64,000 nucleotides of DNA from Psammoneis japonica. Taxonomy: Eukaryota. The stretch spans positions 186,001 through 250,000 of the forward strand of contig QPGO01000069.1 of NCBI GenBank assembly GCA_008632985.1. Reading direction: 5' to 3'. A program made the translations under genes and the position numbers. Position 1 is the first letter of the stretch. Each line of letters opens with the position of its first letter. This document shows, piece after piece, positions 1-64,000 of the stretch. The notes under the pieces are model-generated. The model was not told the DNA's origin, searched no databases, and was given only the letters and a program-made list of their open reading frames with translations.

Positions 1-1682
1 CAAGGATGATTGCCTTGGAGGAATGGGGCAACGAATCCCAAATCTGTTGGTGGTCGGGAGGGAGACGTTTCCATTGGTCACCGGTGAGGCTGGGACCGCG
101 GGTGCAGGCAGCATTGGCCTGAAGGATGTCAACATCGCTGTCGATGTCATGGAACACATCATTGGACGGTTCCTCAGAGTGGACATCGTGTGCGTGTGTG
201 GCACGTCGGGGAGCTCGAGGTGTCGTCTTGGGTTGAAATGCACTGTCGCATTGAGCCGCCGCGGAGAGGAGCAAGCCACAACGTTGATCACATGTGAGGC
301 TCTTGCCACTCTGCGTGCGATGCTGATCAGCTTGGTTCTTGACAGCACGGAGTTCCTTGACAGGATGTGCGGCATTCTCGAGCATGACGCGCTTCTGTCC
401 TTCAGAGAAGTGGTCACTGGCCGGGATGAGTGCCTCATGCTTGCGCAACTGATCTTGCCAATGAAGGATGAACCCGTGGGTCGGACCTTTCCAAGCACCA
501 TCACCAAGACGTGCGGTGGCAAGGTGCATGAGCAAGGTGGAGGACTCGATGGATGCACGGGTGGAGGCGAGCGCATGCTCGGACAAGGCGCGGTGGACGG
601 TCTGGGTGTCAGAAGACCCCACATTTTTGCAAATGAGAGCCTTGCCCTTGTCGGTGAGAAGGATGCGTTCGAAGATGGCGAACATGCACTTTTGCTGTTC
701 AGCAAAGAGCAGTTTGTCTTCGGGGCTGGTCGGTTTGTACGACGAGTCGAGAGTGCACTCGACGTCTTGGGCACGGGCTTGTGCCACAAGTGAGGTGTGC
801 CAAGTGTGCCACTGACGGGCTCCAGTCCCAGGTGGGACTCCGTGTGACATTTGGCCCGCAGAATTCTGCGTGCGAGCTCCGTAGTGCGAGAATTCTGTTG
901 ATGGATGTGTTCATCTTCAACATCAAATAAACGGCCAAGTTTGTGGTGCAATTGTGCCTCTTGCCACTCGACTTTTTTGCAAATGCACCTGCCCCACACG
1001 ATTCTTAAGACATTGTAGAATCGCGCTGTAACAAAAAATGTCAAAAGTTGTTGGACGGATCGCTCAATGAGTGCACCGTAAAATGACAAAAAATGTCGAA
1101 AAAATCATGTAGAAATCTACGTGCGCGACATACGACGTGATCCAAAAAACTGTCGATGTCACAGTTCAGCAGTGCGAGGTCCCACCCAGACCTAGAATGC
1201 GTCCACTGCTTGTCAGATTTGAGAGCCGTGAAAGTGGTGGGGTCACGCTTGATGCCTCGCTTGAAGTCTCATGCCGGGTCGTGTGCCTTGGTCGGGTTGG
1301 TGACATGCGGAGGTGCGAGGGGCAAGCTGCCGACGGACACAGAAGACATGCAGTCGGGGCTGAGGCAGCAGGCAAGGAACTCCTCATGCATGAACAACAA
1401 GGAGTCATTGGCAACATCAAGACCTTCGTGTGCTTTGACAATGTGCAGACTGGTCAGAGCTGCTAACATGTTCTTACAACCGCGGGGCAAAGGGATCACA
1501 TTGGTGCCATCATCGCACTCAAGCGAGTCGATTTGTGACGGCATGAACATGAACAGTTCTTGGCGCGAGTCCGTGCCGTCGTGGGTCAAAGCCAAACAAA
1601 GAGGGCTCCCAGCACCTTGGGCAAGCACAGTTCCAACAACGTGCTCAAAACCATCGGTTTGTTGCTGACGAGTGAGAACCAT
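1..1682 (-). mobile_element. Decayed Ty1/copia (CoDi-type diatom) retrotransposon gag, interrupted by a MITE and running off the window's left edge
   Basis: Manual minus-strand translation gives MVLTRQQQ...DFKRGIKRDPTTFTALKSDKQW|HTWHTSLVAQARAQDV...FAEQQKCMFAIFERILLTDKGKALI...ARLGDGAWKGPTHGFILHWQDQLRKHE...FSEGQKRVMLENAAHPVKELRAVKNQADQ, which I recognise as CoDi-type Gag. There is an in-frame TGA at 1269-1271. The frame is restored by removing the MITE at 814-1203 plus one TSD. Confidence 0.85.
814..1203. mobile_element. MITE copy A (non-autonomous TIR element, GACG termini, 4-bp TSD CACT)
   Basis: Left end GACGGGCTCCAGTCCCAGGTGGGAC; right end reverse-complemented GACGCATTCTAGGTCTGGGTGGGAC. 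It is flanked by CACT (810-813) and CACT (1204-1207). Both ends align to the reverse complement of 61324-61725. Confidence 0.9.
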
Positions 1683-2331
1683 GGCAGACAAAAGTGGTGT
1701 CAGGACAAGCGATTCTTGTTGGGACGCGAAGGCAGACTTGAAACTTGGGTGAGAATGGACTTAACTTGAAGTGGACTTGACTTGAAATCTTGAACTACCT
1801 TAAAATCAGAAGTCGCCAGGCTGTGCTGTCCCGATCATTGTCAAGTGCTAAACTTCCCATCCGGTCCGTAGAGTTGTGCCGGCACGTGCGAACCCACAGC
1901 CAGCGGCGCTTTGGGTTGCTTGCAAGCGGAGTAGCGGGTTGTAAACCCCTGCAGGCAAGCTGACTGGAGGTGGACAAGACCCCCGAACCGTTCTCATTTT
2001 ATGTCGGTTGGATTTCTGATCAGGCTGGCCAGTTGACGCAGGTGTTGGGCGCTGTGGATGAACAAACAAACGCGGGAAAAACACCCTTGCCCCAACGCAG
2101 GCTGCAATCACGGCTGCTTGCTCTCACAGTCGTCCTCGTGGACCCAGTGGAACTGCAGAGCACCAGCAGTCCAGGGTAGATCAGGTGCAATGGACTCGGT
2201 GTGCTTGTAGAGTGGTGGCAAAGCCGCAGTCCAAAGAGTGGGCACAAGTTCTTGGCCGTGAAGATGTGTGTGCATGTGTGTCTTCAGCGACGAAGATCCT
2301 TGAACATGTGGGGTTCCTGACCGTTAACCAA

Positions 2332-2601
2332 TGAATGGGTGTGTCAAGGGATGAGGATAAAGGATGGACTTGGATGTGACCGTTGAGTGCATGTCTTCAG
2401 CGACAAAAGGCAGTGCGATCAATCCAGACATCCAGCGACAAGGAGATTTGAACGGTGACGTTAACTTCCTGCCCGATGCCTGGTGTTGAATGCGTGCAGA
2501 CTTGCCGATGCACGCAGAACACATGCGGAGATCCACGCAGAATTGAAGTGGCATCATCGGTAAATCAACGACGATGATGGCGGTTGCTCAATGGGTTGAC
2601 A
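2332..2601 (-). repeat. Putative 5' LTR of the CoDi element, followed by a PBS-like TGGTTAACGGTCAGG
   Basis: On the minus strand the segment starts TGTCAACCC and ends ...CCCATTCA, followed after 1 nt by TGGTTAACGG, upstream of the gag ATG. The second LTR is not in the window, so the boundaries are tentative. Confidence 0.45.
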
Positions 2602-3759
2602 ATGAGCAAGACTGTTAATCTGACAGAAATTGAAGGCAAATGGCAAGAATTCAAACAACAACTCCTTGCTGCTGTCTAAACAGCAGATGAGTCTCCGCTC
2701 AGAGACCGTCACAGGAGCCGAAAGACATGCAAGTCGGCACAATCGGGCTGCTGTTGTTGTTCTTGTGAGCCTTGCTGCCGGCGAGAAAATGTGGACACTG
2801 ATGGGACTCGCGCACATCCACGTGGAAGCAACACCAGGAAAGTGTTCGCAGATGGACACTAAAACACCACAAAACACGATGATCGTTGATGATGCTGCTG
2901 TTGTGCCAGTCTTACGATAATTTCCACTCATTTTTTGCATTGACATGATCACTCGTCTTATGGAGGACTTGCTTGCATCTTGGTTTGGTTGAAACAGAGG
3001 GCAAAACGTTGTTTCGCGAGGTGAGCACATTTGCCACTCGAACTCGTGACTCGATCATGTTTCTGCGAGATGATTTGATGTCGTGGACTCGATGCCTCTC
3101 TTCAACATTCGTTCATGCGTTTGGCATTTCTAATCTATCATTGGTGCTGTCACGTTGCTTTTGCCGTGATGTTGTTTCAGCAGGTTTGATTTTCGGATTT
3201 TGGCATGCCGTTTTGGGTTGCACGTGTCATCTGGAGTTGGGGGGCGGTCAAAAACGCATTGAGCATGCATCCAACACAATTGTTTTGGCCACGGATACAA
3301 CTCACAACGATCACATGCACATTGAATGAGGAATTGACGATTTTGTTGCGTTGACAACCGTTGTCTTGGAGCCGCTCTACCGACACATGAGTTTGTCACG
3401 TCATTGCGGCGCAAAAAGTGAGACTGAGTCGGATGAGTTGATGGCATGAATGATGATTTGCTTGAATGGCCATTGAAATGGCTTCACACGTTTGTTCAGA
3501 CTCGTGGGTGAGCACTGTGAATCACTCTGTTGATGTTCAACCGGAGTGACATTTTTGCATGCCTTTTTCATGTTGCTCAATTTCTGTTCTGCCTTGGTTG
3601 CCACGCAGCAGGCACCAAACAAGCGCCTCGGCGATTCAAGAACAATGTTCAAATGCACAAGAGCCTGCGTTTTCAACATGGCAGCATGTTGGTGAACGGC
3701 CTGGCTAAATGTGCAGCGTGAATTGCTGCTGCATTCCCGCAAATGGTGAGTTTTGGGAT

Positions 3760-6700
3760 TCACACATTGAGAAGTCCAAACGACTCGAAACCTGCACTTT
3801 CTGACACATTGTTGCTCTCCGCCATTGCGAGATCATTGGCAGCTTCTGCAAGACAGCAAACCATTGAAATCTTTTTTTCAGTTAGTGACTCCGAAGCATT
3901 GGAGTTCTGAAGATGTGTCAAGATTTCTGGAGACCAGATGAAAATGCCATCGTTGCCTTCTTTGGCAAGTGCTGCAACTGCTCCTGGTTTTTCCCTGTCA
4001 AAACCAAATGCAACAACTTGCTCTAGATTCTCAAAATGCCCTTTGCGCCCTGCTGTCAACTCTTTTGGGGCTTGCTTGCCAGGGTATGACGAGTGGAACT
4101 TGTTCCCCTGGTGCGACACAGCATGCAGTGACGCACCCTTCTTGTGATCGTTGTTCCGAACTCTGAAGTTTCGCGTCACACCGGAAACTTTCCCAGCACG
4201 AACGGCACGTTTTCCTCGATTCTTGTCTCCATGAACATGCACACCCTCCTGATGTTTGTTGCTTTCGTCTACAACAGGCATGGTGTCCAGGTTGAGGAGG
4301 GCAGTGTCGTCGTCAGCACAGTCTAGATCATCGATGACGTGCTTGGATGGGATCATGATGGAAGCCATCCGGACTAAGTTGTTGTGAAACCATTGCCAGA
4401 CCACGTGGTGACAACATCCATTGTAATCGTTCAAACGATTGCGCTTGTAACGTTCAAGACGCGACGACAATAAACCGGCCAGTTGGTTGCTCCGTTGCAT
4501 CATGTTGTCATCAGCAATGACGATGTCTTCAGCTGCTGTGACATGATTTGCAACCAGCTCACGCCATTTCACATTCTTCAAAACATGTGTAGCTTCAGGT
4601 GAGTTTTCGACTGGAGCACTTGGTGCATCTTCACTTTCAAGCGGAACCTCCTGTCTTTTGCATGTCACGTCGCGGTCACGCAACAACCAAGCGACTCTTG
4701 TCAGGTTTTCTTCCCCTGTCTTCGCATCTTCGAGCTTCCCCTTGTCAGGGAACTTGAAGGAGCAGGTCTTTTTAGCCGTCTCCCATTTTCGCACATGGAC
4801 AAATGCCTGTAGCCTTGGAGCCGTCATGGCATTGAAGTCGTCAAGACTCGCATTCGCAAGCCCTTCGCCGTTTCGCCCTCGGACGCGTGACANNNNNNNN
4901 NNNNNNNNNNNNNNNNNNNNNNNNNNNNNNNNNNNNNNNNNNNNNNNNNNNNNNNNNNNNNNNNNNNNNNNNNNNNNNNNNNNNNNNNNNNNNNNNNNNN
5001 NNNNNNNNNNNNNNNNNNNNNNNNNNNNNNNNNNNNNNNNNNNNNNNNNNNNNNNNNNNNNNNNNNNNNNNNNNNNNNNNNNNNNNNNNNNNNNNNNNNN
5101 NNNNNNNNNNNNNNNNNNNNNNNNNNNNNNNNNNNNNNNNNNNNNNNNNNNNNNNNNNNNNNNNNNNNNNNNNNNNNNNNNNNNNNNNNNNNNNNNNNNN
5201 NNNNNNNNNNNNNNNNNNNNNNNNNNNNNNNNNNNNNNNNNNNNNNNNNNNNNNNNNNNNNNNNNNNNNNNNNNNNNNNNNNNNNNNNNNNNNNNNNNNN
5301 NNNNNNNNNNNNNNNNNNNNNNNNNNNNNNNNNNNNNNNNNNNNNNNNNNNNNNNNNNNNNNNNNNNNNNNNNNNNNNNNNNNCCCTTGTCACGCCCGAG
5401 AGTGACTGGGCTTTCTTCGAGACACCGCAAGATTTCCGCCTTGTTGGGGTGGACAGTTGGGTCGAATGCCTCTGCTGTCAGCAAAGGTTGCAGTGACTCA
5501 ACTGCAGGAAAAACCTTGCTGAGATCACAACCCGCTTCAGATCCAGTGCGAGAAGGGTTGCTTTTGTTCTTGGCAAGTTTCTGTTGCAAATCGAGATTCT
5601 CAATTTCAGGATTGTTCGTGTGCGCCTTCATTTGACCCGCGTCGCCGTCGAACCACAGAAGAGATCGTAGAGTTTCAGGAACGGCTTGTCCCTGTGCCCA
5701 TTCATTGCTGATTTCTCTTTGAGCCTCAAGAAATGGTTGGAAAATGTGCCTTCGGTAGATGACCATTCGTTCGGACTCTCGGTCGGTGACATTGTTGCGC
5801 ATGAACAGGACGCAGCCGCATCCCGCATTGAGGTTTGTGTCTCCACCAGCACACAGACCTCGGACCCGAATCAGATGTGTGCCATCCGCATTGTTGCATT
5901 TGTCTGATGAGCAACCTTTGGGAAGCTCTCGATCTGTGAGTTTCAAGAAGCTAACCATCATGGGTGCCATCTGCCCACACGCGGAAAAGCAGTGCGTGTC
6001 TTTTGCTTGCATGCCTCGCATTGACTTGTCTTCCCCACTCTTGTGTTTTGCGTGAGTGCCGGCATCACAGTTTGAAGACGCAGAGACCAAACGCCACTCA
6101 CTTTTGTTGTTTTTTGTTCCCGCAAACACGCACGTCGTTGTGTCATCCAATCCCACAATGTGCGTGGGTTTAACAGGGTGCACCTCAACTCCCCATGCCT
6201 TCTCAACAAGTTGAAGAAAGAGCTTTGAACCCTCTCCAAGCTTTGGGAATGTGGCGTTTCGAAAATGTCTGTCGTGTCCGACAGCAAAGTGAGTTTGTCC
6301 GATGACGAGAGCCAGTGACATGGCTCCAATCAATGATTGCTCAGCTGTGCGTCGGGCTTCGGTCTTCTGCACGACACTGTCGGTGATGGACATTTTGGGA
6401 TTCGTCGCCGCGGCAAGAGTCCTGCATCGACTGACCGTTGTTCGGTGAACTGTGTGCTCATTGTCTGCTGCAAGGCCTTGATGGTTCATGTCATCCTGCT
6501 TCTTCCCATTTAACATTTTCTTGATGTCCTCTAACCTGACTGTTTGTCCTTTGCTCTCAACCACGTTTCCAGTTGCCTCAACGAGTTTGTTCTCAGTCAT
6601 GATTGGAACGCGACCCCTTGCTCCCCACGCCTCATTGATTGGTTTCCCTTCTCGAATTTTTCGCAGCACCTTGTGTGCACTCTTGTCACTGACATGTGGC

Positions 6701-7395
6701 ACACATTTCTTCTGTGTCATGTCATTGACAATTCCCGCTCACTCTTTTGCGTTCCTTCCTTGAGTTGTGTCACAAACTTCTTGTTTGGTGCACTCAAGCT
6801 GATCTTTTGGTTCAGGGTGCGTGAATGCTGTGGCATTTGACTTCTTCTTTTGAGTTGACTCATCTGAATTTTTCGTGTCCCCTTTTCGTTTTTTCGAGAG
6901 TTTGCGATCACCAGCAGGTGGCGTCTTGATGCGCAAGGCAAGTCGCTCCAGCTCAATGAGTTCATTGGCCTTTCTGGGAGCTGCTGGTGGTGGGATTTTT
7001 TCTTTGTCTTCCACGTTGTTGGGACTTGGCAGAGACGTTGGTTCAAGATTGGCGGTGCGCAAAGCACGTGATTGGGCAACTTTCTCCGAAGCCGCGAGCC
7101 TTCGACGCGCGTGCGGAACGCCCGGCATCTTGGATTCTTTTGCAACTGTTGCATTTGATTCAACAGCAGCTTGTTGAACAATGGAGAGTGTTTCACTAAC
7201 AACTTTCAGACAGTTGCTGGCCTTTTTCAAGTCACGTGCAGTGCTGTTTCTGTCGTCGAGAATTTGCCTGGTGTCTCTCAAAATGACTTGCTGTTGACGG
7301 GTGGCTTGTACGATGTTGGCATTACGAAGCTGAGTTTCAAGTGATTTGTCTTTGGCAGACCGTCTGATGGCAGCATCACCATCTGTTTTAGTCAC
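3760..7395 (-). mobile_element. Decayed DDE (pogo/DDE_1-like) transposase gene with a possible C-terminal GIY-YIG-like domain; spans the assembly gap
   Basis: ORF 3760-6720 has motifs resembling the DDE_1 triad context (IVGLDDTT ... CFSACGQMAPMMV ... RSLLWFDGD ... PSRTGSEAGCDL). The C-terminal part has EGVHVHGDKNRGKRAVRAGK...RNFRVRNNDH. The upstream ORF 6739-7395 may be the N-terminal part. The protein is depleted of Tyr and rich in Cys/His. Confidence 0.55.
4893..5383. other. Assembly gap (run of N)
   Basis: Directly visible run of N. Confidence 1.
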
Positions 7396-7912
7396 ATTGT
7401 TTGTTGTGGCAATGAGAGCAGCTTTTGCATCGATCCGAGATCGTTCTTTTTTTTTTCACGTGGTTTTGTAAGTTGTTTTCGGCGCGTGCTCTTGGATGAC
7501 TCGCACGGAGGTCAAACGCCAAAAATGACCTTTTTCAGTGTCCAGTTGTGCTCGGTGTCCATTCCCGCACGCCGGCAGCTTGTGGCTCGAAAGCAAACTG
7601 CATCGCGCGCGAACGCGTGGAACTGAAGCACACAAAACTGTGCGCGGCAAACCAAACAGCGCGTGACATTTCGCGTGCACCCAAATCCTGTTCAAATCCT
7701 GTCAAAGGTCAGTGGCCACAGCTGGCAATGGCAGGCAAAAGGTTGTCAAATGATGTTGCACTCCACGAGTTTTGGGCCCTGTGTTTCTGGTGCAAGAAAG
7801 CCAGTGGAGCACATGAACCACCGGCACCACATGCCATCTTGGTTGTTGTGTCATTGCTTTTGTCAGAACACCCAAGGAGTTGCATGCAGGACAGTTGGCA
7901 GAGTGTGTTGGC

Positions 7913-8475
7913 GACGTGTTCCAGCCGCACGTGAACCAAATCGTGCACAAAAACGACATTTGCGCGATTTTTGCGCGGTCCCTAACTTACGATCGAACTT
8001 TCACCACCAAAAGTATAGATTTATACAAATATAAATGTTTTGCAACACTAACAAGACTCGTGTGAGTGTTGCAATATCATTGTTATTGTGCTATCTGCTA
8101 TCTATGTTTTTCATTGCGTTAAAAGATTCGTAACACAACGGATGATTTTCGGCGAAAACATTGCCGTTATTTGGATGTTACCTAGACATATCTTTGTACG
8201 ATGCTACTTGGTAGGTTTTCTACCTACAAAAAATCTCAGTATAAATCTACTGACGTACAATCAGGATTGAGTCTAGGTACTGAGGAAGTTTATGATACAA
8301 ATCCCATGAGGATTTGAACACCCCTCAAAAAACTATTTAAATGTGCATACTCTAGAAGCCTATAAAAGTCAATCCGTCTAAGTATTTTTATTAAAATGCT
8401 GTATACACTAAAATATACATAAATTATATTCAAAATCCGATTGTCGTTTTGTGCGTCACCTGGATGGAACACGTC
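7913..8475. mobile_element. MITE copy C (GACGTGTTCCA TIR, 4-bp TSD TGGC), AT-rich interior
   Basis: Left end GACGTGTTCCAGCC...GCACAAAAACGACA; right end reverse-complemented GACGTGTTCCATCC...GCACAAAACGACA. It is flanked by TGGC (7909-7912) and TGGC (8476-8479). Confidence 0.85.
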
Positions 8476-11047
8476 TGGCAGTTCTTTTGGTTTAGATCAC
8501 AGCACCTGCTGGCTGCGGGTGTGATCTCTGGTCTTGGGACAGAAGCCCAGCTGCCCACCAGAAGACAGGAGACACCAACACCCAGGGTGATGATTCTTCA
8601 GACAGGCGCCAATTTGGAGGATGTCTCTCCAGCTTGCTGCCAGCTGAAGAATCTTGTGCAGAGAATTTGTGCCAAAAAAGCCTGTCGATTAGTGTGTTTG
8701 GGGGTTTTGGCCACATTTGGTGAATGCCAGATGGAGTTGTTTTTGTTGCACACAACAACACACTGGCAATGTCCCCAAATGTGCTGACAAGCAGTCTTTT
8801 TTCAGCCAGCAGCTGGCTGGAGAACTCCCCCAGATCAGTTGGCAGGTGACTGTCTTGCTGCTCTCTTGTGATGCCTCATGAGATGGAAGTCTCATTTGGC
8901 ACTCATGCCATTTTCTGCTGGCTCTTGTTGGGCTCTTCATGTGCTCTCCCCATTGCCAGGGTGGGTCACATGATGTCCACTTGAAAAGGAAGGAACCAGG
9001 TTCAAGAACATTGGGTGTGCTGGTCTTGCTGAACCACATCCCTCGTTGCTTTTCTTTTTTTGTTGCACCAACTGCAGGGCAACTCAGGCAAGATTCATGA
9101 TGGCAAGGTTGCAAGCCCCCAATGCCAGGCATGTCCTGCTTGGAATCTAATTAAGCCAAGACTCTGGGTGTTCAAAAGGGCCCCAAAAGTTAAGCCCAGT
9201 GGCATGCCGGAATGAAGGGTGCTTGGCAAACAAAGCATGGATTTGTTGAACTTGGTGACATGACAACTCAAGTGGTGACCCATGTGCTGACTTGTTTGAA
9301 GCACTTGAAGATTAAAACTGGGCAACAGAGTCAAATTCATGGCAAACCACACCACAGCATTGACAAGTTTTGCATCTGATGGCTTGTTGCTGGGGTCAAC
9401 AACCCCAGCTGTGCAACTCAAAACAAGCTCAGATGCTGCAAGTCAGCAGCCAAAACTGCTTTGTCAAGAAAAGCCAGGACACACATGCCCAAAACTTTGC
9501 AGCACTGATGAATCTCACTCAGCTGTCTCAGAACAGTCTTGTCCTTCTGGTTCAAAAAACACAACCAGGTTTTTTCAACTGGAGTTTGTTGCCAGTGCAG
9601 TTGCCATGGATGCACTGCATCTTGGGAGTTTGGCTCCAGTTGGATGCTCCACAGTCTGGCAAATGGATGGTCCCACCATGCAAGCACCTTTGCAGACTCT
9701 CCAGATAAAAAAATGAAAGCTGCAATTCTTTGTTGACCAGATGCAGACTCCAAACCAAAAAGCCAAAAGCTGCAATGCAGCCAGCTTGAGACAGGAGACA
9801 GATGAGTCATTTGTTTCCAACAAAGATTTGTTGGACACATGCTTTGTTGCATTGCACCACATCAGTTGTGAATCTTGGGTTGGACATTCACTTGCAACTT
9901 GAATCTTGCAATTAATTGTGACTGTGTGCACCATCTTTGCAAAGCATGCTTGTCAACTCTGGCGGAAGCTGCTCCAAGGACCTCTTCTGGAGCTGTGTCA
10001 AGTGGCCCAATTTCAAAAAGCCCAGCTCCAGCAATGAGATGAGGCCGACTGACAAGATTTTCTTCCAAATTAAGATGTCCTGGTGGATGTGCATGATCAT
10101 GTCCTCCATCCTGCTGCCTGGACTTCCACAATCAACTCTGACAATGCCAAAATCATTGCAGCCAGTGTGATGATGATTTCCATTGTGTTGTCCAGTGCTT
10201 TCCACAGCAGCAGCACCAGAGGCCCTCTTTGGTCAGATCCACTTTTGTGACAGCTTGGGTGTGATGATGCACATTGCCTCAGTCAGAGGCAGGTCCAAAG
10301 TTGTTTTCATCAGTTGTCAGCATGTGAAAAAATCAAGTTTTTGCACCAGCATGATCACGCAGAAACACCTGCGCATTTTGTCTCATTTTCATCATGGAGA
10401 TTAAAAGGGTGAAGAAAAACTCATGCAGTGACTTGGATTTTTTTGGTGAGTGTTGCATGATTTTCAGCAGATGGCTGAAATGACTGCAGCCAACATCACT
10501 TGCTTGATGTGTTGGGTGCTCTTGGTCTGCTGGCCAGTGATGCTCATCTGAACAGCAGCCTTGTCATCCAGGAGGAGAATTGCAGGGGACATTGTGAGAG
10601 CACTTTTTGGTGCTCCTGAGAGGCAGGTGAAGTTGCAGGCTAACATGCAGGGCACACGCAACATGCACAGCTCCAGCACAGGTGCCCACCAACTCAGCTT
10701 CAACAGTGGACATGGCAACAGAGTGCAGGAGCAGTCAAATTGACATCAGCCCTGCTGGCTTTCATCTGTGAACACCATGAATGCAGAATGGCTAAAGTTG
10801 CAAGCCTCACAATTCACAAACCCAGGGCTCTTAGACAGGGGTGGCAAAGAACTTGATTGTAACATCTTGATGCTTTCAGAGGAGGTGGCCAAAAAGGTGG
10901 ACAAGGGTGTCAAAGTCAGGGTTGCTGCAAGCCTTGGCAAGAAGCTTGCACAGGAAAGGTGATCCACAAGTCACTGCACTGGTGCTTCACAGGTGAAGCA
11001 GAGCATCAAGCAGATGGAGGACATTGGAGGTTCAAAGTGGTGTGCTG

Positions 11048-11561
11048 GCTCTGGTGTTGCTGTTTGCTTCATCAGCGATGATGCTCCCAAGGGTGACTGC
11101 CAGGAGAGAGGTGAAGAAGAGGAGTGGAGCCATGCCCAAGATGTTCTTGGCTGCTGCCTCCTTTCACAGCAGCACCATCAACTTCAACTCCTGGCTTTTT
11201 TAAAATTCAGCATGCTTGTTGCTTTGGCGCACAGAGAGCTCAGCACCACAAATGGCACCCCTGCTCTTTGTTTGAGGAAGAGTTTGGATGAACAGCCAAG
11301 AGTGCTGCAACCATTGCCTCCATCTTTGGCTGGATGAACCTTTTCACTCATGGACTTGGAGGGTTGTTGCTTCTGACAAACTCAGTGCCAAGGTGGGGGT
11401 GCATGGCTGTTTGCTTGTCCACACCATCTTCCTTGCCTGCAAGCAAGCAATGATGCTCATCTTTGGCAACAATGCCAGTTCCCCTGGACTTGCCATCTTT
11501 GTCATGATTTTGTTTTCTCATGACTGCAGTGCCGTTCCTTGTGTTGACCCCCTGTCAACTG
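11048..11561 (+). pseudogene. Degenerate internal fragment of an NRT2 nitrate transporter gene
   Basis: Aligns by eye to 19073-19588 of the intact NRT2 (e.g. CCATTGCCTCCATCTTTGGCTGGATGAACCTTTTC and CACACCATCTTCCTTGCCTGC are identical). It has frameshifts and an internal deletion. Confidence 0.92.
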
Positions 11562-11683
11562 CCCCCACCTTCTCAAGCCTTGTCCTTGTCCTTGCACTCA
11601 CCCCACTTTGCCAAGAGCTGTGCCAACACTCCCCACCTTGTTCCAAGTCTGCCGCCTCTTCCTGCCTCAATGACAACCATGCC
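11461..11683 (+). repeat. ~220-bp direct repeat, copy 1 (NRT2 fragment fused to non-NRT2 sequence)
   Basis: Near-identical to 14777-14997. Confidence 0.9.
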
Positions 11684-14600
11684 TCCCCCCCCACACACAC
11701 ATTCCACGCCAAACCCTAACCCCATTTTTCACACATGGTTGATCTGTTCTTTTTAATCTTTGGCAGGTGTTCACAACACACCATTGAGAATGCCAATGCC
11801 CACTTTTTCTCCACTGGAGTTTTGGACCAAAGATGTGTGTGCTTCGCGTGCATTGGCACTTTCAACAGTCACATCTGAGCTGCAATGGCAATGACCATTA
11901 AAATGGCTGATCTCAATCTTTTTGGCTCACGAGAAAACTTGCCAACCACACTGATGAAGCAAAAGTGAAAGCTTGCATTGTCAAGCTTTGCAGGTTTGGC
12001 AAGACTGATCCAAAGTCTTGTCAGTGCCAAAGGTGCTCTGTGCATTCGAGAACCCCAATGACAGTGTACAACCAAACAATGATGACAAGTGCCAGTGCTT
12101 CCAATCAAATCATGCCAACAAGGAACAACAAAGCCACAGCGTCACATGCCGTGACTTTTGCTGAACCCAGCTCAACTGCAGCTGCAGCTGAAAAGCACCC
12201 ACCAAAGGCATCCAAGCAACAAAAAAATTGACAAACTCGAACCATGCCAGGAACTGATTGAGAGGCAGCAAACAGGACTTGGGGACACCTTTGAGACCTT
12301 GGCGACTCAAATGATTGTGCAACCAACCCAGGTGCAACTGAGGGAGACAAGCGTGCAAGCCTTCATTGGTGGTCAAGACCCTCCATTTGTCCCCTGCAGC
12401 TCAAGACTCAATGTTGAACTCAAGCACAGCAACAAGCTTAATGACAATGCTGAAGCAGCTGAGCTTGTGAGTGAATTCAAAGATTTGGCATCCGATTTCC
12501 AATGAAAAGGAACCAAACTCATGCACAAGATGGCAGAACAAGAGCTCGAATGTGCAAAAGCTGAAAGATTTGCTGCATTCTTCAACTCGTGCATCAACCT
12601 CTTTGAATGCCATGTGTTCTGTTGTGTCACATGCAGAAAAGGAGAAACCAGGCATTCATGCAGGCACCTGGGAGCGCTCTGCCTGTTGAAACATGCCAAG
12701 AAGTGTGTTGCTGACATGTTCCACTTGACACGCCTGTGAGTCAAGCAGGATGGTCATCACTGATGAGATCATCTTGCAAATGAACTTGGCAACAGAGGAC
12801 AATCCTGCCGACACCCAAGGCGACACGACAGAAAACCCATGTCACCTTGCGGATGGCAAGACCAAGATCTACAAACAAGTGGTCATGTGCCTTCAATGCA
12901 AAAACACTTTTGAGGAAGTCACGATGACACTGCAAAACAAAATCAATTGCAAGAACGAGCTTTCCTGAGCAAATGCCCAAGTCGCAGCCAGATGGAACGC
13001 ACGGAACAAAAAAGCCGCAGCAGAAGCAACATCAGCTGCACTGGAAGATGAGCCAGCAGCAAGCCCAGACATTCTAAAACAGCTCATGGCCAAACAAATT
13101 GAGCTCAAAGTGGCTGGCACAGCTGAACAAGCAGCCAAAATGCTTGAACAGCAACAGTTGCAAAAGAAATGAAAAAACTGAATGGGCAACCAGAAAGCCC
13201 CACCAGCAAAAAACAACGCCACAACAAAGGCAAGAAAAGGGCCACCACAGAAAAAAAACAAAAAACAGGAAACAAGCCCCAGTCCAAAGCCACCCAGAAC
13301 CAAGGAACAGCAAAAGGCAGTCACGGTGCACAGTGCACAGGCAGGCAAAAAGGCTCCAAAAACAAGATGAGACATGGGCAGCTAAACAGGCATGATGCCT
13401 CACCACCAAGGAGACAATCAAAACTGCCAACCGTCAAGCCAATAATTTTTGCCAGAGGATCTGTGGGTTCACACCAAACCCAAATAAAACCCAGTGGCAG
13501 AATGCAGTCAATGCCCTTGGTGACATTTCTGCAGTGCAATGCTTCAGCCAGCCACAAACAACCTTGCCTTCCACAACCCATGCACTGCCCTCATGCCACC
13601 TCCTGGACTCGTTGCATTGCTTGGACTCAGCCACAAGTTCTGTGTCCAACAACCAAAGCCTCCAGCACCCCACAACAGGCCTGGAATTGAGCAACTCTGT
13701 TGCTCAATTTGTCTCTGTCAGCTCATCAACAACACAAACAACCTTCCCAAAACCAACTGCATCCCCGGCTTGCATGGAATGGGCCCCACCAAAAATTAAG
13801 GACAGAAACCTGGAACTGCAGATGATGGACTTCATGAACCGCACCAACAAACTCTGCCACAAAACGCCCAAGGCACAATTTGTCGCCACACCAATGCCAA
13901 CTCCTCCACTCACCTAAAAGAGGACAACCAGTTTGTTGTCTGTGTGAGCGACAAAAAACAGGGACCAGTCATCATTAAAATGCAACCCATGTGAAATGAG
14001 CCCTTCAAGACCACTTGCTCAACTAACACAGCCACCAACGGCTGTCAATGCAGGAGAAAAACGAACTCCTGCAAGACACCAAACAACAGCTCATGGATGC
14101 GCACAATGAAGCCAAGTCAATGTCAAGCTCTGCCAAGCAAACACATTTCAAACGCAGCTTCAATCTGCCGCACTGCATCCCGCAATTTCATGTCATGATC
14201 AAGGTCCAGAAATCCCCATGGAAAACAAGACCCATCATCAGTTGTGTCAGAAGCTTTAACAAGATTTTCTCAAATTTGTCAGACAAGAAAATGAAAGAGC
14301 TCCTTGCTTTTTCCCACTCCTGCATCTGCGATTCTTGCCAAGTGCAAGGATCTGTGAGCATTGGAAAGCCCACCCAAGGACGCCAAGCTCTTCATGCTTG
14401 ATGCCGTCAGCATGCTTTAAAACATTGACACAAACCATGCATTGGAAGTCTTCAAGAACTGGTTTTCTGCCTGTTCTGACAAAATGCCAGCAGATTTCCC
14501 ATGCAGTTTTTTCTTTCAGCCCTCTCAATCATCATGACATGGAACATTCTCCAGTTTGACGACACTTTTTGACTGCAAACCTGTGGAACTGCTGTGGGCA

Positions 14601-14777
14601 CTGGCACAGCATGCATGTGTGCAACACTGCACAAGGCCCTTCATGAACGCCAAGTGCTGCAAACCCACTTCACCACCAACCTGCAGTGCTGTGGCCAATT
14701 CATCAATGACATCTTGGGGATGTGGGCCGGAAACTCTGACTCAACATGGACAGAATTCAAAGCAGAAATGAACAACT
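11562..14777 (+). mobile_element. Decayed, 3'-truncated Penelope-like retroelement (upstream ORF plus reverse transcriptase)
   Basis: RT motifs across frameshifts at ~13.9-14.77 kb: IPQFHVMIKVQKSPWKTRPIISC, KLFMLDAVSML*NIDT, NILQFDDTF*LQTCGTAVGT, LQCCGQFINDILGMW (Penelope-type PKVHK..RPIIS, DxxSMYTNI, QxxGTAMG, RFIDD). No GIY-YIG domain is seen before the sequence switches to the direct repeat. Confidence 0.8.
11938..12003 (+). ncRNA. Type I hammerhead ribozyme (mutated) in the 5' part of the Penelope-like element
   Basis: CTTGCCAACCACA-CTGATGA-A-GC-AAAA-GT-GAAA-GCTTG-CATTGT-CAAGC-TT-TGCAGGTTTGGCAAG. It has the core CUGAUGA and GAAA, stem III GCTTG/CAAGC, NUH = CUU, outer stem I CTTGCCAA/TTGGCAAG and a minimal stem II. 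Confidence 0.75.
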
Positions 14778-14997
14778 CTTTGGCAATGCCAGTTCCCCTG
14801 AACTTGCCATCTTCATCATGATTTTGTTTTCTCATGACTGCAGTGCTGTCCCTTGTGTTGACCCCCTGTCAACTGCCCCCACCTTCTCAAGCCTTGTCCT
14901 TGTCCTTGCACTCACCCCACTTTGCCAAGAGCTGTGCAAACACTCCCCACCTTGTTCCAAGTCTGCCACCTCTTCCTGCCTCAATGACAACCATGCC
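14777..14997 (+). repeat. ~220-bp direct repeat, copy 2
   Basis: Near-identical to 11461-11683. Confidence 0.9.
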
Positions 14998-17149
14998 CCA
15001 TGCCCCCCCCCTTCCGTCATTCCATGGTCCCTAGAGAGCCTCAATTCTCTGGGCTCTCTTCTTGGAATTGTCCTCAACCACTGCAAAAATTGAGGATGGA
15101 TCTGAGCAGGCTGAGCATGGACATTTTCCCACATGTGCAGCATGCCACATTGTTGCTGTGACATCAACTGTCATCACACACCAAACATGGCATCTGTTGG
15201 CCATGAGCATTGGCTTGGTGGCACTGATGATGCCAACTTGGTTGGCCTTGATGATGACTGGGGGACTGTGAAGATGCAGCACATGGTGGCATGTCTCTCT
15301 CTCTCTCTCTCTGTTCAGAAATGGGCTGCTGCTGCTGCTGTTGCATCTGCTTTAGCAAAAAGAACAAGAGGAAGCAAGATTTGGCACCAGTGCAAAACTT
15401 GCACCAGCAACATTTGGCAGCAGCAAAAAACTTGTGCTGAACAATGATGCTGGACAATGGCGCCAATTGTTGTGGCTTCCCTCTCGTCACAACTCATTCA
15501 AGCAAAATTCAGCAGCAGCACAAAACTTGCACTGAACACAAAAGCAAACTCTTGCAACTTCTCAATTGGCTGTCACAAGTCATTCAACAAAGCCTTGGTT
15601 GGCTGTTCATTGTTTTTGGAGCCAGAGCACCACAGCTGCCTTTTTCTTTGCCTTCTCCATTCTAAAAAAAGCAGAGGCAACCATGCCTTGTTGGCAGTGA
15701 ATTTGGTTTTTGGCTTGTTGTGTCCACCACAATTTTGTTGGTTGTTTCCCAAGTGCTTGTGAGTTTTTTGTTTGTGTCTTGGCTCACCTTCACAAAATGA
15801 AGACACTTTCCCTCCTTGACAAGTTGAGCTTTCTTTTTCTTGTCAGCATTTTTTCATGCAGACTGTGTTGGAGGAACCCCAAAGTGTGTCAGTGAGTTTG
15901 TCCTTTTTCTGGAGCTGACTGCATTTTGCAAAAGTTTCTGCCAGATGCATTGAGAGCTGAGAGCAGTCCACAGCAGTTGCACTGCTGTCAAGATTGCCAT
16001 GACAGAATGGGCACTTGTTTGCATGTCCATCCTTGCTTCAGTGCATGGGTGCTGCTTCCGCTTCTCCAAAAAATTCTTTTAAGTTGACAGCGCCAGCACT
16101 GCCTCTGAAAAATGAGACCATGTCCCTCATGAAGTTCATTCAAACTGCATTGCCTCCCATGCATTGACACAACTTTGTTGGAAAGCTGAGTCAGGCTGCA
16201 GAGCCAGTGCAGTTGAAAAGATTTTTACAGAGGCAGCAGCTGTGCCACTTTGCAGGATGCCTTCACCAACAATGTCCAGTCTTGGCGTGTTTGCTCAAGG
16301 CTCAATGGGAGCTTTTGAGAGCCACCATGACAAGACTTTTGTTTTTTTTGTTGTGTCACAGCCCCCACATCAGTTGATGATGTCATGCACATGGCACAGC
16401 TGACAACAGCCAATGCATGCTCAATTTGTCAGAGTTGTTGTCATTGATTCTTGACATGCCTGGTGTGTTGCATTTTTTTGTTTGTTGCACTGTCATGCAT
16501 TTTGGCACATGAGCAAGTTTTTCCCAAGGTTTGGGGAATGAAAACCTGTGAGAATTGTTGCCAGAGTCTGTTGGATGCACTGCACAAAATTTGAACAATG
16601 GCGAACAAACAATGTGGTGCACAGAACAGATGATGGTTCCAGAGCAGTGCTTCAGCACTGTGTCATTGCATCACAGTGCACTGTCAGGGCCCACAAGCTG
16701 TCAGGGAGCTTCTTGTCAAACAACAGCACATGATTGCTCTCTTTTGCATTGACCAAATCTTGTTTTGATGGTCCTTGTCAGCCACATCCTGTCTGCTGCT
16801 CTTTGCTGGCTCTGCTTGCATTTTAGCTTCAGACTCTTTTCTTTCTAAGTGGTTTTGTGCCAGCTTCAACAAAACCGCTTGGGCCTGGCTTGGCAACGTG
16901 TTGGCCAACAACATTGGCCCAATTTCTGCAAAAACTGGTGTGCTTTTGGCATGAACAGAGCATGAGCAGCACAGGGGGCAATTTGATTTTGATGTTTTTT
17001 GGCACATCCATTGGATTGCAGCCAGCACATGAGTGGCACTGCTGTCATCAGTTGCCACATTGTGGTGGAATGCCAACTCATCACTTTTCCTTTGCATGCC
17101 ATGTGTGAGTTGTCAGCAAAGAAGGCAGCTTGTCAGGAAAGGAAGGGTC

Positions 17150-17990
17150 TGCCTTGCTGTCCCCCAACCCTCAACCTTTCCCAACAACCCTGACTTGTGC
17201 TGCCTCTCTCTCAGCCTCTCTTGGCAGTGCTGGCTGCTGCGACCCCCCCCCCCCTGCCATGGCCGCTTGCTCCCTTCTCACTTCCCTTGCCGGCTCTCTC
17301 CAATTTGCTGAACAAGGGGTCTCCTTGGCTTGGCAGGTGACTGACACTTCCACCTGCCTCCCAGCTGATCTGCTGCTCTCTCCTCCAGGTCTAAACTGTG
17401 CTCCCCACCTGCCTCCAGTCTCCACCCCAATTTTTTCTTCCTTGTGCCTGCCCTTTTCCAAGTTGAATCTCCTGACTTTTCTTTTTCCCTCTGCCCTCCT
17501 TTGCCACTCCAACTGCGTGGCCTTTGCCAGTCACCCACCTTGACATGTCCACACCTTTGCCACCACCAGCACAGTGCTCTTCCCCTGCGCACCTGCAGCA
17601 CCAACCTGGCCTCCAGCTGGCCCTCCCTTCTCTCCCTCCCTCTTGCCAGTGTTCAACGGCTCTCCTCCATCATCACTGCCACCAACAGATCTAGCCTCTT
17701 CCTCCCCCCCCTTCACTCTTGACCATCACTTGGGTGTTGCAGGGCACCATCATTTCCACACCCTCCTTTTGGGTCACTCTCGAGGCGGTGCTTCATCCGC
17801 CCCACCCCCGCCTCCCACAGCCTCTCCAGCCAACTTTTTTCCAATTCTCATGCTCGTTCTTTTTCAGCCTGCTGATCTTCTCTCCTTTCACCAATCAACC
17901 TCGTTGTCCAGGTCAACATCACCTGGACAAACCGCAGCCCCCTGATCATTTTGGCTCTCCATTGCTCATCCACTCACCCATTTCACGCCC
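17150..17990. other. Pyrimidine-rich low-complexity tract at the edge of the repeat block
   Basis: Visibly C/T-dominated on the + strand; no credible protein. Confidence 0.5.
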
Positions 17991-18308
17991 ATGACACGCG
18001 TGAGCGAGCGACAAGACGATGAGGTGGCACTTGCAACGCCGGCATGCACGGACTCTCTACCTACAGCCAGTAGGGCCTACAGTGCTGTACGCTACGGTAC
18101 GATGCGAAAGCGGACGATTGACTGACGTATTTTCTCAGTGGCAAACCTCCGGAACTTCAACGGGTTCTGCCGCCACCGCGAACGAACACGTCTTTCAACT
18201 GCCAACCGTTCAACTTTTCAAATTCAGTTCTTCTTTCAGATCGTCTCACAATTTTCTAACGCCTCACTTGCCCCACTGTTCACACGTTGAGCAACAAGAC
18301 AAGCAATC

Positions 18309-19872
18309 ATGTCCGAAACAAATAATACCGAAATCGATAACGGCGAAGTAAGTCAAAGCGGTGATGTGGTGTGCCACTATTGTTGTGTCGTTATTCGCCT
18401 TGTGGCTCACGAATCACGATGTCGCATTTTCGACGCAGTGGAAGGAAATCAAAAAGTACGAGACGTACTCGCTCGCAGTTGATCCCGATCAAGATGACAA
18501 GGCTACCGAGATCAAGCTATGCAATTTCTCTCGCCCGCACATGCGTGCGTTCCACTGCTCGTGGTGGGGTTTCTTCATTGCCTTTTTCATTTGGTTCGCC
18601 ATTGCTCCTCTGCTCTCTGAGATCAAGAAAACTCTCGATTTGACCAAGCAAGAAGTGTGGACTTCTTCCATTGTAGGTGTCGGAGGAACTATCTTTATGC
18701 GCTTCATCCTTGGACCTGGTTGCGATAAGTGGGGAGCTCGCATTCTGTTTACCGCAGTCTTGTGCATTGCCTCCATCCCGACGGCCCTGACCGGAACTGT
18801 CAACTCTGCCACCGGCCTCGCCATCCTTCGTCTTTTCATTGGTATTGCTGGTGGATCCTTTGTCATGTGCCAGTACTGGTCCAGCCGTATGTTTACCAAG
18901 GAGGTAGCAGGAACTGCAAATGCCCTTGTCGGTGGGTGGGGTAACCTCGGTGGCGGTGTGACTCAGCTTGTTATGGGATCTGCTCTCTTTCCTCTCTTCA
19001 AGGTTTTCTTCGATGGCGATGCCGAAAAGGCCTGGCGTACCGTCTCCGTCGTCCCTGCCGTCGTTGCCTTCAGCTCTGGTGTTGCCATTTACTTTATCAG
19101 TGACGACGCACCCAAGGGTAACTACCACGAGATGAAGAGGAACGGAACCATGCCTGAGATTTCTGCTGCTGCCTCCTTCCGCAGTGGTGCTATCAATTTC
19201 AACACCTGGCTTCTTTTCATTCAGTACGCCTGCTGCTTCGGTGTGGAACTCACCATGAACAACGCTACCGCCCTTTACTTCAAGGAAGAGTTCGGCCAGA
19301 GTACCGAGAGTGCCGCCGCCATTGCCTCCATCTTTGGCTGGATGAACCTTTTCGCCCGTGGTCTCGGAGGATTTGCCTCTGATAAATTCAATGCCAAGAT
19401 GGGAATGCGCGGCCGTCTCCTCATCCACACCATCTTCCTTGCCTGCGAGGGAGCAATGGTGCTCATCTTTGCCAACACTGGATCCCTTGGACTTGCCATT
19501 TTCATCATGATTGTCTTCTCCATCTTTGTGCAAGCCGCCGAAGGTTCAACCTACGGTATTGTCCCCTACGTTGACCCTCCGTCCACTGGATCCATTGCTG
19601 GCATCGTCGGTGCCGGTGGTAACTGTGGTGCTGTCGGTTTCGGTATGGGCTTCCGCGAGCTCAACTACAAGGACGCCTTCCTTCTCATGGGATTCGTCAT
19701 TCTTGGATCTTGCGTCCTCTCCGTCTTTGTCAGGATCAAGGGACATGCTGGTCTTATCTTTGGACAGGACGACCCCGAAATCACCAAGGCTGCTGCCAAC
19801 ACTCTTTCGGTTCCTGAACCGGATGCGGAAGCCATGGAGGATGTCAACGTCGAAGAAGAAGAAGAAGAGTAA
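18309..19872 (+). CDS. NRT2: High-affinity nitrate transporter (NRT2/NNP family, MFS); exon 1 18309-18347, exon 2 18439-19872
   Basis: FSRPHMRAFHCSWWGFF, GGSFVMCQYWSSRMF, ANALVGGWGNLGGG, FGVELTMNN and GIVGAGGNCGAV motifs; GT-AG intron after MSETNNTEIDNGE. Confidence 0.97.
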
Positions 19873-20377
19873 GCACTCTATCTTGAAACAAGGAGTTGGG
19901 AGAGCCGTTGAGCTCCCAGCAGTATCGTTGCAGCAATTTTGCACATCAGTTGCCTCGATCTCCAAAGTTTTGAATGAACGAGAACGCGCCACAAATTCAC
20001 AGCTCTGTTCTCGCTGTCCCTTGATGTTTTGTTGCATGAAACGAATTAGATATTACTTCTTAATTCGATAGTTTAGCTTGTTACCTGTGTCGCCATTAAC
20101 CTTTTCATCCTTTTTAGCAAATAACGGCCATCATACAGTACTGACTTGGTTTGGTGCAAGCTCAGATGCGTGATGGCCACTTACCAGCTGCGGATCGTCT
20201 TACGAACGAAACATTCCTTATTCGTACCGGTAGGTCCATGCTAGCTACTAGGGGTTGGGCTCAGCTACGGTTCGCTTAGGGCTTCACGTTTCAAATCCAT
20301 TCAACCTTGCTACCAGTTGAACTAGCCGACGCGTCCTTGATCGTTCCTGCAGCCAACAGATGCTAGAACTTTCGACT

Positions 20378-20506
20378 AGCGCCTTCATCCTAACGAAGCG
20401 ACACGTCACCCTTACTTTTTGACAAGACGACCCCGAAATCAATGACGAGGATATCGCCGTTCCCGTTGTAGCAGCTACCGTTGGAGACGGGGAGATCAAA
20501 GAGTAA
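20378..20506 (+). pseudogene. Diverged remnant of an NRT2 3' end (old tandem duplicate)
   Basis: Translates SAFILTKRHVTLTF*QDDPEINDEDIAVP..., versus SVFVRIKGHAGLIFGQDDPEITKAAANTLSVP in the intact gene. GACGACCCCGAAATCA is shared exactly. Confidence 0.7.
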
Positions 20507-20976
20507 AAAAGCTAAACATGAAATTGTAAGCTACACACGACTTATGAAACTCTAGCAACGCGACTTCCTTTGGCCATGACCAAGGCCAACCATTGAATGA
20601 AACCGGGGGGAGCTTTTAGTTGATCAACACCAAGGCGGTGAGACTGGGCTTGGCATCGTTATGATTCACAAAGCTGCACCTCATTTCAGAAACCCACAGC
20701 ATTACACATCTTAGCACATAGAAATGCGAAGATTGCCTCGGCAGTTTCTGTCATCATTGCCAGGACATTGTCTTTGATAAAAACATTTCTAGCTTTGAAT
20801 CCCTCCACGTCAACATATTGATGTGGCTAGTCTTTCAATCCCCTCGATCGTTCAGACTCCCAGAAGCGCCACAAGTTGGTCGCAATCAACTGAAAGTTGA
20901 AAGGATAGCAGCTGAGAGATGCCAACACGCCATCTAGTCGAATAGCTCTCTTCAGAAACAAGCAAGGCAATGTTCA

Positions 20977-21492
20977 TCAAAAGCTCATACTTCGAGGCCG
21001 CGAACTACTCAGCGACTCTTCGTCTTCGTCTTGCATGTCGTCGTGCCCTCCCAAAAACTGCTCCAGAAACCCGCCCGACAAGTTTCGTCTCATTCCAACA
21101 GAGGTATTGCTTTGTTTTGTATCACTCCCGACAAGACTTCCCATGGCTGATAGTAAGGTCGACGGTGTCTGACGTGGAGCTTGGTAGGTGTTTAACCGTG
21201 ACCGCTTGCCACTGTCACACGGCGGGGTGGTGGTGGCGGTATCCAGGACTGGCTGTTGCGGTAAAATCGGTGACTCGTAGGACACATCGTGGTGGTGATG
21301 ATGATGCTCCTCCTCGTCGTCTCGAATCCGCTTGTACTGAGGAGTAGTAGGACTCACGTAGGGTAACACCGGTGGTGTCGGCGTCGCTGGTGCTGGCCAC
21401 GACGCCGACGATGTTACATGCGGTGACACGACCGCTGCCGGCTGCGGGGCTGAAACGAGTGATTCCATGACTGGAGCAGAAAATTGTTGCAT
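20977..21492 (-). CDS. Hypothetical low-complexity protein (His run, C-terminal RRNLSGG...RPRSMSF)
   Basis: 171-aa ATG-initiated ORF with normal composition in the gene-rich island; no recognised domain. Confidence 0.6.
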   Translation of the reverse strand: MQQFSAPVMESLVSAPQPAAVVSPHVTSSASWPAPATPTPPVLPYVSPTTPQYKRIRDDEEEHHHHHHDVSYESPILPQQPVLDTATTTPPCDSGKRSRLNTYQAPRQTPSTLLSAMGSLVGSDTKQSNTSVGMRRNLSGGFLEQFLGGHDDMQDEDEESLSSSRPRSMSF

Positions 21493-22209
21493 CGTCCTCT
21501 CTTGGAAGCGTTGAATGGTAGCTTGGTTGCTTATGAAGCTAATCAGCGATTATTAGTAGTGAGGTGTGGAGTTATCCCGTTACGTCTTCTTTGTCGTCGT
21601 CAACACTACACTGCGTCAACTACAACATACTGCTGGCAGCGCAACGCGATACATCGCGATGAAAGTGGGCGTCACTTCCCGCCTCCAACTTTTGCCCGTA
21701 AAACTTACGATGGAACGTACTGGCGCATCGGCGACGTGTCGTGTTCTCTTTTTTTTGGATAGTGAGTAGATAATACTGCCCTTCTCCAATGTTTGCCTAC
21801 TTGCACAATTAAGTCCAAAATGCTTTTGAGTATGCTAAAAATTTAGATAAATATGACTTAAAAACTTGAATATATTTATAAATAAGCTAGACTTCGCAAT
21901 CACCTCCGCTTTAGTCAAATGAGTCCATGCCGAGATCACGATCTTCAAAAATAGGGCCTACTGCTTCCATACAGTACTGGCACTAAGCACAGGGCTCAGT
22001 CGGTAAAGAACTGCCATAGTAGAGACACTAACTATAGTACCAAAAGAAAAATATCTCTAGTATGGATAGCTCTAGAGTGTAGCAGAGAAGTGCTGCTCTA
22101 CGTTTCCAAACCGGACGATATCTCTTTGTGGTGCGTTTATGGATTTACCCGTTCAAATCTATGTGGCTGAAGAGCTGGCGAATTCCAGGCACAACAAGCA
22201 CAACACTTT

Positions 22210-23427
22210 CTACTCGCTAGGCAACATTCCATCGACAAACTGTCCAATGGTGAAAGCGAGAGTTGCGCACGCACCTCCCAATAGGAGCGTCTCCATTCCA
22301 CACACAAACCAATGTCCGGCGCTGAAACATAAATGCACGATTCTAATTTCAGACAATGAAACAAGAGCAAAGCAAGCAAAAACACGCACACCCAGCGCTT
22401 ACCTGTTGAAAAGACTCTTGACTGAACCCAAAAAGAAGAGCACCACGCCAGTTACAATACAGGCGACGACAAACAAGGTGTGCTCGTTCGCATCCGGAAA
22501 CATGGCGGGAAAAATGACATATCCAAGAACTGGTAGCGATCCAAAGAAGGCAAAGGAACAAAACATCACGATGCCTGAAAAAACAGAAAAGTGATTCCGA
22601 TGAGTTCACACTCTTTATATAATTTCAACCCCTTTGTTCAACTGGAATGATTGATCGACTCTCACCTTCTCTGAAACTCTCAGACACATGGTCTTCTTCC
22701 GGGACCTGAAGTCCTAGTTCTTCCGCCATCATTACATCCACGAAAAACTCCTTGTATTTGGCCATTGTGTTGATCACAAGCTCTGCGTCCTCTCGTTTCA
22801 TGCCACGCTCTTCGTAAATATCCACCATTTCACGCACTTCTCCCTCTGGGTAGTGTTCTAGTTCCCACTCTTCCCGGCGACGCTCACTAAGAATCCATTC
22901 GTTCTCCGCTTTGGAGGACAGAAATTCGCCCACACCCATGCTAAGGGCATCTGCAAAAATGTTTGAAAAGCCTAGAATAAGCACCACGTTGGGAGACAAG
23001 TGACCACCCGCCGCTCCGGCAACAATGGCAAAACTTGTCAGGATACCGTCAAGACCGCCAAAAATGGCCGGTTTCAAGAAACCCCCTTCCGACTGGTGCA
23101 TTTCTTCCCCCGCGTCGTGTCGAACGTCATGAAAGTTCCTGAACAAGACGTGAAGCACAATCGTAGAAGCAAAAGTGAGCAACAAAGAGACGACAAGAGC
23201 ATCAGGCGTGTCAGAAGAGATGACAAACTGTGACACAAGATATTCCGGTCAATTCCCTATTCAAATAGACACAATTGAATAGAGAAATGTGGACATTTCA
23301 ATAAGCAAATCGAAATCAGACAGAAAGATACAACTCACTTGGAGGCTTCTGCATCTGCACCTTCGAATGCTTTTCGAGCTCCGTTAGGCTGTGCAAGCAA
23401 TGATGTATTCTCCGTAACGCCCGTCAT
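22210..23427 (-). CDS. VIT1: VIT1/CCC1-family vacuolar iron/manganese transporter (4 exons)
   Basis: IFGGLDGILTSFAIVAG, NIFADALSMGVGEFLSSKAE, ERRREEWE and MMAEELG motifs. Exons join through GT-AG introns from ATG 23427 to TAG 22210 (...GQFVDGMLPSE*). Confidence 0.92.
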
Positions 23428-23802
23428 TTTCCTTTCAGTAGTTGGGTTCAAAGAACGCAGCAAAAAGACAATTGACGTGGTGTGATTTTATTGTGATGAA
23501 TTTTGCAATGCTTCGCTTCGCGTCGGAGGGAGTTCTGGCCGCCGTTGGAGATTTCGAAGACTAAAGGAGCGCGCTGACTCAATCATGGAAGATGCGAAGA
23601 GGCTTTTCTGATCTACACCTTGTTGTGATCGGGAACGAACATTGGGATTATCTTGCATACTTCTTGACTAATTCTACTTCCGTCCTTGACACGAGTCAAG
23701 AAAACGTAGGGCCCTCTACAGTAGTAAAAATCAAATGCTACAGAACGGGAAAACAGCTGCCAAAAAAATACAAGTCCAAAATTAAAGTACCGGCAAATGC
23801 CT

Positions 23803-25934
23803 TTACCAGTCACTCGAGCCTGTGCTGTGCTTTGAACCAATTCTTGATACCGGAATGACTTGGCCTGTGACATCATTCTTCAGATGCCAGGCAACTGATC
23901 TGTGTTTGGCCATGACTCGAAGAGGAACAGGTTCACCTTCTAGTTTCCATGGTGGAGGCTGTACGATAAGGGCGTGGGCCTGCCGTCTCCACTCATCTTC
24001 TTGTTCAGGAGTCGTCGGTCCTATAACTGGCTTCGGGATACCGTGCTTTTCCATTAGATATCGCTCCATCTTTTCAATGTCAGCCACGGGCATACGCCCC
24101 TTGAAGGCCGCCAGTTCAGACACCGCCCCTTCTCCCTCACCACTCATACCGTCGCCGTAGCACAAGGACATGTCAAAGCAATGATCCGCACCAATGGTAA
24201 GACCATCCAATGCAGCTTCTCCTCTTGACTGAGATGATGACGATGAAGAAGACGAGCTGGATGAATTCGAATCGTTTCGCCAATAGCCAGCATCCAAACG
24301 CTCGTTTCGGCCATCTATGCGAATCATGGAATTCTCCCCGTCAAACACAGCAACATAGCAATGCCACAGCCCGGGACCAATATGACCACGATAAATATCT
24401 TCATCTCTTGGATCGCCGACATTGTCATCGTCATGGACATAGTTGGAAAGCGATGTTCCCATGTGCGTGTCCGAAATGGGGCATTCGCATTTCACTCCGA
24501 TTTCTCGCATGGTCTGTCGGTTGGCGTCGTACGAATCGCAACTGCTGTCGTCAGAATCAAAGCTACTTCTCTGGGAGAAATCTTCGAGACGCGACTTTGG
24601 ACTTCCGACAGCCTCGGGAGAAGCTCGATCCGTGACAACACAAATGGGACTCATGTCCACGAGTGCATCACGCGGGTCGCACGGATACATGTGTCCTAGC
24701 TCATAGCGACGTTTCAATCCGGAAAAAAAGCACCCATCTTCTGTCGCAATAGCGACGCAAAACACAGTGACGGCACCCTGGACGGGTCCGCATGCAAAAG
24801 GTGGCGTCATGATGCGCACCGCATGAGTGCCTTCAGCGTTCAGAAACTGCAATGATCTCTGCCGTCTCCCACCGATAAATGAGGTGTTTTCTGGAGGCTG
24901 CTTCTCTTTTGAGCTGAGAATCATTCTTGGCAAAACTAGATGCTGCAAATCACGCCGTCTCTTGGCTCGCATGGCTCTTGATCGTCTCTGTTCCTGACGC
25001 CGCACCATTTCCCAGTCTGTAATTTGCTTATCGGTTTCGCCTCCTTCACTATTGTCGTCATCATCAGCATCCCAGCAAAGGCAATACCCATCTGGTCGGG
25101 CAAAGGTCGCTCCACGAACCGCAAATGTCGTGCTATATTCCTTGTTTGACAGCTTTGAATTCGATCTCTGAGCAATCTGTGTTTGTTGTAGCGACGCCGA
25201 TATTTCTTCCTCGGTCTTTCCTTCGATCATCTTTTGAGACACTGATAAAAGTACAATCTACAAAAAGCAATAACCAGTTAACAGTGAGTTGAGATTGTGT
25301 TTCTTTCCGCAGAGCTGGTCATGTTAGTTGTCGAACGTACATTTATGAAATCAGGAGCATATCCGAATGGGCGCAACACGTCAAACGGAACACGGTATCC
25401 CTGCCACTCGTGGCTGCATGTTTGTCGTCTCGTTCCACTCATACTAACTTGTTGCCTAGCAATACGTGAAGACGCCGCCGCAAGAGTTCGAAAGGCTGGC
25501 ACGTGTTTTTTCTTCTCATCCTCACTTCCCGCATACGACGGCCCACCGCTTGGCGCAAACGCATCTGTACAACTTTCGTAGTAATTGTCTGTTTCCTCTT
25601 CCGACTCCAACGACTCTCCCAATTGTACTGACAGTATCTGAATTCCCATGGGAGGAAACCACGCCAAGCAAAAGGTACCGCTCGAATCATTCTCAAACTC
25701 GGATCGGCTCATGTAACTCTCCTGAAACATGCGACGAGCCATGGTGGGCAACAAGAGCGAAGAGACCGGGTAGTATGCATTTTCTTGTGCCGATTCCTCT
25801 GCAACCTCAACAATAACAGCAACCACTAGTCGTCTCCATCGTCGATTGACATTGGAAAGCGTCGCCAACTCCGTGTTGGAAGCCGTGAAACGTGCTAGCC
25901 ACCGAATCGCCACCTCTGGAATGTCCGCCGGCAT
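23803..25934 (-). CDS. Hypothetical protein (2 exons), possible C-terminal LamG/concanavalin-like fold
   Basis: ORFs 25278-26012 and 23803-25242 are joinable by an intron near 25245-25338. WHCYVAVFDGENSMIRIDG...LTIG...G.VSELAAF..R resembles LamG-like domains (inference). Confidence 0.7.
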
Positions 25935-26576
25935 GACTGGGTATTTCTTCTTCTTTTTATGAAATATTACTTTACGAGCACTACAGAAACAACATGGTGG
26001 CCCACCACACAAGGCTATTGGAGAGAGAGCTCCATCCTCTCTTTCTTGAAAGGGAGGCTTCTCTCACCTCCGTTGGGGGTGTCCACGACTTTATCGGCAA
26101 CGATGAAAGTGACCGCAAACACAAAAACACCGCCATCGAGGCGCCAAACGGCCGAACACCGCGTGCGTGAAGAAGCGAATGGCGGCTTATTTACACTTCT
26201 TCATACCGTAAGCTCTTATCATCAAACAACTTATATGTATCCGAATAACTATAATTAGGTCACATTAAATAAAATATAAACGACTAAATAAAAATATACA
26301 ACGGAAATGAATTGCAGACCGCCGTCCATCCGTGGGTCGTGTGCACAATGCACAACGGCTACTACGGGCACAGGCACTTCGAAGTAGATAGGAAGTAGAC
26401 TATTGCGGCGACCAGAGAGTACCTTAAACCTTAATGGCTGCAACGTTTGACTGTTGAACGTACCTTGCGAGCTATTCACGAAAGATTCAAATCAAGTTCT
26501 CAGCTGGGAAAGGTTCTGTACAATTGGCGGTCTCAGATGGATAGCACTCAGTGAGAAATTTGCAGAAAAAGTGATC

Positions 26577-27710
26577 ATGTTTATACGAAGGCAAAGACGT
26601 GTGGCCTTTTGCATCTGCTTTAGTTTTGTTGTATGTTCCATCATAAATAATGGCATTCTGGTGTCATCACTGGTCATCAGTGTGCGACGATTTCGAAATT
26701 TGCCAATCATACGCCGGAAGTGGGGTTATGTGCGAGGTGACAAGTACGGAGCGACCAACAATTCTACAATTCCCACGGCAAGTGAGGCTGCCTTGGCGGT
26801 AGGTGTAAAACCACCCATGAATGCTTCGTCCTTTGTTTGGACACGCGCTTGGAGACTTCATCGATTTCTCATTCCTTGGCTTCATCGATTTGACAAGTTG
26901 AAACCGACCGAATCAAGTTATTCACTCCAATGCTTGTGGAACAAAGCACTCTCTGGCAACGACCCAAACAGTCTTGTTTTTGATAATTCACTCGCCCATG
27001 ATGTTTTGCCGGCAGGGACACGTGTCTTGGTTTGCAAACGATTGAGAAGATTCTATCCTAGATTGCATCACGCAAACATTGAAATTCGTACCGCCTTTTT
27101 GGACCAAGCCGTGACTGACATTGTTGGCAAAGTTCGCGAGCAAAACAATTCGACAGCAATCCAACTCGTATCCTTGGGGGCTGGATACGATACTAGATCC
27201 ATCAAATTTATGGAACGAGGGCTCGTGCAAAAAACAGTAGAGCTCGATTTACCCCAGGTTGTAAAAGCCAAGAGTGCAATTCTTTCCAAGCGCTTCTCCA
27301 AAAGGCGGCCATGGCTCAAACCTGACATGCTTCCAGAATTCTACTCTATTGATTTGAATGACATAAAGGAGGTTCAACGGACGTTGAGCAAAGTACTCGA
27401 CAAGTTTAAAGCGTCGTACGAAAACGTGTACACTATATTTTTGTTGGAGGGAGTTATGATCTACCTCAATGATGGGGTTCCTAGTGCCTTGTTGGGTGCC
27501 ATGTCCCAGGCGTTGCGAAGCTCAGGGTTGGACGGAACACTGTGTTTTGCTGATCGTTTGGAAAACGTTCCAGGAGGTGACGTGGAGCTTGGTCGAAAAG
27601 AACTGGAACGTGGCGGATGGAAAATGACCAGGTGGCAGCCAAAGCCAGGATTGGCGAGACACATGGGCTGTGCACAATTCGCTTTCGATATAGCGCAGAA
27701 CGTAAAATGA
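26577..27710 (+). CDS. SAM-dependent methyltransferase, leucine carboxyl methyltransferase (LCM) family
   Basis: IRTAFLD, QLVSLGAGYDTRS, ELDLPQVV and FLLEGVMIYL motifs. Confidence 0.85.
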   Translation: MFIRRQRRVAFCICFSFVVCSIINNGILVSSLVISVRRFRNLPIIRRKWGYVRGDKYGATNNSTIPTASEAALAVGVKPPMNASSFVWTRAWRLHRFLIPWLHRFDKLKPTESSYSLQCLWNKALSGNDPNSLVFDNSLAHDVLPAGTRVLVCKRLRRFYPRLHHANIEIRTAFLDQAVTDIVGKVREQNNSTAIQLVSLGAGYDTRSIKFMERGLVQKTVELDLPQVVKAKSAILSKRFSKRRPWLKPDMLPEFYSIDLNDIKEVQRTLSKVLDKFKASYENVYTIFLLEGVMIYLNDGVPSALLGAMSQALRSSGLDGTLCFADRLENVPGGDVELGRKELERGGWKMTRWQPKPGLARHMGCAQFAFDIAQNVK

Positions 27711-28159
27711 GAGTTGATTCAATTGCTGTTTGCTACTTAGACTAACTCTGACTTGAAACAAATGGCCTGCTTGGTAATTTCGGAAGTCGCGACCACTCAC
27801 AGCAAACAGAAATCACGGAGTTTTGCTTGCTGGACTTCCCGCCACCTTTGAAATTTTTGCAGTTCGCAAGACATTTTATATCCGTCTTCAGTTTTTAAAA
27901 TTTATAATACATTTTTGGAATTCTTCAATGCTAGTATTTCTTCTGACACGTCAGTACTTTCTCCCGCCATTCGCGCAGTGATCGAAAACCACCACCAACC
28001 TTCACAATTCCAGTGCCAAAAAGCCATAAGCGAACGACAGCATGTCTCGAGAGTCGGATCGAGGAACGAGGAAACGATACATCAGGACAACTCCCCTGCT
28101 CTGCGATCAAACGACGCAAAGTTTGCGGAGATTGACTTGGAAAACCTGCAAAGGAGGCG

Positions 28160-30875
28160 ATGTGTAAGCAGCGACGATTCTTCCGCTATACGGTATGTTG
28201 GGCATCGCTCGTGCTCGTGGCAAGATCAATGGAAGATCCAGGTAGCATCCTTCGCGCAGATAAATCGTCACAACCAAATTCAAGATGTAAGGAACTTCCA
28301 ACCTTTGATTCATCAGTGAAACCTGAAACCGTAGTAAGCTTCCTTGCCCTCGGCGATATTCCGTATACAATAGACCAAAGATATTGTCTCAACCACCAAC
28401 TTCGAGAAGTGAACATGACCAAGGAAGGCGCTGAATTCATGATTCATGTAGGAGACATAAAAGATGGAAATCGTGAATTTGACTGTGATTTTAATGCCTA
28501 CAATGACATTGCTCAGATATTTTCTCATCCGGAAAACGCGGTTGGCTATGAGTGAGTCATTGTTTTGTTCGTCTTAATTGTGAATGCAACTATTTCACTC
28601 ACCTTCATTTAAGTCCTCGAGATGTATTCTTTGTTCCTGGTGATAATGAATGGGCTGATTGCGAATACCTCGATCATAGCTGGAATCTATGGATGGATCA
28701 TTTCGGTCCAAATAGTGGGTTTGGGTCGTTTTCGAAGAGGAAATTACGGGTGATTCGGCAGTCAAAGGAAGAAAGACTTCCCGGTGTAGATAGATCCGAG
28801 AACTTTGCATTTTTCATGAACTCATGCGTCTTTATCGGGTTGAACATGGTAGGGGGTGATCCTCTGGGAGATGAAGAGATTCGACTTGCGCAGAACTTTT
28901 TGTGGGTTAAGCAAAAGTTGAAAGCTTACTCAGAGCATGGTATGAAAGCTGCTTTCTTGTTTGGTCACGCCCCGATTAAACCAAAAGATATCAGGAGACA
29001 ACTTTTTGGTAATGCGTTCTTTGATCTTCTGAAAGAAGATTATCCCGACCTTCCAGTGATGTACATTCACGGCGATTGGCACGACTACTGTACTTCGTAT
29101 CCCGACAGCGACAATCTCAACCTCGTTGATTTGGAGGTTGATGCCGGTATTCAAGCACCTCCTGTCTTGGTAAAGCTTCTTCGCGATCCCAAGAGTGGTA
29201 CTTATAGGTTTGCTACTGACCGTCGAGGAGGGCTTTATGAACCAGAAGGAAACTGTCCCTTCATTAAAGAACAAACCTGGAACGATCCGGTTGTTCCTTC
29301 GAACCCTAATTATGTGAAGTATGAATACTTTGGCAAAGGGCCTAACAGGAATCTAAAGACGTGCCAGGGAAACTGTGGAAGGTGACTACGTACTGCTGTG
29401 CCCCGTGCTGAAGAAATGAAACGTCCATTATTCTTACGCTACTTTTCTTTCGCTCGTTTGCCTCCTCTTTTATGTTTGGGGGCTACAGGGATTCTGACTG
29501 CGTGGGTGAACTCCTCTGTTTCAAACGCAATTATGATGAGGATGTTCCAGGATGTTACGGCGCAACTAAACGAGCTAAAAATTGTGAGTTTCGCCATTGT
29601 ATCCACGTCTCATTTGTTTTTCTTTCTAACTCTGTCTTTGCTCACTTACCACAAAGATTGCTACAACCCAAAGTGGAACGCGAAAAAGAAGACGAGTAAG
29701 CCCGGCCCAACTCCGGCTTCACCTCCAATAAAAGATCGACCTGCAGAACCAACTCCAAAGCCGCCCTCGGTCAGTCCTAAACAGCCGCCTGCTCCGGATT
29801 TCCCTCAGGGAGCGATTCTTCCTCAACTAAAATATATCGCCAAGAATCCGAAGAAGCGATTGAAAGCATGTCACGGAGATTGCGATACAGACAAAGATTG
29901 TAAGGAAAAACTTGAGTGTTACAAAGGCGACATAAATGAAGCAATTCCAGGTTGTATTGGGGAGCGCTATCGCAATTCCGATTATTGCTTTGACCCGCGG
30001 AGCATCAAACAAGAAAGAGGAGTACCCCTTGTGTCAAATCCAACTCTGTCGCCAACAAGTCCCCCGAAAGAACCCTCTAAAGCACGCCTTCCCCGACTGA
30101 AATGGATCGCAAGGAATCCAAACGAACCATTGGGAGTCTGCCAAAGCGATTGTGATAGCGACGAGGATTGTAAAGGTAGCTCCCTTCTTTGTTTCCGAGG
30201 CAACAAGGCACTGAACAAGGTACGGGTTCCTGGTTGTAAAGGCAGAAGACTGAGCAATTATGATTACTGCTATGAATCAAAGTACGATGCGATAGTAGAC
30301 GACGAAACATCGTCCATTCCGTTGCCGAAACCGGTGGAGCCTGTTCGAAATGGACTCTACAATGAGCTATCGTACGTTTCCAGAAGTCCTAGCAAACCGC
30401 TGAAACTGTGCGAAGCCGATTGTGATTCGGACAGCCAATGCAAGGGCTCACTCGTGTGCTTTACTAACCGGGTGGCGAAGCAAACAAACCAAGACATGCC
30501 GCCTGGGTGCGTTGGGATACGACATGAGGACGCAGACTATTGCTATGACCCGAAAGGTCGCCCTCCCCTCATTTTTGTTGCAGCCAATCCAAAATCTCGA
30601 CTTGACGTATGTCAAGGACATTGTAATTCCCATAAAGATTGCAAAGGCAGGCTGCGATGCAAGAAGCGCGTCAATTTCGATTTGGTGAAAGGATGCCGAG
30701 GATTAGGGCGGAAGAACATAAATTGTAAGTCACGTTGTGCACTTTGTTTATCTGTTGGCATGATGGCGCCGAAGAAAGAAGCGAGGATAACTATGTTCCG
30801 GTCTGGTACTGACTCTGGTTTCTAACTCTTGTCAATTTCTCTACTGTAGATTGCTACGATCCCCTCTCGAACTGA
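28160..30875 (+). CDS. Calcineurin-like metallophosphoesterase fused to five frustulin-type cysteine-rich repeats with Pro-rich linkers (4 introns)
   Basis: ALGDIPY, HVGDIK, VPGDNEW, FGHA and YIHGDWH motifs, then repeats C(Q/H/E)xxCDxDxDC...LxC...(V/I/P)PGCxG...DYC. GT-AG introns at ~28552-28613, ~29382-29488, ~29584-29655 and ~30725-30849 keep one frame. The start codon is uncertain. Confidence 0.82.
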
Positions 30876-31449
30876 GAACACAACGTCTGTGGTCGATAAA
30901 GAAAACACAGCTTCTCTACACGGTGATCTTGCGTCTTACATACACAGACGCCATTTATCATGACAAGCACATTATGTTTGATGATGCTAGTCAGAGTTAG
31001 AACTGGTATGAACTCCTTGGTGTGCTTTTCACCATTTTTCCCAATGTAGCGGATTATACACCGGAGGGAGGACTGCGTATGAATCGTGCAGTAACGTTGG
31101 TGCAGTTCAATCATTCATTAGGTTTAAAAATGAACTCTATCAGATAGACCTGCCTTTGTCCTGTTTACTTGCTAGGAATGAAGGGAGCGCAACTGCTTGT
31201 CATCGAAGTGCAAGGTTGCCGCCTTGTGCCGCTTGTTGGCTGTGTACCATGTTTGATTTTAGTCGTTGGAATCGAAGATCTCAGAATGGAAAAGAATGTT
31301 CTTTGAGTGCGCGAGACGACGACTCACTCTCCAACTCTGCTTCATCCTTCCTCTTGCTTCTGTTTCCTTCGTTGACACTCTCTAATAACTCGACTCTTTC
31401 CTCTCCGTCTCCTCTTCTGTCATAAAAAAAAGAAGGGACGTCTTGGACG

Positions 31450-32538
31450 ATGGTTCGTTTGCTTGTTTCTGCGCTTCTGTTCTTGGTTCACACCCATGGT
31501 TTCGCGCTTGTCCCAATCACGGGCGTTTCCAGAAGAAGCCGGGCTTACTCAGCATCGTTGCTTTCCGCCGTAAAGAACGACGTAAATTTCGCTCGTCGAG
31601 TGGTGGAAAAAGTCCATCCGTCGATTGCGCTGGTAACACCAATGGGGGTGCGAAACATGACGATGCAAGGCACTGGCTTTGTAGTGGATCCTCTGTCCGG
31701 AACAACACGAGACGAAGTTTATCTCTTGACAGCAGCTCACGTGGCTGCGCCAGGATATGGCTTGACTGTCAAATTTCCTGGTAGCAAGGACCCAATCGGT
31801 GCTACAGTGGTTGCACGAGACGTACCCACCGATTTGGCATTGATTCGAGTTGATGCCAAGCGAACAAACAACGGCGAAAAATCCTTTGTTTCTGGCGAAC
31901 CGCTCGAATTCGCAAACGAGGAATCCGAAGCGGCAACGGGATCCCTCGTATTTGCCAATGGTTATCCAGGCGGGATTACGGGTGGACCAGCTATAACAAT
32001 GGGTGTCGTTTGCGCAATGGCTGAAGGTTTCCCGATTGGCAACGGGAGAGTTGAGGATACCGTTCTCCATGCCAATACCACGTTTGTAGTTACAGATGCG
32101 GCCATGTCAGGCTGAATGTCGGGTGGACCGCTTGTCGACGTGGACGGTCGAGTTTGGGGAGTGAATGCCTTGGTTCGACCCGACATGAGAGCATTGGGTA
32201 ATTATGCCATTTCTGCCAAGACTTGTCAAGAGTTCTTAGACAGCATCCCGAGTCACAAGAAAGAAGGTTCTATTCATACCGAAACAAAGCCAGCTGGATT
32301 TCGAGTTGTCTTGTACAACGACCCAATGAACAAGCGAGAGAGGGTTGCACGTATTCTGCGAGAAGTTGCACAATTGAACGAAGCTACTGCGAACAACGTC
32401 ATGATGAAAGCTCATACGACAGGTGAAGGAGTTGTTAAAGAATTCCCAGCGGCGGAGAGGCGCGTTGATGCGGATGCCTTTTGTCGGTCCTTGAGGGAGC
32501 AGGACATTTTAGTAGAAGTGCAAGAGATGGTTGCGTGA
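31450..32538 (+). CDS. Deg/HtrA-like trypsin-fold serine protease plus C-terminal ClpS-like domain, probably plastid-targeted; in-frame TGA at 32113-32115
   Basis: QGTGFVV, LLTAAHV, TDLALIRV and DAAMSG*MSGGPLVD motifs; FRVVLYNDPMNKRERVARIL...VMMKAHTTGEGVV is ClpS-like. A signal peptide is followed by Phe (THG-FAL). Confidence 0.8.
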
Positions 32539-32741
32539 CGAGAGGACCGCCAGAATATATTTGACTTGAAGATAGACCCAAAAAATAGACTTCTAAAACA
32601 GCACAAAAGGACTGAGTAGTGTGCTTTAGAGCCAACTCATTCGATAGCGACGATTCTCTATTATTCTTGAAATTACGCGTACCCAATACTTGAGGTTCCT
32701 TCATTCTATAGTCAGTTCAGTGAAACTCCCTCAGGCAGTAC

Positions 32742-34308
32742 TTAGAAAGTTCCAGCAGGCACATCAACCTCGTTCTCAATAATCTGTTCCAGCTTTTGTC
32801 TTTTGCGAATCAAATGAACGCCACCATCCGTATCCACAAGCACCTCTGGTGCTTCAGGGAAACTATTGTAATTCTTGGTACTCATTCCAGAACAGTAAGC
32901 GCCACTTCCATCCATGACCAAGATATCCCCAATCTCAGCCTTGCGAGCAGTTGTCCGAGATAGCGATTCCGGTTCACCAGGCTCTGGAGTCATGAGGTCT
33001 CCGCTCTCACAGCAATGGCCAACAACGACAACATCCTCTGATTCAGATCCGATATCCTCTGTCTTGCCCGAGCCTGGAAGTACAGTGATTGGATGCACAG
33101 CGCCATAGAGGGAAGGACGAAGGACGTCAGTCATGCCAGCATCTAACTTCAAAAAGGTGTTACCGCCCTCTCCAGTGGTGATGACCTTGTCTTGAACGGT
33201 ACTAACGAGAGCGCCAGCCATGGCAACAAGGTAAGTACCCGGTTCAATTTCCATGTGCAGTTCCCGCCCATCGTTTTCTTTGGCAAATGTGCGAAATGCC
33301 TCAGCCACTGGCTTGCCAATTTCCTGCAGATCAGTTGTCGGCTCACCCGGATTACGTCCAACCTTGTAACCGCCTCCCAAGTTTAAAGTGGTAACGTCGG
33401 GGAAAAGCTTACAGAAGGAAAGCGACTTGGTTGCAACCTGCTGCCAAATTTCAGGATCGCTACCAGAGCCAATGTGAGTGTGAATCCGTTCCACCTTGAT
33501 TCCGTATTTCTCAACAATCGAGGGTACTTCTCCGCCCTCTACGAGTTCGTGCCAAATACCAAACGATGATGACGGGCCTCCGACGTTTGTTTTGGAGAAT
33601 GTTGTTGTAGAAGATGAGAATCCACCAGATCCGACACCAGGGTTGATCCGGATACCAACCTCCTTTCCTTGTCCATCGTAATGCTTTCCGAAACGTTCTA
33701 ACTGTGACACAGAGCTGATGACAATATAGAGACGCCCGATCAACAAGGTGAGATATTCCCAAAACGAAATCGAAGCGTAAGGGAAAGATTAAGTTGGTCC
33801 GTCAAACATACCATGCATTCAACTTCACTCCCATGTCTACCAATTCAGCAAAGTCTTCTGGCAATTCCTGAGTACTAAGAGAAATATTCTCAGGAGGGAT
33901 TCCAGCATTCATGGCTCGTCTAACCTCGTATCCCGAAGACGCATCAATGTGAATGTTCATGGAATGAAAGAGCTTGAGAATCGCAGAGTTGGGACACGCC
34001 TTCATCGCGTATCGAACAGTGAGGCCATAGGCATTTGGAAAGGCCAAGCAATCATTAGCGGCACCTTTCAGCTTGTCCATGGAATAAGCATAAAGAGGAC
34101 TTCCACCAGCGACGTCAATGCAAGCCTTTGCTGTTTCGGCCGAGAGAAACACGGAGGAGTCTGGGTTTGCTGCATTGAGAGAGACACCATGAGATCGAAT
34201 CGCACGACCATGCTTTACGGGAGAGAAAGCATTACACACAAAGCCCGTAGAGCCGGCAAGAGCCAATGCAGAGACTACCGAGGTGCGAAACATCATGGTC
34301 GATTCCAC
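32742..34308 (-). CDS. lysA: Diaminopimelate decarboxylase, plastid-targeted (1 intron ~33717-33811)
   Basis: [14 protein letters not shown] (PLP Lys), [38 protein letters not shown] and [12 protein letters not shown] motifs; CNA-FSP presequence. Confidence 0.95.
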
Positions 34309-34709
34309 AACGAAGGTGCAAATGCAGCGAAATGATGAACGGTGTCACAAAATTGACTGCGGCGCGAAAGAACAAGTTGAATGAGGTGGCTCGCAGAGAT
34401 CGGAGGGAGAAAATGGATGGACGATGATGTTTGCGTAGAAAACACGTAAACTTGTAGGGCCTACTACGGAAAGATCCAAATGAGCATCACTTTTACCGGT
34501 AGGGATAAGGATAAATCAAGGCAATCCGGGATAGGCAGACGAGCGCTTTCAACGCAAACGGCTTGATGATAGATAGATACCGGTAGATTCGATTATGATA
34601 CTGTAGATAGGTGCATGATAGATAGATAGATAGAAGATAGGGTAGGGTAGTATTTTCCTTCTACAGTATCTATTACTAACTCCTCTATACGGTATTAGAG
34701 TAGAAGTAG

Positions 34710-35992
34710 CTACAAGACCCCAGTTAGCCACGTTCGGCCTAGTAAAGTCAGCAGCATCAATCGAGATTGCTCGTTTGTTAATTTTGGATGCCACACGTCA
34801 AACTGTGCTTCCTGCAGTTTTGAGAGGTATTGCAATGCTGGCACCGCTGGCAACAGACATGGCCTCCCATCCTTTGGAACTTTGTGTTGCAGTTCCCTCG
34901 CCTTTGCTAGGTGCGACGAAGCTAAATGGGCCACCTGCTGGACAGCCTCCTGCATAGCTTGTTCATATTCAGGCTTTACTTCTGACTCTGAGTCGCCACG
35001 AAGCATGAGGTACTGCGAAGGCGGAATTCCGCTACTAAAGGCATCCACCGGCAGAGAAAGTTCACCAAAATATACTCGATGACGAGCAGATCGGATGGCA
35101 TTGACCAACCCAATTCCCACACCGACATGATTTGCAACAATATCAGCTTCATCCTCTCGAACCTTACATTTATAGCAACGAGGTTTTGATTTTCATAGCG
35201 AGTTAGATGCTGATGAGTGACTCTCAGAAGAAAAGGACGGAACTACATGTTGCCTTACCCCGACACATTCAAGCGATAGATAAAGCGAACTCGACATTGT
35301 ATCCTCGGCATACATTAGAGCATCTTCCATGGTGGCCATTTGTTGAATGTCTAGATCGGCTTCTCGTGCATCGACCAGCCGACCCAGAAACCGCCTCGTT
35401 AGCTGAGACTCTTCTACCGCCTCACTCAAAGCCCGAACCACCGGATTGTGCCAACACGACCCAGAGGAACTCGCCAGGAATCCGGCGGAACTAGGCTCTG
35501 GTGGCGGTACTGTCTCATCATCTTGGTACAATTCTGTCAGAGCATCTCTCCACCACTGCATGCGCATTCTTAGTGCAAGCGACGATCCCTCTGATGTTTG
35601 TTGGTGCTTTCCAGTTGCGTGTCCCCTAAGGCGATCGCTACTGTCCTTGATGGATGCAAGCTCCACATTAAATGCCCGAATGGCAAAGTATGATTTTTGT
35701 GCGTGCGACGGCATTAGCAAACCACACACTGAATCATCAAAGGTATATAAAACGAAAGGATTAGAGCTCATCGAGACTGGCCATTACGAGTAGAAAAGTA
35801 AGCACAAGAACACTTACAATAACCTTCTCGGTCTCGTTGCTGGACAAGATCAACACAGTGAGCATGATCTTGTTTCATTTGATTTGAATCTGTTGCTTTT
35901 CGGGAAGTTGCGAAACAGCGAACGTAGACACATCGACGTCGATGCCTGGACACCTTTGATAGATAACCAAGCAAGCCCGACGAGACAACCAT
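34710..35992 (-). CDS. NDUFAF6: NDUFAF6-like squalene/phytoene synthase-family complex I assembly factor (3 exons)
   Basis: HCVDLVQQRDREGY, YFAIRAFNVELASIKD, RMQWWRDAL, LVDAREADL, YAEDT and ASSHLAKAR motifs. Confidence 0.85.
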
Positions 35993-36472
35993 TTTTGTCG
36001 GCACGTATCCACTAGACCCCACTGTGCTGCGCAAAAATCAAGGTGCAATCTCTAGCCACTATCGCTCTCTCGTCTCAAGTAATAGGGTTTGAATTGAATC
36101 AGGGATACGAACAGGTTACGACGTGTGAGCCTTGGCACTGACTAGGCAATGAACATGCGAAGCACAGCTCTCAACAAAGAACAATGTACTCGTACACAAA
36201 GTGCATGCACATGCGACATCATTGTGTGCTTGTGCGGTGGCGAAAACAGAAAAAACAAAAAAATCAAAAATCAAAAAAAATCAAAATAAAACTCAAAAAT
36301 CAAAGCATGGCCGCCTGGAAGCCAAAGATACAGCGCGATGGAAGGATGGAAGGACGCCCCAGTCAGCTCCAGTCACAAAACAGGGTTATTTAGATATATC
36401 CTCACGAAGATTCGAATAAAGGGTGTTCGCTTCGCGTTGCTCACAAAATTGCGAAAAAGCAATCGCGCGAAG

Positions 36473-37327
36473 ATGAACAGCAGCGACAAAGACAATCATA
36501 CACGGCCGCTCCTTGCACATCACGACGTGGAAGGTGATCATAGCGTTGAATATCACGGTAATGATGCAGGGCGGATAGAGTTTGGACCTGGAGTGAATCC
36601 AACAACGAGGTCAAAGATCGGTGCATGGGCAGTCGTGATTGCCGTGCTAAATGTCGTGGTTACTTCGTTGGTGATGCGAATCCACGACCGGTCGGTACAG
36701 CCTAAAGCCCTTCCGGTTGATACGACTGACTTTCCTGACGCTGTACCTTTTGGTGAAATGGGTATGCGAGGTATTTCTCATGTTTGTGTCAATGTCAATG
36801 ACGTTGATGAGGCTGTTGAATTCTACCATCGTGTACTGGGTTATGAGGTTATGAATGCAGGCGAGTTATGGGGAGATTTTGACATGCGGCATCTCACCGA
36901 TGAATCCTTTTGCAAGAGTGCCGGCTTCATGGATGGAAAATGTGATCTAGACTGCGTCTGGATGAAGCATCCAACTATTCATTTGAATCTGGAGCTGTTC
37001 CACTACTACTCGCCCAATGTGACGAATCGTTTACAGCAAAAGGGCTGGCAGTCAAATACGCAAGATATTGGAGGTATCAAACATATATCTTACGCTGTGG
37101 AAAATGCTACTGCGGCGTTTGAGTTCCTTCGACGACAACACGATGTACGCATGATTTCGTCTCATCCTTTGTACAAACCTGTCCGGATGAGCCCTTTGCC
37201 TTTTAAGTTTTTCTATTGGTTGGACCCATATGGTGTACAGTGGGAGTGTGAAGAGGGCGATAAGATCGTAACACATCAAGTTGCTGGTTTGACAAGGCTG
37301 ATGGATGAGTATGTTCAATACAAGTAG
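36473..37327 (+). CDS. Glyoxalase/VOC-superfamily protein with an N-terminal transmembrane segment
   Basis: ISHVCVNVNDVDEAVEFYHRVLG, LELFHY, GIKHISYAV and FYWLDPYGVQWE motifs; intronless. Confidence 0.85.
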   Translation: MNSSDKDNHTRPLLAHHDVEGDHSVEYHGNDAGRIEFGPGVNPTTRSKIGAWAVVIAVLNVVVTSLVMRIHDRSVQPKALPVDTTDFPDAVPFGEMGMRGISHVCVNVNDVDEAVEFYHRVLGYEVMNAGELWGDFDMRHLTDESFCKSAGFMDGKCDLDCVWMKHPTIHLNLELFHYYSPNVTNRLQQKGWQSNTQDIGGIKHISYAVENATAAFEFLRRQHDVRMISSHPLYKPVRMSPLPFKFFYWLDPYGVQWECEEGDKIVTHQVAGLTRLMDEYVQYK

Positions 37328-37915
37328 TGGGACTCCCAGGCGCGACTGAGTGTGCTACACTCGGAAGTTATTTTAGAGCAGTAAAATATTGGATTGATTG
37401 ATTGATTGACAAGCAACAGCCAACAGCTCGCTCTTTCTGTCATCTCTTCGTATTACATACTAGCATACCGGTACAGGGTGCCACCAGTGTTGTGAAAAAC
37501 AGTGAAAAAGTTGGCAGAAACATTAGTAAAAGGTAAAAGGAGAAATAACGATGACCGTTACGTTGCTATGCATTTGTGGCATCCAAAACCGAACATGTTG
37601 AATCAATGTCTGTTGCACGTTGCAGGGACAACGGTTGGCACCTACAGTATGTACTGTACCGTACGCACGCCACGCAAGTGGATACCGGTGTAGTGAAAAA
37701 GGCGGGAAAATAAACGCGACACGCCGCACGACACGCAGAATGCACACACACAATCTCACACAACTGTAGAGGGCCCCGCCCTACCTACTGTACAAGGAGA
37801 AGACACAAACGCCGCACTTCAAGAAGTTGCGCCTGTAGCAAGAGAGCAGTTATCGCTCAATTGTTCCCATCAGTTGTCATCAGTACTGTAGGGACGTAAA
37901 CTTCGAATATTTCCC

Positions 37916-38233
37916 ATGCCAAGCGTCATGCAGAATCTCTCAAGTGACAGCTCGTCACAGAACAGCAGCAGATCGCGAAACACTGCGTCGTCCTCGTCCT
38001 TTGTCAAGAAGCATACGACCGAAAGACGAAGTGGAGCATTTGCACACATGGCGATCAAGCTTAATAAATCAATTCAAGACTTGATGGTGTGCCATGCAGA
38101 CCTACCATCAAAAGCGCACAAAAAGGGGGAGTTCGGACGAACAAAGGCCCCTGCTGTTGCTCACGAGGAGGAGGGAATTGAATTTGACGAAGAGGCGACT
38201 CTGAGTAAAGCCTACGATCTGAGTCGAGTATGA
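37916..38233 (+). CDS. Small hypothetical protein
   Basis: 105-aa ATG ORF in the gene-rich island; no recognised domain. Confidence 0.4.
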   Translation: MPSVMQNLSSDSSSQNSSRSRNTASSSSFVKKHTTERRSGAFAHMAIKLNKSIQDLMVCHADLPSKAHKKGEFGRTKAPAVAHEEEGIEFDEEATLSKAYDLSRV

Positions 38234-38823
38234 CCCTAACTGTTGACTCAAGCTCTGTATCGTCATCGAGTAACTCTTCACCTAACTGAATGATATGTTG
38301 GGCAACTTTGTCGAATACTTGCTAGCCGCTTTCTTGGGCATGTGGCACTGACGGTGAGGAGATACAAAATACATTTCATGGTCGAGGCACTCAAGGTCTT
38401 CAAGAACCTTCAGACTACTTGAAGGATACAAGTCCATCAGCACTAGGATTTTGTTCTGAAATCAAACGTGGCATCACCAGTTTAGCACGATAACAATACA
38501 TAACGCTTGCACGTGAAGCTAGGGATCGTATTCAAAGCGTTGACGCCGCACTGGAAAACAGTCCACATTTTTAGGTGCTTGTTCATGATGACAATTATGT
38601 TACCTTCAGGCAACTTCGTCAAACGGCAAAGACTTCTTCCCAATCATTTGAAATCGGTACTCGCGCTATCGGAATCCTACCTCAAAAGAAATGCTGAACG
38701 CTGGTCCGATGATGCCGAGAAAACGACCGACGTATTCTAGTAAGGACCTGAGAGCTTTCAAAAGACTGAGACATCCTAGCCATCATGGCAAATAGGAACT
38801 GCAGGAACATTGCTGTCGCTATC

Positions 38824-39885
38824 TTAGCCAGTAGTCTGCTTAGTTTCTCCAATAAAGCACGGCACAAAGTCTTGACTGTCATCTCGCTTGGCTATGAGCG
38901 CTTCAAGCTTCTCTTTGGGTTCCATCACAGGCTCTAGAGTCAGTGGAAACGTTCCATAATGAATTGGGATCACTGTCTTGGCTTTCACAGCGTCCTTCAT
39001 CATGATGGCTTCTTCCACATTTATATGATTAACCTTCATTATTTCCTGCGGATCATAGGCACCAATTGGTATCGCTGCAGCATCAAAAGGCCCATACTTC
39101 TCTCCAACTTCTCTCGCCATTTCATCAAACCATGAAGTGTCCCCAGCAAAAAGGAACTTTTTGCTCCTTATATGTTGTGTGCTATGCACGCTAAAGCCAC
39201 ACCAGAGGGTCCGGTCACGATCGCCAGTACGATTTGACCAATGTCGCATGGGCACAGCAGTAATAAGTAGCTTGTCAGAGACGCGAGCTGATTCGTGCCA
39301 ATCCAGTTCGTGAACAGTCACATCCTTTGATATATTCGAATGCACCCACTCACGAAGTCCCAGTGGAACGATAAACTGTGACGGTTTACCACAGTATTTA
39401 ACAACATCCAGCAATGTTTGATAATCCAGATGATCGTAGTGATTGTGGGTGATGAGAACAACGTCCAAAGGTATTTTGTCGCAGATCTCTTGAATGCTAC
39501 ATGGCGGAGGTCGAAATCTTTTGGGCCCAGCCCACTGAACCGGCGCGCATCTCTGCGAAAAGACCGGATCAGCGAGGATATTCTTTCCATTCATCTGCAC
39601 CAGGACGGACGCATGCCCCAACCAGGTACACTGAATTTCGTCAGGTGGGGGGCTTTTCAGCTTGTCCCAGTCCAAATTCTTCACAGGAAACACGAGATCC
39701 AATTCTTTCTGCGATGGAATTTTTTGCATGAATGATTTCCAAATGAATGGAATAAGCGTTCGTAGCGATGGAAACTCGTACTGAGGATGCCATGCATCGC
39801 GTTCTCGTGCTCGTTTTTGAACGAGTTTTCTTATTTCCTCTTTGGAACGAGCAGTGCAAACACCTGACATGGCTGCAAGTAGCAA
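38824..39885 (-). CDS. NAPE-PLD-like metallo-beta-lactamase-fold hydrolase
   Basis: TWLGHASV, ILADPVFS, ITHNHYDHLD, RHWSNR, LFAGDT, IPIGAYDP and IPIHYGTF motifs. The exact start is uncertain. Confidence 0.92.
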   Translation of the reverse strand: MLLAAMSGVCTARSKEEIRKLVQKRARERDAWHPQYEFPSLRTLIPFIWKSFMQKIPSQKELDLVFPVKNLDWDKLKSPPPDEIQCTWLGHASVLVQMNGKNILADPVFSQRCAPVQWAGPKRFRPPPCSIQEICDKIPLDVVLITHNHYDHLDYQTLLDVVKYCGKPSQFIVPLGLREWVHSNISKDVTVHELDWHESARVSDKLLITAVPMRHWSNRTGDRDRTLWCGFSVHSTQHIRSKKFLFAGDTSWFDEMAREVGEKYGPFDAAAIPIGAYDPQEIMKVNHINVEEAIMMKDAVKAKTVIPIHYGTFPLTLEPVMEPKEKLEALIAKRDDSQDFVPCFIGETKQTTG

Positions 39886-41344
39886 GTATGAACTTCTCGC
39901 GTTCGCGTGTAAATTCAGCTGTCTTCACTGGCTCAGCTATTCACAGACTTACTGGTAGTACAAAAGCGCTACCATTTGATGCTCTTAGAGGCCTTACATG
40001 CATACTTCGTAACAAGTAACAGACTGCCGATCGATTGATTGTCGATTGGCGAATTTGGGCGAATGGCCATTTTTGGAATTTTGCAATGCGCATCAAGACG
40101 ACTGACCGACTGACTCTATCAATCAACCAGCAGGCAAGACGACTGACGTTACACTTCAATTTGTAGAGCACAATCAACCACCTGCTGCTGCCAGGTGTGA
40201 TGACTGATTTTGCACACGCCCACTTAGACAGTGAAGGGTGGTGCGTGCTGGTTGATGTGATGTGCAGCAGTGAGTGAAGCAAAGCCCCTCCCTGATGCAT
40301 CGCCTTCCTCGTCCACTTGATCTGCGATCATGTCATTCCTTCCCCCTTTGAGTGACACACATGCTGCCAATCATTCAAGAACTTGACGATTGCCAGTTGA
40401 TGATGCCATGTGGACTGGGGCATGGCCAAAAGTCATTTGATCCAATGCCTGCCCCCTTTGGCTCCTGCATGTCATCTTGAGCCTGTCCAGCAGAAGCAGT
40501 GTTCATCCTGGAGCTGCGCCCAATCCTCAGCAACACAAACCTGCCTTTCCAGGAGCCTGTCCCAGCCTGTGTGAAACTCTGAGAAAACACTGGCTGTCAC
40601 AGAGTTGGGAGCTGAGAAGCATGTCTGCCAGCTCTTGCAAAGTCCAGTTGTTTTGCCAAGCATGAAGGCATTTGTGAATGGCTCTCAAGAGACCACAGGC
40701 TGCTGAGTCATCTTCATCCATCCACCAGGCCAGCAGCTTGTGAATGAGCTTGTCCCATCTGTTTGTCACCTTGAGATGGGAAAAGATGTGTGTCATGCAT
40801 CCTTGTTCTCCGGCTTGCAATGTGGGCACCTGCTGTGGTTTTGTTGCTTCCAGCGCAGCAGCCACTTCTTGACACTGCACATTTTGATGGTGTGGTTGGC
40901 TGGCCAGCCAGCGATGTCTGGTGCTGATGCCAGGCCATGAGGCCACCCTGTTAACTGCATTTTAGTTGATTCAACAGAGCCCTCCATTGGCAAACTAACA
41001 TTTCTGATGCACTCAGAAATGGGCCAGTCTTCTTCCATGCACCTGAGTCCATGCAGTCATTCTGGCAGTTTGGTGAAAATTTTTTGGCTTGCCACCACAC
41101 ATGCACCACCCACGTTCAGCCCTCAACAGCAAATTGTGCTAGAGAAGCCAGGCCTTGTGCCTCATGTTGCCATCAGGCTTCAGCAAGATTGTCCATTTTG
41201 ACATTTGTTCAAGCCCAATGGTCAAGGTTGCAGCATGGTCTGGATTCTTGGTGTCCTTTGATCCACCAAAAAATTCTAAGTTGGGTTGCCAGTTTGTGCT
41301 TCTTGGCAGCTTTGAGGATGTTGCAGTCATTTGGTTGGCAGAGG

Positions 41345-41862
41345 TGATCACATGCAGAGTGAGATCTGATGATGTCTGCAGTGCTTGTTTGCTGTTGCAG
41401 GCCACTTTGATGGCATCCTCCATCATGAGTGGTGTTTGCAGATGTCCTCCACTGCACAAATAATTCTGCAGAAATTGGTCATCTCTGTCTGGCAATGCTC
41501 TGCATCTCCCAGATGACAGGGTTCCTTGTCCTCTGGGCAAGAGCAACAAGCCATGCATTGGCCATTGGCTCTTAAGAGGTGTTCAGATCTGGCCTGGTCA
41601 TCCCATGCTTCAGCCATTTTTTGGAGTTCTTGGACTGACTTCTTGCAGTTGCCATCAGGCACAAGCCACACTCCCAGTGTTTTTGCCACCACTCCAGGGC
41701 AGAGCTGTTGGATCTTTTGTTGCATGCTGTGGACATCAGCAACACACACATGGATGGTTTGTCTGGATCACCTGGGTTGAAGTTATCTTCAATGTGGGTC
41801 CATTTGCAATCATGTGCAGAGTGGGATCTGATGACATCTGCTGCAGTTCTTGTTTGCTGTTG
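41345..41862 (+). repeat. Pair of ~55-bp direct repeats (~41345-41398 and ~41808-41862)
   Basis: ATCACATGCAGAGTGAGATCTGATGATGTCTGC...CTTGTTTGCTGTTG versus ATCATGTGCAGAGTGGGATCTGATGACATCTGC...CTTGTTTGCTGTTG. Confidence 0.7.
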
Positions 41863-42140
41863 AACCTTGTTTGCACATTGGCTGCTGCTTCCCAGCTTGG
41901 TTGGCTCTGATGACCCACAGTGGCATTCATCATGTCACTGTCATTGATGAGTGCAAACCTGCAACTCAGAGTTTGTTGCCACCAAGTGCAAGAAGTTTGA
42001 AGGAAGCCCCGTGTCTTGCCACCCTCATCAACTCAAAAACTGGTGTGCTTGCTGCAGTCCATGTTTGTGGAGCATTGCTGTTGTCCAGGTCAAAATGGTG
42101 TGGATCACATGCCACAGCAAAGAGATCTCCTCTGAAAGAT

Positions 42141-42690
42141 TGTTTGGATCAGCTTTGTCAATTTTGTCAACTTTTTGGCGGCTTTGTCAACTTTGGCAAT
42201 GTTGGTGACTTTGTCAAGTTTGTCAACTTTGGTGGTTTTGTCAGCATTGTCCACTTTGGCAACTTTGCCAGCATTGTCAACTTTGGCAACTTTGGTGGCT
42301 TTGGCAACTTTGGCAGCTTTGGTGATGACTTTGTCAGCTTTGTCTGCTTTGGCAACTTTGTTGACTTTGGCAATTTTGGTGGATCTGGCAAGTTTGGTGA
42401 CTTTGGCAACTTTGGCAGCTTTGGGTGACTTTGTTGACTTTGTCAACTTTTTCAACTTTGGCAAGTTTGGCAAGTTTGGCAGCTTTGTAAGTTTGGCAAC
42501 TTTGTCAAGCTTTGTCAACTTTGGTGGATCTGGCAACTTTTTTTGGCAGCTTTGGCAACTTTGTCAACTTTTCAACTTTGTCAACTTTGTTGGCTTTGGT
42601 GAGTTTGGTGACTTTGTCGACTTTGGCCACTTTGTCATCTTTGGCAACTCTGGTGAGTTTGGCAGCTTTGTCTGCTTGGGAAACTTTGAA
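42141..42690. repeat. 9-bp-period minisatellite (TTTG[G/T]CAAC variants)
   Basis: Directly visible repeats of ctttggcaa/ctttgtcaa/ctttggtga. It produces spurious FGNFVNF and KLPKLT ORFs. Confidence 0.95.
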
Positions 42691-45600
42691 GTTGACTGCA
42701 GTCAATTGCCAGGTCCCACAAATGATAGTTGCAACAGGTGTTCCAACTGCACATGGCAAATCTGATTGCAAGTGCCATCATCACAATCACGGCTGCAATC
42801 ATCTGCAATCAAAGAGATGTGCACAATTGTCACACCAATGGGCTCCACTTGCTTTGCTTTGCCTGTGGTTGGCCCGGTGCATCCTGTGCAGATGGTGCTC
42901 CTGTGGTGTGGAGGGTGCACCCTGCATGGGAAGCACCCATGCTGGGGAGGCACTGTCATGGTGTGGCCGCAACTTGATTGCAGAATGATTGGCGCAGTTG
43001 CTTTGTGATTGCAGCAAGGAGGCAATCATGCATTCACGGCAATCCATGCAGCATCTTAAAAAATTCTGCTGTCTGGTTGTTTGCCTTTGCCAGCTCTTTG
43101 GTGTGCTTTTCTAAAAACTTCTTCTTTCTCAGGAGCTTTGGGGCATCCTTGGCTCTTTCTTTTTTGTGCTCTTGGCATCTAAGTGGGAGGGGTGCCTCAT
43201 GTTGTTCTGGCTTGGGTTTGTTCACCTCATGGTCTCAGCATTTTCATCTGCAGGCAATGAATCTTCCACAAGCTGACCTTGAGATGTTCCCTTCATCAAA
43301 TGAGTGCAAGACACCATTCAATCCTTTTTGCAGCACAACTCAATTTGGAGGACCCCATGACATTCCACCCACACATGGCTTCCTGCTTTTACAATCAGCT
43401 CAACAGGTCAGATCCCTTTGACCTGGAGATTGTCTGCAGCCTCCCAATTGTCAGTCTGAGCTGCAGCAGCAGGAGGGCAAGTGGCTTGTTTCTCATTCTG
43501 GGTGCTGCAGTTTGGGAGGTTTTTTTGACCACATGCTCTCTTCTCAGCTTGTTGAGCTGATTGAGCATTTTGGCATTGTTGAGCTTGATGAGATGCCAAG
43601 CTGGATGATTTTCAATTTTTTGGGGCAACATGCCAAGTGTGGTGTGACAGGAGATGTCAAGCCATGCCACTTGTGGTCAGATCCTCAGAGGCTGTCACAA
43701 ATGGTGAGTGACTCTCCCAACTCCCAACAGATGAGTTGGTCATGTCACAGATTGGCTTTTTAGATGGAATCTTGATCAGTTGCACCACTGCTTTTGATCA
43801 TCCCAAACTGGAGTTCTGCCAAAAGCTCCACTCCCTGTCCCCGGATCCAAACCCCAAACCCCAGCCATGACCATGCAAAACTGTTTGTTCTAAATGCTGG
43901 GATGCAAAAGTGGCAAAGTGGTGCATGTTGTTAGTCATGGATCCTGTTTTTGGTCTGATCCACAACAGACACAAATTCAGTCTGTCAGGGGCATTTTTCC
44001 TTGCCCAAATTCCATTGACTGGGGCTGAACCCAGCAAATGAGTTGCTGGCATCTCCTCCTCACTGCATTGATTGCTCAGGAGATTGCTGAGTTGCACAGC
44101 TTTGAATGCTTCAGCAATTTCTTTGGAGTTCATGTCCTTGTTCATGTTCCCTGTCAGGGTGATCTGGTCACCATCTGCAACGCAGTTTGCCAGGTCTTTA
44201 GCCAGGTCTTCTGGCCAGGCTTCACAGAGGCATCAATCATCATCATTTTCTTGCAGGTGTCATCAGCATTGGCGTGCACAAACAGCTCTGGCACCCGGCA
44301 GCTCACTCTTGCATGGATGACAACAAGCAGTGGCAGCCCAAAGTGTCATGCCGAATTTGCCTCTGAGGTGGGTCCAGGTCCACATCTTCCTCTGTGTGGC
44401 AAGTGTGCATCATGAATGTTGCATGCCGCTGACATGTTGGGAGGGTGTTTCCAACACAACCCACAGAAAAATCTTGCTTGTGGTCATTGGTCATGAGAAA
44501 CAAATGAACAGAGTCGGCTGGCTTTGTTCACCCCCACACATGGGATGTTGATCAACTTGTCTTGTGCTGTGTTGAAGATGCTCTCATTTTTGTGGGTCTC
44601 TTCTTTCTCAGGGAATCCGCTGATGTTCTGGGGCATGATCCTCAAAGTTGTTTCATTTTTGTTGTGTGCATTGGGCACCACAGTTTTTGTTAGATTTGCG
44701 TGCAGTGGGGACAGATGAACTGGCCCCTTTTCTTTTTCCTTGGTGGCATCAATGGAAAAATGGGGCCAGCACATCAATTGTTTGGCTCAGAGGATCAAAT
44801 CAATTGTTTGGTTCAAGAGGATCAACTCTTGTTTGATTTTTACATTTTCGGATTCAAAAAGCAGTCTCTTGTTGTTGCAACCACTCAACAATGATTTCTC
44901 CACAAGAAAAAGAATCAGCTCTGAAAATTTACACAGGTGCGCATTGCTGAGGTGAGCCAAGGGTGGCTCACATGGAGCTCACATGTTGGAGACCAACAGG
45001 GGTGATTTTTGATGTGTTCTGTGTGTGTGTGCCACCACGTGCTCTGTTGCAACCAAGGAAATGCTCTGTTCAAAAGTGTTTTGTTTTTGTCATTCAGAGT
45101 GAACAATTTCACAGTCAAAAAAGTTGATCTTCTGGCACACACAGTCAATCCACTGAGCCTGAGCTTGGCCTTGTCCTCTCTTCTCTGAGGGACCACATGG
45201 CCATTGGCCATGATGATCCCTCTCCTTGCGTGCCACTCACCCTTGCCAGCCCAGTGCATTGATGCCATCTTGAGCAGACTCAGTGTCATCATGCAATGAG
45301 CGCAACTCTCTTCCACATGGTGTGGTGGCAACACTGGAAGCACTTCATGTGAGGCTTCAATGCTGCTGTCAGTTTTGCTCTTGGGCAGACACATTTTCAT
45401 TGAAGTTGTCAGTGCTTTCTTCATGGTTGTTTCCTGGGTTGGTTTCTGACTTTTCTTGTCATTCCAGCATGGTGACTTTGAGCTCCTGCATGATCCATTT
45501 GATGATGGGGGTGGGAGCACTGACAGTTCACACACCTTGTCCAAGCTGGCTTGAAGCTTTTCTGTTTGGTTGTTTCCACAGCCCCTGCTGAAGAAGTGGG

Positions 45601-46226
45601 CTCCACAGACTCAATGGACTCATCATCATTGGCGAGTTTCAGTTTCTTTGCCTTGCACTCTTTTTGGTCAGTTTGATGCAGGTGGGAGCACTTTTGTGGG
45701 CATTTTGTGTTGAAGCCATGGTGTCATCATTGAGGCTGCCACTGCCTGGCATGGCTGGATCATCTGGGTTGTCCACTGCTGGGGTCTTGTCAACTGGGGG
45801 TTTGCCATCATGTCATGCTTTTCTGCCTGCATGTCACAAAGATTTTGAAAGTTGCGGTCATTGTTTTTAAATTCCTTTGCCAGTGCTTCCATTCTTGGAT
45901 GGGTTGCAACAGGATTGTCTTTGTCCCAGCACCCAGCATCTTCCATGTTGATGATGTGTGGTGTGGTGAAGAAGAAGTGCTCTGCTTTTTGCCACAACTT
46001 TTGTGTTGGAGGTGGGGCAACAGGGGCTGGGCCACTGGGTGTGCTTCTGAGTAACTCAACTTGAGCATGACAAAATGACAAACAACCACAGTTGCTCCAC
46101 AGTGCTTGGGGCAAGGCCCCACCTCATTCCATGACTTGATGGTTGTCATTGAACAAGACACTCTTGTTCTGACTCTGCATTTGGGCATTGATGACATCAG
46201 GTGGGCACAGTGAGCAGAACTCCAGC

Positions 46227-48188
46227 TGTTGGAACATCTGGGTCAGAGGCAGTTTTTGCAGGACAGACACACAAAGTTGCCATGTGAGATGCACTGATGA
46301 TTGTGGACAATGTGGCAAGTTCTTTGCATTCACAACTCAGATTGAGTTGCAGGTTTTGTGCTCACTTTTTAGCTTCTTCACCCATCTGACATGGCAGTGG
46401 TGGTTGACAGCATCAGGAATGTGTTTGCAAGCCACATGGTGGTGAGTTCAGAGTCAGTGAGGTTGAATGCATGCTGGTTGGCAAGCAATGAAACTCCAAC
46501 ACAGAAGCCAAAAAGTCACAGCATGACACTCAAAGGAGCGTTGTTGTTGTCAAAGGGCTGGGAAATCAACAGAAGTCCAAAAACAAGGGCTGGGAAGGCA
46601 ACATGAATCCAAGGGAAAAGGCTGGGAAGTGAACAGGAATCCAAAGGTGCATGTGCCTCATGTTGGTGGATTGCAGCAAATGAGCCAGCTGGATGAGGGC
46701 AAAGAAACAATCTCTGGAGGGTCTTGCTGTTAAAAAAGCTGTTGAGGGTCTGCTGGGTGGGGTGAGGTTGTGTCAGGGTTGGCAAGACAGAGTGTGTGGC
46801 TGTTGGCAAGCCGCGAAACTCCAACACTGGTCCCAGAAAACACAGGCAAGAAAACACTGATGAGCATGGAAGCATGAAAGATTTGAAGGAGTGGGTGCAT
46901 GACACCATTGTTGAGTTGGGACAACAAGCACTGGATGGTCACATGGAAACTACAAGGAAGATCATCGAGTGTGTTGGAAGAATGTTTGGGCCAGAGATGC
47001 AGGTGCTGGCATCTCTGATGCAGGAGAGCATGCCAAAAGAGCCACCAGATCATCTGTGGGGAGACACCACATTGGAGAAGGACAAGGCAATCTGGGACAG
47101 GCAATGCAATCACCATGCACAACAGAATGCGATCTGCAAGACACAGAAGGCAAAGGTGTTCAATGTTGTGATGGGGGAATGCATGAAGGTTGCTCATCAC
47201 AAACTTGAAGGCTCAGGAGCAATGGAACTCATGAGAATCATGAAGGAGTGGGACGTCATGCTGCTGCTGGACATTCTCAAGTCAATCCATTTCAGCGCAA
47301 ATGAGAAGACAAACCCACATGTCCAGGTGGTCAAGGCTTGGAAGCAGCTGGTGCTCATTCGTCAAGATGAAGGAGAGGTGCTTCAACATTGTTGTGGTTG
47401 GTTTGTGAGCATGGTTGAATTGGTGGGAAATGTCCTGTGGCAGGATCATCCCAGAAAAAATTGCCAAGAAAGAAGATGGGTTCAGCAAGGATGCTGGTGA
47501 TGCCCAGAACAAAGAAAGAAACAAGTTGTTGGCAGCAATGTCAGTGGAAGGCACCAAGGAGGAACATTGGCATGTCTTGAAAGACCTGCAGTCATCAGCA
47601 ATTCACAGGGGGGTTCAGACCTGCAGTCATCAGCAGTTCACAGGGGGATTTGATGTTTGTCCCAATTCAGCCAAGGAGGCACCACAGGTGTTGGACACCC
47701 ACGGGATCAACAAGGAACCTGATGGAGCAAGTTTTGCACAGAACAAGAAGAGGCAGATTAAATGCTGGAAATGTGATGAGGCTGGGCATCTGAGGAAGGA
47801 TTGTCCTGACAATGATCATTTTTGATGGTGGAGTCAGATGATGAGGACCACAGGAACTGGCAGAACAGTTGAGGTGGCATTGAGTGGCATGGATTCCAAG
47901 TGTCATCCTCCTGTGCTTGATGTGCATGAGGCCAATCAACTGATGGCTTGCACAAAGGAGTGTGTTGGAACATTGGGGCCACAGACAGTTTTTGCAGGAC
48001 AGACAAACAAAGTTGCAGTGTGAGATGTGCAGATGATTGTGGGCAACATGGCAAGTTTGCTTTCACAACTCAGATTGAGTTGTGGGTCTTGCACTCACTT
48101 TTTAGCTTCCATGTTTTTGAGCCACACAGCAAGTTTGGAGTTGATGAGACCAAACCCATGCTGGCTGACAAGCGGCAAAACTCCAATG
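46227..48188 (+). mobile_element. pol-less Copia-derived LTR element: LTR (46227-46501), second LTR-end plus PBS (~46826-46836), decayed gag with zinc knuckle, PPT, LTR (47963-48188); 5-bp TSD CCAGC
   Basis: Both LTRs start TGTTGGAACAT and share CAGTTTTTGCAGGACAGACA and TTCACAACTCAGATTGAGTTG. The knuckle CWKCDEAGHLRKDC lies at 47763-47804. AAAGGAGTG precedes the 3' LTR. CCAGC occurs at 46222-46226 and 48189-48193. Confidence 0.85.
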
Positions 48189-50208
48189 CCAGCCGAGACC
48201 TGGTGCAACACCTCACTGCTGTCTGCACAGCAGACAACATCAGAGGCCACAACATGGTGGTTTTCACTTTCCTTTGCAATTTTTTTGATGTGCATTGTTG
48301 AAATTGTCAAAAAGTCCAATTTGAAAAATGCCAACAACAGTTGTGCTCAATGAAATGCAGCTGTTTTGTGCATTTCATCTGATGTCTCATTGGCTTTTCT
48401 TGCACAAGCTTCAATCAAATGCATGCAATGTTCAATTCAATTGGGACTGACATCTGTTTTTTTGTGATGCATGGTTTGGTTTCCTTTCACCAGTCATCAA
48501 TTTGAACTTGATTTTAACTTTGTTCTCCTCACTCACGTGCGTGTGTCCTTTGCAAGTGTGCAGTCTGCTTCACGCATGCATGCACATGACCCACCCTCAT
48601 TTTAAATTTCTCTTCATGCTTCCCAGATTTGCGCAGCCTGTTGGTCTGTGGCATTTGCAGTGTTTTTTTTTACATGCACAATTTTCTGCACACTTCACAA
48701 CAGTGCACCCTCTCCCCAAAAATTGAAAAGCAAAAGTGTGTGCTGTTGTGATTCACATGGATTCTACGTGTGGTTGCAAATCTGCAAATCAACAACCTGC
48801 CATGGCAGTGAAAGACTTTGCCCCATTGTCTGATGACAGTGGCTCAATGCATGGCAAGACCTGCTGTCCTTCTGGTTGGTCAAGATGGGTTTTGATCAGG
48901 GCATTGCTCAAGTTTCATGATTGCGAGTGTGCTGTCATGAATCTGCTGCATCAAAGAATCATCCTCCAGAATGCCAAGCTGGCATGTTGTTGTGTGCACA
49001 CATGTCACAAACTTTTCTGCAGCATTGGTGTTTGAGGGGGAGCTGGAAGTCATTGGCCCTGTCGGTTGGAAGCAACTGCCTCTTTGGCTCCTTTGCACAT
49101 GTGCTGGCTTGCCTCCATCCAGCAAGGGAAAGTCCCTTCCAGTGACAAAGAGGCTCAACCAGCAAAGAACACATTGCCTGCTCAATGACAGCAGACTCAA
49201 AGCACAGGTGGCACTCTCCTTTGATCCCAGACTTGACAAGCCTGTCAATGCCTGTCATGCTTCTTGACTGGGGCATTGAGGGAGAGGGAAGGGAGACTTG
49301 AATGTCAGAGGGAGCATTGGCAAGAGCAGAAGTGACAACTTGCTGCTGATGCTCATGATGGAGGTGGTGGGCCAGGCCAGGAAGAGCAGCCGACTTGACT
49401 GGAGTGGCCAGGGAGGAGGCAGAAAGTGCAAAAGCAGAGGCAAGAACAGGAGCACAGTGGCAGCAAATCTCCATCATCAGCTCTGCACTTCTTGTTGGCA
49501 CCCCTTCAGTCATGCATGCCTCAGTTGTGTCTTCACTGCTCAGTGTTGCAATGCATCACATTGAATGCCATGATGTCTTTGAGTGGGGTTCATGCTTCAA
49601 CGGAGCTTCAGAACTTTCGTGATGAATTCCCTTCCCACAAGACTGCCGAGCTGCTCAGAGCAGCCTCCAAGCATCATGCCATTTGTGGCATGAACCCAAA
49701 CCAAATGTCTGGCAAAGATTGCCAAATGTGGCCATTGTTTTGCTGATGGATGCACGGCCTGTGCAAAAACCAAAACAAAAAGATGTGCAAGAACAGCTGG
49801 CCACCATTTGCAGTGGTTTGAAAGCATGCTGTTGGAGGGCCAAAAAAAGACAAGACAATCAAGCACATTGTTGTTCAAGCTCACCCACCGACAATGCAAC
49901 CCGTGCAAAAAGCCAGGTGCACTGGGCAGTTTCTTGACAGAGCTGAAGACTTGGCCTTCTTCAAAGTGATGGAGGACTGTGATGTTGACTTGCATTTGGC
50001 TGGAGAAGTGAGTGCAAGAAATCATTCTGAATTAAATGTTCTTGGCATGTTGTGCAAGAAAATTCAAGTGTGACAAGCGTGTGGATGATGTTCCCAACAT
50101 TTGCAAGTGCGACACTTTGTTGCTTTTCACTGTGTGACAAATTGCTTTCTGTTCACTTGTCTTTTCATGCATGTCAGAGTTTTGCATCCAGAACCATTGT
50201 AAGTTGCA

Positions 50209-50495
50209 ACAAATGACACTCTTCAAACAAGGCATGTGCAAAAAGAGGTTCATTGGTTTTTGATGCATTCGCCAACAACGCATCTGTCTTCTCCAATTTT
50301 CATGTCCAGATCTAGAAAGACTGCAGGCAGTGCTTGTTCCCACAGCTCTCAGAATCACACACACAAAATGGTGCTCACCACAAATGACACTCTTCAAACA
50401 AGGCATGTGAAAAAGAGGTTCATTGGTTTTTGATGCATTCACTGACGCCGCATCTGTCTTCTCCAATTTTTGCCCAGATCCAGAAAGGCTGCAGA
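50209..50495 (+). repeat. Two ~115-bp direct repeat copies (period ~170 bp)
   Basis: AAATGACACTCTTCAAACAAGGCATGTG...GCATCTGTCTTCTCCAATTTT occurs at ~50211 and ~50382. Confidence 0.9.
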
Positions 50496-50891
50496 GGTGG
50501 AGAGTGGGGAGGCAACCCATTTCAGGTTGCCTGAGTTGTCAAGCTCATTTTAAAGGCTTTCCAAGTCTCTCTGCTGTTTCTGGTCCATGCTCCAAATGCA
50601 CCATCGATGAACCATTCGCAGCACAGGAGGTGCAGGGCAAACTCAGTCATTGCCACATGACTTTGTCATTCATGCAGTGCCTTGCACAGTGCACATGCAG
50701 GCAGTGCTTGTTCCTGTGGCCATTCCAGTGAGTGCATTCTGTGGCACTTAAGATGTTTTTTGCTTGCTCATGTGCTTTCTTTCTATGCTTTCTTTGAGTT
50801 GCAGGGGTGGAACTGGGCACTTGACGTTGCACACCGCTCACCGGCATCCACATTGCTCTGGAATCAGCAGCACCAGATGCACCAGCAAGTC

Positions 50892-51352
50892 TGTGTTGCC
50901 ATTCCTGTTGGTCATGTTGGCTCATCCATGTCATGCTCTCACAACAAGCTCTGCACTTTTTGGCAATGAATGGGGTGGATCAGAGCAACAGCACTTCTGC
51001 CATCACAAACTCGCCTCCTGCTCCTGAATCAGTGGCGTTGGACACTTTGGTGAGTCTGTGCTGCTGTTCCCATGGGTCATGTTGGTTCATCCACATTGTG
51101 CTCTCACAACATGTTCTACACTTTTTGGCGATGAACAAGGTGGATCAGAGCAATGGCAGTTCAAATCATGGAACAGCAGCTCCTGCTGCAAACTCCCCTG
51201 CTCCAGAATCAGTGGCTGTGTGTTGCCGCTCCTGTTGGTTGTGTTGGTTCATCTACACTGCACTCTCACAACTTGCTCCACACTTTTTGGCAATGAACAA
51301 GGTGGCTGCCAGCCACAGCACTTCAAAAAGAAAGAGAGCTGCTGCTGCAAAC
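50892..51352 (+). repeat. Three degenerate ~165-bp tandem repeats
   Basis: TGTTGG(C/T)TCATC...CTCTCACAAC...CACTTTTTGGC(A/G)ATGAA recurs three times. Confidence 0.85.
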
Positions 51353-54343
51353 TTGCGTGGTGTTGTCTCCATCAGTGTCATTTAAATTGAGAACTCAAAC
51401 AACAAAACAGAACACCCACAATGCAAATGATTTTAATTTGCAGGTTTTGCAGGGATGGAGGGTGGGCACTCTCATGGGGAAAATGGGTGGTTGTCTCACA
51501 GTGAAACATGTTTTCCTCACAGGGAGGGAGGGGTCAGCCAGACCCCACAGCATGAAAATGTTCATCTGTCACATTTGACATGTTGTCACCACATGCACAA
51601 CCAATGAGGTTTGACAGTGTGCTGTTTTAACCCATGAAAGGAAAAAAAATCACTGTGGGAAAGGAAGTGTTGACCACCGCAACACACGCTCTGATGAAGA
51701 CTCCATGCAGAAACTGCTGCAGGTGCCCCCCTGTGAACAACAGAGGCATGTGTTCCAGGGTCAGGAACAGTTTTTGCTCAGGGTCTTGCAAGGTGGAGGT
51801 GTCTTGTTTCACAACTGTGATGGCATCATGCCCAGATGGACAGACACCCCAAGAACAGCTGAGACACTTGGTTGGCATAACTTGAGTCAAGCCCACCAAG
51901 CCCACTTCAGGATGTGCGCCAGAGTGGGCCATTGTTGCTGATGGATTTCCATTCCCTGGTGGAGGAATGAAGTGATCTGTCAGCATTTTTGCCACTTGTT
52001 CCTTTGTTGCCACTGCCACTTGTCATTTTCTTGTTCATCATGAGAAGGCTGGCCACTGAAACCCAGTTCTTCTTTGACTTCTGTCACACAACTTCCCCTT
52101 TTTCCACCAGCCAGGTTGGCTCCTGCTGAGCAGATGCAGCAGCTGTGCTCTGGTGCGAGCCTGGCCACAGATGCAAAAGGCCAGCTTTTGTTGGACTTAG
52201 AAAATGTGGCTTGGAGTGCAGGCCAGGCTGTTTCAGAGCATCGTTGGCATCAAGGATGACAATGTGGAGGGCTCTTGGTTGAGGGTGAGCTGCCATTGCA
52301 TCCAATGGTTTGACAACCTTCTTGGCTCTCAGCTCAATTTGTTTGCTGAGGCACATTTGCTGATTTCCTTTTGGAGCTGTGTGGAGCTTCCCTGAAGAGC
52401 TTGATGCAATGAAGACAGTTTTTTATCTTGGAGAAAGGGAGTTTTTTAGAATTCTTGCTTCCTGAAAGCACCCTCTTTTGTGTGTGTGTGTGATGGCTTT
52501 GTTGCCCACATTGCCCATCCAGGTGGCAATTGTGAAGCTGTCCCCAATTTGTGTGCACACTTGGTGTCCATGAGGTGGCAGAAGAGCCTCCTGAGGAGGA
52601 TTTTTGCAGCAAGTCAAGTTCAGCAGTTGCAAGTCTTCTTAGAACCAAAGACATGGGCCAAGTGTGTTGTGGTGGAATTTTCTTCCAGATCAGCAGTTTC
52701 TGTGGGTTTCTTGCTTGGTTCCTTTGGCTTCACAGCCTTGGAAACCTTTTTCTGTTTTTTGGCTTCATCCATCATTTTGGAGCAAGGCTTGCCACTTCTG
52801 TCATCATCAGTCTGTTCAATGGAGTCATCCTGAGGTTTGTTCATGGGTTGTTTCCTGTCAATTGATTTGTTGTTCGGGACATTGACATTCTTCTTTTGAT
52901 GGCTTGAGCAGCCTTCCTTGACTCTGGGTTGACATGGGACAGCCCTTTCACAGTCTTCTTTTTTCTGCATTTTTTGTTTCCAAGGTTTTGGCAGTGGCAG
53001 CAGCGGGCTTTTGATTGCCAGAGTTCTCTTGGTTTTCTCAAACATTTTCTGGACATTTTTGACAATCTTGACAAAGCTGATTTTGCTGTTGCATGAGTTC
53101 TCTCTGGGGGAGAATTGCAATGGGGCAAACCCTTCTTCTCAGTGGGAACCACACCACTGCTGCTGGAAATTTCACAGAGATCATCAGAGTCCTGGGCTTC
53201 TTCATGTCAGCGAAGTGCTCAAATTCATCATCCTTGGGGTTGTTGGCTGAAGAACTCAAGCTTGAAGAAGAGGACAAGGGTGAGGAGGAGAGCTGGAGGA
53301 ACTCAAAGAGCAAGAGGAGGAGTTCAATCCACACCACAATTTTCAGTGTTGTTGTTTTGTTTTTGTTCACTTTGACCATTGCCTTGATGACCTTCATTTT
53401 GTTCACAAGGGTTGCCATGTCACCTTGGAGTTCTTTGTCAATGGGTCAACAAACTCATGGTTTTGTTGTGGAGCTTGTTTGGGAGAGAGAAGCTGCAGGC
53501 CAGATGGAGAGTCTTCAGCATCAGAGGGTGCATGGGTGGCTGCCATCTTCTTTGGCTTGACTGCATTGTTCTTGGGTGTCTTGAAGCTGCTTGCACCAAC
53601 CATGTCATCATTGCTGTCAACATCCAGCTTTGCCGTGTCTTTGATGGTTTCTTTTTTGTTGAAACTTTTGGGTTCCTTGCAGTTTTTGGTTGGAGGCTTT
53701 TGCTTGCATTTCTGAGGCAATTTGACCTTGCCCACCACACACCGTGCATGTGACGGCCGACACCCAGCATGGTGCCTCAACCACTGCGCTGACATCTGCA
53801 TGGAATTTGTGCAGTGACACATTGCAGGGCACCCATGGGAAGCCCAATTTTTGCCCCAATTGCCCTGTCATGCCGAAAGAAGGCCCAGCAAAAAGGTGTG
53901 CACCACGCCGAGAGTTCTCTTTTCTCAAAAGAGCATTTCGGTCTCTGACCGCTGGCAGCACCATCTCTTGCAGCGGCACAAACAACAAACCTGGTGGTGT
54001 GGCAGTTGAGGCCAGAATTGAAATCGAAGACTCGAGATGCCTGGACAGAGTTGCTTGCATCCTTCATTCCCGCTCACTCCCAACTGGGAGGTGGGAGGTC
54101 TGTAAGTGGTGCGGAAGAAGACAGAGAAGACTGACTCCCGCTCATCTGTCATCTGTCTGCAGTCTATGATGTCAAGTCTGTCAGCCATCCCGCTGCGCAG
54201 CATTTTCGTGCATGCAAGTTTCTGCTCCCCAGAGCGAGGTCGGTCGCGCCTTTCTTGTGAGAATTCGCGGCGACGGCAACAAGAATTCACGAGAAAGAGC
54301 TCACAAAATCAACAAGAGAACAGAGCAAACTACACAAATAAAA

Positions 54344-54865
54344 ATGGAGAAATTTACTGCGGCAGGCCTCGACAAATACTTCGAAGAATCATACGGTTTT
54401 GCAGTTTTTGAGAACGTAGGCAAAATTGGATATGTAATTGGCGGGGGAAGCGGAAGCGGAAAGGTGTACTGCAAGATAGATGGCCCTGACCAGCCTGCCA
54501 AGCTTGTTGGAAAGACCAACCTCGTCCAGCTTACAGCGGGTTTTCAGTTGGGAGTGCAAATCTACAGTGAGATTATCTTTTTTGAGACCCAACGTGATTT
54601 CGAACGTTTCTCGAACGGCAACTTTGAGTTCGAGGCAGGAACTCAGGTAACCGCAATCACGGCAGGTGCAAACGCGAAGGCTTCGACAGCAGGCACGTCG
54701 GTAGGGGCAAGTGCGGGTAGTAAGAACGCATGTGTCAATGACCCTGGATATGGGAGGAATGGAATGGCCGTTTTCACAATCACAAAAGGAGGGTTGATGT
54801 ACGAAGCGACGCTTGGTGGACAGAAGTTTGGTTACCGTCCTGTGAGCGACATTCCTGTTCAATAG
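54344..54865 (+). CDS. Ysc84/SYLF-like lipid-binding domain protein (short, bacterial-style)
   Basis: YGFAVFENVGKIGYVIGG..GSGKVY, AGFQLGVQIYSEIIFF and GGLMYEATLGGQKF.Y motifs. The start could be 54212. Confidence 0.85.
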   Translation: MEKFTAAGLDKYFEESYGFAVFENVGKIGYVIGGGSGSGKVYCKIDGPDQPAKLVGKTNLVQLTAGFQLGVQIYSEIIFFETQRDFERFSNGNFEFEAGTQVTAITAGANAKASTAGTSVGASAGSKNACVNDPGYGRNGMAVFTITKGGLMYEATLGGQKFGYRPVSDIPVQ

Positions 54866-55617
54866 GGCCCTACTAGAGACTCTCTAGAGTATTTTGCTCG
54901 GGTCCTAACTCTCCAGTAATTCGTGCAAAGAGCACATTAAATCTATGATAGATACATAAATATGAACGATGGGGAGAATCCAAGCTCCCACAGCCCAGCC
55001 TAGAGACTCAATGAACCATACCTGTAGAGAGCACTCCCAGCTAGACTAGTTGACCCTGGATGGCATGCACAAAGCAACAGAATCGTCGGAGTGCAAAGTC
55101 CTGTGACGACAGACCAGCAGACATCCGGCGGCAAAGCCACCCGACAACGGCTCGCGAAGTACACCAATCAATACAATAATTCGCTAGACATACGCAAGGA
55201 TAGAAGAAAAGCAAGGGAGCAATGTCACCATGCTCGAAGCACTTACAATGAATGTGCGCATGCTGGGTGTTTCCACCTTAAAGAAAGAAATTCAACTTTG
55301 TGGACGAGACAAAAGGAAACTCAGGACGCACTCTGAAATGACTCTATGATGCGTCTTTCTAAATCAATACACAAGTTATTATGGAACTTACTTTTTCGTA
55401 GCACCCATCCTTCAGGTACTGCAACACACTCCAATCTATCCACAACTCTGTTCTTGAAACAGGTGAGATTTCTAGAAGAGAGATTCACAGCAAACACCAA
55501 AAAGCAACTACTACGTCGTACTTTACGGCTCACCAGTTTCCCCTTGAATATCCGTACCCCCCCTCAGTTTTGACGTAAATCAAACGAACATCATATTCGG
55601 CTTGCTCTGCGATACGT

Positions 55618-56478
55618 TTACGCTTGGAGAGCCTTCATGAGCAGTTTCTGATACCGAGGAAGCGAAGCGCGACGCTCTTCCTGGCTCATTTCGCTTGGTC
55701 CATCCTCCCCGGCATCATAGATAAGAGTAAGCCCCCCCTTGAGCTTCTTCTTGGCAGGGGCTTCCTGAGAAGTACTACTCAACGACAGAGACAGGGGCGC
55801 CGTTGAAGTCGCGGTTTGGTTTGCAAGAGATGCTGCTGCGTTGGAGCTGTTTCCTGCAGACAAACTCGTTGCCACCGCCACGCTTGTAGATAGTGCCTTT
55901 GGTTGCGGTATCAAATCCGTTGCTGCTGGAGGAGGCGCAATTCCCGCCGCAAAGGAAGGAGGAACTCCCGGCGGTGGTACCAGAGGCGGAGCACCGGGTG
56001 GCAGCGGCGGCAATCCCGGAGGCAAGGGCGGCGGCATACCCATTGGAGGAGGAGGCGGTGGGGGCGGAGGAGGTGCGTCTACAGGTTCTTCTGCCAAGCA
56101 GTCATCGTCCAGAGGAAAATTATTGTACCCGTGGGCCGCCACGAGTGCAAACGTGGCGCGAACCGCACAGTCCATGGCGGCTTCTCGTGTTCTGCCTCGT
56201 CCCCAGCCGAGACATACTCCACCAACGCGCGTGGCAAACACAAAGGGCTTCTCAGTAGTCCCGCCCTTGGGCCATCTGACATAAGCAGCATCCGTCATAC
56301 GGTGACTCTTTGTGTACTTGACAAAGGCGTCCATAGACGCATAGTGACGATCAGGCCGGTACTTTTTGACGAGGTAGCTTTCCTCGTTTTTCGCTTTCTT
56401 GTTGGGTTGGGCAGCAGGTCCTTGTTGTGCCGTCGCTGCGCCAGCCGTATGCGGAGAGGCTCGTTTCTTTCTTCCCAT
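55618..56478 (-). CDS. Proline-rich protein with a dsRBD-like segment and a ZNF207/BuGZ-like C-terminal motif
   Basis: 286-aa ORF with FVFATRVGGVCLGWGRGRTREAAMDCAVRATF, poly-Pro and LIYDAGEDGPSEMSQEERRASLPRYQ. Confidence 0.75.
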   Translation of the reverse strand: MGRKKRASPHTAGAATAQQGPAAQPNKKAKNEESYLVKKYRPDRHYASMDAFVKYTKSHRMTDAAYVRWPKGGTTEKPFVFATRVGGVCLGWGRGRTREAAMDCAVRATFALVAAHGYNNFPLDDDCLAEEPVDAPPPPPPPPPPMGMPPPLPPGLPPLPPGAPPLVPPPGVPPSFAAGIAPPPAATDLIPQPKALSTSVAVATSLSAGNSSNAAASLANQTATSTAPLSLSLSSTSQEAPAKKKLKGGLTLIYDAGEDGPSEMSQEERRASLPRYQKLLMKALQA

Positions 56479-56965
56479 TGTTGCTGTTCAGCTGGTGTCG
56501 TCTGGTGTTGTTTTTGTTGTTGTGTTCGATGCGTTGGTTGCTTGTTGCCGCGGCTTCCATTTTTTGCACACCCAAATTTCAGACGGTCGAACAAACACAA
56601 ACAATCAACATTATTTTTTATCAACGATGTTCGTATGAAATAGGACTGTATGTGTCATTCTAAAATCAAATTGGTTCAGTCATGTATACGAATATGAAAA
56701 ATTCGGGTACATACAACATTCAGATTCGTAGGTAGTCATTACTCAGAACTCATCATTTCACTTCACCAATTCTAATAGACAATTAGAGTACAAATATTAA
56801 ACATATACTGTATTGTACACTTTTCCAATACTGCAATCCTGAAGTAGCAACGGCAGTTGAGAAAGAATGAAACGCTGAGAACTCCGCGCGTCAACATCTT
56901 CTCACTTTGGGACGCGCGCCGCCATAACGAAAACGTCGAGTGCCGTTACAGTCAGCGCCAAGAAC

Positions 56966-57758
56966 ATGTCGTCCAAACATCGCCTAACAAGATCCTTCAG
57001 AACTTTGTCAGCACTCGTTTATGTGGTAAGTTTTGTGAACGCCATGGCGGGTTTGTTGTCGTGTTGTTTCTCTTGGCAAGTCATTCGGTTTCATGTTGTT
57101 GTCATTTATTTAGCCGTTGTGATTATTCGGGGCTGTATACAGTGTCATTCAATGTCGTTAAGTAACTACCGTTGGGGGAACGTTCTCAAATCCTCAGGGC
57201 TGCATATCAATTTTGATTTTACCCGAACCGGGAGGTGACGACCGAAAAAATGATGGGCGTCAACGACGTGTTGCCGCACCTCGTTTGCGGGCTGAAAAAC
57301 ACCAAACATGACGCTTGCTTGTACAAAACTCACCTTGTGTCTCTCTGTTTGTGTTGTGGTTCTTGTAGCTTGACATTATCGTGTCCATCAGCTTCGCATG
57401 GGTCCCCGTATATCTTCCGGTTCTCGTTGGGGTCTTGACAGCACTTTTGTGCCTAGTTATGCTTTGCGTTGCAGTGGAAGCACCGAATCCAGTCATTGAG
57501 CGCCTGGAACAGTCCAAGTTTGGTGAAAATCTCTTCACGTTTCGTGGGCGCTACATGGCAGATCTTATTATAGCTCTCTTCCTCTTTGCAATGCGGTTCT
57601 GGGGGGTTATTATGGGATTAGTCACCCTCTTGTTGATTTTCGGTATTCGGTTTGTGGGAGTCAAACAGCCTGAAGCTTTCAACGAGATCTTTCGTCAATC
57701 GGAAATCGAATCTGCGAGTGCGGCTGATGCTTCCTACACTCTGGAGTCAAACGCGTAG
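56966..57758 (+). CDS. Small multi-pass membrane protein, COPI-associated/TVP15-like (intron-containing; exon structure uncertain)
   Basis: Hydrophobic ORFs 56966-57238 and 57381-57758; LCAVEA...LFTFRGRYMADL. Confidence 0.55.
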
Positions 57759-58290
57759 AAAGAACGCGAGCTGTGTTGAGGTACCATGGTACATATTATT
57801 TTTCAATGGTTTCGCACTCTGTTATTCTTCTTCCTTGGTATTTGAGACAGTTGAAAAGTCCATGTTGTTTTCGTGCGTGTGCGAAGTCTTTCCGGAAAAC
57901 TAAGTTGACTTTAGTCTAAGGAAAATACATGCATAAGAACTTGTGTTTCATTTCGAATTATTACCACATGTTTTGCTTGCGAAACAGAATATCATGATAA
58001 AAAGGCTGCTATCTATGCTAAGGCATATGTTGCTGTTTTGAGTGAAATTGAGACAACAACTACATTGCGTTGGTCTTTCGCATTTGCAGAGGACGTCCTC
58101 ATAATCAAGCATCCCCAGGGCTGGGCGGAAACAGAATTTTGCGCTTCTTCGAGTTCGAGAGAATTTCTCAACTCCTCATGAGTCGTCGTCGTGAGTCAGC
58201 GCGATAACTCCTGTCGGTGTTGCTTGGAGAACGACGCATCGCAATCCCTACGACTGTCTTCATTCCAGAAACCAACGAGAGACGTGCATC

Positions 58291-59527
58291 ATGTCAGAAA
58301 ACTTAGCAAGATCTTCTGAAACGGAGCAAGAGGACAACAATAACAGACCTATCTGGTTCAAGGAGGAAGAGAAATGGGAGTTAACGTGGCCGATCTGGCA
58401 CATGTTGCCCCGAGCGGAGCGCAAAGCTCTAGCTTTCGAGAACGGCTACAAGTCGATTGGAGAGTTCGAAGAATATATGAGCTTGAGAAGTGCAGTTGGA
58501 GATTCATCTCATTCGGAAGCCCCTTACGATAACAGTCTCATGTACAACAAAACGAACGATACTGAAGAAGCTACAGCTGAAAGTGAGCGTAAGCTCCCTG
58601 CTGTACAAGAAGCGAAAGAAGAGAACGACGACGAAGAAGAAGACGAATCATCGGATGAAGAGACGCTGGCGAAGCAGCTCTCAAATGTCGCCTTGGAAGA
58701 ATTGACAAAAGAGGAACTGATGCTGGTTGGTGGCAAAATTCTCATGCTGCCCGAAGAGCTTCTTCACATGGTTTTTGCTTGGTTACCTGTTGATACGTAT
58801 GCGACACTAGCTTGCGTCAGTCCTCATTGGAAGTTTTTCACCAGAACCGAATTTGTCTACAAGCGACTATGTGAGCGCTGCTACCTCAACCAGAGCAAGC
58901 GACGTGCATTGCATGTGTCTCGCTTTGGGCATTCTTATCGAAAAATGCTCGAGACACGCCCGCGGGTAAGGGCGGGGGGTGGTGTGTATGTATTGAAATA
59001 CGCCAAGGTGCAAAAGATTGAGCGAAACATGTGGACAGAGGTACGTTGTCTGAGTGTTGGTTCCACACTTTTCTGCTGGGTCATACTGTACTTGTTCGTC
59101 TCATTGTCTTTGTTTTGCAATCTCTCAGATTCCAGTTGGGGCAATTTTAGAGACAGTCTATTACCGTTACTTTTATTTTCAAGAGAACGGAACAGTCTTG
59201 TACGCTCTAACCACCAGTCCGCCTCACGAAATGTTTGCACGCTTTTTCAAAATGCGAGTCACTGGAGAACCCGACAAGGCAGCCGTGTGGGGACGTTACC
59301 AGGTGCGAAAGAACCATCTTACAGTGGTTGCGACTCAGCCATGGCATACTGTGAAGATGGAAATGACGATCGAGCCAATTTCGATTGGCGGGCGATTCTG
59401 TGCACTTTCGTTTGACAAGCACATGTCAAGTGCATCCAACAATTTTGACGAGTACTACAGCCGAGATCTTGTCACGTACGAGGTTCCTGGCGAGATGTTC
59501 CGATTCATTAAAGATCGTCGCTTGTAG
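58291..59527 (+). CDS. F-box protein, FBXO9-like (intron ~59041-59128)
   Basis: LPEELLHMVFAWL...LACVSPHW F-box, RPRVR..GVYV and VYYRYFYFQENGTV motifs. Confidence 0.85.
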
Positions 59528-59609
59528 AATTCAGACAAACTCTTTGCTCGATACCTAGTTTAAAAAGCGAATTGGGGTAATGTTTTCTGGTAGTGACAAT
59601 TGATCTCTT

Positions 59610-60128
59610 TTACACTTTCATTTCAAAGGATCTGCCATATCCTAAATCACGAAAGACCGAGCAACTCAACAGCTTGCCAGTTTCAGTATTTATTGAAGCC
59701 TTTACTTGGCCAACCATTGTTCCTCTTCCCTCACTTTCATTCGTCTGTCCCAGCCCAAAAGGCATTGGTATTGCAGATCGACCCATTCCTCCCTTTCTGA
59801 AGGATGCATTGAAGCGCACGGCCAACACACCGGGACGTGGACTTCCGTAACCTAAAATATTGTTGACCTTGACAAGATTCCCAAGCTCCGCCGACGCAGA
59901 TCTGTCTCTCTTGATTGCACTCACAACCTTGTCAATACCAGCTTTGGCTTCTTTTTCGCTCACTTGTGCCATGTACAGGCGCGTGGTGCTGGATCTCGGG
60001 CAACTGAATGATGCAGTTGACACCGAGTGAAAGTGAACAGATCGATTGCCGAGGGGAGGAACCAACGCGTTCACTCCCAACACTATAAACAACACCAATA
60101 CTCCTCGAAAGACTGCAAAACGGGCCAT
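59610..60128 (-). CDS. Hypothetical protein with a signal/transit-peptide-like N-terminus (probably plastid)
   Basis: MARFAVFRGVLVLFIVLGVNA-LV is followed by a Ser/Thr-rich stretch ending TRLYMA, then a globular region. The upstream part of the 312-aa ORF lies in TpA-eroded DNA and is probably not coding. Confidence 0.7.
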   Translation of the reverse strand: MARFAVFRGVLVLFIVLGVNALVPPLGNRSVHFHSVSTASFSCPRSSTTRLYMAQVSEKEAKAGIDKVVSAIKRDRSASAELGNLVKVNNILGYGSPRPGVLAVRFNASFRKGGMGRSAIPMPFGLGQTNESEGRGTMVGQVKASINTETGKLLSCSVFRDLGYGRSFEMKV

Positions 60129-61323
60129 GGTCGTTTCAAAATCGCGTGGGATATGATGGAGGTTGGTTTGAAGGTGTGGGATGTGGGAGGTAGGTTGAAG
60201 GAAAGCTGTGACGTATCCACTGACGAGCTCTCGCTCTGCGAAAAAAAGAAAGCAACACTTCGTCAAGCATGTTCTTTGGCTTGTGCAGGCCGTGACACAT
60301 GAATTCCATGCACGTGTGCCAGGGTGGGATAGATCAGCCTCTGCCATTGTATCCATCCAAGAATTCTTTCTGCTTTCTTTGCAGTGCTCAGCTGCTCTTC
60401 TTGAGCACAGATGGCACCCAATCTGGCCATCCTCTAACACGAGCAACAGCACTTCCCCGGTGAGCGTGCCAACAAATGCCAGCAAGTGCTCATCACCGGC
60501 AATCCCACAGATGCGTGCATGTTTCATCCCAAATCCATCTGAAGACACTGGTCCCTGGACAATGCTTTGAACTCAACCACCCACACTTGCAAAAACAGCG
60601 TTGCCCTCACAATGTCATCCTCATCTTGAGCTGACAAGCAGCGATGCACTTGCGACAATTTTTGCAAAGCCTTTTCTTGGATGTTGGCTTTGATGTCTCA
60701 TGCACTTTTTCAAAAAGATGCTGCACAGGTCATTCTCCATTAGAAGTGAACTGCAACCTCAGAGCAGAGTTCCACAAGCTTTGCTGGTGGCAACAATCCA
60801 GGGGCAGCCTTGAATGCCGCCAGGGTCACACAGATTGGCAACAGGGTTGTTGCAGTCCAGTGGCAGAACCACATGTTTTGAAGGGAGCTTTTGCTGTGCA
60901 TCAGTGTGCAGGCCATTTTTGGGCATGTGCCTCTGTCCATTGTGACCACCCGCATTGACACAGGTGTGTCACCATCAGAGTGAAAGGTGTGAGTTGTGTT
61001 TCTCCACAAGAGTTGCAGGTCCGTGTCATCACATGCCCCCATGCAAGGGCATGCTGCAGAGCTCTCATTTGCAAAATTGACCAACAAATCAATGTCGACC
61101 AGCTTTTCACCTGATGCTGTTGGGATCTGCCGCTGTCACCAGCCTCAGGCTCTGAATCACTTTGACATGTGTCCAATCTGCCAGAAGCATTGGGAGCAGT
61201 GTCGCCATTGTTCTCCTTGCATGAGTGGCCTGCTTCCAACAATGTGTGAACAGCGAACAGCCTCCGCTGCTGCCGCGCCATCCTTTTCTCTTGTGTTGTG
61301 CCAAGGAACAAATGGTTGCTCCC

Positions 61324-61725
61324 GACGCGCTCCAGCTCCAGGTGGGACCTTGCACTGCTGCACTGTGACATCAATGGCTTTTTGGATCGCGTCGCATGTC
61401 GTGCACGCACATTTCCACATGTTGTGTTCTACGAAATTGTTTCATGCTCCCTGTTTTGCGAAGCCAAAGGCTTTCTATTTTCAACAGTTGTGAGAATGAA
61501 AACACGCTGGGCACATTCTTCAATGTCTGCAGAATGTGCTGCACCCGGGCAAACTGTCATTGATGCACTCCAAGCATGAAGGAGGAGATGCATTTGTAAA
61601 ATTGCCTCTTTTTCTGTTGGCGATCATTCACATTTTCATTGCAGTGTAAATTTGCTGCGGAGCTCGCACGCAGAATTCTGCGGGACCAATGTCACACGGA
61701 GTCCCGCCTGGGGCTGGAACCCGTC
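61324..61725. mobile_element. MITE copy B (same family as 814-1203, inverted), 4-bp TSD TCCC
   Basis: Ends GACGCGCTCCAGCTCCAGGTGGGAC and reverse-complemented GACGGGTTCCAGCCCCAGGCGGGAC. It is flanked by TCCC (61320-61323) and TCCC (61726-61729). Confidence 0.9.
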
Positions 61726-62337
61726 TCCCACAATCCTTTGGTGAAGACACCCTTCAGACTCCTGTGCTTCATGGCAATTCTTGCATTGAAGGTCTTTGCC
61801 TGCCAGGGTGACAGTGCAGCAGCACTTCCCGCAGCAGTCGTCTTTGCAAAGAGCAACTGAGCTGGAGGTGCCTTTGAGGGGGGGCGGCCACATCTGACTT
61901 GTGGAGTCATGGAAAGCCACCACGTTGTAGCGCCTTCAGTGCAGGGTCACCATCCATCCATGCACACCGCAACGTAGCCAGAAAGGCTGCGACAAGAAGC
62001 CTTACGGCCTCTGCAATCTTCATCGTTGGTTTGCTGTTTTTGTGTGATGGAAAAAATACAATGTGCAGCGCATCTATCACGGATCACGGCCGGAGCGGAA
62101 GCAGCGCGGACAACGTACAGACTTACGGGGGCAACAAAAATAATACCGGGCCAGTAGACTACATACGGTACTGTAGTCTACCGGCATCGGCGTTGAAAAA
62201 AAAAACACCTCCTAAATCCGAAGTCTCCACAGTGCGATCGCGGGCCTTTTGCTCCCACATATTCATGGACGAGCTGTTGTTCTCCTCTGTAGAAGGCTTG
62301 GACTTGTGTGTTCGTGAAAGCTTTTGGATCATCGACA

Positions 62338-64000
62338 ATGAAGATGAAGGTTCATAGGGCAGTTCATCCGTTCTTGTTATTCTCTCTGTTGGTTGGCTCG
62401 GCCTTCTCGTCGGAATTGCAGCCAGTCTGTCAGGCTTCTGATGGCGCTTGTGGACCAGCCAAGGAAGACGACGACGATACATGCTCACTCTGGTTCTACG
62501 ACTACTGGGTCATTGCGGGGAAGGATTATCCCATGGACTCTCCACTCGGGTGGAAGGATGTTGTGGTTCCCTTCCATCAGCGTGAGCAGCGCGCCTTTCC
62601 CATGTACAATCGCTTCCACTACCTTTATCAGGTGCCAAACAAACCCCAGCACTTTCTCTTTGCCCCGGCCATGAATTATCCGTTCGAGTGCCACTCGGTC
62701 CTTTACAACCTTCGGATGGACCCCATTGATGAGATGACCAAATTCAACCCGCCTCTCATGACGAGCTATGCCATCAAGGAGGGAGAGCCTCTATTTCAAA
62801 CGTGCCGTCATAAGGACCTAGAAGTGAAATATGAGATTGGTGACTCCCCGACGTTTGATGAGGTTGTCGAAATGGGATTTTGTCTGGATGGCATGGAGAT
62901 GAAGGCCTCTACATTGCCCGAGGTGGAGATGGGTGCCTTTGCTACAACTGGATTCAATAAGGGAGAAAGTCTCATGTTTGGACCGATGGTACACATGCAT
63001 CGATCGGAGTTCCTCAACAAGGAAGAGGGTGGTACCGACGAAGAACTTCTAAACTACGTTTACGGGCATCCAAAGACGGATCTCCTGCTGCTCCCTGTCA
63101 TGCCGGTTGTCAACTCCATTAACCACAGCCGAGAACCCAACGTTGCTGTCCGTTCCACACTGAGTGCAGAGGAAATGTCCGACTTGTTTTCCGGGCCGAC
63201 AGAAATCGCATTTGGAGAAACGGAGAAATCCAACCTCGAAGTCGTCTACATTGCTCTTCGGGATATCAAACCAGGGGAGGAAATCTTTCTAGACTATGGT
63301 GATGAATGGGTAAAGGCTTGGGAAGAACGCGATCCCAGCAAACCGTTTCGCAAAGAGATTGGTCTATCCAACTTCTTTCCGCGCTCATGGTTGGAAAAGG
63401 AAGTTCGAAACAAAAACTTCCGGGAGTTGGATGATACCAAGTTGAAGCCTGGAGAAGTGGCTCAGATTCGTCTCAAGACGGGAGAGGCTCTTGCCGCCCA
63501 TTTGCACCGAGTTGGCCTCCCCGAGGGCTTTGTCGAAAAGATGCGTGACTGGGCTGACAGAATCGGGGTGACGGCTATGATGGAGGACTACATTCTCAAT
63601 GGAAAAGCTTTGCCCCAGGGTGAAGACATTCGAGTTCGCATCAATGGCGGTACCTGGTGGATCAAGCGATTTCACAGTGAATGGAGCAGCGACATGCACT
63701 ACATTAGTCCTGATGACGATGAGAGTGTACGTATTGTGTCAATGGCTCCTGGCCGAAAGCTGAAGTGTTCATGCTCTAACTCTTTCGTCCCTTTTGCTTG
63801 CAACAGAACGAGCAGGTAAGCCGGGTCAGCGCGTAGCACTCGGGGGGGGGGGGGGGGCGGAGAATCAAAAAGGGATTTATGATCAGTTTTAGCTTTCGAT
63901 TGCTTTGTATGCTGTCGTTCTCACCCATGCTACCCTTTGTTCTCTGCTGGTGCAGTACATGGTTGCCCTCGGAGAAGCTGGCTGGGACAAGGTTCTCGAG
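62338..64000 (+). CDS. Signal-peptide-bearing SET-domain protein; continues through introns past the window end
   Basis: N-terminal FLLFSLLVGSAFS; GAFAT, INHSREPNV and YIALRDIKPGEEIFLDYG SET motifs. The 3' exon structure is unresolved. Confidence 0.85.

What the first reader, a model, noticed from the sequence alone, without database searches (positions are those of the whole stretch)
1..18050. Repeat-restricted erasure of TpA (TpA->TpG/CpA): a candidate 'reverse-RIP' genome-defence mutator in a diatom
Seen: the blocks ~1-18.05 kb, ~40.17-54.2 kb and ~60.2-62.05 kb are almost devoid of TA and saturated with TG/CA (tgca, catg, tgtg, caca). The gene islands have abundant TA, and the switch occurs over tens to a few hundred bases (e.g. 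at ~18057). The affected blocks contain unrelated element types (Copia, Penelope, LINE, DDE transposase, a host-gene fragment), so this is not one element's codon bias. Established: 5mC deamination explains CpG->TpG, and fungal RIP goes CpA->TpA, i.e. it creates TA. Neither removes TA. Inference: a second, targeted process converts A->G in TpA on either strand within silenced repeats. Candidate mechanisms are a TadA/ADAT-like DNA adenine deaminase with TA preference, an adenine modification, or error-prone repair by a pol-eta-like polymerase. AA runs look intact, which argues for strict TpA specificity. I do not know of a description of this in diatoms, but cannot check the literature.
Basis: partly seen in the sequence, partly recalled or inferred. 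Interest (0 to 1): 0.93.

Follow-up and report, generated by a model that had tools for sequence, protein, structure and literature searches.

The report
TpA-erasing hypermutation in diatom repeats
About half of this diatom genome window is gene-free DNA in which nearly every TA step was mutated to TG or CA, the footprint of a targeted mutation process so far reported only once, in an unrelated alga.

Summary
Four gene-free blocks (1-7912, 8476-18057, ~40018-54330, ~60215-62056) have TpA observed/expected of 0.05-0.17. Coding DNA of the neighbouring gene islands has 0.53 and intergenic DNA 0.65. An independent contig set from a sequencing run reproduces the bases.

The loss is mutational and has a direction. 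A pseudogene fragment of the adjacent nitrate-transporter gene lies inside one block. All 10 of the gene's TpA sites are changed there (5 CA, 4 TG, 1 AG), and 40 diatom homologues show the gene state is ancestral. A long ORF in block A has His or Cys where its family has conserved Tyr.

The process does not depend on CpG decay, because block A lost TpA but kept CpG. It hits both strands and prefers TAY over TAA. It cannot create stop codons.

The host is a diatom. The same signature was shown experimentally in 2026 in the chlorarachniophyte Bigelowiella natans. I found no report for diatoms in 9 literature searches.

The enzyme is unknown: adenine deamination is most likely, thymine oxidation is a rival.

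The parts
1..7912 (.). Block A: TpA erased (o/e 0.07-0.17), CpG retained (o/e 0.83-0.85). Multi-copy in the genome. Contains an N gap at 4893-5383.
   Evidence: Summed contig depth is 160-450 here against about 70 for single-copy DNA. Variants between copies include 3 TG<>CA double changes, 2 TA<>TG and 4 CG<>TG.
3763..6738 (-). 992-codon open frame, including the N gap, almost free of Tyr (0.2-0.8%). The C-terminal 376 aa (3763-4890) belong to an unnamed protein family with a weakly GIY-YIG-like fold.
   Evidence: 466 homologues at E<=0.001, best 36-39% identity. No Pfam match. AF2 model pLDDT 89.7. VIA-align top hits: I-TevI Z 5.7, T4 EndoII Z 5.3, Eco29kI Z 4.4, UvrC Z 4.2. Conserved Tyr columns are kept in 1 of 5 (replaced by His CAT, His CAC, Cys TGT, Asn AAT), against 69 of 90 for other residues. 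Fisher p=0.016.
7913..8475 (.). MITE-like insertion with a TA-normal core (7983-8427, TA o/e 0.96, 33.5% GC). It has 14-nt terminal inverted repeats and the 4 bases TGGC on both flanks. Very high copy number.
   Evidence: Inverted repeat I2, 93% complementary. Flanks read directly. Contigs diverge at 7913 and summed depth is about 15,000. Composition.
8476..18057 (.). Block B: TpA erased (o/e 0.064) and CpG erased (o/e 0.16). Single-copy depth.
   Evidence: Contigs of 402-2907 bases with 0-1 differences at depth 60-75. A 1338-base contig bridges 17243-18579 with 0 differences.
11048..11519 (+). Pseudogene fragment of the neighbouring NRT2-like gene, 74.6% identical to 19073-19520. It serves as an internal record of the mutation spectrum.
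   Evidence: TA 0 of 10 kept (5 CA, 4 TG, 1 AG). CG 0 of 19 kept (11 TG, 6 CA, 2 other). TG 30 of 37 kept and CA 23 of 32 kept.
17781..18057 (.). Overhang: TA-free but already CpG-normal edge of block B, ending 252 bases upstream of the NRT2 start codon.
   Evidence: TA and CG positions; sequence.
18352..19869 (+). Main open frame of the functional NRT2-like nitrate/nitrite transporter gene (MFS_1). It provides the unmutated reference state and places the host among diatoms.
   Evidence: Pfam MFS_1, E 1e-24. 72-81% identity to named diatom NRT2 proteins.
40018..54330 (.). Block C: TpA erased (o/e 0.055) and CpG erased (o/e 0.13). The TA-free zone overhangs the CpG-poor zone on both sides (40018-40330 and 53743-54330).
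47409..47822 (+). ORF with a CCHC zinc knuckle (Gag-like). It is the only Pfam match above cut-off inside the blocks.
   Evidence: zf-CCHC, E 5.3e-6, 26.7 bits against a cut-off of 20.8.
60215..62056 (.). Block D: TpA erased (o/e 0.12), CpG half lost (o/e 0.45). Shares short inverted matches with block A.
   Evidence: 814-884 matches 61725-61655 (91.5%) and 1095-1203 matches 61432-61324 (79.8%).

Best explanation
The four blocks are old, gene-free DNA that is at least partly derived from mobile elements. After insertion, a process confined to these domains converted TpA to TpG or CpA by transition, on both strands, until about 90-95% of TpA sites were gone.

This is the same kind of process that mutation-accumulation lines revealed in Bigelowiella natans in 2026. 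There, A>G/T>C changes fall only at TpA, only in integrated foreign DNA, at about 1000 times the background rate.

Shown here:
- The direction of change (TA to TG/CA).
- Strict dependence on the TA step, with AA spared.
- Action on both strands without long strand-coordinated runs.
- Independence from, and probably precedence over, CpG decay.
- A neighbour preference: TAT and TAC are erased most completely, then TAG, and TAA least. TTAA survives 7.8 times better than average, and ATAT not at all.
- Borders that stop 100-250 bases from gene starts.

Inferred, not shown: the lesion is enzymatic deamination of adenine to inosine in 5'-TA-3' by a TadA/ADAT2-like deaminase acting on DNA, guided by chromatin state or small RNA.

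A consequence that follows from the genetic code: this mutator can never make a stop codon, and it removes TAA/TAG. It therefore disables elements by missense changes (Tyr to His/Cys, Ile to Met/Thr and others) and by destroying TA-containing signals. It leaves long, dead open frames like the one in block A.
For: Composition: (TpA o/e 0.05-0.17 in blocks, 0.53 in island coding DNA, 0.65 in island intergenic DNA; YpR share conserved).

Direction. In the NRT2 fragment 0 of 10 TA sites are kept (9 became TG or CA). Of 16 non-synonymous changes at TA/CG sites, 15 have the gene residue equal to the majority of 40 diatom homologues, and 0 have the fragment residue. Four invariant Tyr TAC codons became TGC (3) or CAC (1).

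Family level. Conserved Tyr is kept in 1 of 5 columns against 69 of 90 for other residues, p=0.016. Homologues have a median of about 2.9% Tyr, this copy 0.2-0.8%.

Independence from CpG: block A has CG at 5.38-5.39% of steps against 5.45% in the islands, while TA is 0.42-1.02% against 4.11%. GC content rises by 0.03-0.04 in block A, as expected for TA-only conversion.

Both strands: the TA outcomes along the fragment run TG, CA, TG, TG, CA, CA, CA, TG, AG, CA. TG and CA counts are balanced in 28 of 34 one-kb bins at p>=0.01.

Context. It was replicated separately in blocks A, B and C. The 3' neighbour effect has chi-square p=2e-33.

Not an artefact.

Precedent: (Results and Discussion of bioRxiv 10.64898/2026.01.13.699255 read).

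No stop codons created.
Against: - No rate was measured, so the signal is an end-state footprint and could be ancient and extinct.
- The original TA content of the elements is unknown, except for the NRT2 fragment and the Tyr columns. Both samples are small (10 sites and 5 columns).
- Part of block A (7348-7834) has a summed depth of about 25,000 with no variant at 10% or more. That TA-free sequence therefore probably amplified after it lost TA.
- A very high-copy TIR element inside the tract keeps normal TA. Copy number alone is therefore not the trigger.
- No deaminase could be looked for, because no genome is held.
- Eukaryotic ADAT2/3 substrates have G, A or C after the target A (recalled). 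That does not match the TAT-first order seen here.
- The sequencing platform of run X1 is not on record, and it may be the same sample the assembly came from.
Confidence: 0.72

Rival explanations
1. The footprint is the same, but the primary lesion is on thymine, not adenine. A TET/JBP-type dioxygenase marks T in TpA within silenced DNA as 5-hydroxymethyluracil. Further-oxidised forms mispair with G and give T>C. Because TpA is its own reverse complement, this cannot be told apart from A>G using sequence alone.
For: In the dinoflagellate C. cohnii, 5hmU preferentially replaces T in the dinucleotides TA and TC. A TET/JBP enzyme makes it, and it is linked to silencing of transposable elements (passage in the Discussion of PMC11572971). 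Diatoms, dinoflagellates and chlorarachniophytes all belong to the SAR supergroup (established taxonomy). The neighbour preference reads equally well as R-T-A over T-T-A.
Against: No evidence for 5hmU in diatoms was found or sought here. That 5-formyluracil mispairs with G is recalled, not checked. TpC is not visibly affected: TC o/e is 0.72-1.25 in the blocks, excluding the kilobase that holds the N gap.
Confidence: 0.13
2. RNA-level A-to-I hyper-editing (ADAR-like) of element transcripts, fixed in the genome by reverse transcription.
For: ADARs favour a U before the edited A (as the B. natans preprint notes in its Discussion). One Gag-like zinc knuckle suggests a retroelement in block C.
Against: TG and CA outcomes are interleaved within 470 bases of one fragment, which means both strands were hit. 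The tract covers a captured host-gene fragment and composite blocks of 10-14 kb up to sharp borders. ADAR's preferred 3' neighbour is G (recalled), but TAG is the second-best survivor here. ADARs are confined to animals (recalled, and implied).
Confidence: 0.03
3. Error-prone repair: polymerase-eta-type synthesis at WA motifs during repair patches triggered by 5mC deamination in methylated repeats.
For: Blocks B and C are CpG-decayed and so were probably methylated. Pol eta makes A>G errors at WA motifs (recalled).
Against: Block A has lost TpA with essentially no CpG loss. The TA-free zone extends 280-590 bases beyond the CpG-poor zone at 3 of 3 gene-facing borders. AA, the other WA motif, is not depleted; in the fragment 12 of 20 AA are kept against 0 of 10 TA.
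Confidence: 0.04
4. Intrinsic composition or selection. The elements, or foreign DNA they derive from, were TA-poor from the start, or evolved to be TA-free, for example to escape a TA-reading nuclease. They were not mutated in place.
For: The very high-depth, variant-poor TA-free segment at 7348-7834 implies amplification of an already TA-free sequence. No unmutated copy of blocks B or C is available.
Against: A host-gene fragment inside block B shows the TA>TG/CA change with established polarity. Conserved Tyr codons are replaced by CAY/TGY in the block A ORF. Blocks with different CpG states, and therefore different histories, share the same TA loss.
Confidence: 0.05
5. Assembly, polishing or base-calling artefact at a modified base.
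For: The platform of the assembly and of run X1 is not on record. X1 may be the source sample.
Against: Exact 31-mer-based contigs of up to 2907 bases reproduce block B with 0-1 differences, at the same depth as the adjacent gene, and bridge the border. An artefact would not give fixed TG at one site and CA at the next.
Confidence: 0.02

Closest known systems
TpA-specific hypermutation of integrated viral DNA in Bigelowiella natans (Mettrop et al., bioRxiv 10.64898/2026.01.13.699255; abstract, Results and Discussion read)
   Same: Transitions occur only at TpA and give TpG/CpA. The process is confined to particular non-host regions. The long-term footprint is TpA depletion with CpA+TpG gain. 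Low-TpA coding sequences are enriched for reverse transcriptase, DDE and zinc-finger domains. An ADAT2-like adenine deaminase is the proposed cause.
   Different: The host here is a diatom (Stramenopiles), not a chlorarachniophyte (Rhizaria). The preprint's main text holds the words diatom, Phaeodactylum and stramenopile 0 times. Here the erasure is near saturation: TA is 0.37-0.42% of steps in blocks B and C, against 3.3% in the B. natans NCLDV region. No viral hallmark was found. No per-generation rate is available. Three points do not appear in the sections I read: the TAY>TAG>TAA order, the offset from CpG decay, and the no-stop-codon property. The preprint's supplements are closed and may hold context data.
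Repeat-induced point mutation (RIP) of ascomycete fungi
   Same: Hypermutation restricted to regions, made of transitions only, that degrades repeats and leaves a strong dinucleotide signature with sharp borders.
   Different: The direction is opposite. RIP turns CpA into TpA, so it creates TA and stop codons (CAA, CAG and TGG become stops). Here TA is destroyed and no stop can arise. RIP is triggered by duplication. That is not shown here, and a high-copy short element is spared.
5-methylcytosine deamination (CpG decay) in methylated transposable elements
   Same: It also produces TpG/CpA, and it is present in blocks B, C and partly D (CpG o/e 0.13-0.45).
   Different: It cannot remove TpA. 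Block A and the block edges lack TA but keep CpG.
Deaminase hypermutation of retroelements and viruses in animals (ADAR A-to-I, APOBEC3 C-to-U)
   Same: Mutational inactivation of parasitic nucleic acids through a short sequence context. ADAR favours a 5' U.
   Different: Those enzymes act on RNA or on single-stranded cDNA, so they are strand-asymmetric. Here both strands of resident DNA are affected, including a host pseudogene, and the 3' preference differs.
5-hydroxymethyluracil in dinoflagellate DNA (PMC11572971, passages read)
   Same: A DNA-level system in a SAR-supergroup alga that reads the TpA (and TpC) step and is linked to silencing of transposable elements.
   Different: It is a base modification, not a known mutator. 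It has not been reported in diatoms, and no TpC effect is seen here.

Membership tests
B. natans-type TpA hypermutation of foreign or silenced DNA | Changes are A>G/T>C transitions that fall at TpA and give TpG/CpA | tested here: met
   NRT2 fragment: 9 of 10 TA sites became TG or CA, with polarity fixed by 40 homologues. Tyr to His/Cys at conserved columns. YpR share conserved.
B. natans-type TpA hypermutation of foreign or silenced DNA | [quoted passage not shown] | tested here: met
   TpA o/e 0.05-0.17 and TG/CA o/e 1.4-2.0 over blocks of 1.8-14 kb. [quoted passage not shown]
B. natans-type TpA hypermutation of foreign or silenced DNA | Restricted to particular regions, with host genes spared | tested here: met
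   57 island windows against 63 block windows barely overlap. Borders lie 100-250 bases from gene starts.
B. natans-type TpA hypermutation of foreign or silenced DNA | Targets are of viral or mobile-element origin | tested here: inconclusive
   Inside the blocks, only one zf-CCHC among 379 ORFs scanned. A multi-copy ORF with a weakly GIY-YIG-like fold. No viral hallmark. One scan of viral contigs found nothing.
B. natans-type TpA hypermutation of foreign or silenced DNA | Per-generation rate about 1000 times background, and active only in some lines | not testable with these tools
   This needs mutation-accumulation lines or resequencing of several strains. Only one sample's contigs were available.
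Fungal RIP | C>T at CpA (G>A at TpG), creating TpA and lowering GC | tested here: not met
   TpA is destroyed, not created. GC rises in block A (0.50-0.51 against 0.474).
CpG decay by 5mC deamination as the sole cause | TG/CA excess is matched by CpG loss, and TpA is unaffected | tested here: not met
   Block A has CpG o/e 0.83-0.85 with TpA o/e 0.07-0.17.
ADAR-type RNA hyper-editing | A>G on one (transcribed) strand, with 3' G favoured | tested here: not met
   TG and CA outcomes are interleaved. TAG is the second-best survivor. The ADAR 3' preference is recalled, not taken from a call.
Polymerase-eta WA-motif mutagenesis | AA as well as TA is mutated | tested here: not met
   AA o/e is normal in the blocks. 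12 of 20 AA are kept against 0 of 10 TA in the fragment.
GIY-YIG nuclease superfamily (for the block A ORF only) | GIY-YIG fold with the conserved Tyr, Arg, His, Glu and Asn positions | tested here: inconclusive
   VIA-align gives Z 5.7, 5.3, 4.4 and 4.2 to four GIY-YIG structures, all below the tool's caution line of 8. Pfam GIY-YIG matches 1 of 25 family members at E 0.25. Foldseek found nothing. The assignment of invariant columns G216, R231, G233, R245, H249, E349 and N361 to motif positions is my own reading.

The most novel reading that the evidence does not exclude
The diatom footprint, the B. natans hypermutation and the dinoflagellate 5hmU-at-TpA mark may be three faces of one ancestral system of the SAR supergroup. 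That system would chemically mark the TpA step (on T or on A) in silenced or invading DNA, and the erasure of TpA would be its mutational by-product or its purpose. On this reading diatoms carry a natural, sequence-specific enzyme that converts A:T to G:C on double-stranded nuclear DNA, with a T-A-Y preference. It disables elements without ever making stop codons, and some elements may then spread in a TA-free, 'immune' form (the high-copy TA-free segment at 7348-7834).
Probability: 0.15. Interest if true: 0.92.

Novelty: new member of a known kind. Interest (0 to 1): 0.78.

Why it matters
Until 2026 no cellular process was known that specifically removes TpA from DNA. The only report is a single preprint on one chlorarachniophyte, and the enzyme behind it is unidentified.

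Finding the same signature at saturation in a diatom places it in a second, ecologically dominant and genetically tractable lineage. That suggests it is widespread or ancient rather than a curiosity of one species.

It also gives concrete constraints for finding the enzyme:
- It acts on both strands.
- It prefers T-A-Y.
- It is independent of CpG methylation decay.
- Its borders lie within 100-250 bases of promoters.

If the enzyme is an adenine deaminase that acts on nuclear DNA, it would be a natural counterpart of engineered adenine base editors.

For genome annotation, such blocks yield long stop-free open frames that are dead, and sequences that similarity searches no longer recognise as transposable elements. 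They are easy to misread.

Tried and rejected
- Whole-genome search: no genome is held for this window. Genome-wide repeat consensuses and a search for deaminase or TET/JBP genes were therefore impossible.
- Earlier findings of this scan: nothing for this genome or this sequence. A word search returned only unrelated phage and organelle notes.
- Sequencing runs: one DNA sample only, and no RNA holder listed. Expression or silencing of the blocks could not be examined.
- Pfam on 379 block ORFs. Apart from the zf-CCHC inside block C, one further ORF reaches a cut-off: Ysc84, at the block C / gene-island border. Three sub-threshold hits (FKRP_N, FAM60A, Rrp40_N) were dismissed as chance.
- Word-indexed homologue searches of the block A ORF found nothing: N-terminal part, near lengths; C-terminal part, longer lengths. 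Only the exhaustive HMMER search found the family.
- Family identity. Pfam on 12 long homologues gave 0 hits, and on 25 aligned members nothing significant. A PDB sequence profile gave nothing below E 0.59. Foldseek PDB gave nothing.
The organisms that hold this family remain unknown.
- Related DNA. The alignment was too diverse for a scan. The ORF itself found no relative in metagenome contigs. P0122 found none in viral contigs.
- Survey of other diatom-like DNA. 55 metagenome loci carrying NRT2 (208 kb, 745 windows of 500 bases) hold no window with TpA o/e below 0.14 and no erased block. These contigs are mostly short and gene-centred, so this says little about repeats in other diatoms.
- Rfam and tRNA scans of the window found nothing.
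- Strand-coordinated runs. TG and CA counts are mostly balanced. Local skews (12461-14460 CA>TG, p about 1e-4; 6 of 34 bins at p<0.01) could reflect the original composition, so I did not interpret them.
- Literature. 9 full-text searches found no description of TpA erasure in diatoms or other stramenopiles. Subscription journals are not covered.

Full report
**1. The observation**

I computed dinucleotide observed/expected (o/e) ratios in 1-kb and 200-base windows. Four tracts are almost free of TpA:
- 1-7980, with an N gap at 4893-5383
- 8461-18057
- about 40018-54330
- about 60215-62056

Per block, TpA o/e is 0.17, 0.07, 0.064, 0.055 and 0.12. The three gene islands have 0.53-0.59.

I split the islands into a coding mask and the rest. 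Coding DNA has TpA o/e 0.53 and non-coding DNA 0.65, which is 47 TA per kb.

In 500-base windows the blocks hold a median of 2 TA (maximum 10, n=63) and the islands a median of 20 (minimum 9, n=57). Mann-Whitney p=3e-21. The longest TA-free run is 1463 bases (52640-54103), against 207 bases inside the islands.

TG and CA are enriched to o/e 1.4-2.0.

One useful invariant is the share of pyrimidine-purine (YpR) steps. It is the same in blocks (0.234-0.254) and islands (0.224-0.240). But TG+CA make up 94-95% of those steps in blocks B and C, 75-76% in block A and 60% in the islands. Transitions preserve the purine/pyrimidine pattern, so this is what conversion by transitions predicts. Avoidance of TA by arbitrary replacement would not give it.

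AA, TT and AT are close to normal.

**2. It is not an assembly artefact**

One public DNA run (coded X1) holds 93% of the sampled words of 12000-20000. I laid its contigs on 5400-20000. Pieces of 402-2907 bases tile block B with 0-1 differences, at depth 60-75. The adjacent gene has the same depth. One 1338-base contig crosses the border (17243-18579) with no difference.

The run's platform is not on record, and it may be the sample the assembly came from. So this excludes polishing or consensus errors, but it is not independent biological replication.

**3. The host**

The gene islands carry ordinary eukaryotic genes: an NRT2-type MFS transporter, VIT1, a leucine carboxyl methyltransferase, a trypsin-like peptidase, an ornithine/DAP decarboxylase, a squalene/phytoene synthase, a glyoxalase-fold protein, a metallo-beta-lactamase-fold protein and an F-box protein.

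Every named relative of the NRT2-like protein among the best 120 hits is from a diatom: Asterionellopsis, Amphora, Phaeodactylum, Ditylum, Odontella, Cylindrotheca, Seminavis, Nitzschia and Pseudo-nitzschia. Identities are 71-81%. The host is therefore a diatom whose own proteins are not in that collection at high identity. It is not Bigelowiella.

**4. The loss of TA is mutational, and its direction is known**

A self-comparison of the window shows that 11048-11519, inside block B, is 74.6% identical to 19073-19520 of the neighbouring NRT2-like gene. I took the gene as reference.

| Dinucleotide in the gene | Kept in the fragment | Outcome of the rest |
|---|---|---|
| TA | 0 of 10 | 5 CA, 4 TG, 1 AG |
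| CG | 0 of 19 | 11 TG, 6 CA, 2 other |
| TG | 30 of 37 | |
| CA | 23 of 32 | |
| others | 32-84% | |

To fix polarity I aligned the gene product with 40 diatom homologues. The fragment shows 31 base changes at the gene's TA and CG sites, and 16 of them alter the amino acid. In 15 of those 16, the majority residue of the homologues equals the gene's residue. In none does it equal the fragment's. Four Tyr codons (TAC; Tyr in 36-40 of 40 homologues) became TGC three times and CAC once. The fragment is therefore the derived state, and TA became TG or CA.

Along the fragment the TA outcomes run TG, CA, TG, TG, CA, CA, CA, TG, AG, CA. Both strands were hit, with no long strand-coordinated runs.

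**5. A second, independent line of evidence: the block A ORF**

Block A holds a 992-codon open frame (3763-6738, minus strand, interrupted by the N gap) with only 0.2-0.8% Tyr and about 4% His.

Word-indexed searches found no relatives. An exhaustive HMMER search with the C-terminal 376 residues found 466 homologues at E<=0.001, 186 at <=1e-10, with the best at 36-39% identity. Those homologues have normal Tyr content: the median is about 2.9%, and 2 of the 150 listed are below 1%.

In an alignment with 24 of them I took the columns where at least 60% of homologues share one residue. There are 95 such columns. Non-Tyr residues are kept in this copy in 69 of 90 columns. Tyr is kept in 1 of 5. 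The replacements are His (CAT), His (CAC), Cys (TGT) and Asn (AAT). Fisher p=0.016. The numbers are small, but the replacements are the ones predicted for TAY>CAY/TGY.

The family has no Pfam model. An AlphaFold model is confident (pLDDT 89.7). Foldseek finds nothing. An exhaustive structural comparison puts four GIY-YIG nucleases among its top seven rows, at weak scores on residues ~154-366:
- I-TevI: Z 5.7, rmsd 2.7, 90 residues aligned
- T4 EndoII: Z 5.3
- R.Eco29kI: Z 4.4
- UvrC: Z 4.2

I treat 'GIY-YIG-like' as a lead, not an assignment. If it is right, the invariant Tyr at position 218, now His, would be the first motif tyrosine.

**6. Two separate processes act on these blocks**

CpG is erased in blocks B and C (o/e 0.16 and 0.13) and half erased in D (0.45). 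It is intact in block A (0.83-0.85). There CG makes up 5.38-5.39% of steps against 5.45% in the islands, while TA is 0.42-1.02% against 4.11%. Loss of TA therefore does not depend on CpG decay.

GC content fits simple book-keeping. Block A, with TA-only conversion, is 0.503-0.512 against 0.474 in the islands. In B and C the gain is offset by CpG>TpG/CpA, giving 0.479-0.488.

At all three gene-facing borders of B and C, the TA-free zone reaches 280-590 bases further than the CpG-poor zone: 17781 against 18058, 40018 against about 40330, and 53743 against 54331.

Copies of block A in the read contigs differ from the window at 11 events:
- 3 TG<>CA double changes
- 2 TA (window) against TG
- 4 CG<>TG
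- 2 transversions

Repeat pairs inside the window also show TG<>CA doubles: 1, 4 and 1 in three of the four diverged pairs compared.

My reading is that TA erasure is fast and comes first, and CpG decay is slow and follows. This is inference. It rests on the ORF still being open, which suggests little other decay.

**7. Sequence preference**

167 TA remain in the blocks, and their neighbours are far from random. Each TA can be classed by the base 3' of the adenine on each strand. Relative survival, compared with the islands, is:

| Pair of 3' neighbours | Relative survival |
|---|---|
| A,A (TTAA) | 7.8 |
| A,G | 3.4 |
| A,C | 1.0 |
| G,G | 0.94 |
| C,G | 0.86 |
| A,T | 0.59 |
| G,T | 0.30 |
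| C,C | 0.22 |
| C,T | 0.17 |
| T,T (ATAT) | 0 (none left; 78 in the islands) |

The marginal effect is A 2.34, G 1.23, C 0.54 and T 0.27, with chi-square p=2e-33. TTAA and CTAA/TTAG dominate separately in blocks A, B and C (8/15/14 and 13/16/15).

The pattern persists when the expectation is taken from the contexts of TG and CA in the blocks, which is the source of any newly arising TA. Against that baseline TTAA is 3.4-fold enriched, CTAA 2.4-fold and ATAT 0.

The mutability order is therefore TAT > TAC > TAG > TAA on each strand, or equivalently ATA > GTA > CTA > TTA if thymine is the target. An enzyme that reads a trinucleotide explains this more easily than generic damage does.

**8. Consequence for coding sequence**

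I enumerated all pairs of adjacent sense codons. TA>TG/CA creates no stop codon from any of them. It also converts TAA/TAG to a sense codon in 3 of 4 outcomes. RIP-type changes, by contrast, turn CAA, CAG and TGG into stops.

This explains why a copy with inactivating substitutions still shows a 992-codon frame. It also means such blocks produce misleading long ORFs.

**9. What the blocks are**

I scanned 379 stop-to-stop ORFs of 55 aa or more from the blocks against Pfam. Only a CCHC zinc knuckle (47409-47822, E 5e-6) lies inside a block and passes its cut-off. No reverse transcriptase, integrase, RNase H or DDE transposase was found.

Block A is multi-copy: summed depth is 160-450 against about 70 for single-copy DNA. 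Block B sits at single-copy depth at 95% identity or more. Block D shares short inverted matches with block A.

A 563-base element at 7913-8475 interrupts the tract between blocks A and B. It has 14-nt terminal inverted repeats (13 of 14 complementary) and TGGC on both flanks (read). Its core has normal TA (o/e 0.96). Read contigs diverge exactly at 7913, and summed depth is about 15,000. It looks like a young, very abundant MITE-like insertion that has not been mutated.

So 'repeat-restricted' is not established. High copy number is not sufficient for targeting, and current multi-copy status is not necessary.

**10. Comparison with what is known**

A full-text search led to a 2026 bioRxiv preprint, 10.64898/2026.01.13.699255. 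I read its abstract, Results and Discussion. Its main findings are:
- In mutation-accumulation lines of Bigelowiella natans, 231 of 302 nuclear point mutations fall in two integrated viral regions.
- All of the A>G/T>C changes there (230 of the 231 mutations) are at TpA.
- The rate is about 6e-7 per site per generation, roughly 1000 times background, and only some lines show it.
- Low-TpA coding sequences are enriched for reverse transcriptase, DDE and zinc-finger domains.
- The authors propose an ADAT2-like deaminase.

The signature in this window is the same, so the kind of process is known. The preprint's main text does not contain the words diatom, Phaeodactylum or stramenopile. Eight further searches found no report for diatoms. 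I therefore file this as a new member of a known, very recently described kind.

Three points add to what I read in the preprint: the 3' neighbour order, the spatial and temporal offset from CpG decay, and the no-stop-codon property.

**11. Mechanism and rivals**

Most likely (0.72 for the process, less for the enzyme): hypermutation of TpA at the DNA level, limited to particular domains. The lesion is probably deamination of adenine to inosine.

- Thymine route (0.13). TpA is self-complementary, so the sequence cannot say whether A or T is attacked. In dinoflagellates, 5-hydroxymethyluracil made by a TET/JBP enzyme preferentially replaces T in TA and TC and is linked to transposon silencing (passage in PMC11572971). 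Oxidised thymine could give T>C.
- ADAR-like RNA editing (0.03). It is contradicted by the interleaved strand outcomes, by the mutated host pseudogene and by the 3' preference.
- Polymerase-eta-type patch repair coupled to 5mC deamination (0.04). It is contradicted by block A and by intact AA.
- Intrinsic TA-poor composition (0.05). It is contradicted by sections 4 and 5. It may still apply to the very high-depth, variant-poor TA-free piece at 7348-7834, which seems to have amplified after losing TA.
- Artefact (0.02). It is contradicted by section 2.

**12. What remains open**

- Whether the process is active today.
- What guides it.
- Which enzyme does it.
- How common it is in diatoms. A look at 55 environmental NRT2-bearing contigs (208 kb) showed no erased block. 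Such contigs rarely contain repeats, so this is uninformative.
- Expression of the blocks could not be examined.

Noticed in passing
window 7913-8475: A 563-base MITE-like element. It has 14-nt terminal inverted repeats (7913-7926 / 8462-8475), TGGC on both flanks and an AT-rich core with normal TA. Summed read-contig depth is about 15,000, against about 70 for single-copy DNA. It sits unmutated inside the TA-erased tract.
   Followed up: partly
window 7348-7834: A TA-free, CpG-rich segment with the highest summed contig depth in the laid stretch (about 24,800) and no variant at 10% or more. It looks like a TA-free sequence that amplified to hundreds of copies after losing TA, or a short piece within it is extremely abundant. 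The 487-base depth bins cannot distinguish the two.
   Followed up: no
window 7704 to 17662: One contig of run X1 joins these two places and skips 9957 bases (the MITE-like element and nearly all of block B). Only 25 letters lie on the shorter side, below the 31 needed to count it. It could hint at a haplotype without block B, or it could be a repeat-induced false join.
   Followed up: no
window 17781-18057, 40018-40330, 53743-54330: At all three gene-facing borders of blocks B and C, the TA-free zone extends 280-590 bases beyond the CpG-poor zone. Either the TpA process reaches further than methylation, or the block edges are less methylated.
   Followed up: partly
window 12737 and 13343: The only two differences between run X1 contigs and the assembly in block B are TG (assembly) against CG and CA against CG. 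Both are CpG<>TpG/CpA type, as expected for methylated CpG decay or heterozygosity.
   Followed up: no
window 3763-4890 (-) and proteins P0121-P0270: A protein family without a Pfam model: 466 homologues at E<=0.001, with full-length members of 830-1340 aa that carry this domain at the C-terminus. The AlphaFold model is confident and resembles GIY-YIG nucleases only weakly. The organisms that hold it could not be looked up.
   Followed up: partly
window 42149-42688: A degenerate tandem array (period 9/18, about 29-56 copies, 68% matches) inside block C. Smaller internal duplications lie at 50209-50494 and 50888-51353.
   Followed up: no
window 12461-14460: A local strand skew: CA 134-136 against TG 78-80 per kb (p about 1e-4), while most of the blocks are balanced. 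It could mark the orientation of an original element or a strand-biased episode.
   Followed up: no
window 59613-60572 (-): A 320-codon open frame without a Pfam match spans the left border of block D (TA becomes sparse from about 60215). It may be a host gene partly overrun by the erased zone, or an artefact of the lack of stops.
   Followed up: no

Follow-up and report, generated by a model that had tools for sequence, protein, structure and literature searches.

In the window, the 64-kb stretch of diatom nuclear DNA that was analyzed as a whole, the dinucleotides TA and CG are lost over large blocks, and the two losses are decoupled. It is well supported that TpA conversion is separate from CpG decay, and it appears to be a lineage-restricted process that operates on both DNA strands. 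The best explanation of the whole is probably that two dinucleotide-specific transition processes act on transposon-derived or junk blocks. The depletion pattern was confirmed as real and far above chance.

The window was segmented with a two-state HMM on 50-bp bins, the rates of which were chosen by hand. TpA o/e was 0.05-0.15 across 32.6 kb, about half of the window, compared with 0.52-0.59 in the genes. TpA loss was joined by CpG loss in only 23.6 kb (23,550 bp in the segmentation), and the remaining 9.1 kb (9,100 bp) of TpA-poor DNA had CpG at the level of genes. The reverse case, CpG lost and TpA kept, accounted for merely 150 bp, and both dinucleotides were kept in 31,200 bp of genic DNA. 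Nearly all CG-depleted bins (99.4%) were also TA-depleted, a value that was reached by 8 of 1279 circular shifts. All TA-depleted segments turned out to be transposon or junk blocks.

In 1-kb windows, positions 1-7500 had a TpA o/e of 0.05-0.29 at a CpG o/e of 0.73-1.02. Both ratios were low in 8.5-17.5 kb and 40.5-53.5 kb (TpA 0.00-0.13, CpG 0.02-0.34), where CpA/TpG o/e was 1.7-2.0; the genic background was 0.4-0.9 for TpA and 0.7-1.2 for CpG. The original prediction that 8.5-17.6 kb and 40.4-53.6 kb are poor in both dinucleotides and that positions 1-7700 are TA-poor yet CG-rich was in agreement with these results. In comparison with the genic region 18051-40150, positions 1-7700 contained far fewer TA (8.5 versus 41.0 per kb) and practically the same number of CG (54.2 versus 54.4 per kb). 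Two of the motifs that had been named as common there exceeded the genic density, namely CGCG (4.3 versus 2.0 per kb) and GTCG (5.3 versus 3.5 per kb), whereas CCGG was not enriched (1.8 versus 2.6 per kb).

Block A (1-7950, no strand; delimited by the HMM and the densities) is TA-depleted with CG retained. It contains TA-retaining islets at 1001-1200 and 1751-2000 and an assembly gap of N from 4893 to 5383, and its part from 2001 to 7950 has 40 TA (o/e 0.13) and 279 CG (o/e 0.90). An AT-rich island (7951-8500, GC 0.35, TpA o/e 0.90, CpG o/e 1.23) lies with sharp edges between blocks A and B. Block B (8501-17750) is depleted of both dinucleotides (TA o/e 0.06-0.07, CG 0.12-0.13), apart from a 250-bp CG-retaining islet at 12801-13050. 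Block C (40251-53900) is also doubly depleted (TpA o/e 0.05, CpG 0.11), with TG at 1.64 and CA at 2.04. Block D (60351-61900) is composed of a doubly depleted part (60351-61250, CG o/e 0.25) and a part in which only TA is depleted (61251-61900, CG o/e 0.62).

CG had been predicted to reappear before TA at the block edges, and at two of the three edges named this was the case. In the right fringe of Block B (17751-18050, near the predicted ~17.65-18.05 kb), TA was absent where 12 were expected, and CpG was at background level, with 16 CG compared with 2 expected at the core rate. In the right fringe of Block C (53901-54300, within the predicted ~53.6-54.3 kb), which adjoins a Ysc84-domain gene (54212-54865), 2 TA were found instead of 16 and 22 CG instead of 2.7; the P values of such edge segments are post hoc, as the segments were picked by the HMM itself. 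CG was likewise regained ahead of TA in 61251-61900, in a block that was missing from the original list. At the third edge, ~40.2 kb, the CG and TA boundaries are at most 100 bp apart, and in the HMM, that of CG lies slightly further out than that of TA. At the three left-hand block edges, the two boundaries coincide within 100 bp.

The TpA/CpG loss arises by mutation rather than from composition. Doubly depleted DNA lacks 1971 TA plus CG and has gained 1904 TG plus CA, and DNA depleted of TA alone lacks 316 and has gained 392, in both cases relative to the genic background of the window, which also supplied the expected TA counts and contexts and from which the ancestral elements may have differed. 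TA conversion followed a flank rule, with the two halves of the TA site counting independently. Of the bases 3' of the A, T and C gave the highest rates, G a lower one, and A a rate close to zero (T>C>G>>A). A half-site model fitted all 10 context classes (X2 2.2 and 2.8) and was far superior to a flat rate (LR 196, p 3e-42 for doubly depleted DNA; LR 29, p 2e-6 for TA-depleted DNA with CG retained). TTAA was untouched (29 observed versus 28 expected), with a density of 1.06-1.65 per kb in the blocks versus 1.27 in the genes. TATA was absent from the three block regions counted, compared with 35 occurrences in the genic region 18051-40150.

An intact NRT2 nitrate/nitrite transporter gene (18361-19872, plus strand, MFS_1), which identifies the organism as a diatom by its 76-81% identity to diatom NRT2 proteins, is unconverted and served as an unmutated reference for a frameshifted NRT2 pseudogene fragment within Block B (11050-11563, plus strand, aa 239-410). 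A second partial copy is found in the same block (14776-14877). In the fragment, none of the 19 CG of the intact gene was kept, and 17 had become TG or CA (11 TG, 6 CA). None of the 9 TA was kept either, and 8 had become TG or CA (3 TG, 5 CA). Of the TG and CA positions, 30 of 38 and 23 of 32, respectively, were unchanged. Three Y to C changes were seen by eye, and the fragment also carries indels and 23 transversions.

The consequences for proteins were visible in two gag genes. A Copia-type (CoDi-like) gag-pol N-terminal region is encoded on the minus strand of Block A, where the element leaves the window on the left. Its two parts, placed by tblastn mapping, correspond to aa 1-171 (1209-1682, with one in-frame TGA) and aa 196-481 (2-817) of its relatives. 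Among its 65 homologue matches (best E 7e-77, about 50% identity) are many proteins of ~1850 aa with PF07727 (RVT_2), and the predicted "CoDi gag" was right in kind, as the region is the N-terminal part of such Copia polyproteins. The likeness is read from the gag part; the RT domain, by which the CoDi groups are defined (PMC2806351), falls beyond the window. In comparison with 59 homologues, the 11 conserved Tyr columns contained one Tyr, four Cys, four His, one Phe, and one Arg, while other residues were retained (Leu 24/27, Gly 8/8, Arg 9/13). The second gag gene is located in Block C (46766-47822, plus strand). It comprises an ORF with 143 homologues (46766-47497) and, in an overlapping frame, a zf-CCHC knuckle (47409-47822). 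Its 10 conserved Tyr columns, judged against 45 homologues, contained no Tyr, five Cys, three His, one Phe, and one Asn. When both genes were pooled, the conserved Tyr had changed to Cys or His in 16 of 21 columns, nine times to Cys and seven times to His. As Cys results from a sense A to G and His from a sense T to C change, their similar numbers show that both DNA strands were hit. The flank rule was not visible in the small number of 18 Tyr-codon products: the preceding base was R in four, C in three, and T in two His, and R in six, C in one, and T in two Cys, the two His after T being unexpected under the rule. CpG decay in place and on both strands is found in a 9-bp tandem array of ~55 units within Block C (42149-42688), where, among 35 clean units, one dinucleotide position was CA 23 times, TG eight times, and CG twice.

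The Copia gag is split by a MITE-like insertion of ~390 bp with imperfect terminal inverted repeats (818-1208; TA o/e 0.37, CpG o/e 1.05). A second copy of this element lies on the minus strand in the CG-retaining part of Block D (61324-61725), and TA of the Block A copy is TG in the Block D copy, with CG kept. Also in Block A, a long open frame (5386-6720, minus strand) had been predicted to be a DDE transposase. This was not confirmed: neither a homologue nor a Pfam match, even at E up to 10, was found, and the structure model was unusable (pLDDT 34.7). Embedding similarity (atlas feature score to DDE_1 0.91, 162 shared features) is a lead that would point to a decayed pogo/Tc5-like DDE_1 transposase.

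We propose that the first of the two processes is a TpA-specific hypermutation, TA to TG or CA, i.e., A:T to G:C. Since single genes contain both products, its substrate is probably integrated double-stranded DNA. It would target retrotransposons, the TIR-bearing insertion, and the fragment of a host gene alike and spare neighboring genes. The second process would be the usual decay of CpG to TpG/CpA, as is to be expected where 5-methylcytosine is deaminated in silenced transposons of diatoms. Since the two processes have the same end products, doubly hit DNA is nearly devoid of CG and TA and has CA and TG at almost twice the expectation. For the element, the outcome would be the loss of Tyr codons, TATA-like motifs, and TAA/TAG stops, and new stop codons would not be made. 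In chemical terms, a deaminase would most likely convert adenine to inosine in the DNA; it may be recruited to silenced or foreign chromatin, as has been proposed for the chlorarachniophyte Bigelowiella natans. In this alga, TpA hypermutation of integrated viral DNA has been described (Mettrop et al., bioRxiv 10.64898/2026.01.13.699255, 2026). Mutation-accumulation lines of B. natans showed de novo changes of TpA to TpG/CpA at about 6e-7 per site per generation, and an ADAT2-like deaminase was proposed (10.64898/2026.01.13.699255).

The footprint would fit an alteration of the A or of its paired T alike. The thymine of TpA might be enzymatically modified on both strands to mark repeats for silencing. 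A TET/JBP-type dioxygenase could, e.g., produce 5-hydroxymethyluracil (5hmU) or a J-like base, and mispairing or mis-repair of the modified base would then lead to T to C changes. We regard this as unlikely. TpA is palindromic, both strands were hit about equally, and the flank rule can equally be stated for the thymine, as a T whose 5' neighbor is not T, but 5hmU:A pairs are only weakly mutagenic. In dinoflagellates, 5hmU is a non-cytosine modification that is concentrated in repeats, contributes to transposon silencing, and shows overlap with 5mC, and older work had found thymine to be replaced preferentially in TA and TC (PMC11572971). However, it is described there as an epigenetic mark of an alveolate system, without a reported mutational footprint (PMC11572971). 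In addition, the sole experimental system with the present spectrum, B. natans, is discussed in its preprint as adenine deamination.

One common process would make TpA loss a side effect of cytosine methylation or CpG decay, or part of a general drift of all pyrimidine-purine steps to TG/CA in methylated heterochromatin. The identical end dinucleotides and the TA depletion of nearly all CG-depleted bins would be in accord with this. It is nevertheless very improbable, as TA contains no cytosine and 9.1 kb of the window are TA-depleted at gene-level CpG. Moreover, related Copia elements from metagenomes and other sources show the opposite decoupling, with CpG lost and Tyr and TpA kept. The 58 related loci ranged from 0.27 to 0.90 in TpA o/e and from 0.02 to 1.16 in CpG o/e. 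In 15 of them, CpG o/e was <0.3 (down to 0.02), and TpA was still 0.44-0.78 with the conserved Tyr kept, including all eight Tyr in the locus with a CpG o/e of 0.02 (L051). However low the CpG, 56 of the 57 scored loci had no Tyr-to-Cys/His conversion. The one locus with the TpA signature (L039), a metagenome contig with normal flanks, had an element TpA o/e of 0.08-0.16 and none of eight Tyr kept (four Cys, three His). The independence of TpA and CpG among the relatives is imperfect. A weak positive correlation was found (Spearman +0.44, p 5e-4), and the median TpA was 0.57 in the 15 loci with CpG <0.3 versus 0.68 in 17 loci with CpG of at least 0.8, but part of the correlation is arithmetic because CG decay adds T and A. 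The common process is already contradicted by the window and the relatives, and the claim that TpA conversion is separate and not a by-product of CpG decay is well supported from both sides.

TpA conversion is likely, but not proven, to be faster than CpG decay, a conclusion that rests on the nesting of CG-depleted in TA-depleted DNA and on a five-point series in one window. Within the window, TpA conversion was saturated on every block, and CpG decay was confined to such blocks. In the graded series of elements, TpA o/e was 0.37, 0.16, 0.05, 0.04, and 0.03, and CpG o/e was 1.05, 0.76, 0.8, 0.25, and 0.14. Conversion was least advanced in the youngest insertion, the one that interrupts the Copia gag. 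In the simplest reading, TpA conversion would start on the same silenced DNA and proceed roughly an order of magnitude faster. The original proposal had been that it is faster than CpG decay or spreads further. Nesting and series are consistent with this, but they allow another reading as well, in which cytosine methylation aimed at only a subset of the TpA-targeted DNA may give the same picture. Spreading is disfavored by the 550-bp island of normal TA between converted blocks, with its sharp edges, and by the coincident left-hand block edges.

RNA-level A-to-I editing by an ADAR-like enzyme, or editing of cDNA during retrotransposition, would deliver elements that arrive premutated; this is extremely improbable. 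The sharp edges of some blocks would fit, as would A to G changes with a 5' U/T, an ADAR-like neighbor preference noted in the B. natans preprint (10.64898/2026.01.13.699255). However, sense A to G and sense T to C changes occurred within the same gag genes, the host-gene fragment and the TIR element were converted too, and the younger insertion was less converted than the Copia element around it. The 3' preference of ADAR is, moreover, the opposite of the order T>C>G>>A. ADAR hyper-editing and APOBEC in animals resemble the present case in that deaminases hypermutate nucleic acids of selfish or viral origin and favor certain nearest neighbors. However, their substrates are RNA or single-stranded cDNA, their tracks are strand-asymmetric, and C rather than A is the base changed by APOBEC; here, both strands were affected. 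Artefact or composition, i.e., systematic errors of base calling or assembly where bases are modified, or an intrinsic TA avoidance such as selection against UpA in RNA, is equally improbable: avoidance without protein damage does exist (related locus L003, TpA o/e 0.27 with 7 of 9 conserved Tyr kept), but the Tyr conversions found here damage proteins, a clean partition into TG and CA would not result from such errors, the indels and transversions of the NRT2 fragment are as expected for old decayed DNA, and an independent metagenome assembly (L039) has the same signature with normal flanks.

Several known systems can be compared with the two proposed processes. As in B. natans, solely TpA is changed to TpG/CpA, in both orientations and with a bias towards GC, and the targets are foreign or selfish DNA and not ordinary genes; A:T to G:C transitions at TpA, both products, and confinement to selfish DNA were all found here. 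In addition, the TpA-poor, CpA+TpG-rich clusters of B. natans are enriched for reverse-transcriptase and DDE domains, which we count as a likeness. Unlike the rhizarian B. natans, the present organism is a diatom, i.e., a stramenopile, and its targets are transposons and a gene fragment. Furthermore, a long-term footprint and no de novo events were observed here, and TpA o/e is saturated at 0.05, compared with 0.45 for a giant-virus insert of B. natans. The text of the preprint contains no mention of "CpG" or of a link to CpG decay, and its main text is without a flank rule (no "context", "flank", or "trinucleotide"), although contexts may be held in its supplements. CpG decay by 5mC deamination in vertebrates and plants also turns a palindromic dinucleotide into TG/CA on both strands in silenced repeats. 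This likeness applies to CG in blocks B and C and part of Block D (17 of 19 CG in the NRT2 fragment, the tandem array, CpG o/e of 0.11-0.13 in blocks B and C), and CpG methylation is known for diatom LTR elements (PMC2806351); in contrast to the TpA loss, such decay cannot touch TA. Fungal RIP is likewise a defense-style transition hypermutation of repeats in a dinucleotide context, which renders elements unrecognizable to similarity searches, but it changes C:G to T:A mainly at CpA, creates TpA and stop codons, and lowers GC (PMC2621366). Here, by contrast, TpA and the TAA/TAG stops are lost and GC increases. The fall of TpA o/e to 0.05 and the rise of CpA and TpG to 1.6-2.0 do not fit RIP.

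The literature search yielded no report of TpA hypermutation in diatoms and none relating TpA hypermutation to CpG decay. The lack of matches for much of the repeat DNA of diatoms would be accounted for by TpA hypermutation. Among 92 block ORFs, no Pfam match at the cut-off was found, and in a set of 83 block ORFs, one reached the cut-off (zf-CCHC). A hazard for annotation arises as well, because the removal of TAA/TAG leaves many long false ORFs; 199 ORFs of at least 80 aa were present in 34 kb of blocks. The two losses would form a two-clock record for the ordering of insertions, in which TA is lost first and CG next. The flank rule, with TAA spared and TTAA immune, would be a fingerprint for testing candidate enzymes and the de novo mutations of B. 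natans, and the base-editing field would take an interest in any natural enzyme able to convert A:T to G:C in duplex DNA. If TpA hypermutation operates in diatoms and in a chlorarachniophyte, major phytoplankton lineages would have a second route of genome defense that does not involve cytosine, and the process would be more than a curiosity of one alga. It is conceivable, although rather doubtful, that diatoms carry a chromatin-directed editor of double-stranded DNA that recognizes palindromic TpA through a T-A-[not A] half-site and provides a first-line, irreversible transposon defense that precedes 5mC and covers a larger area. In that case, TpA might even bear a symmetric, heritable modification of A or T and be a second "epigenetic dinucleotide" beside CpG, with TG/CA as its mutational shadow. 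If this is true, the spectrum shared with a rhizarian alga would suggest that marine protists have an old system of this kind or acquired it repeatedly.

The window is eukaryotic nuclear DNA. A 503-aa MFS gene (18361–19872, plus strand) encodes an NRT2 nitrate/nitrite transporter, and its best matches are diatom proteins with 76–81% identity, including those of Phaeodactylum (76%), Amphora, Ditylum, Seminavis, Nitzschia, and Pseudo-nitzschia. None of the matches listed reached 100%, and we regard the organism as a diatom. Ordinary genes fill 18–40 kb and 54–60 kb, among them genes for an LCM methyltransferase, an ornithine-decarboxylase-like protein, a glyoxalase, a metallo-beta-lactamase, and Ysc84-, F-box-, and SET-domain proteins. 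Quantification in 1-kb windows yielded TpA o/e values of 0.4–0.9 and CpG o/e values of 0.7–1.2 for the genic parts. For 1–7500 the values were 0.05–0.29 (TpA) and 0.73–1.02 (CpG), and for 8.5–17.5 kb and 40.5–53.5 kb they were 0.00–0.13 and 0.02–0.34, respectively, with CpA/TpG at 1.7–2.0. A fourth block at 60.3–61.9 kb had intermediate CpG. The original prediction that 1–7700 is TA-poor yet CG-rich was borne out, as CG is no less dense there than in the genes (54.2 versus 54.4 per kb), whereas TA is five times rarer (8.5 versus 41.0 per kb). The shortage of both dinucleotides that had been claimed for 8.5–17.6 kb and 40.4–53.6 kb was likewise found.

The window was segmented with a two-state HMM in 50-bp bins, with rates set by us. 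TA-depleted segments were 1–1000, 1201–1750, 2001–7950, 8501–18050, 40251–54300, and 60351–61900, and CG-depleted segments were 8501–12800, 13051–17750, 40151–53900, and 60301–61250. Jointly, 23,550 bp were depleted of both dinucleotides, 9,100 bp of TA only, and 150 bp of CG only, while 31,200 bp retained both. CpG loss is therefore nested inside TpA loss: 99.4% of the CG-depleted bins were also TA-depleted, an overlap matched by only 8 of 1279 circular shifts. An islet of 250 bp at 12801–13050, within the second block (B, 8501–17750), kept its CpG (10 CG, o/e 0.69) and had a single TA left.

An internal reference for the direction of change is a frameshifted NRT2 fragment in block B (11050–11563), which spans aa 239–410. 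Compared with the intact gene, it kept 0 of 19 CG (11 became TG, 6 CA, 2 other) and 0 of 9 TA (5 CA, 3 TG, 1 other), versus 30 of 38 TG and 23 of 32 CA; 71 transitions and 23 transversions were counted. Two gag regions provided external references. The minus strand of 1–1682, in the first block (A, 1–7950), codes for the N-terminal part of a Copia-type polyprotein (best E 7e-77; relatives of about 1850 aa with RVT_2). At 11 columns with Tyr in at least 60% of 59 homologues it carries one Y, four C, four H, one F, and one R, while at other conserved columns Leu was kept in 24 of 27 cases, Gly in 8 of 8, and Arg in 9 of 13. For the gag ORF at 46766–47497 (plus strand) in the third block (C, 40251–53900), which adjoins a zf-CCHC knuckle, 143 homologues were found (best E 2e-51). 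Of 10 Tyr columns defined from 45 homologues, none still has Tyr in this ORF (five C, three H, one F, one N). TAY to TGY is an A-to-G change on the sense strand and TAY to CAY reflects an A-to-G change on its complement, so the two DNA strands are hit about equally. The mass balance against the genic background, with 1971 TA plus CG missing and 1904 TG plus CA extra in the doubly depleted state (316 and 392 where CG is retained), agrees with the mutational direction. Taken together, the internal and the two external references agree, and the TA loss of the blocks is mutation with a known direction.

The surviving TAs are a non-random sample. In our flank model, each strand has a rate that depends solely on the nucleotide following the A; seen from the opposite strand, this is the nucleotide that precedes the T. 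Expected counts were drawn from the genic background of the window rather than from ancestral elements. Where both dinucleotides are depleted, the rates were 0.00 for A, 1.03 for G, 2.57 for C, and 3.02 for T, and the model far surpassed a flat rate (LR 196, p 3e-42; Pearson X2 2.2 over 10 context classes). Where CG is retained, they were 0.31, 0.69, 1.16, and 2.03 (LR 29, p 2e-6; X2 2.8). TTAA is spared, with 29 observed versus 28 expected, and with 1.06–1.65 per kb in blocks versus 1.27 in genes. TATA was absent from the three block regions counted, versus 35 occurrences in the genic stretch 18051–40150. The TG gain in the CG-retaining state was +181 for TGC plus TGT versus +73 for TGA plus TGG. 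Among the 18 Tyr-codon products, the identity of the base before the codon made no clear difference.

In summary, these data show a TpA-specific process that changes integrated DNA itself, in both strands. A half-site flank rule governs it, and its traces are restricted to silenced or junk blocks. We infer that adenine would be deaminated to inosine by a recruited deaminase. A deaminase mechanism was proposed for Bigelowiella natans in a preprint, which reports an identical spectrum arising de novo in mutation-accumulation lines and, in two viral inserts, 230 of 231 mutations as A:T to G:C, all 230 on TpA (Mettrop et al. 2026, 10.64898/2026.01.13.699255). The footprint in the sequence would look alike if the altered base were the paired T. 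A modification of the 5hmU type is a fair alternative, because 5hmU occurs on the transposons of dinoflagellates and reportedly prefers TA (PMC11572971).

A further alternative, TpA loss as a by-product of CpG decay, was dropped after analysis of 58 loci from metagenome contigs that are related to the Copia gag of the window. Their TpA o/e was 0.27–0.90 (median 0.66) and their CpG o/e 0.02–1.16, and the 15 relatives with CpG o/e below 0.3 retained TpA at 0.44–0.78. Nine conserved Tyr positions per copy were scored for 57 loci and the window's own copy. Just two copies were converted, that of the window (Y 1/9, three C, three H) and the locus L039 (Y 0/8, four C, three H); the remaining 56 loci retained at least half of their Tyr, with no more than a single C or H per locus. 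One locus with CpG o/e 0.02 (L051) kept 8 of 8. CpG decay therefore proceeds without accompanying TpA loss, and the 9.1 kb of TA-depleted, CG-retaining DNA in the window represent the reverse, which upholds the view that TpA conversion is separate from CpG decay. A result contrary to full independence is the weak correlation of TpA and CpG o/e over the 58 loci (Spearman +0.44, p 5e-4), part of which is expected on arithmetic grounds, as every decayed CG supplies additional T and A. L039 carries a related Copia element (1301–2426; TpA o/e 0.08–0.16, CpG o/e 0.26–0.75) next to normal flanks (1–1000; 0.5–0.6 and 1.0–1.3). TpA conversion is thus a property of the window's organism and at least one other source. 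That L039 shows the same conversion in an independent assembly also speaks against an assembly artefact, which was rejected as an explanation together with ADAR-like RNA editing, RIP, and intrinsic composition.

The locus L003 has TpA o/e of 0.04–0.20 at 1001–3516. It was dropped as a second independent converted case, as it kept 7 of 9 conserved Tyr though its TpA o/e was 0.27, and it may have been purged of dispensable TA without loss of function, or its conversion may have only begun.

The block edges did not yield uniform results. Three blocks regained CG 300–650 bp ahead of TA at their right edges (17751–18050, 53901–54300, 61251–61900), whereas at the three left edges the boundaries lay within 100 bp of each other in the HMM. 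The claim that CG reappears before TA thus held at ~17.65–18.05 and ~53.6–54.3 kb, and the named edge near 40.2 kb is one of the coincident left edges. Past the fringes, the 1-kb windows of flanking genes showed no gradient. Between the converted blocks A and B lies an AT-rich island of 550 bp (7951–8500; GC 0.35, TpA o/e 0.90, normal CpG), the sharp edges of which disfavour obligatory spreading. Two insertions may have left this piece of original intergenic DNA between them, or the island may itself be a young insertion. Diatom centromere cores are low in GC, and the island is reminiscent of them in this respect.

The order of events can be read, by inference, from a graded series. An insertion of ~390 bp with terminal inverted repeats (818–1208; TpA 0.37, CpG 1.05) is younger than the Copia gag of block A (0.03–0.08, 0.75–0.85), since it splits it. 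Its second copy lies in the fourth block (D, 60351–61900) at 61324–61725 on the minus strand (0.16, 0.76); the left part of that block has 0.04 and 0.25, and the gag of block C 0.03 and 0.14. The ~400-bp pair is MITE-like, with imperfect terminal inverted repeats, and its ends alone align (91% and 80% identity). Treated as exponential decay from background, 2001–7950 lost ~1.5 units of TA per 0.07 units of CG, suggesting that TA is lost at a rate of the order of 20 times that of CG. Of the earlier wording that TpA loss is faster or spreads further, the first half is likely, and obligatory spreading is opposed by the island.

Two NRT2-derived copies in block B (11050–11563, 14776–14877) have conversions and an 8-aa deletion in common. 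The shared Tyr-to-Cys changes and deletion indicate that the block took up a piece of the neighbouring host gene, which was converted before it was duplicated there. Since two CG to TG/CA changes distinguish the copies, CpG decay continued after most conversion. CpG decay in place is also seen in a tandem array of block C (42149–42688; 9-bp unit, ~55 units, 18-bp super-period), one dinucleotide position of which is CA in 23, TG in 8, and CG in 2 cases. Self-comparison of the window yielded just 20 repeat pairs, too few for dating copies.

So far, a single preprint of 2026 has described a process of this kind, in a rhizarian alga; CpG, diatoms, and flanking context go unmentioned in its main text (10.64898/2026.01.13.699255). 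Our literature search turned up no account of such hypermutation in a diatom, and "TpA-depleted" and "transposable" occurred together solely in that preprint. It describes de novo mutations in viral inserts, whereas the present case is a saturated footprint on transposons in a diatom. New here are this footprint, the two-way decoupling from CpG decay, the flank rule, and the finding that CpG loss is nested within TpA loss.

Conversion makes TAA and TAG stops vanish and creates no new stops. As both are nearly absent, the blocks (1–18000, 40100–54300, 60000–62200) contain 199 stop-free ORFs of at least 80 aa in six frames, almost none of which matched a family in a Pfam search that may miss frameshifted domains. 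The longest of those listed (986 aa, 3760–6720, minus strand) crosses an assembly gap of 491 N in block A (4893–5383), which leaves the element structure there incomplete. The ORF 5386–6720 (minus strand) has no Pfam match and no homologue among proteins of near length, and its single-sequence AlphaFold model is of very low confidence (pLDDT 34.7). Such stop-free DNA is a hazard for gene callers. The elements themselves lose Tyr codons and TATA-like motifs, and the conserved Tyr of the reverse-transcriptase motifs, which lie outside the window, would be an obvious casualty.

Follow-up and report, generated by a model that had tools for sequence, protein, structure and literature searches.

Loss of TA and CG dinucleotides from defined domains of a diatom genome suggests TpA-specific hypermutation with slower methyl-CpG decay

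In a 64,000-nucleotide stretch of the genome of the diatom Psammoneis japonica (contig QPGO01000069.1, positions 186,001 to 250,000; hereafter, the window), we found defined blocks that have lost nearly all TA dinucleotides and, in part, CG dinucleotides. A decayed fragment of NRT2 in one of these blocks, compared with the intact gene, gave the direction of change, namely TA and CG to TG or CA. Judging from these end states, the blocks have probably undergone a domain-targeted, TpA-specific A:T>G:C hypermutation combined with a slower decay of methylated CpG.

Results

Comparison of the NRT2 fragment with the intact gene

The NRT2 pseudo-fragment lies at 11048-11561 on the forward strand and corresponds to residues 242-413 of a 506-codon ORF, with indels and a 24-bp deletion. 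The intact, undepleted NRT2 gene (MFS_1; PF07690, E 1.1e-24) lies at 18352-19872 on the same strand, and its best homologues are diatom sequences with identity up to 81%. This gene is either the donor of the fragment or a paralogue of the donor. The original prediction stated that nearly all alignable TA and CG dinucleotides of the fragment had become TG or CA. Indeed, when 19073-19588 was globally aligned with 11048-11561, all eight TA sites had changed, every one to TG or CA, and all 20 CG sites had changed, 18 of them to TG or CA. The comparison of dinucleotide rates that had been proposed as a check was run on this alignment: 28/28 TA and CG sites were changed vs 101/375 (27%) of the dinucleotides clear of any TA or CG (Fisher p 1.6e-15; 3.6e-5 for TA alone). 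A local alignment of intact 19073-19520 with fragment 11048-11519 (353/473 columns identical, 74.6%) gave changes at 9/9 TA (5 CA, 3 TG, 1 AG) and 19/19 CG (11 TG, 6 CA, 1 GG, 1 AA), and at 64 of the 390 bases outside TA and CG (16%); gap placement explains the difference of one TA and one CG between the two alignments. The seven pairs of intact and decayed sequence quoted earlier were all found in the sequences; the global alignment is gapped at the last two, and the alignment with the 24-bp deletion, which was also obtained from tblastn, was used there. A stretch free of TA and CG that had been described as unchanged, CCATTGCC...CCTTTTC, was identical in both copies.

The direction from intact to decayed was supported by the conservation of Tyr and Arg in the best 120 diatom NRT2 homologues. 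The fragment covers Tyr codons 247, 258, 292, 309, 401, and 406 (Tyr in 96-120 of the 120) and Arg codons 277, 336, 353, and 355 (Arg in 111-120 of the 120). Cys or His occurred at these six Tyr and four Arg codons in 0/120 homologues; therefore, TA and CG are ancestral and TG and CA are derived, in agreement with the earlier view that TA was the ancestral state at the Tyr codons.

The TG and CA outcomes were interleaved along the fragment, and strand-coordinated runs of either outcome were not evident by eye. A rule in which the mutated base is the A of TAY, with A>G on a single strand, failed when applied to the fragment by eye, as six sites fitted and four did not. A favourable flank did not predict whether a TA site of the fragment became TG or CA. 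Editing of RNA intermediates by an ADAR-type enzyme was also rejected on the basis of the interleaved TG and CA outcomes in one fragment and the Cys and His replacements in a DNA-transposase ORF described below.

As an additional signature, which the earlier list of changes did not contain, CA<->TG double changes were observed at 7/77 sites of the global alignment vs 0.73 expected (Poisson p 1.2e-5). Such an excess is expected if TA and CG are short-lived intermediates. The tail of the fragment, already mutated, occurs again together with its 3' flank at 14760-15024 on the forward strand (94.1% over 236), and the differences that arose after this duplication include CG>TG, CG>CA, and CA<->TG.

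Depleted blocks and their borders

Block A (1-7990), which runs off the window start, showed loss of TA only, with 7.9 TA and 50 CG per kb. Block B (8491-18000) had 4.2 TA and 8.9 CG per kb, block C (40251-54100) had 3.5 TA and 6.9 CG per kb, and block D (60451-62000) had 4.5 TA per kb with CG half depleted (29 per kb). In the genic DNA used for comparison, these values were 31-41 TA and 54 CG per kb. The borders were sharp to ~100 bp, block B ending ~350 bp upstream of the NRT2 ORF, and a TA-rich, undepleted island (7991-8490; 98 TA per kb) of very high read depth (8150 in bin 8000-8416) separates blocks A and B.

The observed/expected ratio (o/e) of TA was 0.05-0.06 in blocks B and C, 0.08 in block D, and 0.14 in block A, where 63 TA are left; the corresponding values of CG were 0.11-0.15, 0.43, and 0.84. 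In blocks B and C, the o/e of CA/TG rose to 1.64-2.05 and the remaining 12 dinucleotides, including AA, AT, and TT, stayed within 0.76-1.30. The losses of TA and CG are separable, since block A shows TA loss only, and the pattern shows that CpG loss was preceded by TA loss. By the cut-offs for TpA-poor windows in a preprint on the alga Bigelowiella natans (see Discussion), 28 of the 64 1-kb windows are TpA-poor.

Genic DNA and spacers kept a TA o/e of 0.3-1.1, and the non-coding windows in gene-rich DNA (20001, 21501, 26001, and 34501) had 0.91-1.13. Across the intact NRT2 and its surroundings (500-bp windows 18001 to 20500), the o/e was 0.34-0.91 for TA and 0.68-1.38 for CG, and the gene retains both dinucleotides at synonymous sites and in its flanks too. 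The fragment owes its mutations to its place inside a depleted domain of 9.5 kb and not to its being a duplicate. This is relevant to RIP of Neurospora and other fungi, which changes C to T at CpA and thereby creates TpA at the cost of GC, in each of the two copies of a repeat. In a RIP-like defence, duplicates would be recognised by homology and both copies mutated by an enzyme of the RID/DNMT4 type. The fragment does duplicate a gene 7.5 kb away, and the DNMT4 enzymes of diatoms, present in 31/60 species, are relatives of fungal RID whose function is not known (PMC9998398). Nevertheless, the intact copy and the spacers are untouched, as the original prediction had pointed out for the gene, and the blocks are single-copy by depth, with almost nothing shared inside the window (17 self-matches in total). 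Moreover, TpA, which RIP creates, is lost here. For the TA component RIP was refuted, as TpA is lost (o/e 0.05), GC is not lowered, and the intact NRT2 is spared; a RIP-like origin of the whole pattern is extremely unlikely.

An origin other than mutation was also considered: UpA and CpG might be selected against in RNA, the sites might be avoided, the DNA might be foreign with such a composition from the start, or modified bases might have led to an error of sequencing or assembly. A joint suppression of the two dinucleotides is reported in PMC3829696 for cytoplasmic RNAs and for RNA viruses. In contrast, the dead fragment and the transposase ORF carry derived Cys and His at ancestral Tyr positions, and in non-coding DNA the depletion was as deep as an o/e of 0.05 on either strand. 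One DNA run, which may be the assembly's own sample, had been assembled separately from k-mers (Logan); its contigs carried the fragment region without difference, one of them spanning 8434-11340 with 0 other letters, and the same blocks were seen in unrelated metagenome assemblies. Because the k-mer contigs and the independent metagenome assemblies agree, a basecalling artefact of modified bases was rejected, and a non-mutational origin in general is hardly credible. Read depth was 66-89 at the fragment region, similar to flanking single-copy DNA, and 50-163 (mostly 66-95) in block B, resembling the single-copy flanks. The two variant sites in block B were TG/CG and CA/CG, in agreement with a change of CG to TG or CA.

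Content of the blocks

Block A contains a Tyr-poor "ghost" ORF of a transposase-like family on the reverse strand (3763-7455; 1231 codons, interrupted by a single internal TGA and by a gap of Ns at 4893-5383). A word-index homology search with this ORF gave no match, an exhaustive HMMER search gave 428 relatives at E<=1e-3, and a Pfam search of 12 relatives gave none. The model of the family resembled the Mos1 mariner DDE transposase (pLDDT 89.9; 4u7b_A, E 1.7e-5, prob 1.00), and the ORF is accordingly predicted to have a DDE-transposase fold. At the nine Tyr columns (Tyr in 30% or more of 80 homologues), the ORF had Cys four times (TGT/TGC), His twice (CAC), and Arg, Leu, and Tyr once each. 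It conserved W in 4/4 Trp columns and R in 8/14 Arg columns, and its Tyr content was 0.4% vs a mean of 2.71% in 150 homologues. The ORF is an independent second case of Tyr>Cys/His.

In block C, a zf-CCHC zinc-knuckle ORF (47409-47822, forward strand; Pfam E 5.3e-6) is probably a gag relic. It was the sole Pfam match above cut-off among 250 block ORFs (stop-to-stop, at least 70 aa, two being the halves of the block A ORF around the N gap), with a few weak matches below, and tRNA and Rfam scans of the window gave nothing. A short element of ~400 bp with inverted ends occurs in block A (814-1203, reverse strand) and in block D (61324-61725, forward strand); TA in the former copy pairs with CA (four times) or TG (twice) in the latter. 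The candidate mobile targets are the DDE-fold ORF of block A and the zf-CCHC relic of block C, at single-copy-like depth, and blocks B and D are of no recognisable origin. Since blocks B-D hold almost nothing recognisable (one zinc knuckle among the scanned ORFs), the description as mobile or foreign DNA is supported for block A only.

Depleted blocks in other diatoms

TA-free blocks also adjoin NRT2 in three independent metagenomic diatom loci (L045, L047=L048, and L060). Ten of the 12 TA remaining in these blocks were in the context YTAR. The segment 6600-8972 of L048 held 2 TA in 2.4 kb while its CG o/e was 0.5-0.9. No match above the Pfam cut-off was obtained with 35 ORFs of the depleted metagenomic parts, and when the blocks of the window were compared with 60 metagenome loci by blastn and tblastx, the NRT2 fragment was the only match.

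Flank specificity

The ratio of TA density in depleted DNA to that in genic DNA depended strongly on the flanking bases: 0.003 for RTAY (1 vs 364), 0.055 for YTAY, 0.054 for RTAR, and 0.40 for YTAR (chi-square p 1.7e-33). ATAT was found 0 times vs 79 in genic DNA and ATAC/GTAT 0 times vs 179, whereas TTAA was spared, with a ratio of 1.06 (29 vs 36). For CG, the ratio ranged from 0.07 to 0.28, the loss being strongest with A/T flanks. The flank dependence is therefore ~300-fold for TA and ~4-fold for CG, and the erasure of RTAY beside untouched TTAA looks like sequence recognition.

These values bear on whether a dedicated enzyme is needed. A replication or repair bias of heterochromatin, or GC-biased gene conversion, might slowly remove TA while methylation removes CG. 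In line with this, both losses are restricted to the same gene-poor domains, and the background changes of the fragment are also rich in transitions (41/62). However, change from A/T to G/C is limited to TA, with AA, AT, and TT at the o/e given above; RTAY is erased and TTAA untouched; and the GC content of the blocks (0.43-0.57 in 500-bp windows 8501-18000 and 40501-54000) is like that of the rest of the window. We regard this explanation as very unlikely. Alternatively, one ADAT2-like deaminase of dual specificity, acting on both A and C in DNA, might write the TA and the CG changes without cytosine methylation. The erasure of TA and CG in the same domains with the same borders would agree with this, and the available text of the Bigelowiella natans preprint (bioRxiv 10.64898/2026.01.13.699255) cites ADAT2 enzymes of amphioxus and Trypanosoma that edit both bases in DNA, and an ADAT2-like protein is named there as a candidate, but the word CpG is absent from that text. 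In addition, TA is lost where CG is nearly intact (block A and the L048 segment), and the flank dependence of the two losses differs as described above. Accordingly, a single dual deaminase seems improbable.

Discussion

We consider that defined chromosomal domains of this diatom, which would consist of dead mobile DNA and embedded sequence such as the NRT2 fragment, probably undergo context-specific transition hypermutation with two components. The first, fast component would convert the A:T pair of TpA to G:C and hence TA to TG or CA, most strongly at RTAY, more weakly at YTAY and RTAR, and almost not at TTAA. It would most likely be the work of a putative base-modifying enzyme on the DNA of silenced chromatin, with a specificity corresponding to that measured directly in Bigelowiella natans. 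The second, slower component would be the deamination of 5-methylcytosine, which turns CG to TG or CA in the same silenced domains, and neighbouring genes and non-coding spacers would be exempt from both. The direction, the specificity for dinucleotides and flanks, the confinement to domains, the separability of the two components, and their presence in other diatoms are seen in the sequences themselves; from these end states we infer the enzyme, the methylation, and the targeting to chromatin. Since TA>TG/CA never makes an in-frame stop, the genes hit are expected to persist for a time as long Tyr-free ghost ORFs.

As for the chemistry of the first component, the deamination of adenine to inosine would be the first guess and the oxidation of thymine the second. 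In the latter case, a TET/JBP-type dioxygenase would act on TpA steps of silenced mobile DNA and oxidise their T to 5hmU or beyond, and mispairing with G or mis-repair would result in T>C. 5hmU would be mutagenic towards T>C, and the interleaved TG and CA outcomes in the fragment are predicted by either chemistry. A TET/JBP homologue of dinoflagellates makes 5hmU, and T is replaced there preferentially in TA and TC, as stated in the available part of PMC11572971. However, TC was not lost in the fragment (13/35 changed in the local alignment, 10 of the 13 to TT and not CC), and in the blocks its o/e was 0.90-0.97, slightly below that of genic DNA. Furthermore, 5hmU is not known from diatoms, which weighs against this chemistry. 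Oxidation of thymine is therefore regarded as unlikely, and a TpA-specific enzymatic change with slower methyl-CpG decay remains our preferred explanation, with adenine as the first candidate base.

In the literature searched, neither a combined depletion of TA and CG nor a hypermutation of TpA was described for diatoms, and only the Bigelowiella natans preprint surfaced; so far, a targeted process of this kind has been reported once before, in that unrelated alga. Within the same literature, and RIP aside, this 2026 preprint is the first to have measured, in an alga, a targeted hypermutation by which a genome is defended against viral or mobile DNA. The window would then show how the TpA-specific process of that preprint ends at saturation, and it would do so in a diatom, a member of a group that is far more studied and ecologically dominant. 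Here, a host gene supplies a clean proof of polarity, and the flank rule offers a concrete specificity for a candidate enzyme. Blocks free of TA and CG and long Tyr-free ORFs will be a source of error in gene prediction, TE annotation, k-mer statistics, and the dating of divergence, and the signature provides a simple route to mapping silenced domains from sequence alone. We tentatively raise the possibility, which we hold with some doubt, that an ancient defence by DNA editing is common to diatoms and chlorarachniophytes. It would recognise the duplex palindrome RTAY in silenced foreign DNA, rewrite its A:T pairs, and act together with CpG methylation, and in some diatoms it would have turned much of the genome (about half of the window) into TA-/CG-free DNA. 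If so, the Tyr-free ghost ORFs would be a side effect that predictors call as genes.

The closest known system is described by Mettrop et al. (bioRxiv 10.64898/2026.01.13.699255, April 2026), namely a TpA-targeted hypermutation of NCLDV and virophage DNA that has been integrated into the genome of Bigelowiella natans; the following is taken from the available text of this preprint. In mutation-accumulation lines, 230/231 mutations in two integrated viral regions were A>G or T>C, all of these on TpA; the viral-region rate was ~6e-7 per site per generation, and the de novo rate was ~1000 times the background, with bursts in some lines. The genome has 124 clusters of TpA-poor, CpA+TpG-rich windows, the targets are single-copy, Rho of TpA in a viral region is 0.45, and the ADAT2-like deaminase is a candidate only. 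The diatom process resembles this one in its TpA>TpG/CpA transitions (TA 8/8 in the fragment; Tyr>Cys/His at 6/9 transposase columns; CG aside, only TA depleted and CA/TG enriched), in its confinement to defined domains, which in Bigelowiella natans are single-copy, foreign, and silent, and in its long-term trace of clustered TpA loss with CpA+TpG gain. The enrichment of TE-type domains in the TpA-poor CDS of Bigelowiella natans is a further likeness. The two differ in that the host lineage is a diatom here and a chlorarachniophyte there, that the depletion is near-saturated here (o/e 0.05 vs 0.45), and that CpG loss accompanies it here and has 0 occurrences in the available text of the preprint. 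Moreover, instead of viruses, the process here struck a fragment of a host gene, a DDE transposon, and a probable gag relic; the rule of RTAY erased and TTAA spared is not given in the available main text; and the process was seen there in mutation-accumulation lines but is known here from end states. Because the preprint, as far as available, is silent on CpG loss and its depletion is much milder, we infer rather than observe that the mechanism is the same.

Like RIP, the diatom process would ruin mobile or duplicated DNA by an excess of transitions, with dinucleotide-marked blocks beside intact genes as the result; unlike RIP, it destroys TpA, leaves GC unchanged, has targets that are single-copy by depth, and spares the intact paralogue. 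Methyl-CpG decay occurs in vertebrates and plants. In Phaeodactylum, TEs are CpG-methylated through DNMT5a, as described in the available text of PMC9998398. The CG changes here resemble such decay in their outcome (CG>TG/CA at 18/20 sites in the fragment; o/e 0.11-0.15 in blocks B and C) and in being influenced little by the flanks, those with A/T having the larger effect, but methyl-CpG decay covers the CG half alone and leaves TA untouched.

Dinoflagellates and diatoms belong to the same supergroup. In dinoflagellates, the 5hmU made by the TET/JBP homologue is concentrated at repeats and keeps transposons silent (Li et al. 2024, PMC11572971), the preference of thymine replacement for TA and TC coming from older work cited in the available part of that paper. 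The likeness lies in an enzymatic base modification aimed at repeats with a preference for T in TA. In contrast to the diatom process, 5hmU is an epigenetic mark that is not reported as mutagenic in that part of the paper, and TC, another context that it prefers, is retained here. The animal enzymes ADAR and APOBEC have RNA or cDNA as their substrate, and the changes that they cause in retroelements are strand-specific. For ADAR, a preference for a 5' U is stated in the available text of bioRxiv 10.64898/2026.01.13.699255. In ADAR/APOBEC editing, as in the diatom process, selfish elements are hypermutated, by deaminases in the former; unlike in such editing, the changes in the diatom fall on either strand, at interleaved sites, in a gene fragment as well as in a DNA transposon.

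Selective conversion of TA and CG in the NRT2 fragment

The NRT2 pseudo-fragment (11048-11561, plus strand) spans only residues 242-413 of the transporter and carries indels and a 24-bp deletion. When it was compared with the intact NRT2 gene by local alignment (gene 19073-19520, fragment 11048-11519), 353 of 473 columns were identical. All nine TA were changed (five to CA, three to TG, and one to AG), as were all 19 CG (11 to TG, six to CA, and two to others); 64 of the 390 bases outside TA and CG differed. In a global alignment over the full span of the original prediction, 8/8 TA and 20/20 CG were changed, 26 of these 28 to TG or CA, as against 101 of the 375 dinucleotides touching no TA or CG (Fisher p = 1.6e-15; 3.6e-5 for TA alone). 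The selective conversion noticed from the sequence and its direction were thus correct and highly significant, and the TA/CG-free stretch quoted as unchanged was indeed identical in both copies. Furthermore, CA-TG double changes were present at 7 of 77 sites versus 0.73 expected in the global alignment, as expected if transitions making TA or CG soon move on to the other YR step. A second copy of the fragment tail and its 3' flank (14760-15024) was made after most of the mutation, and its differences from the tail include CG/TG, CG/CA, and TG/CA.

The polarity was examined using the best 120 of 2327 NRT2 homologues with E<=1e-30. Tyr was found in 96-120 of the 120 at six Tyr positions, the remainder being mostly Phe or Leu, and Arg in 111-120 at four Arg positions; the fragment has Cys or His at those Tyr and Arg positions that are still readable in frame. 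We looked for paralogues with Cys or His at these positions, and neither residue occurred in any of the 120 homologues at any of the ten columns. TA, as had been proposed, and also CG are therefore the ancestral states.

The intact NRT2 gene and its host

The open reading frame (ORF) at 18352-19872 (plus strand) encodes an MFS nitrate/nitrite transporter (Pfam MFS_1, E 1.1e-24). Among the best 120 of the 2327 homologues, all relatives with a named organism are from diatoms (Phaeodactylum, Seminavis, Nitzschia, Amphora, Cylindrotheca, and others), the closest with up to 81% identity; the window is diatom nuclear DNA. No protein identical to the window NRT2 was on record in the database homologue search. 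At 18425-19675, within the intact gene, contig depth was 123-161, approximately twice that of the flanks, and some contigs contained variant letters, indicating that one or more close paralogues or alleles of NRT2 lie elsewhere in the genome.

Extent and composition of the depleted blocks

The fragment is a small part of a far more extensive pattern. In a sliding-window scan, three blocks had almost no TA or CG, namely 8491-18000 (block B), 40251-54100 (block C), and 60451-62000 (block D), and one, 1-7990 (block A), lacked TA only. In blocks B and C, the observed/expected ratio (o/e) was 0.05-0.06 for TA, 0.11-0.15 for CG, and 1.64-2.05 for CA/TG; that of the other twelve dinucleotides was 0.76-1.30. 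TA amounted to 3.5-7.9 per kb in the blocks versus 31-41 in genic DNA, and CG to 6.9-8.9 in blocks B and C, 29 in block D, and 50 in block A versus 54 in genic DNA. The borders are sharp to approximately 100 bp, and block B ends approximately 350 bp upstream of the NRT2 ORF. A genome-wide neutral bias held in check by selection in genes was ruled out, because non-coding windows in the gene-rich parts (starting at 20001, 21501, 26001, and 34501) are undepleted, with TA o/e of 0.91-1.13.

Independent k-mer contigs, from a DNA run that may be the assembly's own sample, agreed with the blocks: one spans 8434-11340 with no differences and another crosses the block B border (17243-18579). Their depth was mostly 66-95 in the blocks and 62-68 in the flanking genes. 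This match and the depth rule out collapsed repeats or basecalling artefacts as the source of the blocks.

Exactly between blocks A and B lies an undepleted 500-bp TA-rich island (7991-8490; 49 TA, GC 0.34), where contig depth was approximately 8150 versus approximately 66 in its neighbours and loose contig ends were found at 8191, 8388, and 8459. It is a repeat of very high copy number or DNA from an organelle, and was either inserted recently or mis-joined. Block C contains a degenerate 9-bp tandem array of TCAACTTTG at 42149-42688 (approximately 56 copies, 68% matches).

Two processes with different flank dependence

The losses of TA and CG are two processes, not one, because TA can be completely lost from DNA in which CG loss has barely started, as in block A and in a metagenomic diatom locus (L048), and because their dependence on flanking bases differs sharply. 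Across the depleted blocks, CG o/e ranged from 0.84 down to 0.11, and TA o/e was always 0.14 or lower. Survival of TA relative to genic DNA was 0.003 for RTAY (1 versus 364), 0.055 for YTAY, 0.054 for RTAR, and 0.40 for YTAR (chi-square p = 1.7e-33). ATAT was absent (0 versus 79 genic), as were ATAC/GTAT (0 versus 179), and TTAA was undepleted (29 versus 36; ratio 1.06). CA and TG in the blocks had even flanks (0.22-0.28 per class), so that the skew at TA is no by-product of how new TA arise. YTAR also made up 10 of the 12 surviving TA in the metagenomic blocks.

For CG, survival ranged from 0.07 (ACGA/TCGT) to 0.28 (GCGC). Spontaneous deamination of methylated cytosine depends weakly on the flanks and favours A/T flanks; the dependence seen here would be that expected of this process. 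At TA, the side of the favourable flank did not predict a TG or CA outcome (by eye, six sites fit and four do not). Together with the palindromic order RTAY > half-sites > YTAR, this suggests that the duplex tetranucleotide is recognised rather than one strand.

A transposase-like ORF in block A

Block A contains a transposase-like frame of 992 codons (3760-6738, minus strand), with 238 more codons upstream beyond a single TGA; a 491-base N run (assembly gap) lies within it at 4893-5383. In a search of 1.84 billion representative proteins, its first 451 residues had 428 relatives at E<=1e-3, 152 of them at <=1e-10; these are approximately 30% identical and up to approximately 1300 aa long. Tyr makes up 0.4% of the ORF, and the mean in 150 listed relatives is 2.71%. 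The best 80 relatives were aligned, with Tyr columns defined as those with Tyr in at least 30%. At the nine such columns, the window copy has Cys (TGT/TGC) at four, His (CAC) at two, and Arg, Leu, and Tyr at one each; Trp is kept in 4/4 Trp columns and Arg in 8/14 Arg columns. This ORF provides a second, independent polarity test. Three of the 150 listed relatives (P0126, P0190, and P0261) contain less than 1% Tyr, and P0126 and P0190, the Tyr-poor pair in the 80-sequence alignment, have Cys or His at some Tyr columns. Predicted proteins deposited from other genomes or metagenomes thus seem to include hypermutated copies.

No Pfam model matched any of 12 members of this family. The AlphaFold model of one relative (P0121; 59-sequence alignment, pLDDT 89.9) was closest to the Mos1 mariner transposase (4u7b_A, E 1.7e-5, prob 1.00), followed by TnsB, Sleeping Beauty, and Metnase, and the family consensus has D/D/E-like motifs. 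The Tyr loss and the predicted transposase-like fold suggest that block A is a dead DNA transposon, depleted of TA and not yet of CG.

In-frame stops are never created by TA>TG/CA, since TAA>TGA is still a stop, TAG>TGG or CAG loses one, and other codons or codon junctions never give TAA, TAG, or TGA. Hence, the dead transposase still has a frame of >1200 codons, and both its stops are TGA. Six-frame stops in blocks B and C were 1196 TGA, 105 TAA, and 46 TAG, versus 867, 390, and 416 in genic DNA.

Among 250 block ORFs, the sole Pfam domain above its cut-off was a zf-CCHC knuckle (47409-47822). A short element of approximately 400 bp with inverted ends is present in blocks A (814-1203) and D (61324-61725) in opposite orientations; its ends are conserved and its middle is divergent. 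TA of the former copy correspond to CA (four) or TG (two) in the latter.

Other diatom loci

Separate evidence that such blocks are genuine came from JGI and ENA metagenome contigs carrying NRT2 relatives, which comprised 60 loci (277,911 bases). TA o/e was <0.2 in 4 of 469 1-kb windows, in L045 and L048, and the pattern was also seen in L047 and L060 at 500-bp resolution. L047 is the same as L048 (99.8% over 7,096 bp), and L045 has nothing in common with L060 or L048; the pattern therefore occurs at three independent loci. In L048 6600-8972, the depletion is confined to TA (two TA in 2.4 kb, CG o/e 0.5-0.9), and both TA and CG are gone in L045 1-1000 and L060 1-500. In another locus, L043, TA o/e reached 2.16 in the 500-bp window 2001-2500, and the following 1.5 kb showed CG-only depletion (CG o/e 0.11-0.21, TA normal), the opposite order to block A.

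Comparison with known systems

RIP proper was excluded, because the process here removes TpA instead of creating it and acts on single-copy targets; in agreement with the original prediction, the intact NRT2 copy is also spared. No diatom account of such TA/CG depletion or of TpA hypermutation was found in the literature searched, and one close precedent was found, in Bigelowiella natans (Mettrop et al., bioRxiv 10.64898/2026.01.13.699255). In its mutation-accumulation lines, 231 of 302 nuclear mutations fell in two integrated viral regions (approximately 6e-7 per site per generation), and 230 of the 231 were A>G or T>C, every one at TpA. In its genome, TpA-poor, CpA+TpG-rich windows form 124 clusters; 28 of our 64 1-kb windows pass the cut-offs for these clusters. 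An ADAT2-like deaminase was proposed as the agent; the main text of that paper mentions neither diatoms nor CpG. Instead of adenine deamination, thymine oxidation would be a serious alternative for the TpA chemistry, as a TET/JBP enzyme puts 5hmU on transposons in dinoflagellates, with a TA/TC preference in older work (PMC11572971). In diatoms, DNMT4 is akin to fungal RID, with unknown function, and DNMT5a maintains transposable element methylation in Phaeodactylum (PMC9998398).

Taken together, the pattern is probably what a TpA-specific hypermutation of silenced mobile DNA, restricted to domains, leaves behind at saturation, with slower CpG decay superimposed. TpA hypermutation, first described this year in a chlorarachniophyte, would thereby be extended to diatoms; new details are the dependence of TA loss on its flanks, the loss of TA ahead of CG, and the ghost ORFs.
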